Shown: piece after piece, positions 1 to 64,000 of the stretch
Layout of the letters: the number at the start of each line of letters is the position of its first letter
Numbering within the stretch: position 1 is the first letter of the stretch
Source: Octopus sinensis
Taxonomy: Eukaryota
Direction: 5' to 3'
Assembly: GCF_006345805.1 (NCBI RefSeq)
Contig: NW_021832123.1
Location: forward strand, 182,140-246,139
Length of the DNA: 64,000 nucleotides
Notes under the pieces: model-generated
Told to the model about the DNA's origin: nothing
Databases searched by the model: none
What the model saw: only the letters and a program-made list of their open reading frames with translations
Made by a program: the position numbers and the translations under genes

Positions 1-136
1 TCTTTCTCATTTGTTTTCGAAATAAAATGAATTAAACATTAATGCAAATATCTTTTATTAATATAACTTCGTTGCGTAACACGATGAGATCTTATCTATC
101 TTTAAGCGCCTTGGAACGTGGTATATGAACAACAAC

Positions 137-192
137 AGAGGAAAGTGTAGGCCGAATAAAACCATAAGTGAACGTCTTTATTGCCTCTACAG
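137..192 (+). pseudogene. 56-bp orphan fragment of SRP68 coding sequence, inverted relative to the SRP68 copies
   Basis: agaggaaagtgtaggccgaataaaaccataagtgaacgtctttattgcctctacag matches the reverse complement of ~6779-6834 and ~45961-46016. Confidence 0.8.
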
Positions 193-1183
193 GGCGACTT
201 CTTATAAACATTGACTTTAGAGTAATGTATAAACTCAAAAAACACAAGAATACATTATTTGTTCAATCTCAGAGCGTTTCATAAGACCCCTTTTGTATAG
301 AACTACTTAAGTTGCGAGTTGCGTGTAATGTTCAAAATTCGTTTGTATTTTGTTTGACAGACTGCGATGTTCTATATTAAAAATACTGTTTGGGATAATT
401 TATAGATGATACAAATCCGTCTATAAATAAAAATACATCCTGCTTCTCTAATAGTGACAAGACTAATGCAAAATGAATAAGTTTTTTTCCATAACCCCTG
501 AATTGCACATCAGAATGGCAACCCAAGCACAAACAACAAACATAACTAGCTAATCAAATGCAAAGAGTTATTTGTACCGATCAACATACACCTCCAAATT
601 TTCTTACTTATATAGCAAATAAATTACCAGCTTTTAGTTAGAATAAGTTAATTTTAACCTCAATCCAATGTTTAAAGAAGTAGGTTCTTAATAAATGACA
701 ATGGCCTTATTTTGTACGGTTCGGTAGGGGCTCAAGTTAAGAAATATGACATCAATATCTGCAATTTAGTTATACATTGCCAAATTGAATGCTTTATCAT
801 ATTTATATATTTTTTGAAAATGTGAAAGTACTTAACATAAGTTTCTTTAATTTAATCGTTTTGTTGTTCGTGATTAAAAATTTCCACATTGAAATGATAA
901 TAATTTTCCATTTATATTTTTCTTTAAAACTTTGAACTTGAACTATTTTTTAACATCTAAATAAAGTTGACTTTGATAGTAATGAATATTTCATTCTCGA
1001 AGAGTCCATTAACTTTAGAAGATATAGGTAATATCAAGTTTGTGATTTTAGAAAAATAAAATGCAAAATGATAGTCGAATACTTTTAAAAAGCCGACATT
1101 CAAATTTACTTTTTTGAAACTGTTTGAAACATGTTTTAAATAATCGAATCACAAGAGAAAACATCAAGGAAAAACGTGATCAC

Positions 1184-2930
1184 TCAACTCGACTGAGAGG
1201 CGGCACACGACTGACCCGAACAAGTCCTCGGTCAGTCCTCATTTGTGCCTCCTTCCAAACTACGCCCAAGTCATCCCCAACTTTCATGTGACTCTTCAAT
1301 CCATCATACAAATCCTACCAAAATACGTGGAAGCACTTTTTTCTTAGCATTAAGTTGAACTTGATTTGTCTGAGGAGGAAATCCATCAAAATAAACGACA
1401 TCCCCCGCCTGTGACTGTTCAGGCACAATCAACGGCTCCACTCTGCCAACATCACCACAAACCAAACGTCTCCCTCTCCTCTGATTCATCCCTCCTTCCC
1501 TTAGCACACATAATCATCCCCTCAGACATAATCCCCCGCAAATTCGCCGGCTTCAAATTCACCAAAAACACAAAATTATTTCCCGACAATTCCTCTTCAG
1601 TGCACGAATTCACCAACGAAGAACAAATTGTGAGTATTCGGCCTCCCCCCACGTCTACCCTCTCCACAAATAACGAATCCGCGTTCTCGTGCTGCCACTT
1701 TGATTAAAAAACTAACTTTTTTGACGGAAATAATTTTCCCAACACGGAAATCGCAGACAGTGGGGTCAGAAACAACGGATTCAACGGTAGGGGTCACCAC
1801 ACGTGCTTTATTATCACCAGGATACGCCGAGGTGACAATCTTCTGCATTTTTGGCGACTCAAACGCCTTTAGAATTGGGGCAAGAAGATAATTTATTTCC
1901 CGTGAAAGTGCAGCCTTGACATCGGCAGGGTGAAGTTTAAGAGACAAAAAGTCCTCCTCAACCTGCTCGTAGGACAAGTACTCGACAGTCCCCAATTCAG
2001 GAGACTCAACAAAGAAGACTTTGACAGATTTAAAGTCGAGGATTGGAAACACGACCATTTTAAGAAATGCGAGGACTCCGTTGTCCTCGAGTGACCCCGG
2101 CATACAGAAAGCCTTCCTGATTTTATTTTGAACCACTTTGGGTGGGTCAAGAAAGTCAATTTTAGAATCAATGTCTGAAGCACTCATTTTGCCCCCCGTC
2201 AGTCCAGGAACTACAATGAGGGGGAAATAGTGACCCATTGGGTTCATCAAATGAGCTCTCTTGGCATACCCCAACTGTGGGAGGTACTTTTCCGCGAATG
2301 TAAAAATCTTTCTTTGATCGACTCCCCCGAACTGAGCATCCACTTTGAGATATTCTTCATCGAGTGCCTGAAGACAGGGATAAAGCAATCCCCCAAGGAG
2401 AGGATGGTCCACTTGTTTGACCACCTCACTTCCTGCCTTCCTGGCATCGTGTTGAGTCACCAAAGTGGTCATTTTAAACATATCAATCACATAGTTCCTA
2501 TTTGTAGTCAAAATTACTCGACCTGTCCAATTGGTAGTCAGTGCCCTTCACAAAAACAAGGTCGTCGGTGGGGATTCCCAACGAGGACATGACTGCGGAT
2601 ATCACCTCCCGGTAGTAATCCACTCGGTGGTTGACCAGGTCCCAACCGGCCTTCAGGTTATCGAGAACAGCGTGGAGATCTGCCAAGAGAATTGTGACTT
2701 GGCAGCCCGCTTTGAGGAGTTGTGCTATTTTTACTAGTGGCACAAAATAGCCAATGTGGGGTTTCCCTGTGGTGGCGGTTCCCCAGTACACTTTGAGAGG
2801 GCGATGGGAAATAATTTCTTTTATTTTCTCCTCTCCTAAGACTTCCTAGGAGTCTTTAATGTGATCTAACCTGCAGTCCTCGTGTTATTAAAGAATATTT
2901 CTCATCAACGTTTACAACCACACGTGACAT
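1184..2930 (-). CDS. YARS1: Cytosolic tyrosyl-tRNA synthetase with C-terminal EMAP-II-like domain, copy A (multi-exon, micro-introns)
   Basis: [14 protein letters not shown] (HIGH), [34 protein letters not shown] (KMSKS), EMAP-II motifs DFRVGKI and [18 protein letters not shown] 2930 and TGA 1184 after splicing 24-25 nt GT-AG introns. Confidence 0.96.
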
Positions 2931-4932
2931 TTAATTAATTAATGCTGTTGACAAAAAAATTACAATTTTAAATAAACATTCCCAACTTCATTCTCAAAAA
3001 AAATTGAACAAGTCAACAAACAATATATTCTCTCTGTACTAAATTACGCAAGTTTAAAGTGGGTTTTCTGTCTATCTACATGTTCCACTATAATACTTTG
3101 ATCAGTATAAAACAAGGCTATGAGCCTGAAATGAACACTCATCGACCATCTGGACTATTATGTGACATGGGCTGCGCGATACCTATGGGCCGCGTGATAC
3201 CTGACGTGACCTTGAAATGTGCAATTATGACATTGATGGGATTAAATTATAAATCTTTTAATTAGACCGCGACTCATTCTTATCATTTAATAATTTACTA
3301 AATTAGCTAAAGACTCTCTCATTTTGACAAAAAATTATATTTGTAGGAATTTAATTATCAGAAATTGATTTTTTGGTGGAAAACCTAAATTTCTTGAGTT
3401 ATTTCTAGCGTGCAAGTATATTTTGCAGCAATGTCCTCGTACAAAGGTTATGTAAAGAATAGTTTGGAATATCAAATTTTAAAAGATGCTTTACAGGATA
3501 AATTTCATGAACATCTTACAAAGCAAAAAAAATATAGACTAGTTAAGAAAATTGAAAATTTTACTGTAATTAATGAAAGGTATCATACAAATTGTAAATG
3601 TATAGATTGTATCTTAAATGTGAGAATTCAGATCACAAGCTAGTGATTTGTCTAGACAATGAACCCGAAATGGAAATCGTTGCTAAAAGTTTGCATGACT
3701 TCTCGCATGGAGGAGTTAACAAAATTGAATATGAATGTCGACAACGATATTTCACAGTTAAAAATGAGATTATTCGAAAAGTCATTCGAAACTGTGAAAT
3801 TTGTAAATTTGCGCGACCCTTAAAAGTTTTAACTTTTTTAAATCCTAGATTGGAGATATAAATAACCATGTCTTTGCACTTGCCCAAATGAAAGATTTCA
3901 GATAGATCTTATAGATCTGAAAAGTTTTTCTACTATAAATAAAAATTTTAAATGGATTTTAACGGTCATTGACGTATATAGCAGGTTAGTTTTTTCAACA
4001 ATTTTTATAGATTTGCATTTGCGAGGCCGCTCTACACTAAGTCCTCAAATGAAGTTTGTGAAAACCTCAGATCATTATTTTTCTTAAATGGTCCGTGTCA
4101 ATTTCTTCAGTCCGATAATGGGACTGAATTCAAGAATCGTGAAATGACCAATCTATGTGAGGAATTCAATATCAAACGAATTCACGGAAGGCCAAACAAT
4201 CCCCGCTCACAAGGGATTGTCGAACGCTTCAACCAGTCAATTACAAGAAAAATGGCAAAAATGATCGACAATGATAATAAAAAGTGCCTGAAAAAATTAG
4301 AAAATGCAGTGTACAGTTATAACATTTCTGTCCACTCATCTTCTAATGAGAGCTCTTTTGAAAGATACCGGGGAATAAGTGGAATAAATACAATATTTTA
4401 TGGTTGTAATTATAAAATTATTTCTTAGATAATTGAAGTAATGATTTGTTGAGTCCTGATCAAGTCGATGATGCAAACAATTGTCCGAGTCCAATTGAAA
4501 ATTCATGTAATTTGAATTTCTATATGTAGATGATTGTAATTATTCGTTTACAAGTCCGAAAAGATTTCAGTTCGAAATCAACCTCATTGATCCTAATTCT
4601 AATTATTACAAAGCGATGAACAGAAAAATGAATGTTTACAATAGTAAGTATGAATTTAGTGTTGGTGATAAAGTATGCATAAAAATTAATGTTTAGGTTC
4701 GAGTTAAAAAAGACTTTGGAACAAATCCTTCGTTGCGACTGGATAAGTTTGAATCTCCATATTATCCATCTGCAGAAATTATCAGTATTTTATCAAACAA
4801 TCGCGTTGAGGTAGTTTAAACATTTAAATTTAATAGATAAAAAATTCGATGAGCGAAATTTCGATTGTGCCAATGTCCAGACTTAAAAAATAATTAACAA
4901 GTTATTATTCTTTGAAGTTTAATATTAATTAC

Positions 4933-5527
4933 GAGTACGGTTTGCATCCCCTCGCTTGCCGGCGGAGTGCAGGTCGTGCCCCCCGTCACAGTGAACTCAA
5001 CTCAGTCATACAGAGAGCCCTCGCTTCAGCAGGCATCCCGTCAATCCTTGAACCTGTTGGATTGGATAGAGGGGATGGCAAACGCCCTGACGGCATGTCC
5101 ACCTTCCCCTACGAGCAGGGGAAATCCCTTATTTGGGATTCTACCTGCTCGGACACGTTCTCGCTGGGAAATCTCGCTCTGTCCGCCGCCAATCCTGGGC
5201 ACGCTTCCAGGCAGGCCGAGGAGCGAAAGATTCTCAAGTACGGCCACCTCTCCAACTCGCTGCTCTTTACTCCAATTTCCGTGGAGTCCTCCGGGATCTT
5301 CGGTCCCAAGACACTCCGCTTCCTTCGCTCGGTCGACGGATTACAAGGACTAGTCACGATCCAAGAGAGTTTTCTTGGCTTCTGGAACGTCTGTCGATTG
5401 CTGTGATCCGAGGGAACGGCTTCGCCATTCGCGAGGCTGGTCGGGTGTCTCGTGAGGCCTTTAATTAACTTAGCTATCTTTAATTTCTTTCTTGCTTTCA
5501 TAACAAAGATTTAATATTAAAAAAAAA
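4933..5527 (+). mobile_element. 5'-truncated CRE-clade (RLE) non-LTR retrotransposon
   Basis: HPLAC...RH zinc knuckle, KRPDG...WDSTC...ERKILKY...PISVESSG RLE endonuclease, LERLSIAVIRGN C-terminus, A-tail, TSD aatattaattac (4921-4932, 5528-5539). Absent from copy B. Confidence 0.82.
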
Positions 5528-5544
5528 AATATTAATTACAATAT

Positions 5545-5615
5545 CGTGAGGCCTTTAACTAACTTAGCTATCTGTAATTTTTGTCTTGTTTTATTTCCAA
5601 AAAAAAAAAAAAAAA
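5545..5615 (+). mobile_element. ~70-bp 3' end of a related CRE subfamily with poly(A) tail
   Basis: cgtgaggcctttaactaacttagctatct matches the 3' end of the neighbouring CRE but has a different distal UTR; ~A19 tail; TSD aattacaatat (5534-5544, 5616-5626). Absent from copy B. Confidence 0.72.
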
Positions 5616-5958
5616 AATTACAATATTGACATTAAGTTAAGCTTCAAGGTCACGTCAGGTATCACGCGGCCCATAGGTGTAACGCAAACCATGTCACATA
5701 TTATACTAATCTTCTTAGAACATCCAAATATAAAAAAAACACAATTCCTATTCGTTTCCCGTAAATCCACTGCTCTAAATGTGCTAAATAAAAAATGGTT
5801 GTTCACTGAAGAATACGCCTGAAAAGCAATACTCCTAACTCAAAATTAATGGCCGAACCAATTTCACATCCAATTAAAAGAATTCACGATTTTATTTAAA
5901 CGTCGACAATTCTAAGGTTGACACCTAACTCCATTCTCAATAAATTTCCACCGGATAT

Positions 5959-8016
5959 TCATCCCCTTAAATACTTGTTAACCGTTCGCTTCAGATTAAT
6001 CTTTCCTATTTCCGCTCTCGCAATTATCATTCACTACACTCACAAATCGAACAACTCGATCTCTCCTTTTTCAACCTTTGTCGTGTTGATGACCATTCGA
6101 CTGAGCACCTCAACCGGTGTCCCGGTTCACTTCCCTATAAAGTCCATTAGACGCAGTCGTTAGAGAGGATCTCATATCTTGATGTGTTATGCAACAACAA
6201 CATTAATCAATTGACTGTTACCAATTAAACAGACCACGCAATATTCCTTCCTTTCTTGGTCTAAACTCACACGGGTATTCCAGTCGTTGGAAAGCAATGT
6301 CAAAATACATTGGTTTCAGAGACATGTGCGTAGATTCTGAATATCCCAACAACACATTACTCACGGCCTGAGATTAGAACCCACAAATACCCGAATTTGT
6401 TCACTCATCGACACATCCCCCAACATACCACACATGACTTCCCTACTCCACTCCCGAACTTGAGAAAGGGACGATTCCAAGCACGTAATCCAAAAGTCCC
6501 AGTCACCTCCGTCATTCCTCAGCACTTGAATCACTCTCTCAATGCCACTGTCACGACAGTAATTCACTACTTGTCCATACTTCTTCTTCTGCATGAGACT
6601 CCTCACTTTGTTAAATGCCCTGTGGATGAGACATGGAGAAATCACCCGAGAGCACAGCAAATGGTCTGTTCGTGCTTCATCCTCTCAAAAAGACAGACAT
6701 CCTCCCTCAAAGACAACATCCTCATCAGTTTATCAATCCTCTACAATACTAGACCAGCCAGTACAGCTGAAACACGACTGTAGAGGCAATAAAGACGTTC
6801 ACTTATGGTTTTATTCGGCCTATACTTCCCTCTCCTGTATTCGTGGGTAGTCCCCTTCCCCTCCATTGAGCCGATTATCAGCCAATCTCGTTTATTCGAG
6901 TATATAAGCGTCCAATAATATACAAACACACACACTGCGTCACGTGGACTCACATCCCCCACAGACATGTCCAACAATTCCTCCATTTTCTACAAAAATC
7001 GACTCATTTTCAATTTACTGATATTTTTAGCCTCGGTCTCATTTTATCCAAAAATTTCCCCCCATTTATAACTAATTGCTGGTAGTTTGAAAATGTCTCC
7101 TCGTTTTTTTCCATCAAAATGAAATAACTCTCCAAAAACGCACGAAAATGCTCATTTTTGTTTATCTGAGAATCAATTTCGACTGGTCGACCAAACACAA
7201 ACACTTCTCTAACATGACCCTTACCCACATTTGCATCCTTCACTAAATTAGCACATGTACCAATTGGTCAATCCCCGACTCCTCCATTTGGACAGCCAAT
7301 TCTGCCTCAGCTGAATCCCTCTGACTGTAATGACAGATTTCCAGCTGATTATTAATCTCCTCCACCATCTGGGAATACTCCTCCCTGTGGGACGAATACC
7401 CTTACTACCCAACAGGCCATAAATCCGCCTAAATTACTAATAGTGCGGCTTAACTTTGATCTGTTGAATAAAATGGCAGCAGAAATCCACTCTTCGTTGT
7501 GAAATGAACAGGTTGCCTTCACCCACGTTCAATAGGCCTCAATTTCGTGGTTGGTTAAGGACTCGATGACCTCAATTCTCTCCTTTCGTACATTATTGAG
7601 AATATTGGCCAGAATAGAGGCTTTCCTGAGTCTTCTTTTGACGCGAAATCGACTTCTTGTATTTCCAGATGTTCGGAGGAGGGATAATGCCTGGGTTAGA
7701 CACCGTTCCACTAAAAAGACACACATTTCGAGATATCTAGTCCTCACCCTAATACGATTACCTCGAGTTGGTGAGATATTCAGCAGTGATTGGCCTTGGA
7801 ATAAAATTGTTTTTTGTCTTGCATTTTAAATTGAGTGATTTTCTGGCACGTTGAATGACACGTGTGCAGTGTGAACTATAACTTGAGTAGTCGCTGTACT
7901 GTAGTCCATATGTGTTCTGAGACCTTCTTACACTGTGGAGAACTATATATATTAAATAATCAAATACTTGGAAAGCAAACCAATTCGAACGAACTTTGAT
8001 CACCACCAGACTCCAT
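5959..8016 (-). pseudogene. SRP68: Signal recognition particle subunit SRP68, copy A; premature TGA at 7529-7531 and 1-bp deletion near 7395
   Basis: SQNTYGLQYSDYSSYSSHC, RYLEMCVFLVERCLTQA and RFRVKRRLRKA match the SRP68 N-terminus (QQQHGLRHGDFQRYRGYC, RYLLLVLMDAERAW, RFHLLSRLRKA). TAT TGA here vs TAT TGC in copy B. Confidence 0.85.
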
Positions 8017-8098
8017 ACACTCAAATATTTTATTTTTTATTCCATAACTAAACTATAAATAATAAAAAAATAATCAGGGAGTCTACTCCCAAAAAACA

Positions 8099-11000
8099 TT
8101 AAGAAAAAGGTAAATTATATTTAGCAGCACTACTCAATGGATACTGGTCTCTCTTGAGAACATGTAAAATATCCTTCAAAGTGATCCTCTTCGACCTCTA
8201 AAAATAAAATGGGAGACACACCATTTGATAGGAAGAGGCCTCCCCACCTCTGCTAGAAATCTCCCTTCTCCTCTGACCAAGAGCAGCCAAAGCCGTCTCA
8301 TTCGACTCCTTATTTCTGACCTGATCCTCATTCTCCTGTCTCCACTTTTTCACTTTTTTCTTCATCTCCAAATACTCCGGCTGAGAAAAACGTGCCTTGC
8401 ATTTGGATGCCTTGTTGAGACTCTCCATGGTGGACTCCTCCCTTCTCCGACTCTCCAACTCATTGTAGTCCTCAATATACCGCAACTGTGCCTTCACATC
8501 ATCCACCATCTCATATCGGGGGTCGTTCTACTCACTCAGTCCTCCCACCCAACCATATATTTCTCCGACCTATGTTCAGACACAGTGATGGCCTTCTCCA
8601 CCAACTGCCTCATAAAGCACTCCGTAGCCCTGCAAATCAACATGAGTGTCTCCATCGGTATTTCCTGAATGTTGTACTCCCCGGCTACACTCACTCACCC
8701 AACTAACCAATTGCTGTGAATCGTAGACAGAGGGCGTCCATCACTACTAGTAAGTCGTCCTTGTAGTGACTTAGGTGAGTGTCCTCACTCATTTCCACCA
8801 CTTCCTCAGTCGGGACCTCCCTCCTATCCTCATATCGACTCATAGGGGGTGTCTGCTTGACCAGGACGGGCACTTGTGGGGACATCATTCTCACAGGCAG
8901 TGGCTGATGTCTATATATATGTGGAGGAATAGGAATAGGAATAGGAAGTTTTATTGGAAACAGAGAAGGGTTAAAGGTTAGGGGGGAGTTTGTATAATGA
9001 AACAATAGGACTACCCTATCGACTTCTTCCCAGAAAAAAAAGAGACCCCCTCAAGTAAATTTTTTTTTTTTTTTTTTTTTTTTTTTCTTTTCTACCTCTG
9101 CAGGTACGTCCCAGTGACAATTGAGTTGGATTTATAACCACTTATAGCTTTTTCGACAGTTTCACCGACCATGGAGGATTTACTTTCAAGCCACAGGGGG
9201 ATTGGATCTTCAACTTTTTGGTGGTAAGCAAGCTTCAAAGCGAGCCTGCGAGACTTTTCAAATTTAGTTAAGATGGTGTCCTTCTTTTTAGAGAAGTACC
9301 ATCCCTCTTTTCCGTATAGTAGTCCCGGTAGGATCACCGTATTGAAAACGTAGAGGAAAGTATCAGGCTCCAAATTTAACTTCCTCAGGCAGAACAGAGC
9401 ATTAGTTGCTTTCCTTTTACTTAATTTTGCGTTTTCGAGATAGTTTCCCTTTTCATCGATGAACAAGCCAAGATATTTAATTGAGTTTTGTCGAGGTATG
9501 TTCTTGATCAGGCACGGTAAATTTATTAAATTTCTGCTTTCTGTGATTCTCAGTAATGCGGACTTCTCACGCGCAATAATGAACATATTTTCATCGCACC
9601 ATTGCTCCACTGTATTCATATATGATATAATCCTTTGTTCGGATAAGGCAGGTTTCGATGAAATGTCAAGGATTACAACATCATCGGCGTATATCAAAAT
9701 TTCCGTCCATGTGTTGACAGGAGACGGCAGATTGCTCATCACAATGTTGAATAATAGAGGACTGAGGACTGATCCTTGAGGGACGCCTCTTTAAGTTTCA
9801 GTTCATCCGAGTCATAGTTCAGAAAGCTTATCACAGAGCGCCTGTCGCGGAGGAAGTCTTTTAGCCATAGGAATAGTCCTTTGTCTATGTGACACTTCGC
9901 CAGATGTCTAAGGAGACCGAGGTGCCAACCATATCAAAGGCTTTTGAGATGTCTAGAGAACACAATTGTCAGACACTCTTTGAAATCCAGAGCCTTTACA
10001 ATCGACGAATGAGTGTATAAAGACAGTCAGCACAGGAACGACCCCTCCGAAAGCCCCACTGCACGTCTTTGAGATAACCATTTCTCTCGACGTGTTCAGA
10101 GAGTCGTTCAAACATTACCCTTTCCATTATTCGACTGATGGTAGGAATTAGGCTTATAGGCCTATAACTTGTCGCCAAGTAACCAGGTTTTCCAGGCTTC
10201 CGTATCATCCTTACCTCCGTCAGTTTCCATGAAGAAGGGACGTATCCCAAGCTCACACTGCGGGAGAAGAGACATCCCAAATATTCGTAAAGTTGCTTGG
10301 GAGCTTCTTTGAACATGCGCATGGTTATCTTGTCCTTTCCCGGAGCGTTATTTTGGAGTATCTAACTGCATTTTCCACGTCTTTGCACGTTATAGATTCC
10401 GAGCACATTGGTAATGAGCTAAGATTGTCTTCCAACTCTTTTTCCATATCAAACAAAGCTGAATCAGATAGATTTGTATCCGGATTGACTTCTTGTATTC
10501 TTTTGAGACTATCAGCAAATATGTTCGGGATTTCTTCATGAGATGCAGGGGATCCATCTTGTTTTAGCAGTTTAGGTATAGTTTTCTCAGACGTCGAGGT
10601 TAATTTCGAGTAGACCTTCCAAAAATTTGGACTTCCTTTATGTAGCTTTTTGCACTCAGTATTCCATTTTTTATCCTTCGCCACCTTCGCCGATTTCTTA
10701 TTTCTTCCGTAATGGTGAAGATTTCACTTTCCAAAACGGACCGGTCACGAAAATCTGCGCAGCGCCGGAGTTTGTTCCTTAGACATTGTTTTTTCCTTAG
10801 TAGGATTTCAACATTCATGTTTGGCATGTGAGTTTTCCTATTGTTTGAGACGATTTTTGTAGAATATGTTTCCAGATAAGACTTTATGTATCCAATAAGG
10901 GAATTGCTAGACTTCTCGAGGTCCTCAGATGAAGAATTTTCGTCAAGTTTAGGAGCGAAATTGCTCAGATAAAGTGTAAAACATTTTCGGTAGTGTTCCC

Positions 11001-13387
11001 AGTTTATAGTCGAGAGGTTATATCGTATAAAAGTTGGTTTACCCTTTAAAGGTCCAAGGTTGAGTTTGTATAAAATTGGTAGATGGTCACTTCCAATATC
11101 ATTTAAGGTGTACGGTTGTTCCATAAATTGAAGAGTAGACATAGAGACCAATGCTACGCCCAAATAGTCCCACCCTCCTGGTGAGTAATGATTTGGGGTT
11201 TTTGATGTGATGACCGAGAAACTGAGAGATTCTGAAAGCTTCTTAAGAATGATGCCATCCCTGTGGTTCTCAGACAGCCAAAAGATGTGCATTTGGCATT
11301 TAGATCCCCGAGGAGTATTGACAAATGATTGTGTTTATCGGCAAAAAAAGTCCTTGATAAGCGATGAATAATTGGAAAGGGATTTTGAGTACATCCCTCC
11401 GATTGTTACCACCCTTTTTCCAGAAGGACGTCGATTGTGAGGAATTCACACAATTCCTCGGACACAATTTTAGATTTTTCACCCTTAGAGTTGATTTGTA
11501 GTAGATAGAAGTGCCTGTTCCAGCGATCGAGCCCGGCTTCCACTTAATATCAAGGGAACGATAGCCATCCAAGTAGTAATCATCATGTTTTTTGATTTTG
11601 TTTCGTTTACGATCAAAAGGTCCACGGGGTTATGGGATAACATATCCTCAATCTCTGAACGCCTTCTCTTTAGAGAACGTGCGTTCACAGCGATAATAGA
11701 CAGAAAGGGGCTCACGCCTGATCAATCCTTTCCCTTCCAAGAGAAAGGGACAACAGATTGTTGATATCGAGGCCTTTTTCATCGCATATAGCGATTATTT
11801 TGCGAATCATAGAGGTAAGCTCAACGTCGATAGTTGGTGCTTTCCTCTTAAAGCGGGTTGGAGGCTCTGTGTTGTGTATTGGGAGGCAAAGTTGCGTCTT
11901 CACTAACATCTGTTTGCGTTGAGGAGTCAAAACAGCGGGAAATTGTGGGTTTTCGCCATACAGATTCAACGGCCTCCGCTTTTGACCATACAGTTTTTGA
12001 GTGTTCTGCTTTGGCCAGTCTGTCCCTGGCACTGAGCTGCTTTTTTAGTTGTTCAGTGGCTGCCTTAGCTGAAGAGCAGCCACCGTAGCAAGCCAAATGC
12101 CCACTCAGACCGCAGTTTATACATTTTTTCTCAGTTTTTCCTTTAATCGGGCACATTTTCATATTATGATCACCACCACAGAAAAGACATCTTTCCACTT
12201 CTTTGCAGAAGTTAGCAATGTGACCAAATTGTTGGCAGCGAAAGCATCTTGTTGCTGGGTTTTTAAACCATTCGCATCGTATTTTTTGAAATCCCACTTC
12301 GATTCCCATCCTTACAAGCGAAGTGGCTTCTGCCCTCGAATTCAGACTCAACTTTCCAACAGGTATACTCCGTCCATTTTTGTAGAACCGTTGGAAAGTA
12401 AAACCGGGGTTGAGAATTTCTTTGAGGTAAAGATCCAGGTCTTCCTCGGAGACCCAAGATGGTATTCCCTTCAAGACTACGGTCGATGGTTGCAGACTGC
12501 ACGCAGAAATATAATGGCCGTCCTGGCCAATGGTTTGTTATACTCGAAGTCATTCACAAACGAGTCCCTATCACTAGAATTTGAGAATTCGAGGGTAAAG
12601 TCCCCAGACTTCCTGGCAGTAATTCGGGCCTTCTGTGCAGTCTCGGATTTGGTTAGAATATTAAAGGACTTTATTCGTCCAATCGCATAATTTTTTATCT
12701 GCAGCGAGAGGACAAGAGACTCAGTACAGTTTGGATTGTTCAAAGAGACTTGAGAGGAGTGTGACCCCTCCTCATCTTTGATACGGATTTCATCTTTGCG
12801 TTCAAGCTCTTGAGACACAGAAGATTTTGAGTTTTTGATAGTTTTATTTTTTGCACCACGAGAAACGAAACGTGTCATGCCGTCAATTCAACCTATATCA
12901 AATCAACCTATATGTGGAGGTGGCCGAATCCCGTTTATCTCAATAGTCCCCGAAAGAAGACATTTCCTCAGAGAATTGAGCGTTTCCAGAAATAAAACAA
13001 ACAAATACTTTCACGAGCACTTCTATTTCGTGGAAAGGGGTATCCGCCTTGAAATGTGACTTTATCACGTTCATGAAGGTGGGGAGGTCGTTTTCGTCGT
13101 TCTGCACGTGACTTGGGGGTGTACTATTAGTCGTTGGATTTGGTCGAGGATCATTGATAGCTTGTCCTGGTAAGGTCCGGTGCTGCAGAGGGAGATTATG
13201 TTGAGGAAGAATCCTCGACATCTTAGGATTTCTGGGGGTAATTGGAGGGAATACTTTGGAAGTGTGGGTCTGGTTCGGTAGGATGTTTGGGGTATTCTGG
13301 ACGAGATATTAGTCGTACTCCTTGAGAGGTGTAATTAGTGGGCTGGACTTCGTAAGGATCGTTTGGGGGCTTATTATGATGAGACAT
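8099..13387 (-). pseudogene. TAF4: TFIID subunit TAF4, copy A; coding exon interrupted by a 4-kb LINE
   Basis: Histone fold LICRATECFMRQLVEK, DVKAQLRYIE...NETALAALGQRR and C-terminal KRITLKDILHVL match TAF4. The uninterrupted equivalent is at 48496-49779. Confidence 0.85.
8928..12908 (-). mobile_element. Near full-length two-ORF APE-type LINE (Jockey/I/R1-like group)
   Basis: 12-bp TSD tatatgtggagg (8916-8927, 12909-12920). ORF1 12878-11712 with three CCHC knuckles. ORF2 ~11715-9092 with APE (AVNARSL, LIVNETK, GSDHLPI) and RT (KAFDMV, GVPQGSVLSP, YADD). AATAAA and a (CCTATT)3 3' tail. Several frameshifts. Absent from copy B. Confidence 0.95.
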
Positions 13388-13589
13388 TTGTGGTTACTAT
13401 TTATTAAAACAAACAATGACACATTAAGTGCAATAATAATGCTCACAAGAACGATTTGAATATTTATTTTATTATACATTTAATTTTAATTAATATATTA
13501 ATTTAAAAAATCATGAATTTATTAACATATTAAATAGATAAACCGTGCAAAAAATTAATGAATCCTTATCAAGATTATGCTTTCTTTCG

Positions 13590-14870
13590 ATCCTCATATA
13601 GTCTTCTTTTAGGCACTTTAGTAATGTGAGTCCAGGTCTCCCACGGAATTGATGTATGTCTCTCAATTTACCTTCAAGTCATTTCCAAATAGTGCACTTG
13701 AACAGAATAGTCCAATATGTTGACAGTTGTTCGTTTTGTTACGAAAGCTTCATTTTCTATTGAATATTGCGTATAGTTTGGTCCAATTTCTTATGGAATG
13801 AATATAGTCTTTTCAGTTCTTTTTTTCTAAGTGAAATTATTACATTGAAAGATAATAAATTAGCAGATTCTTTTCGGATACAAAATCTACACCATTTTCA
13901 TATATGAATTCTGTAATTTTGAGACATTTAGGCCTATCTTTATTTTTAGATCTCCCAACCCAGCTTCCAAATAGACAACAAATAGAACGGGAGACAAAGA
14001 ATTTCTTCGTGGAGTCCGATTGACAGAAACTTTTCAGAGTGTTTAGTTCCAATTTCGACAGCTAGCTTTGTTTCATTGAGAAGGAAGCACCATTTAATGG
14101 CCTATTTAATGAATTCATTAGCTGTTTTCTGTTGATGCAATCAATAGCATTGCTGAAATCAATTCCAAGGAGGTAGATGATATTCGTGTATTTTTGGCAC
14201 CCAGTTAAAACATCGAAAATCATTATCCGAAGCCACTTTGACTATTCAGGGGAATTCCCTACTTTTACATGATTTAAAACGATAATTGAGGGGCTGTTAA
14301 TAGGACTAAGGTTTCTAATAATCCTTTTTTTCAGATTTATTCATCGTTAATACAACATCATGTCAGATAATGTTCCAAAGTATTCCGATAATTTGTTGAA
14401 ATGATTTCTTGAAGTGCCAAACAATGCACTTCGTTTTTTCAAACCTGTTTCAACTACGATATCCGGGTTTTGGATAATATAACTTTAGATAAGCGTTTCG
14501 CCACTATGTCATGTTACAACTTTTCAGTAATAATCTTTTTTAAATGGAGTCAATCTTGTTGAATATAAACTTGTAATAGTTTCCATTTCGACAGCCTAAC
14601 CACTTCGTCCTGTGTTTTGCAGGGTGTTCAAAAGTAATTCACAGATATAGACACATTGTACTAAAAAAGCTGACAAGAAAGTCTTTAAAATGATTTCTGA
14701 ACCTTTTCCCCAAAAAATCCCACATAATCGTCATCTTTCCTTTGTAACTTGACCTTCTACTCACCATAAATGAATGTTAGAGTAGATTTGGGGAATCTAT
14801 ATAGACAATAGATAGGTTCATGCAATTTTTTGTAGTTCCATTGTATTTCCAGTGATTTTGATCTTATGCC
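13590..14870 (-). mobile_element. Old, degraded non-LTR retrotransposon RT remnant (RTE/CR1-like); present in both copies (B ~49990-51170)
   Basis: Degenerate RT motifs GIDFSNAIDCINR, SLSPVLFVVYLE and YENGVD, with many stops. Confidence 0.55.
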
Positions 14871-15510
14871 TGTGTCGACCATAATAATATAAATATTTGT
14901 AAAAAATCACAAAAACAGACAATTAATGACGAAACTATCCTATTTTTAGACACGAATAATACAGAAAATGTCAATATTGACGCAAAAAAATATGCAAATT
15001 ATTAACTAGTACATTTTTTCTTCAGCTAATGAACTCGACAGTCTTTTTATCAGAGCATTTCTTCTACCTTTGTCCTGTTCATCAAAATTGGTATGAACGA
15101 TTCCCGACTGTTAAGCCCGTATTTTTACTATTGACTTATCGTTCGCATGGAGATAAGCAAAAATTGTCAAATCAGCGATATCATGTAATGATCTTTCAAT
15201 TATGTTAAATGACTTCAAAAACTTCAAAGTCATTAGTCGTTTGAATATAATCTGGATTTTCTCTTTTTCATGACATTAACTTAAACAAATCTGTTTCGTC
15301 ATCCTCCGCAATAATTCTTTTTGATAAATGTATAAAATCCTATTTGGATTGTATTTACCAAATAAGACAACATAATTTTTCAAATCTTAAAAATTGTTTT
15401 CTCTGATTAAAATTTTATTCTTATTGTAATGCTAATTATTGATCGTTCTTATTCTATTGGGTTAGCTATTTAAATAAAATTTAGCGACTTTTTCAGTTTT
15501 CGATTAACAA

Positions 15511-17449
15511 ATGGAACACACGTTAATCACGGATGATTACGAACTTTATAAAAATGAAATTAAAAGTGCCATTCAAATGGACAGTCATTTCAAGGAAAAC
15601 GAAGTCTCATTTCTAAACGGCCTGATCAAAGATTTGCCATTAACAACAATAAATCAAAAAATATGTCTCCGGTTGGTGGTTGAATTCATCTTAGAGATGA
15701 GCTGTACAATTCTTCTTTGAATCACTTTTTATCTCAAAAAAGAGAAGCAATTCCAAACAAACGTCGAAATATAGAAAATATATCAAAAATTAACGGAAAC
15801 TTGAGCAAGTTCTTTCAATTTATTTACAGGTGTTTTAAAGTTGCTCATTGAAGGGACTTTTGGTTATGGAACGATGATTTACTTTCACTTCTTGTGGATG
15901 ACCTTTGTTCTCAATTTCATTCAATTAATTTTTTTATGTGTCTTTTTTTCATACCACTCATAATTTTTAAAGTTCCGCTCTTTTTAGCGTCTTTTACATT
16001 TTTTGACGTGTTGACGGCAAACGTAGATTTGATTTACTATTTAAGGGTTTTATTGAAAATTCGTTTCTTTTCTACGGAAACTATGACAAATTTACGTGGA
16101 AATTTAATTTTTCTATTTTGTACTATCCAATTATATTCTCAAGTTTTATTCTGCAACTGGTCTATCTTTTTTACATGTATTACTACTATTATTAGCCATA
16201 GAGTCAACGAGAGCTATAAAGCAAAGGCTTCAGTGAAAATTACATGACTTTGAACGTCCACTTCATCAAAACTCTTTTCGCACACCGAAGCATATTCAGC
16301 TTAGAGTTCAAGAATAAACAAAAAGCAATTTTCTTTAGTTTAATAGTAATTTCCAAGTCAAAACATTCAGAAAAAATTGATCGACAACAAGGAGAGAGAA
16401 AAGTGTTTGAAAACACCTGATAAACAAATTTATTACACGTTTATAAGAACTCTAACGGGATTTGTTTTGGTAGTCCTGTTTGTTGTACATGTGATCGCTC
16501 TTTACTACGCCAATAAAGTCACGATCGACAATCCTGTAACTTTGTATGTCAAGATGAAAGGACAATCTTTGGTTGGAGTTTCTGACCTCGTTTGTGTATT
16601 TTATCGACGGATTATTATTGTCGTTGATTGCTAATTTTTTTGAAAAAGTTGAACTTTACTCCCCCGAAACAAAACTAAAAATTAAACTTGCCAGGTTTGT
16701 GTTTTTAATATTTTGATTAGTTTCGATCAACATTTTTTCGGTTTACTTTTATTTCTACATTCTGGTCAGTTCTGTGACTCAAAATATAGTTCCTGGGATC
16801 CATGTTAGTCTTTCTAATTTACGTGGCGAGTGACAACATTGTTCAGCTCATTCGGTTTTACTCAATTGCCTCGTTTGTCTATCAAATATTTATTTAAGTT
16901 TGACTGTGATTTTTGTGCCTTTGATCAGCATTACAATACTTTTTTATTTATTTGGGATCTTTTCATTAAAATTTGTTTGTCTGATTTTTCTAAAAATTTA
17001 GATTCATATCAGTTGCTATAATATTTCGTCGGGCAAACTTAACAAATACACTCAGTCTAACTTATTTGGAATTGTGTCCCTCATCATTATACTTGGACTA
17101 CACACTATTCCAAACTTTTTTGTTTATTTCAAGTAATAATTGATAAAACTGAATTCAGTCTAAGACCATCAGAGTCGTGTGGCCCATATCGCAACACGAC
17201 ATTCATGTACGCATCTATGGTACACATGATTGAAGTTGACGCGACGAGCAATAAAGCTATTTTAAGTTACAAGCATATTGTGCCTTCGTTTGCTATTTTA
17301 AATTTGTAACAATTATATAGTATTGTAGATTAACGTGCATTTTTCTGATTATAAGGATGAAAAATATCGCAGTATCTTACAAAAACTTTAGGAAAAATAT
17401 TAAAAAGGTACACCAAATTTTGTATTTATTAAAAGAGGATAATTCTTAA
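15511..17449 (+). pseudogene. Transmembrane channel-like (TMC family) gene, copy A; 162-bp segment with the start of the TMC domain replaced by 3 nt at ~16826
   Basis: IEGTFGYGTMIYFHFLWMTFVLN (TMC TM1 region), RPSESCGPYRN (TMC PSxxCGPF motif), last TM plus basic tail. The CWE...MYRL...KEFNV block is present only in copy B. Start and upstream exons are uncertain. Confidence 0.75.
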
Positions 17450-17726
17450 ATTAAAAGTATACAGTACATGACCTGACAAAAAAAACATTAGACCACAAAT
17501 AACTAGTTTTAGAGCACAAAATAAGAAAATCTGACCCATCTAATAATCTTTGTGGTCTCAAAATAAAAAATGATCTCAGCGTGCAAAAACGTGTAAGAGA
17601 ACTGTTCCCCACAAGAACGAAACGAAAATAAAGACATTTTATTTATTAAAAAATTAATAATAAAAATATCTAATTCTTATTTTTCGAACGAGATTTTTCT
17701 TTTTTACAGATTCTAAAAATAATCGA

Positions 17727-18103
17727 CTAGCAATAACTCGATAAATATTTAGCGATCTCTCTATCAATTTTTTCATTACTTTCTGCAACCAATATCCCGA
17801 CAATAGAGTCAATCTCCTCAGTTATGTGGTCGGCCCTACGTTGACATGAATTAGTACTTTAGTAATTGGTCGGAAATGACATCAATAAGCCTAGATCTTG
17901 ATATTTTTGAAGTAATATCGATAGATTTGAGGTAGTCGCCTACAATTTCGTGGATTTGTTGTTTTAGAGCTTTGTATGTCTAAATATGGTAAATATTAGT
18001 CTACTGTTAGTTCTAGAGATTTTAGACAGGTGCTTCTTAATTTGTCTAGCATTCCATTAGATTTTATGTCTGAAATAATCGCTTTCGTTTCTTCCGCATG
18101 CAT
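17727..18103 (-). CDS. BOD1: BOD1-like (COMPASS Shg1-domain) protein, 3 exons
   Basis: Spliced product AIISDIKSNGMLDKLRSTCLKSLELTTYKALKQQIHEIVGDYL...ADHITEEIDSIV resembles BOD1 [20 protein letters not shown]...YQNLRQKVDNFV; 25- and 22-nt GT-AG introns. Confidence 0.72.
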
Positions 18104-18431
18104 ATCTTGATCATAAAATAAGTAATGAGTAAATTACACACCAAACAGTAAATTTAATTAAAACATTTTTAAATCTCAATTTTGTAGCAACTATTAATTA
18201 ATCGAATTTATTTCATATATTTAAAAACTCTTTCGCTTCGAGGGTCGCATTTATAATAATTTTTTATAAAGGAAAGATTGTTTATTTTAATAAAAAATCA
18301 AAAAAAAAAGAAATCTAAATATGTAATTACACTTTTTAATCGCGTTTAGAGCTACTTCTGGATGATTGACATTTTTTCCGATACAATTTTTGATATTTTG
18401 AGCTTAATTATTTCCAACTTTAATTAAAGCT

Positions 18432-18878
18432 TTAGGGAAGGAAAGTTTCTAGTTTGGGATCCCACCTGTGTTGATTTCTTTTCTCTGACGATTTTACCAA
18501 AGACACTAAGCAACCTGGTTTCTGCCAATGTTCAAGCTGAAGAACCAAAATGAACAAATATGTGTAAATTTTGGACGATTTTAAGTTTGTCTCCCTCTTC
18601 TTCAAAACCTCTAGAATCGTCAACAGGACTGCGAATCAACTTTTTACTGACATTGGCTGAAAAAGTTCTAAGAATACAAACGACTGGAGAAAAACGAGCT
18701 GACTTTTTCAACAAATCTCGGTCGCAGTGCTCCGCGAAAACTGTCATTTAATAAAACGCGTGGCCTCGTTAAGCTGATCTTTATGTTCTCGACTGTCTTT
18801 TCAACAACGTCAGAACATAAGACTGAATTTTCTGTTCATTAATCATTAGCACATTAAATTTCGTTTGATTAAATGTCA
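18432..18878 (-). CDS. Possible small multi-exon gene, unidentified
   Basis: Overlapping open frames of more balanced composition and plausible micro-introns; no family recognised. Confidence 0.25.
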
Positions 18879-19173
18879 TTATTTACTCGAATTCATTTTC
18901 TCTAAAATTTTACAAAAAATTAATACTATTCAAAAATAGTGCTACTTCTCTAAGAAAATAGTCGATTTATAGCAAATCTAATTTTTTGTCAGGTCCTGTA
19001 GACTATTTTAAGATGTCAGAAATTGAGGAAATAAACGAACTGAAATAGAAAAATGTCCTTAGCCAGAGAGTCTTGTTTGTTAGAAAAATAATATTTATTT
19101 AATCAAGTGTGCTAATTTATGGTTTCTTAACATTAAGAAAATAATTTAAAGAAAAAAAGCCGTAAAATTGTGA

Positions 19174-21640
19174 ATGATTTGGTTAATATTATTCGTCACT
19201 AAAGCACTAAACCTAACTGGTATCTCGAATTTGTACTACTAACATAGTCGATGGTCAATTTACAATACGTACCACGAACATGTCTGGAGATGATTTTCCT
19301 GCCACCCTGGAATGCCCTCCTGGGACAATTATATCCTCTTGTTCATATCTCGGATCTGCTGATGGGTCATATGTGGATGAAAATATATGCACAGCACGAG
19401 GTTCTTCAAACACATCATCCTTCCAAGTAACTGAGGACAATTCGACTTGATAGACAATCGTCGTATGCATCCCGATGGACAAATACCGAATAATTTCAAT
19501 CAACTATTTTGTCCAAGAAACTATCCACGTTGATTGCCCTGCAAATACTCAACTGACTGACTGCCGATTCTACAGCAGGCAAATATATTTCCTTAAAATA
19601 ACCAGCAAGGGCGCTGAGAATTTTTATAGAAAAAGTACAAGTGGAAATACATGTTATATTATTGTGTTGGATACATTCTTCCATTACAAATGGGTTGGGG
19701 TATTAGTTCAGGTCTCCTGTCTTGGTATCCGACGACAGTTTCATTTGTTTAGAACGAATTGATCAGACTGTAACTGGGCATTGGAATGTTGACAAGAGTG
19801 GCAAGTTTACTTCGATCGGAGCCTGTCCTCGTGGATATACAATAAAATCATGTCAATGCTCCTCTCCGTCGGACTGTGCTTCGACAGACGTCCAAAACGG
19901 AATCTGCACAGTGTCATATCACAATAACAACAGGAACGCCCAAGTACGTAATTTTCTCCACACATAGGCGTCAATTGGTTGCGTACAATCCGACAATGTT
20001 AAAACAGTTGTTGGACCTCTAGACGGTGCATCCGACGGAAGGATCTCTGATTGTTTAATAAGTCCAGGGTAACTCCACCTCAATAAAAAACAGACCAAAT
20101 TCGAAGGAATCGTTTAATGAAATAAAGGGACTACTTAGGAGTGATTGTCATTTTTTATCACCCTGTTCTGACTGCCAAGTAAAGCCTATCACTATTGGTG
20201 GTAATTTTACGTTTATGGAATAGTTCCATTAAAACGACAAGCTTACAACGGTTACAAGTTAGTCGCCAAATGTCCCTGCAATGAATCGTTGATTGGTTGC
20301 TATGCAAAGGACTCGTCTGCGTTTTTGGATAAAGCGGGCTGTCAGGCATATGATTCGTCAAAACACGTAAAAGACCAGGCTTTTGCGGTGTGCAAAAGCT
20401 TTCCTCACTCGAAAATTATATACCGCAAAATAAAATTCGACTATTTGGCTAACTTCACTATCGGGTGTGGAAAGGACGAAACTATTCTTAGTTGTGTATT
20501 GGAAAATAAGTGAAAAATAATTGTAAAATCACCAATTTAGAAAAGAAATTATCAATTTTGTCTATCAGAACAACACTTGCATTATATACATGGACTCCCC
20601 GTCTATCATTGCTATTTGCAAATGTTTTATTTGTAAATCCTTCATTAAATAGATGACTATGAAACAGAAGTGACCAGTGACGTCATTTTCAGTCCTACTC
20701 GCGCTTTGTCAGAAAAAACAAAAGTTCAATGTCCTTCCCAACATCATCTGAATCGATGCTACTCAAAATATTCGGGCCGTTCCTACATTCGTGGCAACGA
20801 ATGTTCAGTCTATACTACAGAAAATAGAAGTTTCATCCAAGTTTAGACGAATGTATAATTCCTAGGCTCAAGCCGTGTGCACCAAAGATTCTTATGAACC
20901 CCAAGCAACGCGAATTCCGGACGTAAAAAGAGCCAGAGAACTTTCAAAGTATTTTAAAAACATTCAATGGATGTCTGGTCCCTCTGGAAGATATTCAGAA
21001 ATCGAATGTCCCGTCGGACATGACATTATTGGCTGCGAATGTTCGACTACCTCGAACTGCTATGGAAATATTATTTCCAAAAATAATGCAGGACGTTCTC
21101 CACAAATGCAAATTCTCATGTTCTGTCCATTTTTGTATTGTAGGCAATACTTATATGTGGAATGTTGCTTAACCAGTCTCATGTTGTGGAAATTGTGAAA
21201 AATGAGTTTCCGATTCCTCATAACACAATACCTAATCCTCGGAAAAATTATATATTGTTAAGCTGCTCATTATTCTCTTGGTGTAATTCCAAAATGCTGT
21301 GGAATTCTGCTGTGATGGAGGGGGATAAGTGCCAATTTATGAGAGAGCCTTTGGTTAAAGGACAACTCGAACAGGTGTACCTCCGAACTAATTAAATTAT
21401 CTTTACTAATTTAAAATATTTAACTTGACTAACAAATTTGTATTTATTTTATGTTCAAACTACATAGTTAGAGAAATTAATTTGACTTATTCGATTAAAT
21501 ATAGCCCAGACTGTTTGAAAGTCATTTTATGTATTTGTGACTTAGAAAGCGCAAGACCTCCCTGATTGGAAAAGTGATACTCCTCAGGACGCGGTGTTCG
21601 AGAGTAAAGATGAAACTTACAATTACTTGGATACTGCCTA
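19174..21640 (+). CDS. Secreted Cys-rich protein with ~8-9 tandem PCSK9 C-terminal/resistin-like modules, no protease domain seen
   Basis: Signal peptide MIWLILFVTKALNLTVDG, then modules CPPGTIISSC, CPANTQLTDC, CPRGYTIKSC, CPCNESLIGC, CGKDETILSC, CPSQHHLNRC and CPVGHDIIGC, each followed by a further C and usually a terminal A/I-x-C. Many 23-29 nt introns. The 3' end is approximate. Confidence 0.68.
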
Positions 21641-22178
21641 GAACAGGATTTGTTGAGCAAACGATCCATTTTATTTACTTTTATTATCATGGACAGTCTA
21701 GGTTGAGTCTAAAATCTGTCACATAGTCACTTGGCCACCAATTCTGACAAAGATCTCGTCATGTGTTTGGCACAAGTAAAGGGATTGGGCTGGAATATGC
21801 AAAACTACTTCTGTTGTACATTCTGACCGCCTGTGATTGGCTAAAGCCCAACCTTTTGTTGCAAGAAAAGTCCTAAAGAACTTGATTTCTAAAATAATGT
21901 TGAATCAGAAAAATTTTGTATGACCATTTAGAGAAACTAATGCAATTTCCACAGGTTATATTTCTCCTCTGTCACTCCGGAAATACTGCCTTTATTGTGA
22001 CCTGTTTAATGCCGCCTGCAATTCTCTTGGACTGTAATCAAATAAGACTTGTCCGTTCTGATCTTGCTCATTTTCATTTTAGTCAATCAGTGACTTTGGT
22101 TGCCTGAAAACAGTGGAAAGTACTAATAAATTATGTCAATTGCTTATCAAGAATGTTTAATAAGAAAATCATAATTAG

Positions 22179-22530
22179 TTATTCCTTCCCACCAAAACGA
22201 GCAAATGCGTCCGTGAATTGAGGAGGCGGGGGCAAAGTCGTTAAGGGATCGAATCGGAAGGTCTCAAGGTCTAGAAAATAATAATTAATGCCACTTGTTA
22301 ATGGTTGCGAATTTACTCCCTCTACAGATGGTGGGGGCTTGGAGGGGATGGCCGGTACTCCGGGAGGTGGAGGACATGCGGGGAGACTAGGTTGTGAGTT
22401 TACTTCTGCCGATTAGTGACTGATCACCCACTTTGGGATGTACTGGGAGGTCCTCGTGGAGTTGATGGTGGAATCGGAGGCTGACCACGTGGTGCAGTCC
22501 CGGGTTTTGGGGGGATTCTGCTGGGCGGGG
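22179..22530 (-). CDS. Proline-rich WIP/verprolin-like protein (C-terminal exons; 5' end unresolved)
   Basis: Spliced TPPSRIPPKPG...PPPPGVPAIPSKPPP...LETFRFDPLTTLPPPPQF resembles the WASP-binding motif of WIP (ESRFYFHPISDLPPP). Confidence 0.58.
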
Positions 22531-23362
22531 TCTAACTGGAGGTCTGTTCATTTTCACACACTAATGAAGCGCATTCGGAATATAATTAGCAACGCAACGC
22601 ACTTTCAATTCCAAGAATTATCACTTTTCAGAGAATTGGATGTTTCATATCCATTTTAGATTATCTTTGACTACTTTTTCGTAATAATAAACTCTTTTCT
22701 TTCTGTTGTGTTGATATGTTAATTTAGTAACTTTTGTAGATTGTTAAGAGAGTGCGCTTGTAAAATGGGGCAAATGTGATCTGTCAAGAATTGGTTGAGA
22801 GATTAGATAAAAGTATTCGACTTAGTGAACTAGAAAAAATTTGCGTGTTGTCAAATAGTGTGGTTATGATTGGCAAGAATACGTCAAGATATTTGAAAAT
22901 ACATTAAAAGTTAAAATGATGATTTCCCATAGGTCAAGACCTATATTTTTGAGCACTCCAAACAGTAAAAAATTTCACAAATAAAGAGACCTCTCTAAAT
23001 GAACCCTTTCTTAGTGCTTTTATATTACTAAAAGTTATTATAAAACATTAGTAAATCATATCTTGCAAAAAATCAATGTGTTTACGTAAGTATCTTTGTT
23101 CGTCATAGAGTGTAAATTCACTCAAAAATTAATTTTTGTTGTTGTAACTTTCAGTGTAAATTCACTTTGTATAAAAATGAATCATTTGGTTGATTTTTGT
23201 CTTAAATCAAAAGTCAAAATAACGAAACGTGAGAAGACCAACGTATAAAAACGTCTTTCTTAGTTTTGAAAATTTGGAATATACACAGTACTTGTGTGTT
23301 TACACAACTAATGCATCGTGCCTTGTTGCTCGTACGCACTTAAGGTATGAGGTGAATCAATT

Positions 23363-24409
23363 GGCGATATCGTGTTTTAGCGTCTTAAAATCATAAGGGA
23401 CCAATTTTGATTAGAAATCGCAAATAAATTAATATTATTATATTATTTTTTAAAAATTATTATAATTATCAAAATAATTATTATCTGCAACGCTTTAACA
23501 GTATTTTTGAATGATGTATTGTGGAAGGCCGTCTGCATCGACTATTATTGTTAATAATACTCAACCAACATATGATTTGTTACTATTTGAATTGAATCAC
23601 CGAGATTTTGTGGAAATAACAATGACCACGCAAGATACGGTCAATTGGTTGGCTCAATATCAGCTAATCAAAAATTCGATGAAATGCGAAAACTGCAGCA
23701 CGGATTGCCGTCTTCTTTCAGACAAATCCCGACTCGACAAATTAAAGTGGAAATGTAAAACATGCAATTTCTCAAAATCGATTCGAGATGGCAGCTTTTT
23801 CTCACATAGTCATCTTGAATTGAAGCAAATTTTGGACTATATCTATTTTTGGGCACTCAACTCAGAAAACGATTATCTGCAGCAAAGAATCTCGATCAGA
23901 CTTTAAAAAAAACATCAATGATTGGGGAAACTTTTTACGTGATGTATGCGTAAAGTGGGTCGAGGACCATCCTTGTTCTCTCAGTGGAATTAATTCAGAA
24001 ACTATGTTGCCAATTGTCGTAGAAGTGGATGAAACAAAATATTTTCATCGAAAATACGCAAGAGGTACCTGGCACGAAGGGCATTGGGTTGTTGGTGGAA
24101 AAGAGAGGGGCAACCCTAGGAATATTTTTCTGGTCGAAGTTCCTGATCGGAGTCGAGACACGTTAATAACTATTAATTCTCAGTATCTTTTGTCTTAATA
24201 ATTCGAATTTTTCACTGTTTTCATGTTTTACTAAGTTGCTGTAAAAAATGTAGTTTTAAAAAAATTTTAATTTAGGGTTGCCACAGTATTGTACATATAA
24301 ATTTAATTATAATAATTTTTAAAAAATAATATAATAATATTAATTTATTTGCGATTTCTAATCAAAATTGGTCCCTTATGATTTTAAGACGCTAAAACAC
24401 GATATCGCC
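23363..24409 (+). mobile_element. Merlin (IS1595/ISXO2-like) DNA transposon, internally deleted
   Basis: Long TIRs GGCGATATCGTGTTTTAGCG...CGATATCGCC (>100 bp), 9-bp TSD gaatcaatt. Transposase has a CENC...WKCKTC finger and VEVDETKYFHRKYARG...HWVVGGKER; the C-terminal catalytic part is missing. Confidence 0.9.
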
Positions 24410-24429
24410 GAATCAATTTCCTGGACCAA

Positions 24430-24779
24430 CAAAATAAAGATCGACGCTAGCCTGAAAAAAGTCTTTACACTCACGGAGCGCTGGTCTAGAGAAAAGTCCT
24501 CAGCTCCCACAAACATGGACATTCTTTTGAACTCATAAGGACGAACATATAATGCTTCGCGGGGACCAGGGCTACACGTCCAAGACGCACTTACCCGAGC
24601 TCACGTGGGCAAAAATAAAGACCCTCTTGAAGCGTGTCGGTATCACGTGTCTTTATTTGTTCCGTTTCTCATGTTCCATTTGGGGAATAAAAATAGTTTT
24701 GTCATTCTGCGACCAAAATGGTCACAAAAATATGAAAAAGTGTCACGTGTTTAACTACCAAAAAGAGAAGGACCCATAA
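24430..24779 (+). CDS. Possible exons of an unidentified small gene; strand uncertain
   Basis: Open frames and micro-intron-like GT-AG segments on both strands; only a weak Sen15-like impression (ELTWAKIKTLLKRVVLSFCD). Confidence 0.2.
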
Positions 24780-24812
24780 CAACCCAGAAGTAGTATTTAA
24801 GTGAATGTTAGT

Positions 24813-25607
24813 TCATGAAGAATATTGTTCGATGGCACTTTGAAGCACTTTTTCTGGCTGATACAAGTGGATCTATCGAATTACTGTCACAATATACTTG
24901 TTTGATGGGGTGTTTAGTCGGGTTTGGTGCCTCGTCTCGGTATAGTCATACACCTGTCCACATTTGACATCCCCGTCCTTCCAATATCCCTCATAAATCT
25001 GCCCAGAATCGAGGAAATAAAAGACTCCATGTCCGTGTTTCTTATTATTTTTCCACGTACCCTCATATCGGTTTTCGTTTACTAGAGTGAAGAACAGACA
25101 TCACCCAATCGCTGCATTCCGATTCCACATCTAACATCATCACCCACTGTCCCTCGTATATCTCTCCGTCTACATAAACACATCTTCCCCCACCCACTTC
25201 GTTGGTTGTGTTTCCAATGTCCCTCGTACATCGACCCGTCTGAGTAGTAACGAATTCCCTGTCCCTACAAATTGTCATTACAATCTCACATGGCGTTTGC
25301 CTTGTTCCCAATAACCGGAGTAGTCGACTCTCAATGAATCCAAAGTCCCCTTTACTTTCACACTGAGAGTTCCGATTCCGTCTCGAAGATCGTTTTTCCA
25401 CTCTCCATTATAAACTGAGCCGTTTTTCCATTTATATACGCCTTTTCCGTGTTTTAAGTTGTTTTGCCATTCTCCCGTGTATTCGGATCCGTTGACAAAA
25501 TAGATTGTTCGGTGCAGGCCGTTTTTTTGAGCCTTTGCATCGGCTTTGCTCCATGGACCGGATGAACTAATCTGAAACTTTATGAACTGCATTCTAAAAG
25601 TTTCCAT
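24813..25607 (-). CDS. MORN3: MORN repeat protein 3; three apparent 1-bp frameshifts as assembled
   Basis: KAQKNGLHRTIYFVNGSEYTGEWQNNLKHGKG, YEGxW MORN repeats, and C-terminal RDEAPNPTKHPI match MORN3 (KAQRNGLRSQVYAVNG...RDEAPEPTQFPI). Confidence 0.85.
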
Positions 25608-25760
25608 AGTAATTTTCTGTATTTAACTTTGATTTTTTTACGTTTTTAAAAATTGAATTATATTAGAAAATTTCGATGATTTTATAAATAGATTATTTGT
25701 TTAATGATTTTGTAATTTAATAAATAAATTGTTAAATTAGACGTGTTCTTGTGTGTTTTG

Positions 25761-26482
25761 ATGACTACTCCAAACTTAGCCGATTTATCTACACTTCCAT
25801 TACCTCCACAGCAATTTATTCAGAACTATAGTGAAGAAAACAGACCTAATTTTCCACCACCCCCACCAACCCCCCTCAAAAATGTAATTATTCCGAAATA
25901 TACCTTTTAGGAGCCCTATGTCATGTTTGGTATTACTTACTGCCATTCTGAAGAAATAATCCCCTCCCTTCAATCAATGGATGTCCGTCGTCTTACTCCG
26001 CCTGATTGTGACCTAAAATCTGAAATCCATCGACTAAATCACTCCATTTTGGCAAGCTTTATTGACCTTTTGACTATTTTGACCGAATCTCCCTCATCTT
26101 CTGAAAGAAATGACAAAATTTCGGACATTTCGAATTTATTTGCTAACATAAACCACCTAATAAACCAATATAGACCACACCAGGTAGTTTTGGTACCCAA
26201 AATATCTCCCAGGCGCGGGAATATGTGATAGAAATGTTGAATCAGCAGATTACTCAACGGTCGGAGGTCCTCAGACTACTTGGGTCACTTTTGGAGGACA
26301 TTTATGCCCAGAAAGAGCAGATTTTGGACATTTTGGATGAAGAGGAGCCACTTTATGTGGAGATTGAGGACCACGTGAGTGCTGATGGCCACGTGGGGGG
26401 ACTGTCAGGTGTCCATAAAGAGGAGGATGTGGTGGAATTTATTCGTGGTGTAATGAAGGAGTCGGAAGATGAGGATATTTGA
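25761..26482 (+). CDS. MED7: Mediator subunit 7
   Basis: LPLPPQQFIQNYSEEN, YVMFG, LNHSILASFIDLL, HLINQYRPHQ. Confidence 0.92.
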
Positions 26483-26664
26483 CCAATAAATGTGTTTTTA
26501 TGCAATTTGTGTGTTTTTGGTGTCTTACTTTGGGATGAAATTTGAATAATTAGTGGGATTAAGGATAGTAATTTTTTTTTGAATAATTTTATTAATTTAG
26601 TACATTATTTAGATAATAGAATAATATATTTAAATATAGAAAGTGTGCCGTGGTTGTTGTATAA

Positions 26665-27882
26665 ATGTCGTTATTTACATCGTATCTTGATAGCAACGAA
26701 GCAGAGAGAATAAAAGCATACAAAGTGAGTAAAATAGTTCTAATGTGTAGTACAGTGCTGTAGACAACAGTCCTGTGTCTAAATACATAACCAAACCATT
26801 CTGGCGTTGGATTGCCGAGGTTAGTACAAAAACTAAATCGACAGTCCTACTACCCGGTCTGGCTATCCCCAAATGTTCTGACCCTCCTCAGTTTGTCTGT
26901 CCTCATCATAGCCTATTTTGCCATTGACCAATACGACCATAATTTTTGTGGCTCAACCTACTTGTCGTCCTCCTTCCTGCCCATTCCTGGCTGGGTGTGG
27001 CTTGTCACCTCCCTCTGCACATTTCTCTCACACACCCTCGGTGGGGTCCCCTCTTTATTGTAGACGGAAATGACGGAATGCAGGCCAGGAAGTTGGGGGT
27101 AGGAGCGCTGCCATGGGAGAATCCTCGACACGGTGTGATTAGTTTTTCGCCTTTTGTTGGTCATGGTCGTCTTCTCGATCCCTTTATGTCTGCGGGGGCA
27201 TGGAGGGATTTGTAACTTGGGAGAGTAGTTTCAATCTGGACTCGTCGTTTAGGACTCGTTTCGGCCTCTCTGGCCTTATTTTGGGCTTCAATTTGATTTT
27301 GCTGGATTTTTCATTTTTCCGTCTAAAATGATGCTTTCTCAGCCAAAATGTGTTTTATGGCTTTATGGAGTGGTGTCTTTAAATATTGTGGTTGTCTTTC
27401 TTTTTTACGTGCAGTTGCGGCTTATTGTGGCACAAATGTGCAGTTTGTTAGCTCCAGTCACAAATCCATTTTTGCTGCCACTGATTGGACTTTTGGGGAT
27501 CACCACATTTGACTATTTTATTCCTCTGACATTATTTTGGTCGTGGAGGACTGTTTTTTTGAGGGTTTTTGTGGGAGGAATGACATTTGCACATTTTTAT
27601 TATTTTGTCAGCGTGGTTGTTTGGAGTTTTAATTTTGTTAGATTTATCAAATGAAGTGTGTTCTTGGTGTGACGTTTTTCACTGTCCCTCCACCCAAATC
27701 TGCCTAATTCATTCCCTTTTCTCATACTGGCGTCAATTTTAATATTTAATGTCTGTTTTTTCCCTGAAAGTGGAATTGAGTGGATTTTTGTAATTTGTTT
27801 TTCTAGAAATCGCTGCTTGGACTAATTGCTGTTAAAATTAGCCGGATTGTTGGTATAATGTCAGAAAAGCCGTTTTATTAAT
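26665..27882 (+). CDS. CDP-alcohol phosphotransferase, ethanolamine phosphotransferase (EPT1/SELENOI-like); apparent frameshifts near 27100-27135
   Basis: YKYSAVDNSPVSKYITKPFW, WLSPNVLT, DGNDGMQAR...GE..DHG motif (partly frameshifted). 3' end approximate. Confidence 0.85.
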
Positions 27883-27897
27883 TGGGTTAAGTAGGTT

Positions 27898-30048
27898 TTA
27901 AGTATTTTGATCGATGCTTATTACACTCCACTGTTCATTTCCCAAAAATTTAAGTTGCCAGTTGTGATATTTAAGCGAGTTCTGGTCGTGGGAAATGGAG
28001 AAAACAGTCATTTTTAATTCTTTGCATTTGCTGTAAACATTTCTCTGTACTTCGTGAGGTGTGTGGGTAAATGATTCATCAAATACTTAAAATAGTGAAC
28101 AAGAAGGAAACATACACACAATTTTAGGTCGGTGATAAAACAGTCGAACAAGTGACAATTTCTGACGTTCTCCGGGTGACAGCGTTTCGTGCCTTCCAAG
28201 ATTAAACCACTAAAACTACCAGTTCAGTGTACCATCTCGGTTAGCAATGTCGGCTATGTCAAATTCAGTAAGAAGAGATTGAATGACTTGGTCGTTTGTA
28301 AAAATGTCGATTCCTACTGAGTTATTTGTTAAAATAAACTGGGATATGCAATCTGGTCTTGGAGATTGCCAAAAGTGCAATAAGATGTTTGCGAAATGCA
28401 CATAAAGTCATTTAATGATATGTTTTGGCTTATTCTCATCGTCCCTAAAATAAATAAATATTTGAGTCCCTTTTAGTGGAGCCCAAACATTCATCATTGT
28501 CCTGAAAAAGGAGGTTTTCCCACACCCGTTCGGACCCGTGAGAATGATAAACTCGCCCTGAGAGACACAAAAATTGAAATCTTAATTGATTTCCGAACAG
28601 ATTACCTTTGATAAATATTTTGTGACCATTTTGCAAGCCACAAGTAAAACGTTCAAAACTTATAAATTTCTCATCGGAAAGTTCAATTTGCAGCTCAGAA
28701 TGTTCTAATGGCATTTTAGAGTCAAGTGAATGACTATTTGAGGAAGACATGTCAATATTTATTTGATTAAAATCCATTTTTGGTAAATTTTCCTCGTCGA
28801 GTGCTTCCAAAGCGACAGAAATTCTAAAATACGGAACTTACTAAGCAACCTGGTGGCAGCTCCAACCACGACAGTAATGTCCGTATTGAGCTGAATAAAG
28901 GACGAGAAAACAAATATCAAATACATTATCTTGAACGAATACTAAAGAATAACACCTCCGACTGACCTGACTAATGACAGAAGACAAGTTATCTGAGAAA
29001 TTCCCTTCCAATATGGCAATCCCCACAATCAAATAGCTCAAAATCGACCCAAAATAACTCGCAAAATTCTCCCACACTGAAATACACAAATCATATTACA
29101 TTGCAATGTAAGTTCTCTTTTTATTCGACTAAATAAAATTGAAACCAGTCTTCCAAGCCACCGATCCGTCACATTGTTTTCAAAAACTGACCCTTTGGTC
29201 AATGCCACCCCTTCCGAATCTCTCCGAATGCGCACGTGATTGTATCTCGATATTATCAACATTATGAAACCTGTATATTCCTTCCATTCGCTCTTGTTCA
29301 TAGACATATGGAGCCACATAGCTTATCAAATATTTATTCCCGATAGTGAATAAAACGAAGAAAAGAAGGGGACCGAGGAACCCGTAGTATTCGATGCTGG
29401 GAGTAGTGAGAGGCGTACTTTGCAATGATGTCGTAGGAGTAATAGATTGCAGTGAAGGGTAAAATTATGACTTTGACAAAAACATTTGCAAATGTCGAGG
29501 TGAGCAAATCAATGTCCTGAGTCAGTCTCTGGTCCCTAAAGATGAATGTGGGGACTCACATATTGTCAACGTGCAATAAATGAATGTTCAATTTGTAGAA
29601 ATTTAAATTTTGGAAGTAAATGGAGTTACATTTAAGAGACAAATTGGTCCTCCAAATGACGTAGAGAACTCTCGACGTGAATGTTTTAAGACTGATCACC
29701 TGCAAATGTCTAAAACCTCTACAATTGCTTGGGCGGTGACAAGACATAAAGAATAAACCGCAAGTTTTAGAAATTTTTCCCAATTCAAAAGTGGTATTGT
29801 TTGGTAGAAATGACTAGGAATAAGTCCCACGAAATATATCAGGACTTGCTCTAGTAAAGTATACAGGCTGGGACAACCACCCACGGCCAGGACCAAAACG
29901 AGGATTGTGTACATCCAGTCGCGGTATTTTGAAAGAACTGTCGGCAACATAAAAGCGGTGAGTTTTTTAATTCGTTTAAAAAAAAGCCAATTGAAGCGTA
30001 CACTAGTTGGTCATAAAGTTCAATTATAAACTCGATATTCTTGTCCAT
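27898..30048 (-). CDS. ABCD4: ABC transporter D family member 4 (lysosomal cobalamin exporter-like)
   Basis: TLLEQVLIYFVGLIPSHFY, PDQRLTQD, EQERMEGIYRF, YFGSILSYL, Walker A GPNGCGKT, LSPGERQKLSLVRLFYHRP, Walker B-like FDES. Confidence 0.9.
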
Positions 30049-30191
30049 TAAAATTATTTTATCTATTTATTTATAAATACTATTTAAACATACTAAAATA
30101 ATTTTAATTATTATTAAATAAAAAAAAAGTTACCACTATTCCACGTGGTGACTATTAAGTTCATTTTCAATGTAAAAAAAAACAAAAATAT

Positions 30192-30662
30192 TTAACAAAG
30201 TCTATAAATTAAATGAACCCCTGAGTCTGTAAATACAGGCTGACTTAACTCCAAAGGGTTCAGACCGAATGCCACGTCCTCGAAAGGCTTTTGCATTTGA
30301 CCACGTTTAAAAAACCCCAAATCTCCCCCCTTCTTAGAGGAAGAACAGTCACTTTGTTCAAATGCAAAATTTTCAAATGTTCCAAGTTGATCACAAATCA
30401 TTTTCCTAATCTCAATAATTTTTTGGTGGGCTTCGTTTTTGGTGATCGAGACCGGACCTGTTCTCCACGAGTGAGGGTTTCGTGACATGTTGTGTTTAAT
30501 GAGGATGTGAGAACAGCGTACACACTCCGGATTAGTCGAAGGTGGGTCCCATTGGCTCTGATTAGTTTTGTGATTAAAATAGTAGTCTTTACCTGACGAA
30601 TTAGTTATTCTATTACCTGTGGACTGACTTTTGCGTTTACTCCAACCAGGAGGCAAATCCAT
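30192..30662 (-). CDS. PIN1: Peptidyl-prolyl isomerase Pin1 (WW + parvulin), with one 24-nt in-frame intron
   Basis: [21 protein letters not shown]...[46 protein letters not shown]. Confidence 0.96.
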
Positions 30663-30729
30663 TTATTTTATTTAATTAATAATAACGTTTTTATTAAAAA
30701 TATTTAATAGGAAAATATAGTCAATTTAT

Positions 30730-33580
30730 AATCCCCTTCTTTCGATGAGTTTGTTACACTTGTAACAATGTGGTTGGATGTTTTAGTATGATAAAAATGT
30801 TTTCTTTTGGAACCAGTTGAACATACTATTGTGAGCTCGGTGCAATGAAAACAATCAATTACTGAAATTTAATCGTTCGGGTCATCAAACCATACAAAGA
30901 TCACTTTCTAAAAAATCTTCTGGGATTCTAAAATGATTCAAATAGGTAAAGATGTACATGTCAAACATTAAATTACCAAAAATACAAAAAACTTTGAGAA
31001 TTACTCTACGAGGGTGATTACATGATTAACCTAATTCATGCAAACTTGCATGTCTCATAATACAGCAAGAATGGCGTTGTTGGAAATTCGATTATTTTAA
31101 ATGAACTGTCAGACTAAATTAACTAAATAATTATGATACATATAGTTCAAGTGCCATATATTGCAGATCATTTCTTGCGTAGTATTTCTTGCAGAAAAAG
31201 AGATTTTTGTGGTTCTAGCTGTTTATACATGAAATAAGTCCAATGATTGTTCGAAAAAAGGTTTAGTAAATTAATGAAATTTGTTAAATATTTTTTTTGC
31301 AATTAAAAGCACCCCGATAACAGCTCCAGCAACTGAAACTGGAATAATGACGTTTCTTTTAACTTTTTGACTTTTCGACAAAATAATATTAAATTTGTAA
31401 CGTATATTTCCAAACTCACGTGATGCTCCCTGAATTGTCAAATTGAATTTCTTTTCTGAATTCCACGGTATTTGGTTTTTCGAGAGCGACACATTTCCTG
31501 ATTGGTGGTCAATGGAGAAATATTGAGAATTATTCGAAGAAATGTTGAACACAAAATCATTTATTAAAAAACTTGAAATATTCGCTGAATTTTCCAAAAA
31601 CATTTCTCCGGGTTGTATTTGTTCCAAATAAATATTTTGGTGGCTGCCAACAAGTTCCCCGTTGGAAACCGGTAAGAAAATTGTCGATGTGTCTAAAACG
31701 TGGAGACTGCACTGCATAATGTCGAATAACCATGGTTGGCCCTGATTCATTGCTTTTACTTTTAGAATATAAAACCCTTCATTTTCTAATTCCTCGTTAT
31801 TGAAGATTTCCCCTGACAACTTATCAATTTTGAACATGTTTTTGAGATTATTAGAAATGTTTAAATCTCGTTGCAGTTCGTAAACAGTAAGAATACTGAA
31901 ATGATTAACATTCATTGGTCCTGATTCAACATCAAATGCGGTGACTGTAATCAACTTTGTTTGAGAAGGTGTATTTCTGACTGTGGCAACTGCACATCCT
32001 TGATTCGTAAATTCTGATGGATTGTCATTTAGGTCCGTAACTGTGATTTCATCAACAAACCATTTCTGATCGTATTTTCCCCGGTGGTAAACTGACTTTA
32101 TATAAATTTTTTTGTTTTTCATAGTCGATAACCACTTTGGAGTACAAGCCTTCGATTTTATCTAGACGAATATAGTCGTTTTCATATAGATAACAATTTT
32201 CAGGTTTAAATGTAAATAGCTCCAAGTAAATACATACGAATCAACTGGCATATTTTCATAAACGCCGTCGGGCAGCATTATAGAAAGGGAACTTTCGTCC
32301 ACAATCTAATGAATAAGTAATAAGTTAAAATATTAAATAAAAGCAACTAACTTTGACTTTATCGATGTATAACTTTCTTTTGGGTCCCACATTCCGAAAC
32401 GCTCATCAAAACAAATAACTTCAATGGTAACAGTTGGGGAAATAGCGGAATAATCAACTAAATTCATATCATAAAAGTTTTTGTTGACATTGACCAGCTT
32501 TACAACATCCGTATTGGCTTCACAATGAACTTGAACATCCTGGTCAATACAATTGACATATAAATTGTCAATTAGCTCATCCTGCTTATTCACAATGTAG
32601 TATTCGAATGGAAGGGTCCAATTGAAGATGAGTTTGCATGGATGGACTAGTTCTACTTTGACGGTATAAACCTCGTTTTTTGAATATCTTGAATAAACAT
32701 TAAACGTGGATTGACTAAATGGGCTAGTCAGGATAATGTTATTATATGAATCAATCGAATATCCCATGTCTGTGTTTTCCAAAAAATAGTCGTGTTTTGG
32801 GATGATTTGAAAGTTGTTCGCAGTGTTGTTATAATATCGTTAATCATAGGGAACGAGTTCAGAACGACGTCATAAAATTGAGTACACTCTGATCCAATAT
32901 TGGATGTAAAAAAGAGTTCAATGTCCATCCACGACCAATATTCTTTTCTTTGATTATCATAGGCAAAGACCCTCAATTTTACTGAATTTGTAAGATTTTC
33001 AACATGATTTTTATAAATCATCATTGCATCGGATTTATTTGGCCCCAATTCAAACATTTGGTGGCCAAACAATTCGTAATTGACAACTGCGTTTTCCGAA
33101 CAGTCCAAATCAACTGCCGCGGGGAAATGGAGGATAAAACCAACTGAAATAATCGGCAATTTCAGACTCCGACGAGAAACAGGGAAAACGGGGGCATTAT
33201 CATTAATGTCAATAATCTCAGATTTATAGAAGAAAATACATTTATGTTAACATACATGTCGAAAGCATTAAGATGCAATGTTGTGTGTCCAGTTGTTGAC
33301 TTTGGAGACAGGTTCTCATAGTCAACACGACTTTTAATCTAATTGATGAAAATGCTCACATTTGACTGACTTTGATTGTTCCTTCTAAATCTATGGATAA
33401 ATAGTAAGGCAAAATTCTCATCAGTTCGGAAGAATATTTTTCGCAACTGTAACGACTAAGACGATTGTCGATGCAGACGTTGCCGACAGTTAAGAAAATT
33501 GGAGATTCTTCATAAATGCTAAATTCCAGATTTATCAGCGATATTTTCGTTATTAACTCAAAAAGAATTGCAATGTGCAT
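30730..33580 (-). CDS. Cadherin-superfamily (protocadherin-like) type I membrane protein, ~5-6 EC repeats; 3' end approximate
   Basis: N-terminal hydrophobic signal, DYEN, DINDNAPVF, AVDLD, DLNDNPSEF, TM VIIPVSVAGAVIGVLLIA followed by KK. Confidence 0.85.
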
Positions 33581-33990
33581 TAAAGAAATAAAACAATCCT
33601 CTTAAAAGCTCAAAAAATAAAAATTTATTCAAATATTGTCACCACCGTCAAATGACCGAACATTTAAAAATATAAAATACTAATCAATTTTGTCTATAAA
33701 TAGTTTCTAAAAACTCAAAAATAGTTCCTTTCAACAGATATAGACGTTTGATATCTCTCAACTACAACACCAATAGGCGAGAACAAAATATAGACAAAGA
33801 CAAATACTGTTTTATGTGGCACTTGTTAGCTGAAAATACTACTAGCACTCAAACTGTACTGCAGAATATGAAGTCTATTAGATTGGAATGTAAAAATGAC
33901 ACCGCATTAAGGAGTCATTATAATATTTAAATATTATAGTATTTAATATATAAATAATAGACCTGGATTGAACTATCTTGTTGTGGAAAA

Positions 33991-35214
33991 ATGTCGCAAG
34001 ATAAATTATCGAAGCATAATCTTCAAGCTATATTTTGCAAAGAATGCAGGAAATTTTATGCCAATCCGGAATGGAACAGTATGTGCTGGCAGTGTTATAA
34101 AAATCGTTCTAATCAAGAAGCCCTGGCGTAAATATCCCCAAAATTAAGTTATTAGTCAACCCAAAAAGTGGTTTCGCTGGTTTAATAAAGCAAATGACGA
34201 AACAATTACCAAAAATCACTTTCGGGAACTGATCCAACAAAGTAATCTCAGTTTCATGACATCCCGTCTGTCCAATGATCTTTCCACCACTTTTTATAAC
34301 TTTATAAAATGTGCCAATTCCCAGTCTGATGTGCGACGAATGAGCAGTCTGTTCTGCCGTCTCTACAAGATTGTTTGTGACTTGTACTATGAGCGCATAA
34401 AGACACCAAGTTTACCTATTAATGGCCCGTCATATCAGCATAGATACTGACGAGTGCCGAATGCTGACTGAGTGGGTAGAAGGGACTTTAGTGGATATGC
34501 TATATCCCAATATTTTTGGCACTACAGAAGACGAACAACTGGATTTTGAATTACAGCATAAAATATCTCGACTGCGGTGGCTGCAAACCCGGCACGTGGG
34601 CTGCCGTTTGGATATTGAGGATGAGAATGTCGGCAAATTTATTCAAATGGCTACTGACAGTAAATGTGCTGGTCATTTGTTTAGTCCTGATCGGTCTTAG
34701 TCTTCAAAAAACCACAATTGACAAACTCAAGGCAATAACTGAGTGCTGCACTCACATTTTGGATGCCCTCATATACCAAGTAACCTTCCATCAATATTTG
34801 AAGGGAACTGATCAGTCTATCAACGCGGACGATTTCCTGCCGGCCCTGATTTATGTGGTTGTCCATTCGAATGCTCCTCAATTAATATCCAACACAAGGT
34901 TTATAAGTAGGTTTTCTGCACCCCATCGGTTACAGACAGGAAAGATGGCATATTACTTTACGAATATGGTTTGGAGGTGTCTATAAGGCTTGTAGTGTTC
35001 TGTTATTCACTTTATATCTAATATATCACAGTCCTCCCTTGTGGTATCCGCGGAGGAATATGAACACTACATGAATCCTTCTAAGGACACGGTCGGGCAT
35101 ATTATTCAGTCTCTCAAAAAAAGAGTTCAGGTTCTTACTGTCCAGGGGGACAAGCTTTATTCTGATGTTGACAATCTTTGTTCTTCTTATTCTGATTTTC
35201 TCAATAAAGTGTAG
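33991..35214 (+). CDS. RABGEF1: Rab5 GDP/GTP exchange factor Rabex-5 (A20 zinc finger + VPS9)
   Basis: CKECRKFYANPEWNSMCWQC, LQHKISRLRW, DKLKAITECC, NADDFLPALIYVV, ISRF...GKMAYYFTN. Confidence 0.9.
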
Positions 35215-35249
35215 TTATTTTTTAATGGAATATTCCTGTTTAAAAGAAA

Positions 35250-35630
35250 TCATCGATATAAAAAAGAATCAAATCCGGTAGGTTTATAAGATTTGGATTC
35301 GCCTCGAATTCTGGGGCCGTTTGACACGGGTTCTTGGTAGGTCAGAAAGTAATTTGGTGGGAAGATCTGGCAGTTGTGACGTTTGGAACAATCACGATAT
35401 TTAAAGTCGACAAGCGTCGATCGCGACAAGACAAGCGCAATTCTAATCGAGAAGTGACCCGCATAGTGACCCATACAAAAATACATATCCAAATACACAA
35501 TAAAAACATGTGTCTTGCAATTATAAACCAACATGCAATGTTGAATCAAAACACGACTGATTCTGCTTAGTAACAAGCCAATTGACAATCCGTCAAGTTC
35601 CTCAATTAAATTGAAATAAATTAATTCCAT
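35250..35630 (-). CDS. Hypothetical ORF with hydrophobic stretches, unidentified
   Basis: 126-aa ATG-started ORF converging on RABGEF1; no recognised motif. Confidence 0.3.
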   Translation of the reverse strand: MELIYFNLIEELDGLSIGLLLSRISRVLIQHCMLVYNCKTHVFIVYLDMYFCMGHYAGHFSIRIALVLSRSTLVDFKYRDCSKRHNCQIFPPNYFLTYQEPVSNGPRIRGESKSYKPTGFDSFLYR

Positions 35631-36439
35631 TTTCTGTTATTATTATCCCTGACGTTTATTCTTGTTTCTGTCAGTGATTTAAAAATCAGATTCTTGGGTA
35701 GTCACGACAGCATTTGAAAATGGTCCGTCAAGTTAAAAATGGCCGTCTTTGATCATGTTGACTGCAATTGTGGATTGATTGGTTTGCTTTGATTTGGACT
35801 ATCTCCACTTTATTGTGATTGAGTCTTTTTTGACATTTAATCAAATTAATTTTTCAAAAATTTAATGCAGACATAAATCCTTGCAAAATTTACACAAACG
35901 ACAACAGAATATTTGGAAAAATAAACATTTGACCTTTTACGTTAATTTATGTAAATTTGTGTCAATTTCATTCGAAAAAATTGACAATGTATAAAATTAA
36001 AAAGTGTTGCCAACATTATTTTACGACTCAAATCGTCTAAAGAAATACAATTTCTAAAAAAAAATTTTAAAAAAAAAATTTCTAAAAAATTCTGACTTTT
36101 CAAACATTACCCTGACCTTCTAACCCAGGATCCAAAACCTTGACCTAGAATAATATTAAAACAAAAGTTTTAAATTATTATTTTATCGAAAAATCATTTA
36201 AAATAACAAAATTTTCGAGGATTTTTGTGCCGAAAATATGCAATTTCCACAAACTGAGTTTTGTCGACAAACAAATTTTTGTGTGTTCCGAATTTGAGGC
36301 GGTAAAGGAATGAATTATGGGGTGTCTGTTGAATTAATAGGATGTCTGTTGAATTTAAATGCCACTTTAGTGATTGTAAGTTATTTTTGAATTATGTGAC
36401 TTATTAAAACAAAACAAATGTTAACAAATAATTACTTAA

Positions 36440-36975
36440 AAAACCCTTCAGCCTTCGGAGTCCACTCTACAGCTCCACTATCTTCCCGATCTATCATCCC
36501 AATGCCCACACTTCCGTCAATTTTAACTCGTTTCGAACCATCCAGAAAAAAACATGGTAGGCATCCTCGACAAGTCGACGCACCGCGATCTCTCGGTCAC
36601 CGATCCCGTTAGCTTCCTCGTATTTTGAGAGTACCTCCTCAACCCGGGCTTCATAATCCATTTGCGAAAGACCTCTCCGAAAGTCCAGCACAGTGCTCTC
36701 CATCGTACGCTTAAGCACAATTGATTGCATATAAGCAATCAGATGCTCCCTCACTCTGATCGAGTCCAAATATTTTTTAAAATATTTAGACACAATGCCA
36801 TCCCATGTAAGGACAACAGGAATTATATTCACTTTGGCCTTGTGAATCAGGGATAATTCATTAGCGAGCAAATCATATTTTCTTAACTTTTCAAGTTCTC
36901 GCTGTAAATTATCTTGAGAAGTAACTCACACTTCCACAATCCAAATTACATTCTCTTTTTTATCATATACCAAGA
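36440..36975 (-). mobile_element. 3' fragment of an R4/Dong-like RLE non-LTR retrotransposon
   Basis: IWIVEV...EKLRKYDLLANEL...NIIPVVLTWDGIV...YMQSIVLKRT is an RLE endonuclease C-terminal pattern. Confidence 0.72.
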
Positions 36976-38944
36976 AAAGTTATTTTTGAATAAAACTAAT
37001 AAATATTAAAATATACTTTAGAAGTTATACTATAATTATTTTTATAATAAAATAGTTGAAAAGCATGAATGTTCTTGTTATGGCACCTCGTGCTTTTTAA
37101 GAATTGATAGAACAAACTCAGTAAGTAGATAAATATCATGTGCTGTTTACCCCATTGTGTGTGTATTTTGCTTTTATATTCTTTTTGTTAACAAAATGAT
37201 GAGTTTACTGTCAATCCTTTGATTTGCTGATATTAAACTTTTTCTGATTGTTATTAATTTGTATAGTGAAAGTCCAAAAACAAAATTAGATTCTAGCTAG
37301 GTAAATTACTAAAAGGATAGTCGAGAGCCTGAGAGTCACCTCAACGGAACACCCATGACTCCTAAGCGGCAGGATATCGGTCCTCGGATTAGTCGCCAGT
37401 GACCCTTTTCAAAAATGCTCCGATCTGTTTAACCAATTCCACTCAAATAATGTTAATAGCAATTTTCAATGCCATTGTGCATGTTTGCTTTTAATTCTGA
37501 TTAGTGCATTTTACACTAATTAGACATAAGAAGTGAATGAGGAAATATTAGAATTAATAATTAGAGAAGTTATTAGATTAGTTACATTCTTTTTTTCATA
37601 TTTTTTGAGATCGGGTGGCGACAGAGGTTGCAATCTTGTGAGTAAACTAACCACCATATGCTCCCTTTGTAGCTATTGTTGTCTTGTTAATGGACCTACA
37701 TTTATTTTTACACACTTTTGTCAGTTAATAGGATTCATCACTCTTTTAATTCTTATATGAGATATTTAATATACATTGTGGGATGAGACCTATTTGTGAA
37801 TATGCACATTTTCTGGTCGTTATAAATACTACACAGTAATTTAAAATACTCAAGGTTTAGCGGACGACTGATTTTTGGTGACTGAAAAATGGCATTTGAT
37901 GGCATGTAACTTTAATGTAAAAATAATATTTGTACAGCTTTTTTAAACTGCTTCGAAGTGCAAAGTTTTTTACATAATAAAACATTTAAAAATAATCCAA
38001 AGAAAATTTTATTTTAAAAAAATTTTGACATTTTAAACAAAGTCACAAAATCAAATGCTAATTAGTCTTGGGACAAATTACTTAATACTTTGTAAAGTAT
38101 CCGTTATTCTCCAAAACTGCATTTAAGCGATTTTTATAATTGTTAACAATTAAAAATACTGTTTGGGATAATTTATAGATGATACAAATCCGTCTATTAA
38201 TAAAAATACATCCTGCTTCTCTAATAGTGACAAGACTAATGCAAAATGAATAAGTTTTTTTCCATAACCCCTGAATTGCACATCAGAATGGCAACCCAAG
38301 CACAAACAACAAACATAACTAGCTAATCAAGAGTTATTTGTACCGGTCAACATACACCTCCAAATTTTCTTACTTATATAGCAAATAAATTACCAGCTTT
38401 TAGTTAGAATAAGTTAATTTTAACCTCAACCCAATGTTTAAAGAAGTAGGTTCTTAATAAATGACGGTGGCCTTATTTTGTACGGTTCGGTAGGGGCTCA
38501 AGTTAAGAAATATGACATCAATATCTGCAATTTAGTTATACATTGCCAAATTGAATGCTTTTTCATATTTATATATTTTTTGAAAATGTGAAAGTACTTA
38601 ACATAAGTTTCTTTAATTTAATCGTTTTGTTGTTCGTGATTAAAAATTTCCACATTAAAGTGATAATAATTTTCCATTTATATTTTTCTTTAAAACTTTG
38701 AACTTGAACTATTTCTTTAACATCTAAATAAAGTTGACTTTGAAGTAATGAATATTTCATAAGAGTCCATTACATTTAGAGGATATAGGTAATATCAAGT
38801 TTGTAATTTTAGAAAAATAAAATGCAAAAAGATCGTCGAATACTTTTAAAAAGCCGACATTCAAATTTACTTTTTTGAAACTGTTTGAAACATGTTTTAA
38901 ATAATCGAATCACAAGAGAAAACATCAAGGAAAAACGTGATCAC

Positions 38945-40691
38945 TCAACTCGACTGAGAGGCGGCACACGACTGACCCGAACAAGTCCTCGGTCAGTCCT
39001 CATTTGTGCCTCCTTCCAAACTACGCCCAAGTCATCCCCAACTTTCATGTGACTCTTCAATCCATCATACAAATCCTACCAAAATACGTGGAAGCACTTT
39101 TTTCTTAGCATTAAGTTGAACTGGATTTGTCTGAGGAGGAAATCCATCAAAATAAACGACATCCCCCGCCTGTGACTGTTCAGGCACAATCAACGGCTCC
39201 ACTCTGCCAACATCACCACAAACCAAACGTCTCCCTCTCCTCTGAATCATCCCTCTTTCCCTTAGCACACATAATCATCCCCTCAGACATAATCCCCCGC
39301 AAATTCGCCGGCTTCAAATTCACCAAAAACACAAAATTATTTCCCGACAATTCCTCTTCAGTGCACGAATTCACCAACGAGGAACAAATTGTGAGTATTC
39401 GGCCTCCCCCCACGTCTACCCTCTCCACAAATAACGAATCCGCGTTCTCGTGCTGCCACTTTGATTAAAAAACTAACTTTTTTGACGGAAATAATTTTCC
39501 CAACACGGAAATCGCAGACAGTGGGGTCAGAAACAACGGATTCCACGGTAGGGGTCACCACACGTGCTTTATTATCACCAGGATACGCCGAGGTGACAAT
39601 CTTCTGCATTTTTGGCGACTCAAACGCCTTTAGAATTGGGGCAAGAAGATAATTTATTTCCCGTGAGAGTGCAGCCTTGACATCGGCAGGGTGAAGTTTA
39701 AGAGACAAAAAGTCCTCCTCAACCTGCTCGTAGGACAAGTACTCGACAGTCCCCAATTCAGGAGACTCAACGGAGAAGACTTTGACAGATTTAAAGTCGA
39801 GGACTGGAAACACGACCATTTTAAGGAATGCGAGGACTCCGTTGTCCTCGAGTGACCCCGGCATACAGAAAGCCTTCCTGATTTTATTTTGAACCACTTT
39901 GGGTGGGTCAAGAAAGTCAATTTTAGAATCAATGTCTGAAGCACTCATTTTGCCCCCCGTCAGTCCAGGAACTATAATGAGGGGGAAATAGTGACCCATT
40001 GGATTCATCAAATGAGCTCTCTTGGCACATCCCAACTGTGGGAGGTACTTTTCCGCAAATGTAAAAATCTTTCTTTGATCGACTCCCCCGAACTGAGCAT
40101 CCACTTTGAGATATTCTTCATCGAGTGCCTGAAGACAGGGATAGAGCAATCCCCCAAGGAGAGGATAGTCCACTTGTTTGACCACCTCACTTCCTGCCTT
40201 CCTGGCATCGTGTTGAGTCACCAAAGTGGTCATTTTAAACATATCAATCACATAATTCCTATTTGTAGTCAAAATTACTCGACCTGTCCAATTGGTAGTC
40301 AGTGCCCTTCACAAAAACGAGGTCGTCGGTGGGGATTCCCAACGAGGACATGACTGCGGATATCACCTCCCGGTAGTAATCCACTCGGTGGTTGACCAGG
40401 TCCCAACCGGCCTTCAGGTTATCGAGAACAGCGTGGAGATCTGCCAAGAGAATAGTCACTTGGCAGCCCGCTTTGAGGAGTTGTGCTATTTTTACTAGTG
40501 GCACAAAATAGCCAATGTGGGGTTTCCCTGTGGTGGCGGTTCCCCAGTACACTTTGAGAGGGCGATGGGAAATAATTTCTTTTATTTTCTCCTCTCCTAA
40601 GACTTCCTTGGAGTCTTTAATGTGATCTAACCTGCAGTCCTCGTGTTATTAAAGAATATTTCTCATCAACGTTTACAACCACACGTGACAT
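38945..40691 (-). CDS. YARS1: Tyrosyl-tRNA synthetase, copy B (reading frames open)
   Basis: Same exon structure as copy A; substitutions include H>Y (DYPLL) and Y>C (LGCAK). Confidence 0.93.
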
Positions 40692-41009
40692 TTAATTAAT
40701 TAATGCTGTTGACAAAAAAATTACAATTTTAAATAAACATTCCCAACTTCATTCTCAAAAAAAATTGAACAAGTCAACAAACAATATATTCTCTCTGTAC
40801 TAAATTACGCAAGTTTAAAGTGGGTTTTCTGTCTATCTACATGTTCCACTATAATACTTTGATCAGTATAAAACAAGGCTATGAGCCTGAAATGAACACT
40901 CATCGACCATCTGGACTATTATGTGACATGGGCTGCGCGATACCTATGGGCCGCGTGATACCTGACGTGACCTTGAAATGTGCAATTATGACATTGATGG
41001 GATTAAATT

Positions 41010-41529
41010 GGTTAATTTTGAAAGAAAAGAAAATGAGAGAACAAGAATCCGAACTAATTAAGAAGATCATTGTCTCCAGAAAACCCTTTCCATTGAAGAT
41101 CCAACAGGGAAAGTGCACAAGTCTGAGTCGTCGCCGTTATGTTCGGAAAGGGGAGTAGAACCGACTCCGTTACAACAGACATATGCATAGATCTGAAGGA
41201 AATCCTTAGATTAGGTGATTCTGGTGGCCAACGCAACACACGCGTGTAATTAAGAAGATCATTGTCTCCAGAAAATCCTTTCCATTGAAGATCCAACAGG
41301 GAATGTGCACAAGTCTGAGTCGTCGCCGTTATGTTCGGAAAGGGGAGTAGAACCGACTCCGTTACAACAGACATATGCATACATCTGAAGGAAATCCTTA
41401 GATTAGGTGATTCTGGTGGCCAACGCATCACAGTAATAGAAACCAACGAGCGCAACCGCGTGTAATTAAGAAGATCCAAACACACTAATAGAAACCAACG
41501 AGCGCAACCGCGTGCTCGAGCGTAAAAAA
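41010..41529 (+). mobile_element. Unclassified poly(A)-tailed retroposed insertion with an internal ~192-bp duplication
   Basis: Absent from copy A (gattaaatt|ataaatc). Ends in an A-run, probable TSD aaatt. Units start taattaagaagatc at 41055, 41247 and 41463. Confidence 0.7.
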
Positions 41530-42146
41530 AAAATTATAAATCTTTTAATTAGACCGCGACTCATTCTTATCATTTAATAATTTACTAAATTAGCTAAAGA
41601 CTCTCTCATTTTGACAAAAAATTATATTTGTAGGAATTTAATTATCAGAAATTGATTTTTTGGTGGAAAACCTAAATTTCTTGAGTTATTTCTAGCGTGC
41701 AAGTATATTTTCCAGCAATGTCCTCGTACAAAGGTTATGTAAAGAATAGTTTGGAATATCAAATTTTAAAAGATGCTTTACAGGATAAATTTCATGAACA
41801 TCTTACAAAGCAAAAAAAATATAGACTAGTTAAGAAAATTGAAAATTTTACTGTAATTAATGAAGGTATCATACAAATTGTAAATGTATAGATTGTATCT
41901 TAAATGTGAGAATTCAGATCACAAGCTAGTGATTTGTCTAGACAATGAACCCGAAATGGAGATCGTTGCTAAAAGTTTGCATGACTTCTCGCATGGAGGA
42001 GTTAACAAAATTGAATATGAATGTCGACAACGATATTTCACAGTTAAAAATGAGATTATTCGAAAAGTCATTCGAAACTGTGAAATTTGTAAATTTGCGC
42101 GACCCTTAAAAGTTTTAACTTTTTTAAATCCTAGATTGGAGATATA

Positions 42147-43730
42147 CAGTATGGTCCAAAAATAGTACACCCCTTGTTTTTTTGTCGAAAAAGTCTTATA
42201 TCTGCTAAAATAATACATTTATTTAATTATTTTTTTTGTGAATTATATCTGTTTTAGAGTTTAATGAATTTTTCACTTTATAGAAAATCGAAATGAATTT
42301 AATTATACATATATTTTAAAAAATTAATGAATTTTTAATGGTCCATAAATAGTACACCCTTAACAAATTCAACATCTGTTGTGCTTTAAAATTACCTAAT
42401 AAAGTTTTATTTAATATACAAAAATATTTTATTTTTAGTTTATGTTTTTTTATTTTTTTAAGTAATTATTTAACTAAATAATTATCTTATTGTCAAAATA
42501 ATTAACATGAACTTTCGTAATGTTGATCTCTCTTCAGATATTAAAAATCGTATTATTTCCATACACGAGGACAACTATGGATACAAAAAAATTGCCAAAA
42601 AACTTGAGATTAGCAAGAACACCGTTGCTAAGATTGTACAAAAATACCGAAAAACGGAATAAACGGCATTTTAAATCGAGAAAGAGGGAGACCGAAGAAG
42701 TTATCTATCAGATCTATCCGTCTAATCAGACGTTCTGCTGAAAAAAATCCAAGAATCTCTTCATCTGCAATTGCAAAACAATTGGAATCTTATTCTGTTA
42801 TTAAAATATAAAAATCTACAATAAAAAGGAGACTACATGAATGCAATTTATATGGCTGATACTTCGAAGGAAACCGTTATTGTCAAAAAGGTACAAAAGA
42901 AACCGTTTACAATTTGCAAAAAAATATGTAGGCAAAAATATGGATTTTTGGAATAGAATTCTGTGGTCAAATGAGACCAAAATCAATTTGTTCAGATCAA
43001 ATGGAATTAAGCATATGTGGCGCAAAAATGGCGGTGCACTAAATCCAAAATGCATAGTATCTACAATGAAACATGGCGGCGGAAATATAAAGATATGTGG
43101 ATTTATGAGCTTCCAAGGACCTGGTGAACTTTATACCATAAATGGAATCATGAATGCAGACATGTACATTAATATACTTGAGAAAAAAATGATGCCCTTT
43201 ATCAACGATCATTCAGAAAATCCGAATTTCCAACAAGATAACGATCCGAAGCATACTGCAAAGAAGACTAAAAGTTTTTTGACAGAAAAAAAAAATTTGC
43301 CAGATTTAAATCCAATTGAAAACATGTGGAGCTATTTAAAAAGAAAAATCGAAACATTTGACGTCATAAATAAAAAAAATCTGATAATAAGATAATTATT
43401 TAATTAAATAATTACTTTAAAAAAATAAAAGAACATAAACTAAAAATAAAAATATTTTTGTATATTAAATAAAACTTTATTAGGTAATTTTAAAGCACAA
43501 CAGATGTTGAATTTGTTAAGGGTGTACTATTTATGAGCCGGCAGTTTTTTACGTTTTTGTTAATAAATGTTAAATAAATTGAATTTTGGTCTTAAAAAAT
43601 TAAAAATTAACAACTCAGACTTAAAAAAAACTAAATTGCAAAAAAAAAAGTTCAGATAATTAATTATTAGTACCGAAAATGGATTTTTTCGTCAGAAAAA
43701 CAAGGGGTGTACTATTTTTGGACCATACTG
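42147..43730 (+). mobile_element. Tc1-like transposon with IR/DR ends, defective transposase
   Basis: TA TSD; TIR CAGTATGGTCCAAAAATAGTACACCCC; HTH GYKKIAKKLEISKNTV; WSNETK (D>N), FQQDNDPKHT, PDLNPIENMW. Absent from copy A. Confidence 0.93.
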
Positions 43731-45141
43731 TAAATAACCATGTCTTTGCACTTGCCCAAATGAAAGATTTCAGATAGATCTTATAGATCTGAAAAGTTTT
43801 TCTACTATAAATAAAAATTTTAAATGGATTTTAACGGTCATTGACGTATATAGCAGGTTAGTTTTTTCAACAATTTTTATAGATTTGCATTTGCGAGGCC
43901 GCTCTACACTAAGTCCTCAAATGAAGTTTGTGAAAACCTCAGATCATTATTTTTCTTAAATGGTCCGTGTCAATTTCTTCAGTCCGATAATGGGACTGAA
44001 TTCAAGAATCGTGAAATGACCAATCTATGTGAGGAATTCAATATCAAACGAATTCACGGAAGGCCAAACAATCCCCGCTCACAAGGGATTGTCGAACGCT
44101 TCAACCAGTCAATTACAAGAAAAATGGCAAAAATGATCGACAATGATAATAAAAAGTGCCTGGAAAAATTAGAAAATGCAGTGTACAGTTATAACATTTC
44201 TGTCCACTCATCTTCTAATGAGAGCTCTTTTGAAAGATACCGGGGAATAAGTGGAATAAATACAATATTTTATGGTTGTAATTATAAAATTATTTCTTAG
44301 ATAATTGAAGTAATGAATTGTTGAGTCCTGATCAAGTCGATGATGCAAACAATTGTCCGAGTCCAATTGAAAATTCATGTAATTTGAATTTCTATATGTA
44401 GATGATTGTAATTATTCGTTTACAAGTCCGAAAAGATTTCAGTTCGAAATCAACCTCATTGATCCTAATTCTAATTATTACAAAGCGATGAACAGAAAAA
44501 TGAATGTTTACAATAGTAAGTATGAATTTAGTGTTGGTGATAAAGTATGCATAAAAATTAATGTTTAGGTTCGAGTTAAAAAAGACTTTGGAACAAATCC
44601 TTCGTTGCGACTGGATAAGTTTGAATCTCCATATTATCCATCTGCAGAAATTATCAGTATTTTATCAAACAATCGCGTTGAGGTAGTTTAAACATTTAAA
44701 TTTAATAGATAAAAAATTCGATGAGCGAAATTTCGATTGTGCCAATGTCCAGACTTAAAAAATAATTAACAAGTTATTATTCTTTGAAGTTTAATATTAA
44801 TTACAATATTGACATTAAGTTAAGCTTCAAGGTCACGTCAGGTATCACGCGGCCCATAGGTGTAACGCAAACTATGTCACATATTATACTAATCTTCTTA
44901 GAACATCCAAATATAAAAAAAACACAATTCCTATTCGTTTCCCGTAAATCCACTGCTCTAAATGTGCTAAATAAAAAATGGTTGTTCACTGAAGAATACG
45001 CCTGAAAAGCAATACTCCTAACTCAAAATTAATGGCCGAACCAATTTCACATCCAATTAAAAGAATTCACGATTTTATTTAAACGTCGACAATTCTAAGG
45101 TTGACACCTAACTCCATTCTCAATAAATTTCCACCGGATAT

Positions 45142-48100
45142 TCATCCCCTTAAATACTTGTTAACCGTTCGCTTCAGATTAATCTTTCCTATTTCCGCTC
45201 TCGCAATTATCATTCACTACACTCACAAATCGAACAACTCGATCTCTCCTTTTTCAACCTTTGTCGTGTTGATGACCATTCGACTGAGCACCTCAACCGG
45301 TGTCCCGGTTCACTTCCCTATAAAGTCCATTAGACGCAGTCGTTAGAGAGGATCTCATATCTTGATGTGTTATGCAACAACAACATTAATCAATTGACTG
45401 TTACCAATTAAACAGACCACGCAATATTCCTTCCTTTCTTGGTCTAAACTCACACGGGTATTCCAGTCGTTGGAAAGCAATGTCAAAATACATTGGCTTC
45501 AGAGACATGTGCGTAGATTCTGAATATCCCAACAACACATTACTCACGGCCTGAGATTAGAACCCACAAATACCCGAATTTGTTCACTCATCGACACATC
45601 CCCCAACATACCACACATGACTTCCCTACTCCACTCCCGAACTTGAGAAAGGGACGATTCCAAGCACGTAATCCAAAAGTCCCAGTCACCTCCGTCATTC
45701 CTCAGCACTTGAATCACTCTCTCAATGCCACTGTCACGACAGTAATTCACTACTTGTCCATACTTCTTCTTCTGCATGAGACTCCTCACTTTGTTAAATG
45801 CCCTGTGGATGAGACATGGAGAAATCACCCGAGAGCACAGCAAATGGTCTGTTCGTGCTTCATCCTCTCAAAAAGACAGACATCCTCCCTCAAAGACAAC
45901 ACCCTCATCAGTTTATCAATCCTCTACAATACTAGACCAGCCAGTACAGCTGAAACTCGACTGTAGAGGCAATAAAGACGTTCACTTATGGTTTTATTCG
46001 GCCTACACTTGCCTCTCCTGTATTCGTGGGTAGTCCCCTTCCCCTCCATTGAGCCGATTATCAGCCAATCTCGTTTATTCGAGTATATAAGCGTCCAATA
46101 ATATACAAACACACACACTGCGTCACGTGGACTCACATCCCCCACAGACATGTCCAACAATTCCTCCATTTTCTACAAAAATCGACTCATTTTCAATTTA
46201 CTGATATTTTTAGCCTCGGTCTCATTTTATCCAAAAATTTCCCCCCATTTATAACTAATTGCTGGTAGTTTGAAAATGTCTCCTCGTTTTTTTCCATCAA
46301 AATGGAATAACTCTCCAAAAACGCACGAAAATGCTCATTTTTGTTTATCTGAGAATCAATTTCGACTGGTCGACCAAACACAAACACTTCTCTAACATGA
46401 CCCTCACCCACATTTGTATCCTTCACTAAATTAGCACATGTACCAATTGGTCAATCCCCGACTCCTCCATTTGGACAGCCAATTCTGCCTCAGCCGAATC
46501 CCTCTGACTGTAATGACAGATTTCCAGCTGATTGTTAATCTCCTCCACCATCTGAGAATACTCCTCCCTGTGGGACGAAATACCCTTACTACCCAACAGG
46601 CCATAAATCCGCCTAAATTACTAATAGTGCGGCTTAACTTTGATCTGTTGAATAAAATGGCAGCAGAAATCCACTCTTCGTTGTGGAATGAACAGGTTGC
46701 CTTCACCCACGTGCAATAGGCCTCAATTTCGTGGTTGGTTAAGGACTCGATGACCTCAATTCTCTCCTTTCGTACATTATTGAGAATATTGGCCAGAATA
46801 GAGGCTTTCCTGAGTCTTCTTTTGACGCGAAATCGACTTCTTGTATTTCCAGATGTTCGGAGGAGGGATAATGCCTGGGTTAGACACCGTTCCACTAAAA
46901 AGACACACATTTCGAGATATCTAGTCCTCACCCTAATACGATTACCTCGAGTTGGTGAGATATTCTGTCACAGGCGCTACCGGTTACCGAGCGCTACGGG
47001 TTACTGAATGCTCAAATTTAACATTTAAAGAATTTTTTATAAAAATTAAACCTAAATTTTTTTAGTTATTATATTTAAAATTAATAAATATATAATTTCA
47101 ATATTTTTAAAAGGCGCAGCATTTGATAATTTTTAAATAGATAATTTACCATGCGTATTCTATAAAGTTTTCTTGTGCCTCGCTGTTTTGTCAAAACTGT
47201 ACAAGAATATGATCATATAGTTAAAATATTGGAAGAGCAGGGGATCATTGGAATATCTAAACAAAAAAAATACAGATTAACTCGAAAGTCCAAGAATTTT
47301 ACTTTCATTACCGGGCGGCTATATCTTAAAGACTCACGTGGAAACCATAAAATAGTCATTTCTGCAGACAATCATGAGGAGATGCAATTAGTGGCTACGC
47401 AAATTCATCAAATGACTGATGTGGACATAACACGTTGGAAGAGTTTTGTAATCAGAGATATTTTTTTGTTAAACGCGAAATCATCAGGAAAGTAGTATCG
47501 TAATGTGTATGTCGATTTGCGACACCACTAAAAATAGTTGATCCTGAAAACCACATTATAGCCTCACAACCAAATGAGATCTAAAACATAGGTCAGGGTT
47601 CAGAAAGATTTTGGGACAAATCCATCCTTAGCTCTTCAAAAATTCGAGTCTCCATACGGAGAGATTGTACAAATTTCTAGTATATTGTCAAACAATATTG
47701 TCGAATTACGAATGTCCGACGGAACAATGAAAAAAACCCACATGAAACGAATCAAAATAAATAAAGATCAAAAATAATTAAAATTTTAGTTATAATCCAT
47801 AAAAAAAGTTTTTTTCAATTTCTGTGTAACGTTATATGGAAATTTTGGAGTCTTAGTGCTTAAACGTCTTATGCCTTATTCTTGAATTAAATCTGTAGTA
47901 GATACATTTAGAATTGTTTTTATGTAAGATAACAATTATTAAATCTTAATAAATATATTTTATTTTAATATAGTAATTTTTAAAGCAAGTTTTTGTGCAT
48001 TATAATTTTAACAAATTAAAAAATATCATAAAAAAAATTATAACTTTTTTTACGGGTTTGATCAAATTAAGTATGTTAATTTGAAACATAAAATTTCAAG

Positions 48101-48413
48101 TATTTTTTCTTGATTTTTTTCTAAGTCCACTCGGGTAACCCGTAGCGCTCGGTAATGCCCAGCGCCTGTGACATATTCAGCAGTAATTGGCCTTGGAATA
48201 AAATTGTTTTTTGTCTTGCATTTTAAATTGAGTGATTTTCTGGCACGTTGAATGACACGTGTGCAGTGTGAACTATAACTTGAGTAGTCGCTGTACTGTA
48301 GTCCATATGTGTTCTGAGACCTTCTTACACTGTGGAGAACTATATATATTAAATAATCAAATACTTGGAAAGCAAACCAATTCGAACGAACTTTGATCAC
48401 CACCAGACTCCAT
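45142..48413 (-). pseudogene. SRP68: SRP68, copy B; coding exon interrupted by a 1.2-kb Ginger element
   Basis: Lacks the copy-A stop and frameshift but is split at RPITAEY|LTNSR. Confidence 0.85.
46966..48173 (+). mobile_element. Second Ginger2-like family, internally deleted non-autonomous copy
   Basis: TIR TGTCACAGGCGCT...AGCGCCTGTGACA, 5-bp TSD tattc. N- and C-terminal integrase remnants (QKKYRL, KDFGTNPS..KFESPY) are homologous to the first Ginger; the DDE core is missing. Confidence 0.85.
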
Positions 48414-48495
48414 ACACTCAAATATTTTATTTTTTATTCCATAACTAAACTATAAATAATAAAAAAATAATCAGGGAGTCTACTCCCAAAAAACA

Positions 48496-49779
48496 TTAAG
48501 AAAAAGGTAAATTATATTTAGCAGCACTACTCAATGGATACTGGTCTCTCTTGAGAACATGCAAAATATCCTTCAAAGTGATCCTCTTCGACCTCTAAAA
48601 ATAAAATGGGAGACACACCATTTGATAGGAAGAGGCCTCCCCACCTCTGCCAGAAATCTCCCTTCTCCTCTGACCAAGAGCAGCCAAAGCCGTCTCATTC
48701 GACTCCTTATTTCTGACCTGATCCTCATTCTCCTGTCTCCACTTTTTCACTTTTTTCTTCATCTCCAAATACTCCGGCTGAGAAAAACGTGCCTTGCATT
48801 TGGATGCCTTGTTGAGACTCTCCATGGTGGACTCCTCCCTTCTCCGACTCTCCAACTCATTGTAGTCCTCAATATACCGCAACTGTGCCTTCAAATCATC
48901 CACCATCTCATATCGGGGGTCGTTCTACTCACTCAGTCCTCCCACCCAACCATATATTTCTCCGCCCTATGTTCAGACACAGTGATGGCCTTCTCCACCA
49001 ACTGCCTCATAGCCCTGCAAATCAACATGAGTGTCTCCATCGGTATTTCCTGAATGTTGTACTCCCCGGCTACACTCACTCACCCAACTAACCAATTGCT
49101 GTGAATCGTAGACACAGGGCGTCCATCACTACTAGTAAGTCGTCCTTGTAGTGACTTAGGTGAGTGTCCTCACTCATTTCCACCACTTCCTCAGTCGGGA
49201 CCTCCCTCCTCTCCTCATACCGACTCATAGGGGGTGTCTGCTTGACCAGGACGGGCACTTGTGGGGACATCATTCTCACAGGCAGTGGCTGATGTCTATA
49301 TATATGTGGAGGTGGCCGAATCCCGTTTATCTCAATAGTCCCCGAAAGAAGACATTTCCTCAGAGAATTGAGCGTTTCCAGAAATAAAACAAACAAATAC
49401 TTTCACAAGCACTTCTATTTCGTGGAAAGGGGTATCCGCCTTGAAATGTGACTTTATCACGTTCATGAAGGTGGGGAGGTCGTTTTCGTCGTTCTGCACG
49501 TGACTTGGGGGTGTACTATTAGTCGTTGGATTTGGTCGAGGATCATTGATAGCTTGTCCTGGTAAGGTCCGGTGCTGCAGAGGGAGATTATGTTGAGGAA
49601 GAATCCTCGACATCTTAGGATTTCTGGGGGTAATTGGAGGGAATACTTTGGAAGTGTGGGTCTGGTTCGGTAGGATGTTTGGGATATTCGGGACGAGATA
49701 TTAGTCGTACTCCTTGAGAGGTGTAATTAGTGGGCTGGACTTCGTAAGGATCGTTTGGGGGCTTATTATGGTGAGACAT
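48496..49779 (-). CDS. TAF4: TAF4, copy B; uninterrupted but with a 12-bp in-frame deletion in the histone fold
   Basis: CRA(TECF)MRQLVEK: aaagcactccgt of copy A (8614-8625) is missing at 49010/49011. Confidence 0.82.
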
Positions 49780-52700
49780 TTGTGGTTACTATTTATTAAA
49801 ACAAACAATGACACATTAAGTGCAATAATAATGCTCACAAGAACGATTTGAATATTTATTTTATTATACATTTAATTTTAATTAATATATTAATTTAAAA
49901 AATCATGAATTTATTAACATATTAAATAGATAAACCGTGCAAAAAATTAATAAATCCTTATCAAGATTATGCTTTCTTTCGATCCTCATATAGTCTTCTT
50001 TTAGGCACCTTGGTAATGTGAGTCCAGGTCTCCCACGGAATTGATGTATGTCTCTCAATTTACCTTCAAGTCATTTCCAAATAGTCCATTTGAACAGAAT
50101 AGTCCAATATGTTGACAGTTATTCGTTTTGTTACGAAAGCTTCATTTTCCATTGAATATTACGTATAGTTTGGTCCAATTTTCTATGGAATAAATATAGT
50201 CTTTTCAGTTCTTCTTTTCTAAGTAAAATTATAGCATTGCATGATGATAAATTAGCAGATTCTTTTCGGATACAAAATCTACACCATTTTCATATATGAA
50301 TTCGGTAATTTTGAGACATCTAGGCCTATCTTTATTTTTAGATCTCCCAACCCAGCTTCCAAATAGACAACAAATAGAACGGGAGACAAAGAATTTCTTG
50401 ATGCAAATAGCTGTTTTCTGTTGATGCAATCAATAGCATTGCTGAAATCAATTCCAAGGAGGTAGATGATATTCGTGTATTTTTGGCATCCAGTTAAAAC
50501 ATCGAAAATCATTATCCGAAGCCACTTTGACTATTCAGGGGAATTCCCTACTTTTACATGATTTAAAACGATAATTGAGGGGCTGTTAATAGGACTAAGG
50601 TTTCTAATAATCCTTTTTTCCAGATTTATTCATCGGTAATACAACATTATGTCAGATAATGTTCCAAAGTATTCCGATAATTTGTTGAAATGATTTCTTG
50701 AAGTGCCAAACAATGCACTTCGTTTTTTCAAACCTGTTTCAACTGCGATATCCGGGTTTTGGATAATATAACTTTAGATAAGCGTTTCGCCACTATGTCA
50801 TGTTACAACTTTTCAGTAATAATCTTTTTTAAATGGAGTCAATCTTGTTGAATATAAACTTGTAATAGTTTCCATTTCGACAGCCTAACCACTTCGTCCT
50901 GTGTTTTGCAAGGTGTTCAAAAGTAATTCACAGATATAGACACATTGTACTAAAAAAGCTGACAAGAAAGTCTTTAAAATGATTTCTGAACCTTTTCCCC
51001 AAAAAATCCCACATAATCGTCATCTTTCCTTTGTAACTTGACCTTCTACTCACCATAAATGAATGTTAGAGTAGATTTGGGGAATCTATATAGACAATAG
51101 ATAGGTTCATGCAATTTTTTGTAGTTCCATTGTATTTCCAGTGATTTTGATCTTATGCCTGTGTCGACCATAATAATATAAATATTTGTAAAAAATCACA
51201 AAAACAGACAATTAATGACGAAACTATCCTATTTTTAGACACGAATAATACAGAAATGTCAATATTGACGCAAAAAAATATGCAAATTATTAACTAGTAC
51301 ATTTCTTCTTCAGCTAATGAACTCGACAGTCTTTTTATCAGAGCATTTCTTCTACCTTTGTCCTATTCATCAAAATAGGTATGAACGATTCCCGACTGTT
51401 AAGCCCGTATTTTTACTATTGACTTATCGTTCGCATGGAGATAAGCAAAAATTGTCAAATCAGCGATATCATGTAATGATCTTTCAATTATGTTAAATGA
51501 CTTCAAAAACTTCAAAGTCATTAGTCGTTTGAATATAATCTGGATTTTCTCTTTTTCATGACATTAACTTAAACAAATCTGTTTCGTCATCCTCCGCAAT
51601 AATTCTTTTTGATAAATGTATAAAATCCTATTTGGATTGTATTTACCAAATAAGACAACATAATTTTTCAAATCTTAAAAATTGTTTTCTCTGAGTAAAA
51701 TTTTATTCTTATTGTAATGCTAATTATTGATCGTTCTTATTCTATTGGGTTAGCTATTTAAATAAAATTTAGCGACTTTTTCAGTTTTCGATTAACAAAT
51801 GGAACACACGTTAATCACGGATGATTACAAGCTTTATAAAAATGAAATTAAAAGTGCCATTCAAATGGACAGTCATTTCAAGGAAAACGAAGTCTTATTT
51901 CTAAACGGCCTGATCAAAGATTTGCCATTAACAATAAATCAAAAAATATGTCTCCGGTTGGTGGTTGAATTCATCTTAGAGATGAGCTGTACAATTCTTC
52001 TTTGAATCACTTTTTATCTCAAAAAAGAGAAGCAATTCCAAACAAACGTAGAAATATAGAAAAAATATCAAAAATTAACGGAAACTTGAGCAAGTTCTTT
52101 GAATTTATTTACAGTTGTTTTAAAGTTGCTTATTGAAGGGACTTTTGGTTATGGAACGATGGTTTACTTTTATTTCTTGTGGGTGACCTTTGTTTTCAAT
52201 TTCATTCAATTAATTTTTTTATGTGTCTTTTTTTCATACCACTCATAATTTCCAAAGTTCCGCTCTTTTTAGCGCCTTTTACATTTTTTGACGTGTTTAC
52301 GGCAAACGTAGATTTGATTTACTATTTCAGGGTTTTATTGAAAATTCGTTTCTTTTCTACGGAAACTATGACAAATTTACGTGGAAATTTAATTTTTTTA
52401 TTTTGTACTATCCAATTATATTCTCAAGTTTTATTCTGCAACTGGTCTATCTTTTTTACATGTATTACTACTATTATTAGCCATAGAGTCAACGAGAGCT
52501 ATAAAACAAAGGCTTCAGCTGCAGAATTACATAACTTTGAACGTCCACTTCATCAAAACTCTTTACGCACACCGAAGCATATTCAGCTTAGAGTCCAAGA
52601 ATAAACAAAATGCAATTTTCTTTAGTTTAATAGTAATTTCCAAGTCAAAACATTCAGAAAAAATTGATCGACAACAAGGAAAGAGAAAGGTGTTTGAAAA

Positions 52701-53984
52701 CACCTGATGAACAAATTTATTACACGTTTATAAGAGCTTTAACTGGATTTGTTTCAGTAGTCCTGTTTGTTATACATGTGATCGCTCTTTACTACGCCAA
52801 TAAAGTCACGATCGACAATCCTGTAACTTTGTGGGTCAAGATGAAAGGACAATCTTTGGTTGGAGTTTCTGACCTCGTTTGTGTATTTTATCGACGGATT
52901 ATTATTGTCGTTGATTGCTAATTGTTTTGAAAAAGTTGAACTTTACTCCCCCGAAACAAAACTAAAAATTAAACTCGCCAGGTTTGTGTTTTTAATATTT
53001 TGATTAATTTCGATCAACATTTTTCTATAGCGAACAAAATTAAACTCGCCAGGTTTGTGTTTTTAATATTTTGATTAATTTCGATCAACATTTTTTCGGT
53101 TTACTTTTATTTCTATATTCTGGTCAGTTCTGTGACTCAAAATATAGTTCCTGGGATCCATGTTAGTCTTTCTAATTTACGTGACAGTGCTGGGAGAATT
53201 ACTTCGGGAAAAACATGTACAGACTCATTCTTGTCGAATTCTTGAGAATTCTAGAGAGATTTCATTAATCATTTGATTATCCTGCTCGATTAAATAAAAT
53301 AACAACTTTAGAAAAATGTTTAAACATAAAAAAGAATTTAACGTAAGTGACAACATTGTTCAGCTTATTCGGTTCTACTTAATTGCCTCGTTTGTCTATC
53401 AAATATTTATTTAAGTTTGACTGTGATTTTTGTGCCTTTGATCAGCATTCCAATACTTTTTTTATTTATTTGGGATCTTTTCATTAAAATTTGTTTGTCT
53501 GATTTTTCTAACAATATAGATTCATATCAGTTGCTTTAATATTTCGTCGGGCAAACTTAACAAATACACTCAGTCTAACTTATTTGGAATTGTGTCCCTC
53601 ATCATTATATTTGGACTACACACCATTCCAAACTTTTTTGTTTATTTCAAGTAATAATTGATAAAACTGAATTCAGTCTAAGACCATCAGAGTCGTGTGG
53701 CCCATATCGCAACACGACATTCATGTACGCATCTATGGTACACATGATTGAAGTTGACGCGACGAGCAATAAAGCTATTTTAAGTTACAAGCATATTGTG
53801 CCTTCGTTTGCTATTTTAAATTTGTAACAATTATATAGTATTGTAGACTAGCTCAGCAGTTCGCTTCGCTCACTGCGAGCTAGCTCCTGCGGAGGCCCTG
53901 CTCGCTACGCTCGCAGTTTCCTTAAATAACTATAAATTTATGTAGATATATAAATGCGACCTGCTTTGATATAACCTTATTCTA

Positions 53985-54775
53985 AGGCCTGTGGATAAAC
54001 GATGTTTGCAGTCCGTCCATCCTTGGCAAATATAAATAAATTTCTCTTCTACCTACCCTTGAGCACCCCACATACAGCTGGCCATGTGAAAAGCACTCGT
54101 TCTCTAAAAATAAGCCTACTACCTTTAAAGACTGTCCCTGGGCCTTGTTTATTGTCATAGCAAAACTTATCTTCAGCGGAAATTGTAGTCTCTTAAATCT
54201 ATCGCAGGCCCTTTCATGGTCCATAATAACGTCGACCGATTTATATATTCATTCTCTGCCAGGGATTTTCATTAATAAATCTAAATTTATATTAAGTACC
54301 TCATCATTAAGTGGAGCTAATATAGCTCGTTCACGCAGCCAGTCGAAATTCACGTAGTGTTCAGATAGTTCGGAATAGACGGCATTCAATAATTCTTCTG
54401 TTTCTACGAAAATACATAATTCTTCCGGTAGCCTAATTTTCTGGTCGTGCATTTCTGAAGTGATTGCCCCATTTCCAATATCTAGAAGGATTTGTGGGAA
54501 TATGCTATTAACGCCTTGTAAATGTGCATGTACATTTACATCTAAGCTTACCTTTTTCACGTGTGTCCACAAATATGACGATTTGAGGCAGGCATTCAAT
54601 TCATCCGCAGGCGTCCCTCTTTGAATAATTGGCAGCGTCTGTCTAAAATCACCTGCCAATACAACTAATGCTCCCCCAAACAAATGGTCGCTACAATTCT
54701 TGATATCTCTATATGTTCGGTCAACTGCTTGAATGCGCCTTTATGAGCCATCGTACATTCATCCCAAACAATTAA
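53985..54775 (-). pseudogene. Helitron PIF1-family helicase fragment
   Basis: [66 protein letters not shown]. Internal deletion; no HUH/Rep domain seen. Confidence 0.92.
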
Positions 54776-55493
54776 CCTAGAATGCATAATTCTATTACCC
54801 GTAGTTGAGTCTAACAGCAGTCCTGACCTTGTTCAGCTGTTGTCTAAGTTCCCTCACCATTTAAGCACATCTTCCTCGTTTCTCTTTTTTGTTATATGGT
54901 TCATATTCTCTTGTTTGTTAACATTCTCAGATCTCTCTTTATAGGACATTCTTATGATTTTGTAAACGCGAATCAGTAATTTATATTAAATTTTCTACGT
55001 AAATTTATTTAGTGAAATTTATGTAAAGTGTATTATCCAATCAAAGCCATTATACTTAATTGCCTCTATGTTTAAAGGAATTGAAACTTTAGCATAATCG
55101 AACTTGTCTGTTTCGGTAAAGAAAATGATAATCAGCTTCATCTTTGTAGTATTAAAAGGAAAAAAATTAAAGCCTGTTAAATCAAGGAGATTTAAATATA
55201 GGCAAATTGAAATTTACATGACTAATTTAATTTTATTTGCCTCTATCTTTTAAGAAATCTTAACAGTAGCATAATCGAATTTGTCAGTTTCGGCAGTTAA
55301 AAGAATCAATTATGTAAATCTCTAATAATTTTTGCTTTTTCCTTTTTAGTGGTTTTCAAAATCTGATAATTGCACAGTCTATTCATGGTCGATAACAATT
55401 AGAGCTTTTATTTTATTTTTTTAACGAAAATTTAACAAAAAAGAATTTATGTCATCGAAAAAAGATAGCTAAGCTAATTAATGGCCTCACGAG

Positions 55494-58400
55494 GCTTGAA
55501 GGTTGTGGAGGACCTCATCATGTGAGTCGAGGACTTCTTGTCGTTCATTTTAACAAAAACGCAGAAAATTTTTTTTTAATTTTTGGCTTGAAGGTTTTGG
55601 GGGACCACATCATGTGAGTCGAGGACTTTCTTGTCGTCATTTTACAAAAACGCAGAAAATATTTTTTTTTAATTTTTGGGCTTGAAGGTTTTGGGGGACC
55701 ACATCATGTGAGTCAAGGACTTTCTTGTTGTTCATTTAACAAAAACGCAGAAAATAATTTTTTTTAATTTTTTGGCTTGAAGTTTTTGGGGGACCACATC
55801 ATGTGAGTCAAGGACTTTCTTGTTGTTCATTTAACAAAAACGCAGAAAATAATTTTTTTTAATTTTTTGGCTTGAAGTTTTTGGGGGACCACATCATGTG
55901 AGTCGAGGACTTTCTTGTTGTTCATTTAACAAAAACGCAGAAAATAATTTTTTTTAAATTTTTTGGCTTGAAGGTTTTGAGGGACCACATCATGTGAGTC
56001 GAGGACTTTCTTGTTGTTCATTTTAACAAAAACGCAGAAAATAATTTTTTTAATTTTTTAGCTTGAAGGTTTTGGGGGACCACATCATGTGAGTCGAGGA
56101 CTTTCTTGTTGTTCATTTTAACAAAAACGCAGAAAATAATTTTTTTTAATTTTTTGGCTTGAAGGTTTTGGGGGACCACATCATGTGAGTCGAGGACTTT
56201 CTGTTGTTCATTTTAACAAAAAACGCAGAAAGAAAATAATTTTTTTAATTTTTGGCTTAAAGGTTTTGGGGGACCACATCATGTGAGTCGAGGACTTTCT
56301 TGTCGTTCATTTTAACAAAAACGCAGAAAATATATTTTTTTAATTTTTTAGCTTGAAGGTTGTGGAGGACCTCATCATGTGAGTCGAGGACTTTCTTGTC
56401 GTTCATTTTAACAAAAACGCAGAAAATATTTTTTTTTAATTTTTGGGCTTGAAGGTTTTGGGGGACCACATCATGTGAGTCAAGGACTTTCTTGTTGTTC
56501 ATTTAACAAAAACGCAGAAAATAATTTTTTTTAATTTTTTGGCTTGAAGTTTTTGGGGGACCACATCATGTGAGTCGAGGACTTTCTTGTTGTTCATTTT
56601 TACAAAAACGCAGAAAATAATTTTTTTTAATTTTTTGGCTTGAAGGTTTTGGGGGACCACATCATGTGAGTCGAGGACTTTCTTGTTGTTCATTTTAACA
56701 AAAACGCAGAAAATAATTTTTTTTAATTTTTTGGCTTGAAGGTTTTGGGGGACCACATCATGTGAGTCGAGGACTTTCTTGTTGTTCATTTTTACAAAAA
56801 CGCAGAAAATAATTTTTTTAATTTTTTAGCTTGAAGGTTTTGGGGGACCACATCATGTGAGTCGAGGACTTTCTTGTCGTTCATTTTAACAAAAACGCAG
56901 AAAATATTTTTTTTTAATTTTTTAGCTTGAAGGTTTTGGGGGACCACATCATGTGAGTCGAGGACTTTCTTGTTGTTCATTTTTACAAAAACGCAGAAAA
57001 TAATTTTTTTTAATTTTTGGGCTTGAAGGTTTGGGGGACCACATCATGTGAGTCGAGGACTTTCTTGTTGTTCATTTTAACAAAAAACAGAAAATAATTT
57101 TTTTTAATTTTTTGGCTTGAAGGTTTTGGGGGACCACATCATGTGAGTCGAGGACTTTCTTGTTGGTCATTTTAACAAAAACGCAGAAAATATTTTTTTT
57201 AATTTTTTAGCTTGAAGGTTTTGGAGGACCTCATCATGTGAGTCGAGGACTTTCTTGTCGTTCATTTTAACAAAAACGCAGAAAATAATTTTTTTAATTT
57301 TTTGGCTGAAGGTTGGGGGGACCACATCATGTGAGTCGAGGACTTTCTTGTTGTTCATTTTAACAAAAACGCAGAAAATAATTTTTTTTAATTTTTGGTT
57401 GAAGGTTTTGGGGGACCACATCATGTGAGTCGAGGACTTTCTTGTTGTTCATTTTAACAAAAACGCAGAAAATATTTTTTTTAATTTTTGGCTTGAAGGT
57501 TTGGGGGACCACATCATGTGAGTCGAGGACTTTCTTGTTGTTCATTTTAACAAAAACGCAGAAAATAATTTTTTAATTTTTTGGCTTGAAGGTTTTGGGG
57601 GACCACATCATGTGAGTCGAGGACTTTCTTGTTGTTCATTTTTACAAAAACGCAGAAAATAATTTTTTTTAATTTTTGGCTTGAAGGTTTTGGGGGACCA
57701 CATCATGTGAGTCGAGGACTTTCTTGTTGTTCATTTTAACAAAAACGCAGAAAATAATTTTTTTTATTTTTGGCTTGAAGGTTTTGGGGGACCACATCAT
57801 GTGAGTCGAGGACTTTCTTGTGTTCATTTTAACAAAAACGCAGCAAAAAAAAATTTTTTTTTAATTTTTTAGCTTGAAGGTTGGGGGACCACATCATGTG
57901 AGTCGAGGACTTTCTTGTCGTTCATTTTAACAAAAACGCAGAAAATATTTTTTTTTAATTTTTGGGCTTGAAGGTTTTGGGGGACCACATCATGTGAGTC
58001 AAGGACTTTCTTGTTGTTCATTTAACAAAAACGCAGAAAATAATTTTTTTTAATTTTTTGGCTTGAAGTTTTTGGGGGACCACATCATGTGAGTCGAGGA
58101 CTTTCTTGTTGTTCATTTAACAAAAACGCAGAAAATAATTTTTTTTAAATTTTTTGGCTTGAAGGTTTTGAGGGACCACATCATGTGAGTCGAGGACTTT
58201 CTTGTTGTTCATTTTAACAAAAACGCAGAAAATAATTTTTTTAATTTTTTAGCTTGAAGGTTTTGGGGGACCACATCATGTGAGTCGAGGACTTTGTTGT
58301 CGTTCATTTTAACAAAAACGCAGAAAATATTTTTTTTTAATTTTTTAGCTTGAAGGTTGTGGAGGACCTCATCATGTGAGTCGAGGACTTTCTTGTCGTT

Positions 58401-60074
58401 CATTTTAACAAAAACGCAGAAAATATTTTTTTTTAATTTTTGGGCTTGAAGGTTTTGGGGGACCACATCATGTGAGTCAAGGACTTTCTTGTTGTTCATT
58501 TAACAAAAACGCGAGAAAATAATTTTTTTAATTTTTGGCTTGAAGTTTTTGGGGGGACCACATCATGTGAGTCGAGGACTTTCTTGTTGTTCATTTACAA
58601 AAACGCAGAAAATAATTTTTTTAATTTTTGGCTTGAAGGTTTGAGGGACCACATCATGTAAGTCGAGGACTTTCTTGTTGTTCATTTTAAAAAAACGCAG
58701 AAAATAATTTTTTTTAATTTTTTAGCTTGAAGGTTTTGGGGGACCACATCATGTGAGTCGAGGACTTTCTTGTTGTTCATTTTAACAAAAACGCAGAAAA
58801 TAATTTTTTTAATTTTTTGGCTTGAAGGTTTTGGGGGACCACATCATGTGAGTCGAGGACTTTCTTGTTGTTCATTTTAACAAAAACGCAGAAAATAATT
58901 TTTTTTAATTTTTTGGCTTTAAGGTTTTGGGGGGACCACATCATGTGAGTCGAGGACTTTCTTGTCGTTCATTTTAACAAAAACGCAGAGAAAATATTTT
59001 TTTTTAATTTTTTAGCTTGAAGGTTGTGGAGGACCTCATCATGTGAGTCGAGGACTCTTGTCGTTCATTTTAACAAAAACGCAGAAAATATTTTTTTATT
59101 TTTGGGCTTGAAGGTTTTGGGGGACCACATCATGTGAGTCAAGACTTTCTGTTGTTCATTTAACAAAAACGCAGAAAATAATTTTTTTTAATTTTTTGGC
59201 TTGAAGTTTTTGGGGGACCACATCATGTGAGTCGAGGACTTTCTTGTTGTTCATTTTTACAAAAACGCAGAAAATAATTTTTTTTAATTTTTGGCTTGAA
59301 GGTTTTGGGGGACCACATCATGTGAGTCGAGGACTTTGTTGTTGTTCATTTTTACAAAAACGCAGAAAATAATTTTTTTTAATTTTTTGGCTTGAAGGTT
59401 TTGGGGGACCACATCATGTGAGTCGAGGACTTTCTTGTTGTTCATTTTAACAAAAACGCAGAAAATAATTTTTTTAATTTTTGGCTTGAAGGTTTTGGGG
59501 GACCACATCATGTGAGTCGAGGACTTTCTTGTTGTTCATTTTAACAAAAACGCAGAAAAAATATTTTTTTTAATTTTTTAGCTTGAAGGTTGTGGAGGAC
59601 CTCATCATGTGAGTCGAGGACTTTCTTGTCGTTCATTTTAACAAAAACGCAGAAGAAAATATTTTTTTTAATTTTTGGCTTGAAGGTTTTGGGGGCCACA
59701 TCATGTGAGTCGAGGACTTTCCTGTTGTTCATTTACAAAAACAAACGCAGAAAATAATTTTTTTTAATTTTTGGCTTGAAGGTTTTGAGGGACCACATCA
59801 TGTGAGTCGAGGACTTTCTTGTTGTTCATTTTAACAAAAACGCAGAAGAAAATAATTTTTTTAATTTTTTAGCTTGAAGGTTTTGGGGGACGACATCATG
59901 TGAGTCGAGGACTTTCTTGTTGTTCATTTTAACAAAAACGCAGAAAATAATTTTTTTAATTTTTTGGCTTGAAGGTTTTGGGGGGACCACATCATGTGAG
60001 TCGAGGACTTTCTTGTTGTTCATTTTAACAAAAACGCAGAAAATTGACTTGAAGGTTTTGGGGGACCTCATCAT
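55494..60074. repeat. Satellite array 1 within the Helitron, ~96-bp unit, ~47 copies
   Basis: Unit gcttgaaggttttgggggaccacatcatgtgagtcgaggactttcttgttgttcattttaacaaaaacgcagaaaataattttttttaattttttg, with variable homopolymer lengths. Confidence 0.97.
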
Positions 60075-60769
60075 CGAGGATATTCTTTCTTATTAAAATT
60101 TTTTGACAGGAAGGTTCTTAGAGGATATCAACCTTTTATTGTGCCTCATTATCGAATAACTACAAAAGGGAAGGTTTTGACAATTTGATCTGGTTTGTAA
60201 CAATTTGAATGTGGGTGTGCACAGACAGACAGACAGACACACACCATACCATTTTATTATTAAGATTTTCTACGTAAATTTATTTAGTGAAATTTATGTA
60301 AAGTGTATTATCCAATCAAAGCCATTATACTTAATTGCCTCTATGTTTAAAGGAATTGAAACTTTAGCATAATCGAACTTGTCTGTTTCGGTAAAGAAAA
60401 TGATAATCAGCTTCATCTTTGTAGTATTAAAAGGAAAAAAATTAAAGCCTGTTAAATCAAGGAGATTTAAATATAGGCAAATTGAAATTTACATGACTAA
60501 TTTAAATTTTATTTGCCTTTATCTTTTAAGAAATCTAAACAGTAGCATAATCGAATTTGTCAGTTTCGGCAGTTAAAAAGAATCAATTATGTAAATCTCT
60601 AATAATTTTTGCTTTTTCCTTTTTAGTGGTTTTCAAAATCTGATAATTGCACAGTCTATTCATGGTCGATAACAATTAGAGCTTTTATTTTATTTTTTTA
60701 ACGAAAATTTAACAAAAAAGAATTTATGTCTTCGAAAAAAGATAGCTAAGCTAATTAATGGCCTCACGA

Positions 60770-63245
60770 GCTTGAAGGTTGTGGAGGACCTCATCATGTG
60801 AGTCGAGGACTTTCTTGTCGTTCATTTTAACAAAAACGCAGAAAATATTTTTTTTAATTTTGGGCTTGAAGGTTTTGGGGGACCACATCATGTGAGTCGA
60901 GGACTTTCTTGTTGTTCATTTAACAAAAACGCAGAAAATAATTTTTTTTAATTTTTTGGCTTGAAGGTTTTGGGGGACCACATCATGTGAGTCGAGGACT
61001 TTCTTGTTGTTCATTTAACAAAAACGCAGAAAATAATTTTTTTTAATTTTTTGGCTTGAAGGTTTGGGGGACCACATCATGTGAGTCGAGGACTTTCTTG
61101 TTGTTCATTTTAACAAAAACGCAGAAAATAATTTTTTTTAATTTTTGGCTTGAAGGTTTTGGGGGACCACATCATGTGAGTCGAGGACTTTCTTGTTGTT
61201 CATTTTAACAAAAACGCAGAAAATAATTTTTTTTAATTTTTTGGCTTGAAGGTTTTGGGGGACCACATCATGTGAGTCGAGGACTTTCTTGTTGTTCATT
61301 TTAACAAAAACGCAGAAAATAATTTTTTTAATTTTTTACCTTGAAGGTTTTGGGGGACCACATCATGTGAGTCGAGGACTTTCTTGTTGTTCATTTTAAC
61401 AAAAACGCAGAAAATAATTTTTTTAATTTTTGGCTTGAAGGTTTTGGGGGACCACATCATGTGAGTCGAGGACTTTCTTGTTGTTCATTTTAACAAAAAC
61501 GCAGAAAATAATTTTTTTAATTTTTTACCTTGAAGGTTTTGGGGGACCACATCATGTGAGTCGAGGACTTTCTTGTTGTTCATTTTAACAAAAACGCAGA
61601 AAATAATTTTTTAATTTTTGGCTTGAAGGTTTTGGGGGACCACATCATGTGAGTCGAGGACTTTCTTGTTGTTCATTTTAACAAAAACGCAGAAAATAAT
61701 TTTTTTAATTTTTTGGCTTGAAGGTTTTGGGGGACCACATCATGTGAGTCGAGGACTTTCTTGTTGTTCATTTTAACAAAAACGCAGAAAAAATAATTTT
61801 TTAATTTTTTAGCTTGAAGGTTTTGGGGGACCACATCATGTGAGTCGAGGACTTTCTTGTTGTTCATTTTAACAAAAACGCAGAAAATAATTTTTTTAAT
61901 TTTTTGGCTTGAAGTTTTGGGGGACCACATCATGTGAGTCGAGGACTTTCTTGTTGGTCATTTTAACAAAAACGCAGAGAAAATATTTTTTTTAATTTTT
62001 TAGCTTGAAGGTTTTGGGGGACCACATCATGTGAGTCGAGGACTTTCTTGTTGTTCATTTTAACAAAAACGCAGAAAATAATTTTTTTAATTTTTTGGCT
62101 TGAAGGTTTTGGGGGACCACATCATGTGAGTCGAGGACTTTCTTGTTGTTCATTTTAACAAAAACGCAGAAAATAATTTTTTTTAATTTTTTGGCTTGAA
62201 GGTTTTGGGGGACCACATCATGTGAGTCGAGGACTTTCTTGTTGTTCATTTTTACAAAAACGCAGAAAATAATTTTTTTTAATTTTTTGGCTTGAAGGTT
62301 TTGGGGGACCACATCATGTGAGTCGAGGACTTTCTTGTTGTTCATTTTAACAAAAACGCAGAAAATAATTTTTTTAATTTTTTGGCTTGAAGGTTTGGGG
62401 GACCACATCATGTGAGTCGAGGACTTTCTTGTTGTTCATTTTAACAAAAACGCAGAAAATAATTTTTTTAATTTTTTGGCTTGAAGGTTTGGGGGACCAC
62501 ATCATGTGAGTCGAGGACTTTCTTGTTGTTCATTTTAAAAAAACGCAGAAAATAATTTTTTTTAATTTTTGGCTTGAAGGTTTGGGGGACCACATCATGT
62601 GAGTCGAGGACTTTCTTGTTGTTCATTTTTACAAAAACGCAGAAAATAATTTTTTTTTAATTTTTGGCTTGAAGGTTTTGGGGGACCACATCATGTGAGT
62701 CGAGGACTTTCTTGTTGTTCATTTTAACAAAAACGCAGAAAATAATTTTTTTTAATTTTTTGGCTTGAAGGTTTTGGGGGACCACATCATGTGAGTCGAG
62801 GACTTTCTTGTTGTTCATTTTTACAAAAACGCAGAAAATAATTTTTTTAATTTTTTGGCTTGAAGGTTTTGGGGGACCACATCATGTGAGTCGAGGACTT
62901 TCTTGTTGTTCATTTTAAAAAACGCAGAAAATAATTTTTTTTAATTTTTTGGCTTGAAGGTTTGGGGGACCACATCATGTGAGTCGAGGACTTTCTTGTT
63001 GTTCATTTTAACAAAAACGCAGAAAATAATTTTTTTAATTTTTTGGCTTGAAGGTTTGGGGGACCACATCATGTGAGTCGAGGACTTTCTTGTTGTTCAT
63101 TTTAACAAAAACGCAGAAAATATTTTTTTTAATTTTTTGGCTTGAAGGTTTGGGGGACCACATCATGTGAGTCGAGGGCTTTCTTGTTGTTCATTTTAAC
63201 AAAAACGCAGAAAATTGACTTGAAGGTTTTGGGGGACCTCATCAT
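60770..63245. repeat. Satellite array 2 within the Helitron, same unit, ~25 copies, more homogeneous
   Basis: Same unit; flanks duplicate those of array 1. Confidence 0.97.
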
Positions 63246-63850
63246 CGAGGATATTCTTTCTTATTAAAATTTTTTGACAGGAAGGTTCTTAGAGGATATC
63301 AACCTTTTATTGTGCCTCATTATCGAATAACTACAAAAGGGAAGGTTTTGACAATTTGATCTGGTTTGTAACAATTTGAATGTGGGTGTGCACAGACAGA
63401 CAGACAGACACACAGACAGACAGACACACACCATACCATTTTATTATTAAGATTAACGTGCATTTTTCTGATTATAAGGATGGAAAATATCGCAGTATCT
63501 TACAAAAACTTTAGGAAAAATATTAAAAAGGTACACCAAATTTTGTATTTATTAAAAGAGGATAATTCTTAAATTAAAAGTATACAGTACATGACCTGAC
63601 AAAAAAAACATTAGACCACAAATAACTAGTTTTAGAGCACAAAATAAGAAAATCTGACCCATCTAATAATCTTTGTGGTCTCAAAATAAAAAATGATCTC
63701 AGCGTGCAAAAACGTGTAAGAGAACTGTTCCCCACAAGAACGAAACGAAAATAAAGACATTTTATTTATTAAAAAATTAATAATAAAAATATCTAATTCT
63801 TATTTTTCGAACGAGATTTTTCTTTTTTTACAGATTCTAAAAATAATCGA

Positions 63851-64000
63851 CTAGCAATAACTCGATAAATATTTAGCGATCTCTCTATCAATTTTTTCAT
63901 TACTTTCTGCAACCAATATCCCGACAATAGAGTCAATCTCCTCAGTTATGTGGTCAGCCCTACGTTGGCATGAATTAGTACTTTAGTAATTGGTCGGGGA
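63851..64000 (-). CDS. BOD1: BOD1-like, copy B, last exon (partial at the window edge)
   Basis: Matches 17727-17876. Confidence 0.7.

Follow-up and report, generated by a model that had tools for sequence, protein, structure and literature searches.

A duplicated gene block with SRP68 disabled in both copies, in a probable dicyemid contaminant contig of the Octopus sinensis assembly

How can a block of genes be present twice in a contig and an essential gene be disabled in each of its copies? The question is raised by the window analyzed here, which is exactly the final 64,000 bp of contig VCDQ01000770.1 from the Octopus sinensis assembly (base 64000 being record base 246139, the contig end). 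The original prediction was of a duplicated block in which three genes, SRP68, TAF4 and TMC, are broken in both copies, and every lesion that it listed for them is present at its predicted position. The description as broken in both copies holds for SRP68 and TMC, and only arguably for TAF4; the puzzle that it posed survives for SRP68, is weaker for TAF4 and largely dissolves for TMC.

The contig and the extent of the duplication

Genes of the duplicated block can be read only once their introns, GT-AG and 19-34 nt long throughout, have been removed. Among animals introns so short are known only from Dicyema japonicum and myxobolid myxozoans (Hadjez et al. 2026, PMC13644364), and the source of VCDQ01000770.1 is most likely a dicyemid kidney parasite, making the contig a contaminant of the octopus assembly. 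Likeness to D. japonicum (Lu et al. 2019, PMC6736024; PMC13644364) extends from intron length and the minimal GT(a)...AG signals to GC content (35.7% here and 36.7% there; PMC6736024), richness in transposable elements (TEs) and in LINEs, octopus as host and compact genes, with 82 bp from the TAF4 stop to the SRP68 start, the match to the species being one of described traits. Myxobolids have the intron trait in common, but their hosts are fish and annelids. The contaminant genome is probably only partially represented in the octopus assembly, and so absence from databases is weak evidence.

As assembled, the duplicated block is real and far above chance. Copies A and B (Table 1) are direct repeats, 37.8 kb apart, that align in 9 collinear blocks, agreeing at 12,567 positions and differing at 158 (98.76% identity), and 8 single-base indels accompany the 158 substitutions over 12.7 kb. 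Mismatch averages 1.24% and is distributed as a mosaic, from 0.16 to 4.6% along the block, which holds four genes, TyrRS, SRP68, TAF4 and TMC. The order is unique flank, A, a 20-kb middle block and B, with sharp boundaries; at the junction of the middle block with B (window 38148/38149, record 220287/220288) there is no repeat and no run of N able to cause a false join. The A-B match stops at 17873 for no other reason than that B, which takes up the terminal 25.9 kb, runs into the contig end. That end lies about 550 bp past a 9.6-kb Helitron with its satellite, where identity to A is 99.4%, and if the repeat is real assembler failure is to be expected just there. As the contig stops inside copy B, designation of 18-36 kb as a single-copy block is unsupported.

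Table 1. Features of the window (window coordinates; strand given where applicable)
Feature	Coordinates	Strand	Remarks
Copy A	376..17873		sharp left boundary at ATTAAAAATACTG
Middle block	17874..38148		Pin1-like, cadherin and MORN-repeat genes, TE fragments; once in window
Copy B	38149..64000 (aligned to 63997)		cut off by end of VCDQ01000770.1
TyrRS-A	1180..2930	-	536 aa, six introns of 19-25 nt, stop TGA, intact
TyrRS-B	38941..40691	-	536 aa, intact, 7 amino-acid differences from A
SRP68-A	6218..8016	-	eight introns of 23-29 nt; disabled by TGA and 1-bp loss
SRP68-B	45401..48413	-	71 N-terminal codons (48413-48174) and other 455 (46919-45401) clean; insert between
TAF4-A conserved C-terminal domain	8099..8888	-	238 aa, three introns of 23-26 nt, ORF intact downstream of LINE
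TAF4-A N-terminal exons (provisional)	12909..13387	-	proline-, glutamine- and threonine-rich; separated from C-terminal domain by LINE; predicted
TAF4-B	48496..49779	-	continuous; 12-bp in-frame deletion between 49009 and 49010
TMC-A	15511..17449	+	deletion 16832/16833, in-frame TGA 16714-16716
TMC-B	51799..63572	+	in-frame TGA, 71-bp insertion, Helitron
LINE, A only	8928..12908	-	reverse transcriptase ORFs, (CCTATT)n 3' tail, 12-bp target-site duplication (TATATGTGGAGG)
Ginger-like element, B only	46966..48173		1,208 bp, 39-bp TIRs, TGT...ACA termini, TATTC target-site duplication
Helitron, B only	53848..63449	-	9.6 kb; on minus strand TC start, CTAG end, hairpin just before end
Degenerate integrase-bearing element, A	3249..4932	+	Integrase_H2C2 and rve; in both copies
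Tc1/mariner element, B only	42147..43730	+	TA target-site duplication, CAGT...ACTG termini, DDE_3 transposase ORF
Retroposon, B only	41010..41530	+	521 bp, poly-A tail, AAATT target-site duplication, internal 186-bp tandem duplication
Retroposon, A only	4933..5615	+	683 bp, poly-A tail, AATTAC target-site duplication

Condition of the genes and the pattern of insertions

Both copies of SRP68, as assembled, are disabled. Copy A has a nonsense codon, TGA at 7529-7531 in place of the Cys codon TGC of B, and a frameshift from a T-run at 7394/7395 that is 1 bp short (TTT to TT), both within the RNA-binding domain. In B the predicted Ginger insertion, a non-autonomous integrase-type DNA transposon with TIRs, lies inside the coding exon between ...ITAEY and LTNSR...; the splice sites of this copy are clean and its RNA-binding domain is conserved. 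The lesions of the two copies are independent, fall within the RNA-binding domain and include none common to both. Those in A are unlikely to be sequencing noise, since about 2,400 validated codons, from TyrRS and the TAF4 C-terminal domain of both copies, SRP68-B and the 3′ half of TMC-B, are free of frameshifts and stops. No intact SRP68 was found in the collection searched, which holds no other data from the same species, and function must come from intact alleles that the assembly does not display or from another copy.

The TAF4-A LINE, 3,981 bp long, is the predicted insertion; it has the orientation of TAF4 and sits within the open frame '...RPPPHIYRHQ...', with the first Met of the conserved domain 40 nt downstream. 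Alignment of TAF4-A with human TAF4 is gap-free across the histone fold. The deletion forecast for TAF4-B is the gap opposite A 8613-8624 and takes the residues TECF out of the histone fold's helix alpha-2, though with frame kept and four residues gone 'broken' goes too far. At least one version of TAF4 plausibly still works.

TMC is broken in both copies. The domain deletion in A proved to be of 156 bp, not 162; it shows AGTG microhomology, removes 'CWENYFGKNMYRLIL...EFNV' and, as 106 coding nt are lost together with two introns, shifts the frame too. There is also a candidate frame change in A at a T7 run (~15938-15955). The predicted Helitron in B lies 1 nt past the last splice acceptor of a 3′ half (53075-53824) that is consistent with splicing and alignable to TMC-1 and TMC-2, and a 71-bp insertion (52965-53035), absent from the earlier list, causes a frameshift. 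Besides the TGA of A, in-frame TGA codons occur in B at 53001-53003 and 53072-53074; a stop codon is apparently common to the copies, and TMC was probably dead before the redundancy-driven knock-out of block genes. TMC is not a housekeeping gene.

The fourth block gene, TyrRS, which the original prediction missed, is intact in both copies. TyrRS-A retains H at 159 and Y at 205, as conserved in other animals, and derived changes at these sites, H159Y and Y205C, are found in B alone. Just two TyrRS proteins of this type occur in a collection of 5.8 billion clusters, both from this contig, and any third relative there has at most 57% identity.

Recent insertions of mobile elements pepper the block. 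The Helitron lies between A and T, has PIF1-type helicase ORFs and contains a satellite with a 95-bp unit in about 80 copies (55493-63215). The degenerate integrase element of copy B (41536-44804) is split by the Tc1/mariner element, whose inverted-repeat arms of about 350 bp are 82% identical. Clean target-site duplications accompany six TE insertions, and three of these are in coding exons against a coding fraction of 0.47, which indicates no selection against hits in SRP68, TAF4 and TMC. Such lack of exon avoidance is the expectation for redundant genes, not for single-copy essential ones.

Origin of the two copies

TyrRS, SRP68 and TAF4 diverged between A and B under purifying selection. 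Their pooled pN/pS is 0.21, and so the locus was constrained and working until recently; the 18 nonsynonymous differences, against about 46 predicted if one redundant copy drifts freely (p = 2e-6), imply that redundancy is much younger than the A-B divergence. We tentatively favor, with a probability of roughly 0.45, a real duplication of recent date in which the redundant copies are being inactivated, with a pseudo-haploid consensus that omits intact SRP68 alleles. The duplication, possibly of a tandem unit, would have arisen recently in a dicyemid parasite whose DNA then contaminated the O. sinensis assembly, and in the living animal A and B would share a chromosome. Both copies would have started functional and selectively constrained, and may have been two diverged alleles joined by unequal exchange, an origin that would explain divergence equal to the species heterozygosity, 1.24% in D. 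japonicum (Lu et al. 2019, PMC6736024). Following redundancy the LINE, Ginger-like, Helitron, Tc1 and poly-A retroposon insertions of a highly active transposon population, with small mutations, would be knocking copies out, TyrRS being still intact in both and starting to drift in B. The consensus would have been drawn from a population of heterozygous parasites, in which intact SRP68 alleles presumably exist. Duplication is favored by the layout with its clean junctions, by a contig end where a real repeat would be expected to defeat an assembler, by TE insertions in exons, by the asymmetric drift of TyrRS and by the independence of the SRP68 lesions, as an essential gene could not be null in both of two simple alleles. 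Counting against it are the pN/pS value, an intact SRP68 not found in a collection that is uninformative for this species and, because they fit uncollapsed haplotypes too, the level of mismatch, its mosaic distribution and the location of B at the contig end. The suggestion that a live and a dead haplotype were scrambled gains indirect support from these haplotype-like features; decay of redundant copies, which the original prediction listed beside it and a third copy without choosing among them, fits the failure of TEs to avoid exons.

Mismatch at the D. japonicum level of heterozygosity, in a species whose assembly required HaploMerger against redundant allelic scaffolds (PMC6736024), also suits a false duplication, in which A and B are two haplotypes, or co-infecting clonal lineages, of a single-copy locus and the alternative version was appended at the contig end by the long-read assembler. 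Mosaic divergence and pN/pS resemble allelic polymorphism under purifying selection, and the confinement of both TyrRS proteins to this contig, with B at its terminus, points the same way. This explanation, the main rival, has an appreciable chance but is unlikely: independent nulls are impossible for two alleles of an essential single-copy SRP68, TE insertions are not depleted in exons, and a haplotig should carry the allelic left flank whereas B adjoins the end of the unrelated middle block with no shared repeat. A working SRP68 and TAF4 elsewhere in the parasite genome, leaving both copies here free to decay, would be the simplest route to tolerating two dead SRP68 copies, and database absence means little for a genome that is probably only partially represented. 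It is nevertheless improbable, as the pN/pS reflects constraint for nearly all of the A-B divergence, TyrRS is intact in both copies and lacks a third relative above 57% in the collection, and no SRP68 lesion is common to A and B.

It is also quite doubtful that the SRP68-A point lesions arose as errors of the consensus in a contaminant contig of low coverage, which would leave ordinary reciprocal loss, with a live SRP68 in A and a dead one in B, and the reverse for TAF4. Correction of both sites would give one usable copy per essential gene, the frameshift is a homopolymer change typical of long reads, and NCBI labels the copy-B gene model LOW QUALITY PROTEIN. However, that flag stems from tiny introns not being modeled, the nonsense change is a substitution and atypical for long reads, the single-base indels are in no excess over normal polymorphism, and the other validated codons are error-free. 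SRP68 is a core SRP subunit, as far as is known retained across animals, and its pN/pS of about 0.2, with the clean splice sites and conserved RNA-binding domain of copy B, argues against its having recently become dispensable, perhaps with full-length TAF4 and TMC, in an extremely reduced parasite. Loss at the level of the lineage is thus highly improbable, even with TEs striking exons freely, a TMC stop apparently common to both copies and a dicyemid complement of about 5,000 genes and 30 cells (PMC6736024).

Comparison with known systems

TIR transposons and other TEs with exact target-site duplications in housekeeping exons recall the germline-limited, transposon-derived internal eliminated sequences of ciliates, but comparable excision here is speculative, and the SRP68-A point lesions and the TMC and TAF4 deletions would be irreparable by it. 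Haplotypic false duplications, the target of purge_dups and HaploMerger, are resembled in the second copy being at a contig end and in divergence that equals heterozygosity and is mosaic, with large insertion/deletion polymorphisms; unlike them, the copies here are 20 kb apart, sequence unrelated to them lies between, the join shows neither a gap nor a shared repeat, and both 'alleles' would be null for an essential gene. Young segmental or tandem duplicates undergoing non-functionalization or reciprocal loss would differ in the relaxed selection expected of them, against the pN/pS of 0.21, and in SRP68 being disabled in both copies here, where position on one chromosome is itself inferred. 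They are matched in the near-identical multi-gene copies, in the independent disabling mutations and TE insertions, and in a TyrRS that is intact in both copies with one drifting asymmetrically.

Position and probable origin of the duplicated block

Comparison of the window with itself confirms that it holds a duplicated block, with two collinear copies, A (376-17873) and B (38149-63997), that share 12,567 matches against 158 mismatches (98.76% identity) and are interrupted by large indels. The window corresponds exactly to VCDQ01000770.1:182140-246139 of assembly GCA_006345805.1, the final 64,000 bp of a 246,139-bp contig, and it is the end of this contig that cuts copy B short. The 11.4 kb to the left of the window resembles no part of it, which rules out this flank as a piece of a longer tandem array and gives the layout as unique flank, copy A, a middle block of 20 kb, copy B and contig end. 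The middle block, considered single-copy (18-36 kb) in the original prediction, may well recur beyond copy B.

In the middle block, at 25281-25622, 30195-30662 and 31274-33601, are genes for a MORN-repeat protein, a Pin1-type protein with WW and rotamase domains (intact and encoded in a single exon) and a cadherin-repeat protein. Their frames are all open, and the lesions are therefore confined to the duplicated block. The middle block also contains a 110-bp inverted repeat, 99% identical (23360-23468 and 24304-24413), enclosing about 0.8 kb with ORFs (23511-24195), and this unit is probably a further transposon with terminal inverted repeats (TIRs). The product of a minus-strand ORF at 36497-36925 ('...NIIPVVLTWDGIVSKYFKKYL...') resembles the C-terminal part of a retroelement protein, and the ORF is joined by NCBI splicing to the copy B TyrRS model. 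Rfam and tRNA scans gave no matches.

Among 5.8 billion protein clusters, only two proteins have more than 57% identity to the TyrRS of the block; both carry the species name Octopus sinensis and come from this contig, one (P0006) carrying the TyrRS variants of copy A and the other (P0002) those of copy B. Dicyemids inhabit octopus kidneys, and the contig is therefore most likely dicyemid contamination, a reading that the octopus host of the assembly, the intron lengths and the GC and repeat content together make highly probable. The GC content of the window is 35.7%, and the genome of Dicyema japonicum has 36.7% GC, 49% repeats with many LINEs, and heterozygosity of 1.24% (Lu et al. 2019, PMC6736024). 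GT-AG introns as short as those found here are known among animals only from D. japonicum and myxobolid myxozoans (Hadjez et al. 2026, PMC13644364). A search of one literature library found no report of dicyemid contamination of this octopus assembly. The NCBI 'octopus' proteins on the contig are chimeras in which the TAF4 C-terminus is fused to TyrRS and to a flanking metalloprotease or transposable element (TE) ORF, and one of them carries a LOW QUALITY PROTEIN flag. Users of the assembly need warning that a 246-kb contig in GenBank, and apparently in RefSeq too, is very probably parasite DNA.

Ultra-short introns and the state of the four genes

Genes of the duplicated block, in window coordinates
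Feature	Copy A	Copy B	Strand	Remarks
TyrRS	1180-2930	38941-40691	minus	complete 536 aa in both copies; six introns
SRP68	6218-8016	45401-48413	minus	eight introns, 23-29 nt
TAF4, conserved C-terminal domain	8099-8888		minus	three introns; human TAF4 alignment E = 5.5e-23
TAF4, N-terminal half (provisional model)	to 13387	to 49779	minus	stop-free path with two introns only
TMC	15511-17449		plus	5' half partly resolved

All the validated genes have spliceosomal introns of 19-34 nt in which only GT(a)...AG is conserved (for instance within 1294-2870, 6368-7967, 8247-8707 and 53162-53676), and alignments with human or Caenorhabditis elegans proteins validate 23 of these. They are ultra-short in the sense of a median below 30 nt in genes conserved among animals. 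What could be taken for frameshifts in SRP68, TAF4, TyrRS and TMC are GT-AG introns of this length, and once these are removed the products align without gaps to proteins of human or nematode. One of the TyrRS introns (2211-2234, 24 nt) is in frame and stop-free, and a TMC intron at 53284-53311 appears to be GC-AG. The TAF4 stop codon and the SRP68 start codon, on one strand, are separated by just 82 bp (8017-8098), an extremely compact spacing. Reading of TGA as a sense codon, considered for the SRP68-A TGA that corresponds to Cys in B and for an in-frame TGA in both TMC copies, was rejected because TyrRS terminates with TGA and about 2,400 validated codons are without an in-frame TGA. Two derived changes at conserved sites of TyrRS, H159Y and Y205C, are present in copy B only.

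All of the lesions originally predicted are where they were placed, apart from refinements. SRP68 (Pfam PF16969, E = 1e-11) aligns to the RNA-binding domain of human SRP68 (5M73 and 4P3E, E about 6e-10) across a splice junction. In copy A a TGC to TGA change at 7529-7531 and a T-run at 7394 that has become one T shorter are both within this domain, about 135 bp apart. Copy B has instead a 1,208-bp element (46966-48173) within the exon encoding '...ITAEY/LTNSR...'; the ORF downstream of it, 455 aa long and clean, aligns to the human RNA-binding domain. The copies have no lesion in common, and a complete SRP68 ORF is absent from both. No intact SRP68 or third copy was matched in the 5.8-billion-cluster collection, whose sole entries from the species, as judged by the TyrRS control, are from this contig, which makes this negative uninformative.

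The C-terminal domain of TAF4, including its histone fold, matches PF05236 (E = 4e-29) and the histone-fold fragment 1H3O; the three upstream ORF pieces of the provisional N-terminal model have no Pfam match of any kind at E <= 0.1, the metazoan TAFH/NHR1 domain included. TAF4-A does carry a LINE, of 3,981 bp, that is oriented like the gene and sits in an open frame; the first Met of the conserved domain comes 40 nt downstream, and the C-terminal ORF of 238 aa beyond the insertion is intact. The 12-bp deletion in TAF4-B is also real; it is in frame and removes TECF from helix alpha-2 of the histone fold, a site at which TAF4-A aligns to human TAF4 free of gaps. Neither TAF4 copy is unambiguously null.

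The spliced 3' half of TMC-B, with six tiny introns, matches Pfam TMC (PF07810, E = 1.8e-6) and C. elegans TMC-2 (8TKP, E = 4.5e-8) and TMC-1 (7USW, E = 1.1e-6). It has the CWET-type motif and the transmembrane helices that follow it, which place it in the family; TMC-A is without the motif. The predicted deletion in TMC-A exists, with a size of 156 rather than 162 bp; it is flanked by AGTG microhomology and removes 'CWENYFGKNMYRLIL...EFNV' and two introns, and as it takes 106 coding nt it shifts the frame. TMC-B carries the predicted Helitron, one nucleotide past its last splice acceptor, and an additional 71-bp insertion in an upstream exon. In both copies an in-frame TGA falls between '...KLARFVFLIF' and 'LISINIF...', and no plausible intron removes it while sparing the transmembrane helix. 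The exon upstream of this TGA, queried alone, gave no PDB match, and the shared stop apparently lies in coding sequence, as judged solely by continuity of the frame and of the hydrophobic helix. A frame change at a T7 run, identical in the copies (A 15938-15955, B 52223-52240), has two possible readings, an intron of 35 nt with a micro-exon after it or a frameshift common to A and B, where T8 would restore '...CVFFFIPLIIFKVP...'. The claim that three genes are broken in both copies thus holds for SRP68 and TMC, each copy of which has disabling lesions, and is only arguable for TAF4, given its in-frame deletion in one copy and its intact C-terminal ORF in the other.

Mobile elements and divergence between the copies

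The Helitron in TMC-B, read on the minus strand, has the termini ...gttaA/TCTTAATAA...GAGCTAG/Tctaca, that is, 5'-TC and 3'-CTRR (TC...CTAG) ends inserted between A and T with no target-site duplication, and a palindrome (CTAGCTCAGCAG/CTGCGAGCTAG) forms the hairpin near its 3' end, features that identify it as a Helitron. The coding content found is confined to PIF1-type helicase fragments (PF05970, E = 3.8e-20), with a search for Rep that was non-exhaustive in an element that is mostly satellite. Most of its 9.6 kb (55493-63215) is occupied by about 80 copies of a 95-bp satellite with a 191-bp higher-order repeat, in two arrays (55493-60044 and 60770-63215).

Ginger elements have TIRs with TG...CA ends and, typically, a short target-site duplication of 4-5 bp. 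The insert in SRP68-B was correctly predicted to be of this type: its 39-bp TIRs are 87% identical, its ends are TGTCAC...GTGACA, and TATTC is present on each side. A Mutator-like identity, suggested by an apparent duplication of 11 bp, was rejected, as 6 of these bp are TIR and TATTC is the true duplication. The protein sequence of the insert runs collinear, with 39-64% identity, to that of an integrase element of copy A (3249-4932; Integrase_H2C2 and rve), and owing to an internal deletion the insert is without the rve core; this collinearity makes it a non-autonomous Ginger-like element, though an LTR-retrotransposon origin of the parent element is possible. The LINE in TAF4-A is recognizable as such by RVT_1 (E = 1.6e-15), a 12-bp target-site duplication and a (CCTATT)n tail. 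A Tc1/mariner element in B is identified by its ends (ta/CAGT...ACTG/ta), inverted-repeat arms of about 350 bp (82% identical), DDE_3 and HTH_Tnp_Tc3_2. The copies differ further by a poly-A retroposon in each and a 103-bp intergenic indel. Altogether there are six TE insertions totaling 17.4 kb in 12.9 kb of shared sequence, as against 158 substitutions, and three of the six are exonic where the coding fraction is 0.47, so that coding sequence has not been avoided. The locus offers a compact view of the speed at which transposons remodel a dicyemid genome.

Substitutions between copies A and B
Sequence	Synonymous	Nonsynonymous	pN/pS
TyrRS	12	8	0.20
SRP68	8	6	about 0.2
TAF4 C-terminal domain	3	4	0.34
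Pooled	23	18	0.21

The substitutions tell of constraint. For the pooled pN/pS neutrality is rejected (p = 1.5e-6), and so is free drift of one of the copies (omega 0.55), under which about 46 nonsynonymous changes would be expected (p = 2e-6). The TMC value of 0.47 comes from 11 differences only, with which neutrality and constraint are indistinguishable. Past constraint, taken with lesions that do not avoid coding sequence, gives a history of two phases, with the substitutions accumulating under long constraint and the disabling lesions in a recent period of tolerance.

Silent-site divergence is 2-3% and overall divergence is mosaic, at 1-2% in TyrRS. It is lowest, 0.16%, in a 3.7-kb tract (A 2889-6572, B 40650-45755) that has 6 substitutions but three independent TE insertions, and that either was recently homogenized by gene conversion or recombination or reflects a rate of TE insertion extremely high relative to that of point mutation. 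The peaks of 3-4.6%, about 20 times the minimum, are at 13578-14180 and 15685-17185; the former is intergenic between TAF4 and TMC and contains the 103-bp indel, which is without target-site duplication.

Explanations and known parallels

The favored reading, with a probability of roughly 0.45, is a real recent duplication for which intact alleles are missing from the consensus. Redundancy would have allowed TEs and point lesions to be tolerated in SRP68, TAF4 and TMC, and the Helitron of 9.6 kb with its satellite plausibly caused the contig to break just past it, within copy B. Had the duplication come from two diverged alleles through unequal exchange, divergence between A and B would equal heterozygosity and bear the signature of purifying selection, as is observed. 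As the contig would be a single consensus of a heterozygous parasite population, the disabled SRP68-A and SRP68-B may be on separate chromosomes; alternatively, intact SRP68 alleles may still segregate in that population. A duplication on one chromosome would provide a clean natural case of duplicates in mutual decay, with an essential gene surviving only through segregating intact alleles.

That A and B are instead uncollapsed haplotypes is doubtful, even though the position of B at the contig end, the heterozygosity of 1.24% known for D. japonicum, the mosaic divergence and the low pN/pS would all suit it, since an essential gene would then have two null alleles, insertions strike exons freely and B joins unrelated sequence. 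If they are haplotypes, the locus cautions that heterozygous contaminant DNA can produce, at the ends of contigs, artefacts that look like 'duplications with reciprocal pseudogenes'. A third copy elsewhere is unlikely, residual errors in SRP68-A are quite unlikely and outright loss of the gene is very unlikely, there being specific counter-evidence against each.

Dicyemids have been described as having circular DNA and a developmentally regulated elimination of DNA. It is conceivable, at the far edge of probability, that the exon-interrupting TEs (the Ginger-like element in SRP68, the LINE in TAF4 and the Helitron in TMC) are germline-restricted and eliminated from somatic nuclei; that the contig is then a germline-type copy of genes restored in the soma is just as improbable and finds no support here. 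Such elimination cannot explain the point lesions or deletions.

The chief new facts are a probable parasite contaminant contig ending in copy B, ultra-short introns, past purifying selection and an intact TyrRS pair. The pattern is like the ordinary non-functionalization that young duplicates undergo in genomes rich in TEs, and is similar also to haplotypic duplication, a well-known assembly artefact. No new mechanism is needed for this locus, and somatic elimination of TEs is the sole reading that would be new.

What the first reader, a model, noticed from the sequence alone, without database searches (positions are those of the whole stretch)
19174..21640. Secreted protein built only of ~8-9 PCSK9-CTD/resistin-like modules
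The repeating pattern C-P-x-G/N-x-x-I/L-x-x-C ... C ... A/I-x-C matches the module that occurs three times in the PCSK9 C-terminal domain and once in resistin. Here it is amplified behind a signal peptide, with no subtilisin domain and no obvious TM helix. I do not recognise this architecture from any named family. In a parasite it is a candidate host-interacting or surface protein, possibly stacked trimeric beta-barrels. The fold assignment rests on Cys spacing only.
Basis: partly seen in the sequence, partly recalled or inferred. Interest (0 to 1): 0.72.

Follow-up and report, generated by a model that had tools for sequence, protein, structure and literature searches.

The report
Secreted protein of PCSK9-CTD/resistin-like modules
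A ten-exon gene with tiny introns encodes a probably secreted protein of about 593 residues, made almost entirely of seven or eight copies of the disulfide-rich module found three times in the PCSK9 C-terminal domain and once in resistin; this gives an orphan gene of a probable animal parasite a sound domain assignment, but the domain itself is already known.

Summary
A + strand gene (19174-21198, 10 exons, nine GT-AG introns of 24-31 nt) encodes about 593 aa: a short hydrophobic N-terminus, then six well-supported Cys modules and one weak one, plus a degenerate Cys-rich spacer.

Direct Pfam matches are sub-threshold (Resistin E 0.0019 for module 3; PCSK9_C3 E 0.098 for module 2). A profile built only from the window's modules finds 38 proteins among 1.84 billion (best E 2.6e-17). 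Where I checked, their matched regions are Pfam PCSK9_C1/C3 domains.

An HMM built only from those relatives scores the spliced protein at 119 bits. Shuffles that keep every Cys in place reach at most 14.5 bits, so the likeness is more than Cys spacing.

A three-module relative folds at pLDDT 95.7 onto the PCSK9 C-terminal domain (Foldseek E 1e-11, TM 0.82). The window's module 5 folds as a small beta domain whose best TM-score (0.61) is to PCSK9, but that match is not significant.

Most relatives carry exactly three modules, and none found has more than seven. No close orthologue was found.

Verdict: a new, lineage-specific member of a known domain family. It is probably an extracellular binding protein built of stacked three-module units.

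The parts
19174..21198 (+). Gene, preferred model: 10 exons (19174-19219, 19248-19426, 19454-19724, 19753-19943, 19968-20068, 20094-20197, 20224-20509, 20541-20623, 20653-20840, 20866-21198), 593 codons plus TGA
   Evidence: Hand-built and checked by translation. All junctions are GT..AG and the frame stays open. In-frame TGA directly before the ATG.
19174..19218 (+). Candidate signal peptide MIWLILFVTKALNLT (short h-region IWLILFV)
   Evidence: Read from the sequence. Second most hydrophobic stretch of the protein. Not tested with a signal-peptide predictor. Relatives P0013, P0016, P0026 and P0007 have clear N-terminal signal-like sequences.
19280..19468 (+). Module M1 (aa 27-80; Cys 38, 47, 63, 80), interrupted by intron 19427-19453
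   Evidence: 33.8 bits against the HMM of foreign modules.
19502..19720 (+). Module M2 (aa 92-164; Cys 103, 112, 142, 164), with two long loop insertions
   Evidence: 14.0 bits. Pfam PCSK9_C3 E 0.098.
19791..19982 (+). Module M3 (aa 179-234; all six family Cys: 190, 199, 201, 207, 217, 234), interrupted by intron 19944-19967
   Evidence: 30.3 bits. Pfam Resistin E 0.0019, 19.2 bits.
19983..20196 (+). Degenerate Cys-rich spacer ('M4', aa 235-297; Cys 258, 281, 287, 290), two small exons; the least certain part of the gene model
   Evidence: Scores below 0 bits with every module HMM. No hit in the six-frame scan.
20238..20393 (+). Module M5 (aa 303-354; core Cys 314, 323, 337, 354, plus an extra Cys 316), uninterrupted
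   Evidence: 14.4 bits. AF2 model pLDDT 76.8 with five strands. Best TM 0.61 to PCSK9.
20433..20622 (+). Module M6 (aa 368-420; Cys 379, 388, 406, 419), interrupted by the 31-nt intron 20510-20540; weak
   Evidence: Correct Cys frame after the intron was corrected. Only 2-8 bits.
20697..20883 (+). Module M7 (aa 436-489; Cys 447, 456, 471, 488), interrupted by intron 20841-20865
   Evidence: 22.1 bits.
20974..21129 (+). Module M8 (aa 520-571; Cys 531, 540, 542, 548, 570; the fifth family Cys is missing)
   Evidence: 23.3 bits. Shares the C-x-C-x5-C pattern with M3.
21130..21198 (+). Hydrophobic, Cys-rich C-terminal tail FLYCRQYLYVECCLTSLMLWKL and the TGA stop
   Evidence: Translation. Function unknown. 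Too short and too polar for a TM helix.
21157..21395 (+). Optional 3' extension: a 20-nt GT-AG intron (21157-21176), then the ORF to TAA 21393-21395, holding a possible degenerate ninth module (YILLSCSLFSWCNS...GDKCQF)
   Evidence: Only 5.4 bits, E 3.5. The intron is shorter than any other in the gene. ATTAAA overlaps the TAA (read).
21546..21641 (+).
   Evidence: Needs a 171-nt intron (21375-21545) in a gene whose nine other introns are 24-31 nt. No homology support.

Best explanation
This is one protein-coding gene of an animal with ultra-short introns, probably a myxobolid myxozoan or a dicyemid. It encodes an extracellular, N-glycosylatable protein of about 593 aa with many disulfides.

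The chain after a short signal-like N-terminus is a tandem array of homologues of the PCSK9 C-terminal-domain/resistin module. Each module is a small beta-sandwich. By homology to PCSK9 it is pinned by a first-to-last Cys bond and a second-to-third core Cys bond. Only M3 has the extra C-x-C...C pair found in its relatives in full.

By analogy with PCSK9 and with nearly all relatives found, the modules most likely pack three at a time into pseudo-threefold units. Linker lengths suggest M1-M2-M3, then an 80-residue Cys-rich spacer, then M5-M6-M7, then a 43-residue linker, then M8 with or without a degenerate M9.

The protein has no catalytic domain. It most likely acts as a multivalent binding or adhesion protein on or around the parasite.

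Shown: the gene structure by sequence logic, the repeats, and the homology to the PCSK9_C/resistin family. Inferred: secretion, disulfide pairing, packing in threes, and the binding function.
For: Gene model: nine GT-AG introns of 24-31 nt restore one open frame of 593 codons.

Homology:
- The window-only profile A2 finds 38 proteins at E<=1e-3 and 9 at E<=1e-10 among 1.84 billion.
- Of ten hits scanned, nine are Pfam PCSK9_C3, most also PCSK9_C1, with E down to 7e-34. Seven score above the curated cut-off.
- The foreign-module HMM scores the protein at 119.3 bits in 7 domains. Cys-fixed shuffles reach at most 14.5 bits.
- hhalign gives 97.6% probability, E 3e-12.
- Direct Pfam: Resistin E 0.0019 for M3.

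Fold:
- M5 model: pLDDT 76.8, all-beta, best TM 0.61 to PCSK9 chain 7kfa_B.
- Relative P0001 (three modules): pLDDT 95.7. It superposes on the complete PCSK9 C-terminal domain 7anq_A at TM 0.82/0.77, E 1e-10.

Packing in threes: 25 of the 42 hit and cluster-member sequences carry exactly 3 modules and three carry 6 (two of those are near-identical cluster mates). Within the window protein, last-Cys to next-first-Cys distances are 23, 26 | 80 | 25, 28 | 43.

Extracellular setting: 39 Cys, 7 N-x-S/T sequons, no TM segment. Relatives combine the modules with WSC, PAN, PA14, LamG, C-type lectin and reprolysin domains and have signal peptides.

Tandem duplication: three introns sit at the same module position, in phase 0, after a Gln, five residues before the last Cys of M1, M3 and M7.
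Against: - No direct Pfam match reaches the curated cut-off: best 19.2 bits against 25.
- The window-only profile hits PDB PCSK9 only at E 1.7.
- Foldseek for the window's own module has no match at E<=1e-3. PCSK9 is at E 4.2, probability 0.30.
- The relatives used for the reverse HMM were chosen by the window profile, so that test is partly circular. Their Pfam and structure assignments are independent of the window.
- No transcript evidence exists for any intron. The spacer exons and the 3' end are uncertain.
- The signal peptide is short and was not tested.
- M8 lacks one core Cys and the total number of Cys is odd (39).
- HMMs specific to module positions 1, 2 and 3 show no 1-2-3 periodicity in the window protein, so the three-module register rests on linker lengths only.
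- Function is inferred only from domain context.
Confidence: 0.75

Rival explanations
1. The protein is a generic Cys-rich repeat protein. Its likeness to PCSK9-CTD/resistin is convergent Cys spacing, not homology.
For: Direct Pfam hits are below threshold. PDB sequence search gives E 1.7. Foldseek for M5 is not significant. Two of the 38 profile hits (P0002, P0008) look like false positives, where many weak repeat matches add up.
Against: With every Cys fixed and all other residues shuffled, the score falls from 119.3 to at most 14.5 bits. Non-Cys positions are shared with the family: P after the first Cys, G at +3, L/I three residues before the second Cys, D-G/N-x-C, A-x-C, and the S-G-x-D-D lead-in of M1. 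hhalign gives 97.6%.
Confidence: 0.04
2. The locus is a decaying pseudogene, or an artefact that joins two genes (M1-M3 and M5-M8) through a non-coding spacer.
For: The spacer exons (19968-20197) have no homology support. M6 is weak. M8 has lost a core Cys, and the Cys count is odd. The gene sits beside a recent segmental duplication, transposons and a satellite. Exact look-ups of three candidate models found nothing in the 15-billion-protein collection.
Against: One frame stays open across 593 codons and nine canonical, uniformly sized introns. There is no ATG or signal-like start upstream of M5 in frame (read). Six modules keep the framework residues. The Pin1 ORF of the same window is also absent from the collection, so this genome's proteins are probably not in it at all.
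Confidence: 0.12
3. The protein is not released but held on the parasite surface, by a GPI anchor signalled by the hydrophobic C-terminal tail, or by an unrecognised downstream exon.
For: The tail ...VECCLTSLMLWKL is hydrophobic. The six-module relative P0007 ends in a TM helix and a short tail.
Against: The tail is only about 22 residues and contains R, Q, E and K. No 19-residue window exceeds 1.38 on the Kyte-Doolittle scale. Alternative 3' exons encode polar sequence.
Confidence: 0.2
4. The modules mimic host resistin/RELM cytokines. This would be molecular mimicry, possibly by gene transfer from a vertebrate host.
For: Module 3 matches the Pfam Resistin model best (E 0.0019). The organism is probably an obligate parasite (PMC13644364).
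Against: The strongest relatives are unnamed proteins from environmental assemblies, one of them also in a marine eukaryote transcriptome set (MMETSP). They match at E 1e-17, far better than vertebrate resistin or PCSK9. The resistin coiled-coil stalk is absent. The gene has the host genome's own ultra-short introns, three of them at homologous module positions.
Confidence: 0.03

Closest known systems
C-terminal Cys/His-rich domain of PCSK9 (Pfam PF18459/PF18464/PF18463; PDB 2qtw, 2p4e, 7anq)
   Same: Same module frame: C-x8-C, about 15-25 residues, C, about 11-23 residues, (A/I)-x-C. Hydrophobic residue three positions before the second Cys. All-beta module. Tandem modules in one chain. The window's relatives superpose on the whole three-module domain (TM 0.82).
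   Different: No prodomain or subtilisin domain. Seven or eight modules instead of three. The PCSK9-specific third disulfide (N-terminal Cys to the second Cys of the terminal C-C pair) is absent. Not His-rich. Direct profile score is below the Pfam cut-off.
Resistin / RELM hormone heads (Pfam PF06954; PDB 1rfx, 1rgx, 1rh7)
   Same: Module 3 carries the C-P-R-G-(F/Y)-x-(V/I)-x-x-C-x-C...C signature of the resistin head as I recall it. Its Pfam Resistin match is E 0.0019. Resistin and RELM-beta appear among the fold matches of module 5, at TM 0.39-0.44.
   Different: Resistin has one head per chain and trimerises through an N-terminal coiled coil. Here there is no coiled coil, and several heads lie in one chain. 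Most window modules keep 4 of the Cys, not 10.
Unnamed eukaryotic proteins with PCSK9_C-type modules from environmental assemblies and marine transcriptomes (P0001, P0003, P0005, P0007, P0016 and others)
   Same: These are the closest relatives by sequence (E 2.6e-17 to 1e-4). They share the six-Cys consensus seen in M3. Some have a signal peptide and nothing but modules: P0003 and P0007 have 6 modules, P0005 has 7, and P0016 and P0028 have 3.
   Different: Identity to the window's modules is only 12-28%. Most have exactly three modules, or modules joined to WSC, PAN, PA14, C-type lectin or reprolysin domains. None of the relatives found has eight. The window's modules have mostly lost the inner C-x-C...C pair.

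Membership tests
PCSK9_C / resistin-like module superfamily (Pfam PF18459, PF18463, PF18464, PF06954) | Direct profile match at or above Pfam's curated cut-off | tested here: not met
   Whole protein: Resistin 10.8 bits (cut-off 25) and PCSK9_C3 8.4 bits (cut-off 26.7). Single modules: Resistin 19.2 bits for M3 and PCSK9_C3 13.3 bits for M2.
PCSK9_C / resistin-like module superfamily | Significant profile-level homology to bona fide members, in both directions | tested here: met
   The window-only profile reaches P0001 at E 2.6e-17 among 1.84 billion proteins. P0001 matches PF18463 at E 1.3e-17 and PF18459 at E 2e-16, above the cut-offs. The foreign-module HMM scores the window protein at 119.3 bits; Cys-fixed shuffles reach at most 14.5. 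hhalign gives 97.6%.
PCSK9_C / resistin-like module superfamily | Conserved Cys framework (first Cys, C-x8-C, a central Cys, and a last Cys after A/I-x) | tested here: met
   The four-Cys core is present in M1, M2, M3, M5, M6 and M7. All six family Cys are present in M3. M8 lacks one. The actual disulfide pairing could not be tested.
PCSK9_C / resistin-like module superfamily | Small beta-sandwich fold of the module | tested here: inconclusive
   AF2 of M5: pLDDT 76.8, five strands. The highest TM-score, 0.61, is to PCSK9, but Foldseek gives E 4.2 and no match at E<=1e-3.
PCSK9_C / resistin-like module superfamily | Three modules (or three heads) packed around a pseudo-threefold axis | not testable with these tools
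   The tools refuse spliced sequences, so no multi-module piece of the window protein could be folded. The relative P0001 does pack this way (TM 0.82 to 7anq_A). Linker lengths in the window protein fit 3+3+(1-2), but position-specific HMMs give no register.
PCSK9 orthologue (proprotein convertase) | Inhibitor I9 prodomain and peptidase S8 (subtilisin) domain upstream of the modules | tested here: not met
   No such Pfam hit in the 579-aa draft model even at E<=10. The protein starts with a signal-like peptide 26 residues before module 1.
Resistin/RELM hormone | Single head of about 55 residues with 10 Cys behind an N-terminal trimerising coiled coil; total length about 90-110 aa | tested here: not met
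   593 aa, 7-8 modules, and no helical segment predicted in the module that was folded. Not a resistin orthologue.

The most novel reading that the evidence does not exclude
The protein is a parasite-lineage invention: the longest tandem array yet seen of PCSK9-CTD/resistin-type modules. Two complete three-module pseudo-trimers and a third, decaying one would stack into a rod that the parasite secretes or displays to bind host or tissue ligands. If so, the three-module PCSK9-CTD unit would be an ancient eukaryotic extracellular building block, found in protists, invertebrates and vertebrates, that can be concatenated, rather than a vertebrate speciality.
Probability: 0.3. Interest if true: 0.6.

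Novelty: new member of a known kind. Interest (0 to 1): 0.4.

Why it matters
It gives an otherwise unannotatable, fast-evolving gene of a probable obligate animal parasite a defensible domain assignment and a concrete structural hypothesis, so it can be listed as a candidate secreted or surface binding protein.

It also shows that the module known from PCSK9 and resistin has many unnamed relatives outside vertebrates, usually in sets of three. That is useful background for thinking about what the poorly understood PCSK9 C-terminal domain does.

It does not reveal a new kind of domain or mechanism.

Tried and rejected
- Word-indexed homology search with the 579-aa draft spliced model: no hit at E<=0.01 among 5.8 billion proteins. 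The same tool with relative P0005 found only itself and P0004, so it is too insensitive for this family.
- Sequence search of the PDB with the full protein and with the module profile: nothing significant, PCSK9 at E 1.7.
- My first model removed a 73-nt intron (20496-20568), which deleted a loop of M6. I replaced it with a 31-nt intron (20510-20540) that restores the module frame.
- Alternative splicing of the 'M4' region through a 70-nt intron: worked through by reading the sequence. It gave no better module and was dropped.
- Search for a second copy or paralogue in the window: none. The gene lies just outside the 98-99% segmental duplication, so a copy beyond the right-hand end of the window is possible.
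- Position-specific HMMs for module positions 1, 2 and 3, meant to find a three-module register: no discrimination.
- Rfam scan of the window: nothing.
- Exact look-ups of three candidate protein models and of the neighbouring Pin1 ORF: none in the collection. I therefore cannot say whether the gene is annotated anywhere.
- Literature searches for the Pfam names and for resistin in myxozoans or dicyemids: nothing relevant.
I therefore used only exact exon translations there.
Full report
**What is at the locus**

The window is AT-rich eukaryotic DNA, about 35% G+C. Bacterial-style ORFs break the region into short pieces. Three-frame translation shows coding segments on the + strand that jump frame every 50-290 bases across tiny GT...AG gaps.

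Removing nine such introns gives one open frame. The introns are 28, 27, 28, 24, 25, 26, 31, 29 and 25 nt long, median 27. The frame runs from the ATG at 19174, which directly follows an in-frame TGA, to the TGA at 21196-21198. That is 10 exons and 593 codons.

A 31-nt intron (20510-20540) is the right solution, because it restores the missing loop of that module.

**The repeat is real**

The protein has 39 Cys. C-x8-C occurs seven times, six times as C-P-x-x-x-x-(I/L)-x-x-C. Each time except in M8 a third Cys follows, then a last Cys preceded by (A/I/V)-x. tblastn of the protein against the window also shows cross-matches between modules, for example M3 with M8 at E 0.002.

**What the modules are**

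Direct searches are weak but point one way.
- Pfam on the whole (579-aa draft) protein reports only two families, Resistin (E 0.76) and PCSK9_C3 (E 3.2).
- On single modules, M3 gives Resistin at E 0.0019 (19.2 bits, cut-off 25) and M2 gives PCSK9_C3 at E 0.098.
- A profile of the modules hits the PCSK9 C-terminal domain in the PDB only at E 1.7.

The decisive result came from scoring a profile against 1.84 billion representative proteins. The profile was built solely from exact exon translations of the window (alignment A2). It found 38 proteins at E<=1e-3 and 9 at E<=1e-10, the best at 2.6e-17. Most hits matched in three stretches.

Two hits (P0002, P0008) are repeat proteins that I regard as false positives. 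I scanned ten of the others against Pfam. In nine, the matched regions are PCSK9_C3, and in most also PCSK9_C1, with E down to 7e-34. Seven of the nine score above the curated cut-off and two (P0006, P0010) just below it. Resistin appears as a weaker overlapping match in some. The tenth, P0012, shows only PAN and EGF.

**Reverse test and controls**

I cut 84 modules out of those relatives, with no window sequence among them, and built an HMM.
- It scores the spliced window protein at 119.3 bits in seven domains: M1 33.8, M3 30.3, M8 23.3, M7 22.1, M5 14.4, M2 14.0 and M6 2.0.
- Five hundred full shuffles of the protein reach at most 9.4 bits.
- Five hundred shuffles that keep every Cys in place reach at most 14.5 bits.

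hhalign of the window-only alignment against the foreign modules gives 97.6% probability, E 3e-12.

In a six-frame scan of the whole window, the six best pieces all lie at 19217-21195 on the + strand, and nothing else is significant. The reverse test is partly circular, because the relatives were chosen by the window profile. Their Pfam and structure assignments do not depend on the window.

**Structure**

- M5 (63 aa, alignment A3 of 57 module sequences) gives pLDDT 76.8, pTM 0.58 and five beta strands.
- Foldseek against the PDB finds nothing at E<=1e-3. The highest query-normalised TM-score by a wide margin is PCSK9 (7kfa_B, 0.61, probability 0.30). Resistin (1rgx, 1rfx, 0.39-0.43) and RELM-beta (1rh7, 0.44) are also listed. 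This is consistent but not significant.
- The best relative, P0001 (209 aa, exactly three modules), folds at pLDDT 95.7, pTM 0.91. It superposes on the PCSK9 C-terminal domain at E 1e-11 to 1e-10 and TM 0.80-0.82. Against 7anq_A, the complete domain, TM is 0.82/0.77 over 218 columns.

The family that the window's modules belong to therefore has the three-module PCSK9-CTD architecture.

**Architecture**

The relatives show a strong preference for three modules. Of the 42 hit and cluster-member sequences listed, 25 have exactly three contiguous modules. Three have six (two of them near-identical cluster mates), one has seven, one has five and two have four. Most of the rest are fragments with one or two modules; P0020 has only five very weak matches (6-7 bits each).

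In the window protein, distances from the last Cys of one module to the first Cys of the next are 23 and 26 (M1-M2-M3). Then come 80 residues holding a degenerate four-Cys spacer that scores below zero with every module HMM. Then 25 and 28 (M5-M6-M7), then 43 before M8. This fits two complete trios and an incomplete third.

It is an inference, though. HMMs specific to module positions 1, 2 and 3 of the relatives do not discriminate among the window's modules, and I could not fold a multi-module piece.

A possible ninth module lies in the ORF 21177-21395. It is reachable only through a 20-nt intron and scores 5.4 bits (E 3.5). I regard 21198 as the most likely end, 21395 as possible and 21641 as unlikely.

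Three introns interrupt M1, M3 and M7 at the same place. Each is in phase 0, after a Gln, five residues before the last Cys. This fits tandem duplication of an intron-bearing module.

**Likely function**

The protein has a short hydrophobic N-terminus (MIWLILFV...), seven N-x-S/T sequons and no transmembrane segment; the maximum 19-residue hydropathy is 1.38. With 39 Cys, an extracellular location is the sensible reading.

It has no catalytic domain. Relatives combine the same modules with WSC, PAN/Apple, PA14, LamG, C-type lectin and reprolysin domains, and often have signal peptides. That is an extracellular recognition and adhesion context.

I therefore propose a secreted, or possibly surface-held, multivalent binding protein made of stacked pseudo-trimeric units. 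This function is inferred, not shown.

**Organism and novelty**

The window encodes a cadherin domain, a Pin1-type WW-rotamase, a VPS9 domain, a Tc1-type transposase, a reverse transcriptase and a PIF1-type helicase fragment. It is therefore from an animal.

According to PMC13644364, among sequenced animals introns under 30 bp are known only from myxobolid myxozoans and Dicyema japonicum. The medians for myxobolids are 22-27 bp. Both groups are obligate parasites, and in both the 5' splice signal is reduced to GTa. The introns here fit that description. I cannot tell which lineage it is.

No close orthologue was found. The collection also seems not to hold this genome's proteins, because the intronless Pin1 ORF is absent too. 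The closest relatives are unnamed, or labelled only 'hypothetical protein'. They come from environmental assemblies, and one is also in a marine eukaryote transcriptome set. Proteins made only of 6-7 such modules exist (P0003, P0005, P0007).

The domain is known and the modules-only architecture has precedents. This gene is a divergent, lineage-specific member, and its array is longer than any in the relatives found here.

Noticed in passing
window 376-17873 versus 38149-53847 and 63450-63997: A recent segmental duplication, 98-99% identical. The two copies differ by insertions: non-LTR retrotransposon sequence at about 8.9-12.9 kb in copy 1, and a Tc1-like element at about 42.1-43.7 kb in copy 2. 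The gene studied starts 1.3 kb beyond the end of copy 1. Copy 2 resumes at 63450 and runs off the window, so a paralogue just beyond 64000 is possible.
   Followed up: partly
window 55493-63215: A satellite array of about 81 copies of a 95-bp unit, with a 191-bp higher-order period. It is inserted in copy 2 of the duplication and has a strong positive GC skew. The ORF at 62055-62411 is only the repeat read through.
   Followed up: partly
window 1597-2511 (-) and 39358-40272 (-): Two copies of a 304-codon ORF. It matches only the C-terminal two thirds of the class I Tyr/Trp tRNA synthetase core (Pfam tRNA-synt_1b positions 100-291). It is either one large exon of a TyrRS gene or a truncated copy, and it has been duplicated with the segment.
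   Followed up: partly
window 30195-30662 (-): An intronless 156-codon Pin1-type gene (WW domain plus PPIC rotamase). This exact protein is not in the 15-billion-protein collection.
   Followed up: partly
window 31271-33159 (-): A cadherin-domain gene with a C-terminal TM-like stretch (AGAVIGVLLIA). The neighbouring ORFs at 32333-33159 probably belong to the same gene. This marks the genome as metazoan.
   Followed up: partly
window 34516-34986 (+), 42841-43395 (+), 9092-12474 (-), 54249-54683 (-): A VPS9-domain exon, a Tc1/mariner DDE_3 transposase remnant, a non-LTR retrotransposon (RT, and a zinc-knuckle ORF) and a PIF1-like (Helitron-type) helicase fragment.
   Followed up: partly
window 19427-19453, 19944-19967, 20841-20865: Three of the nine introns lie at the homologous position of modules M1, M3 and M7: phase 0, after Gln, five residues before the last Cys. 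M2, M5 and M8 lack this intron. This suggests module duplication after the intron was gained, followed by intron loss.
   Followed up: partly
window 41055-41432: A 192-bp unit repeated twice (97% identical), overlapping an ORF on the - strand. Unexplained.
   Followed up: no
P0002 and P0008 (hits): A 1997-aa bacterial-type protein with 21 copies of a D-C-P-G-N-Y-T-I-N-R-T-W...D-A-C-G-N-T repeat, and a low-complexity 802-aa repeat protein. Both reach E 1e-16 and 4e-11 with the module profile by adding up many weak matches. They are likely false positives and a warning for this kind of repeat profile.
   Followed up: partly
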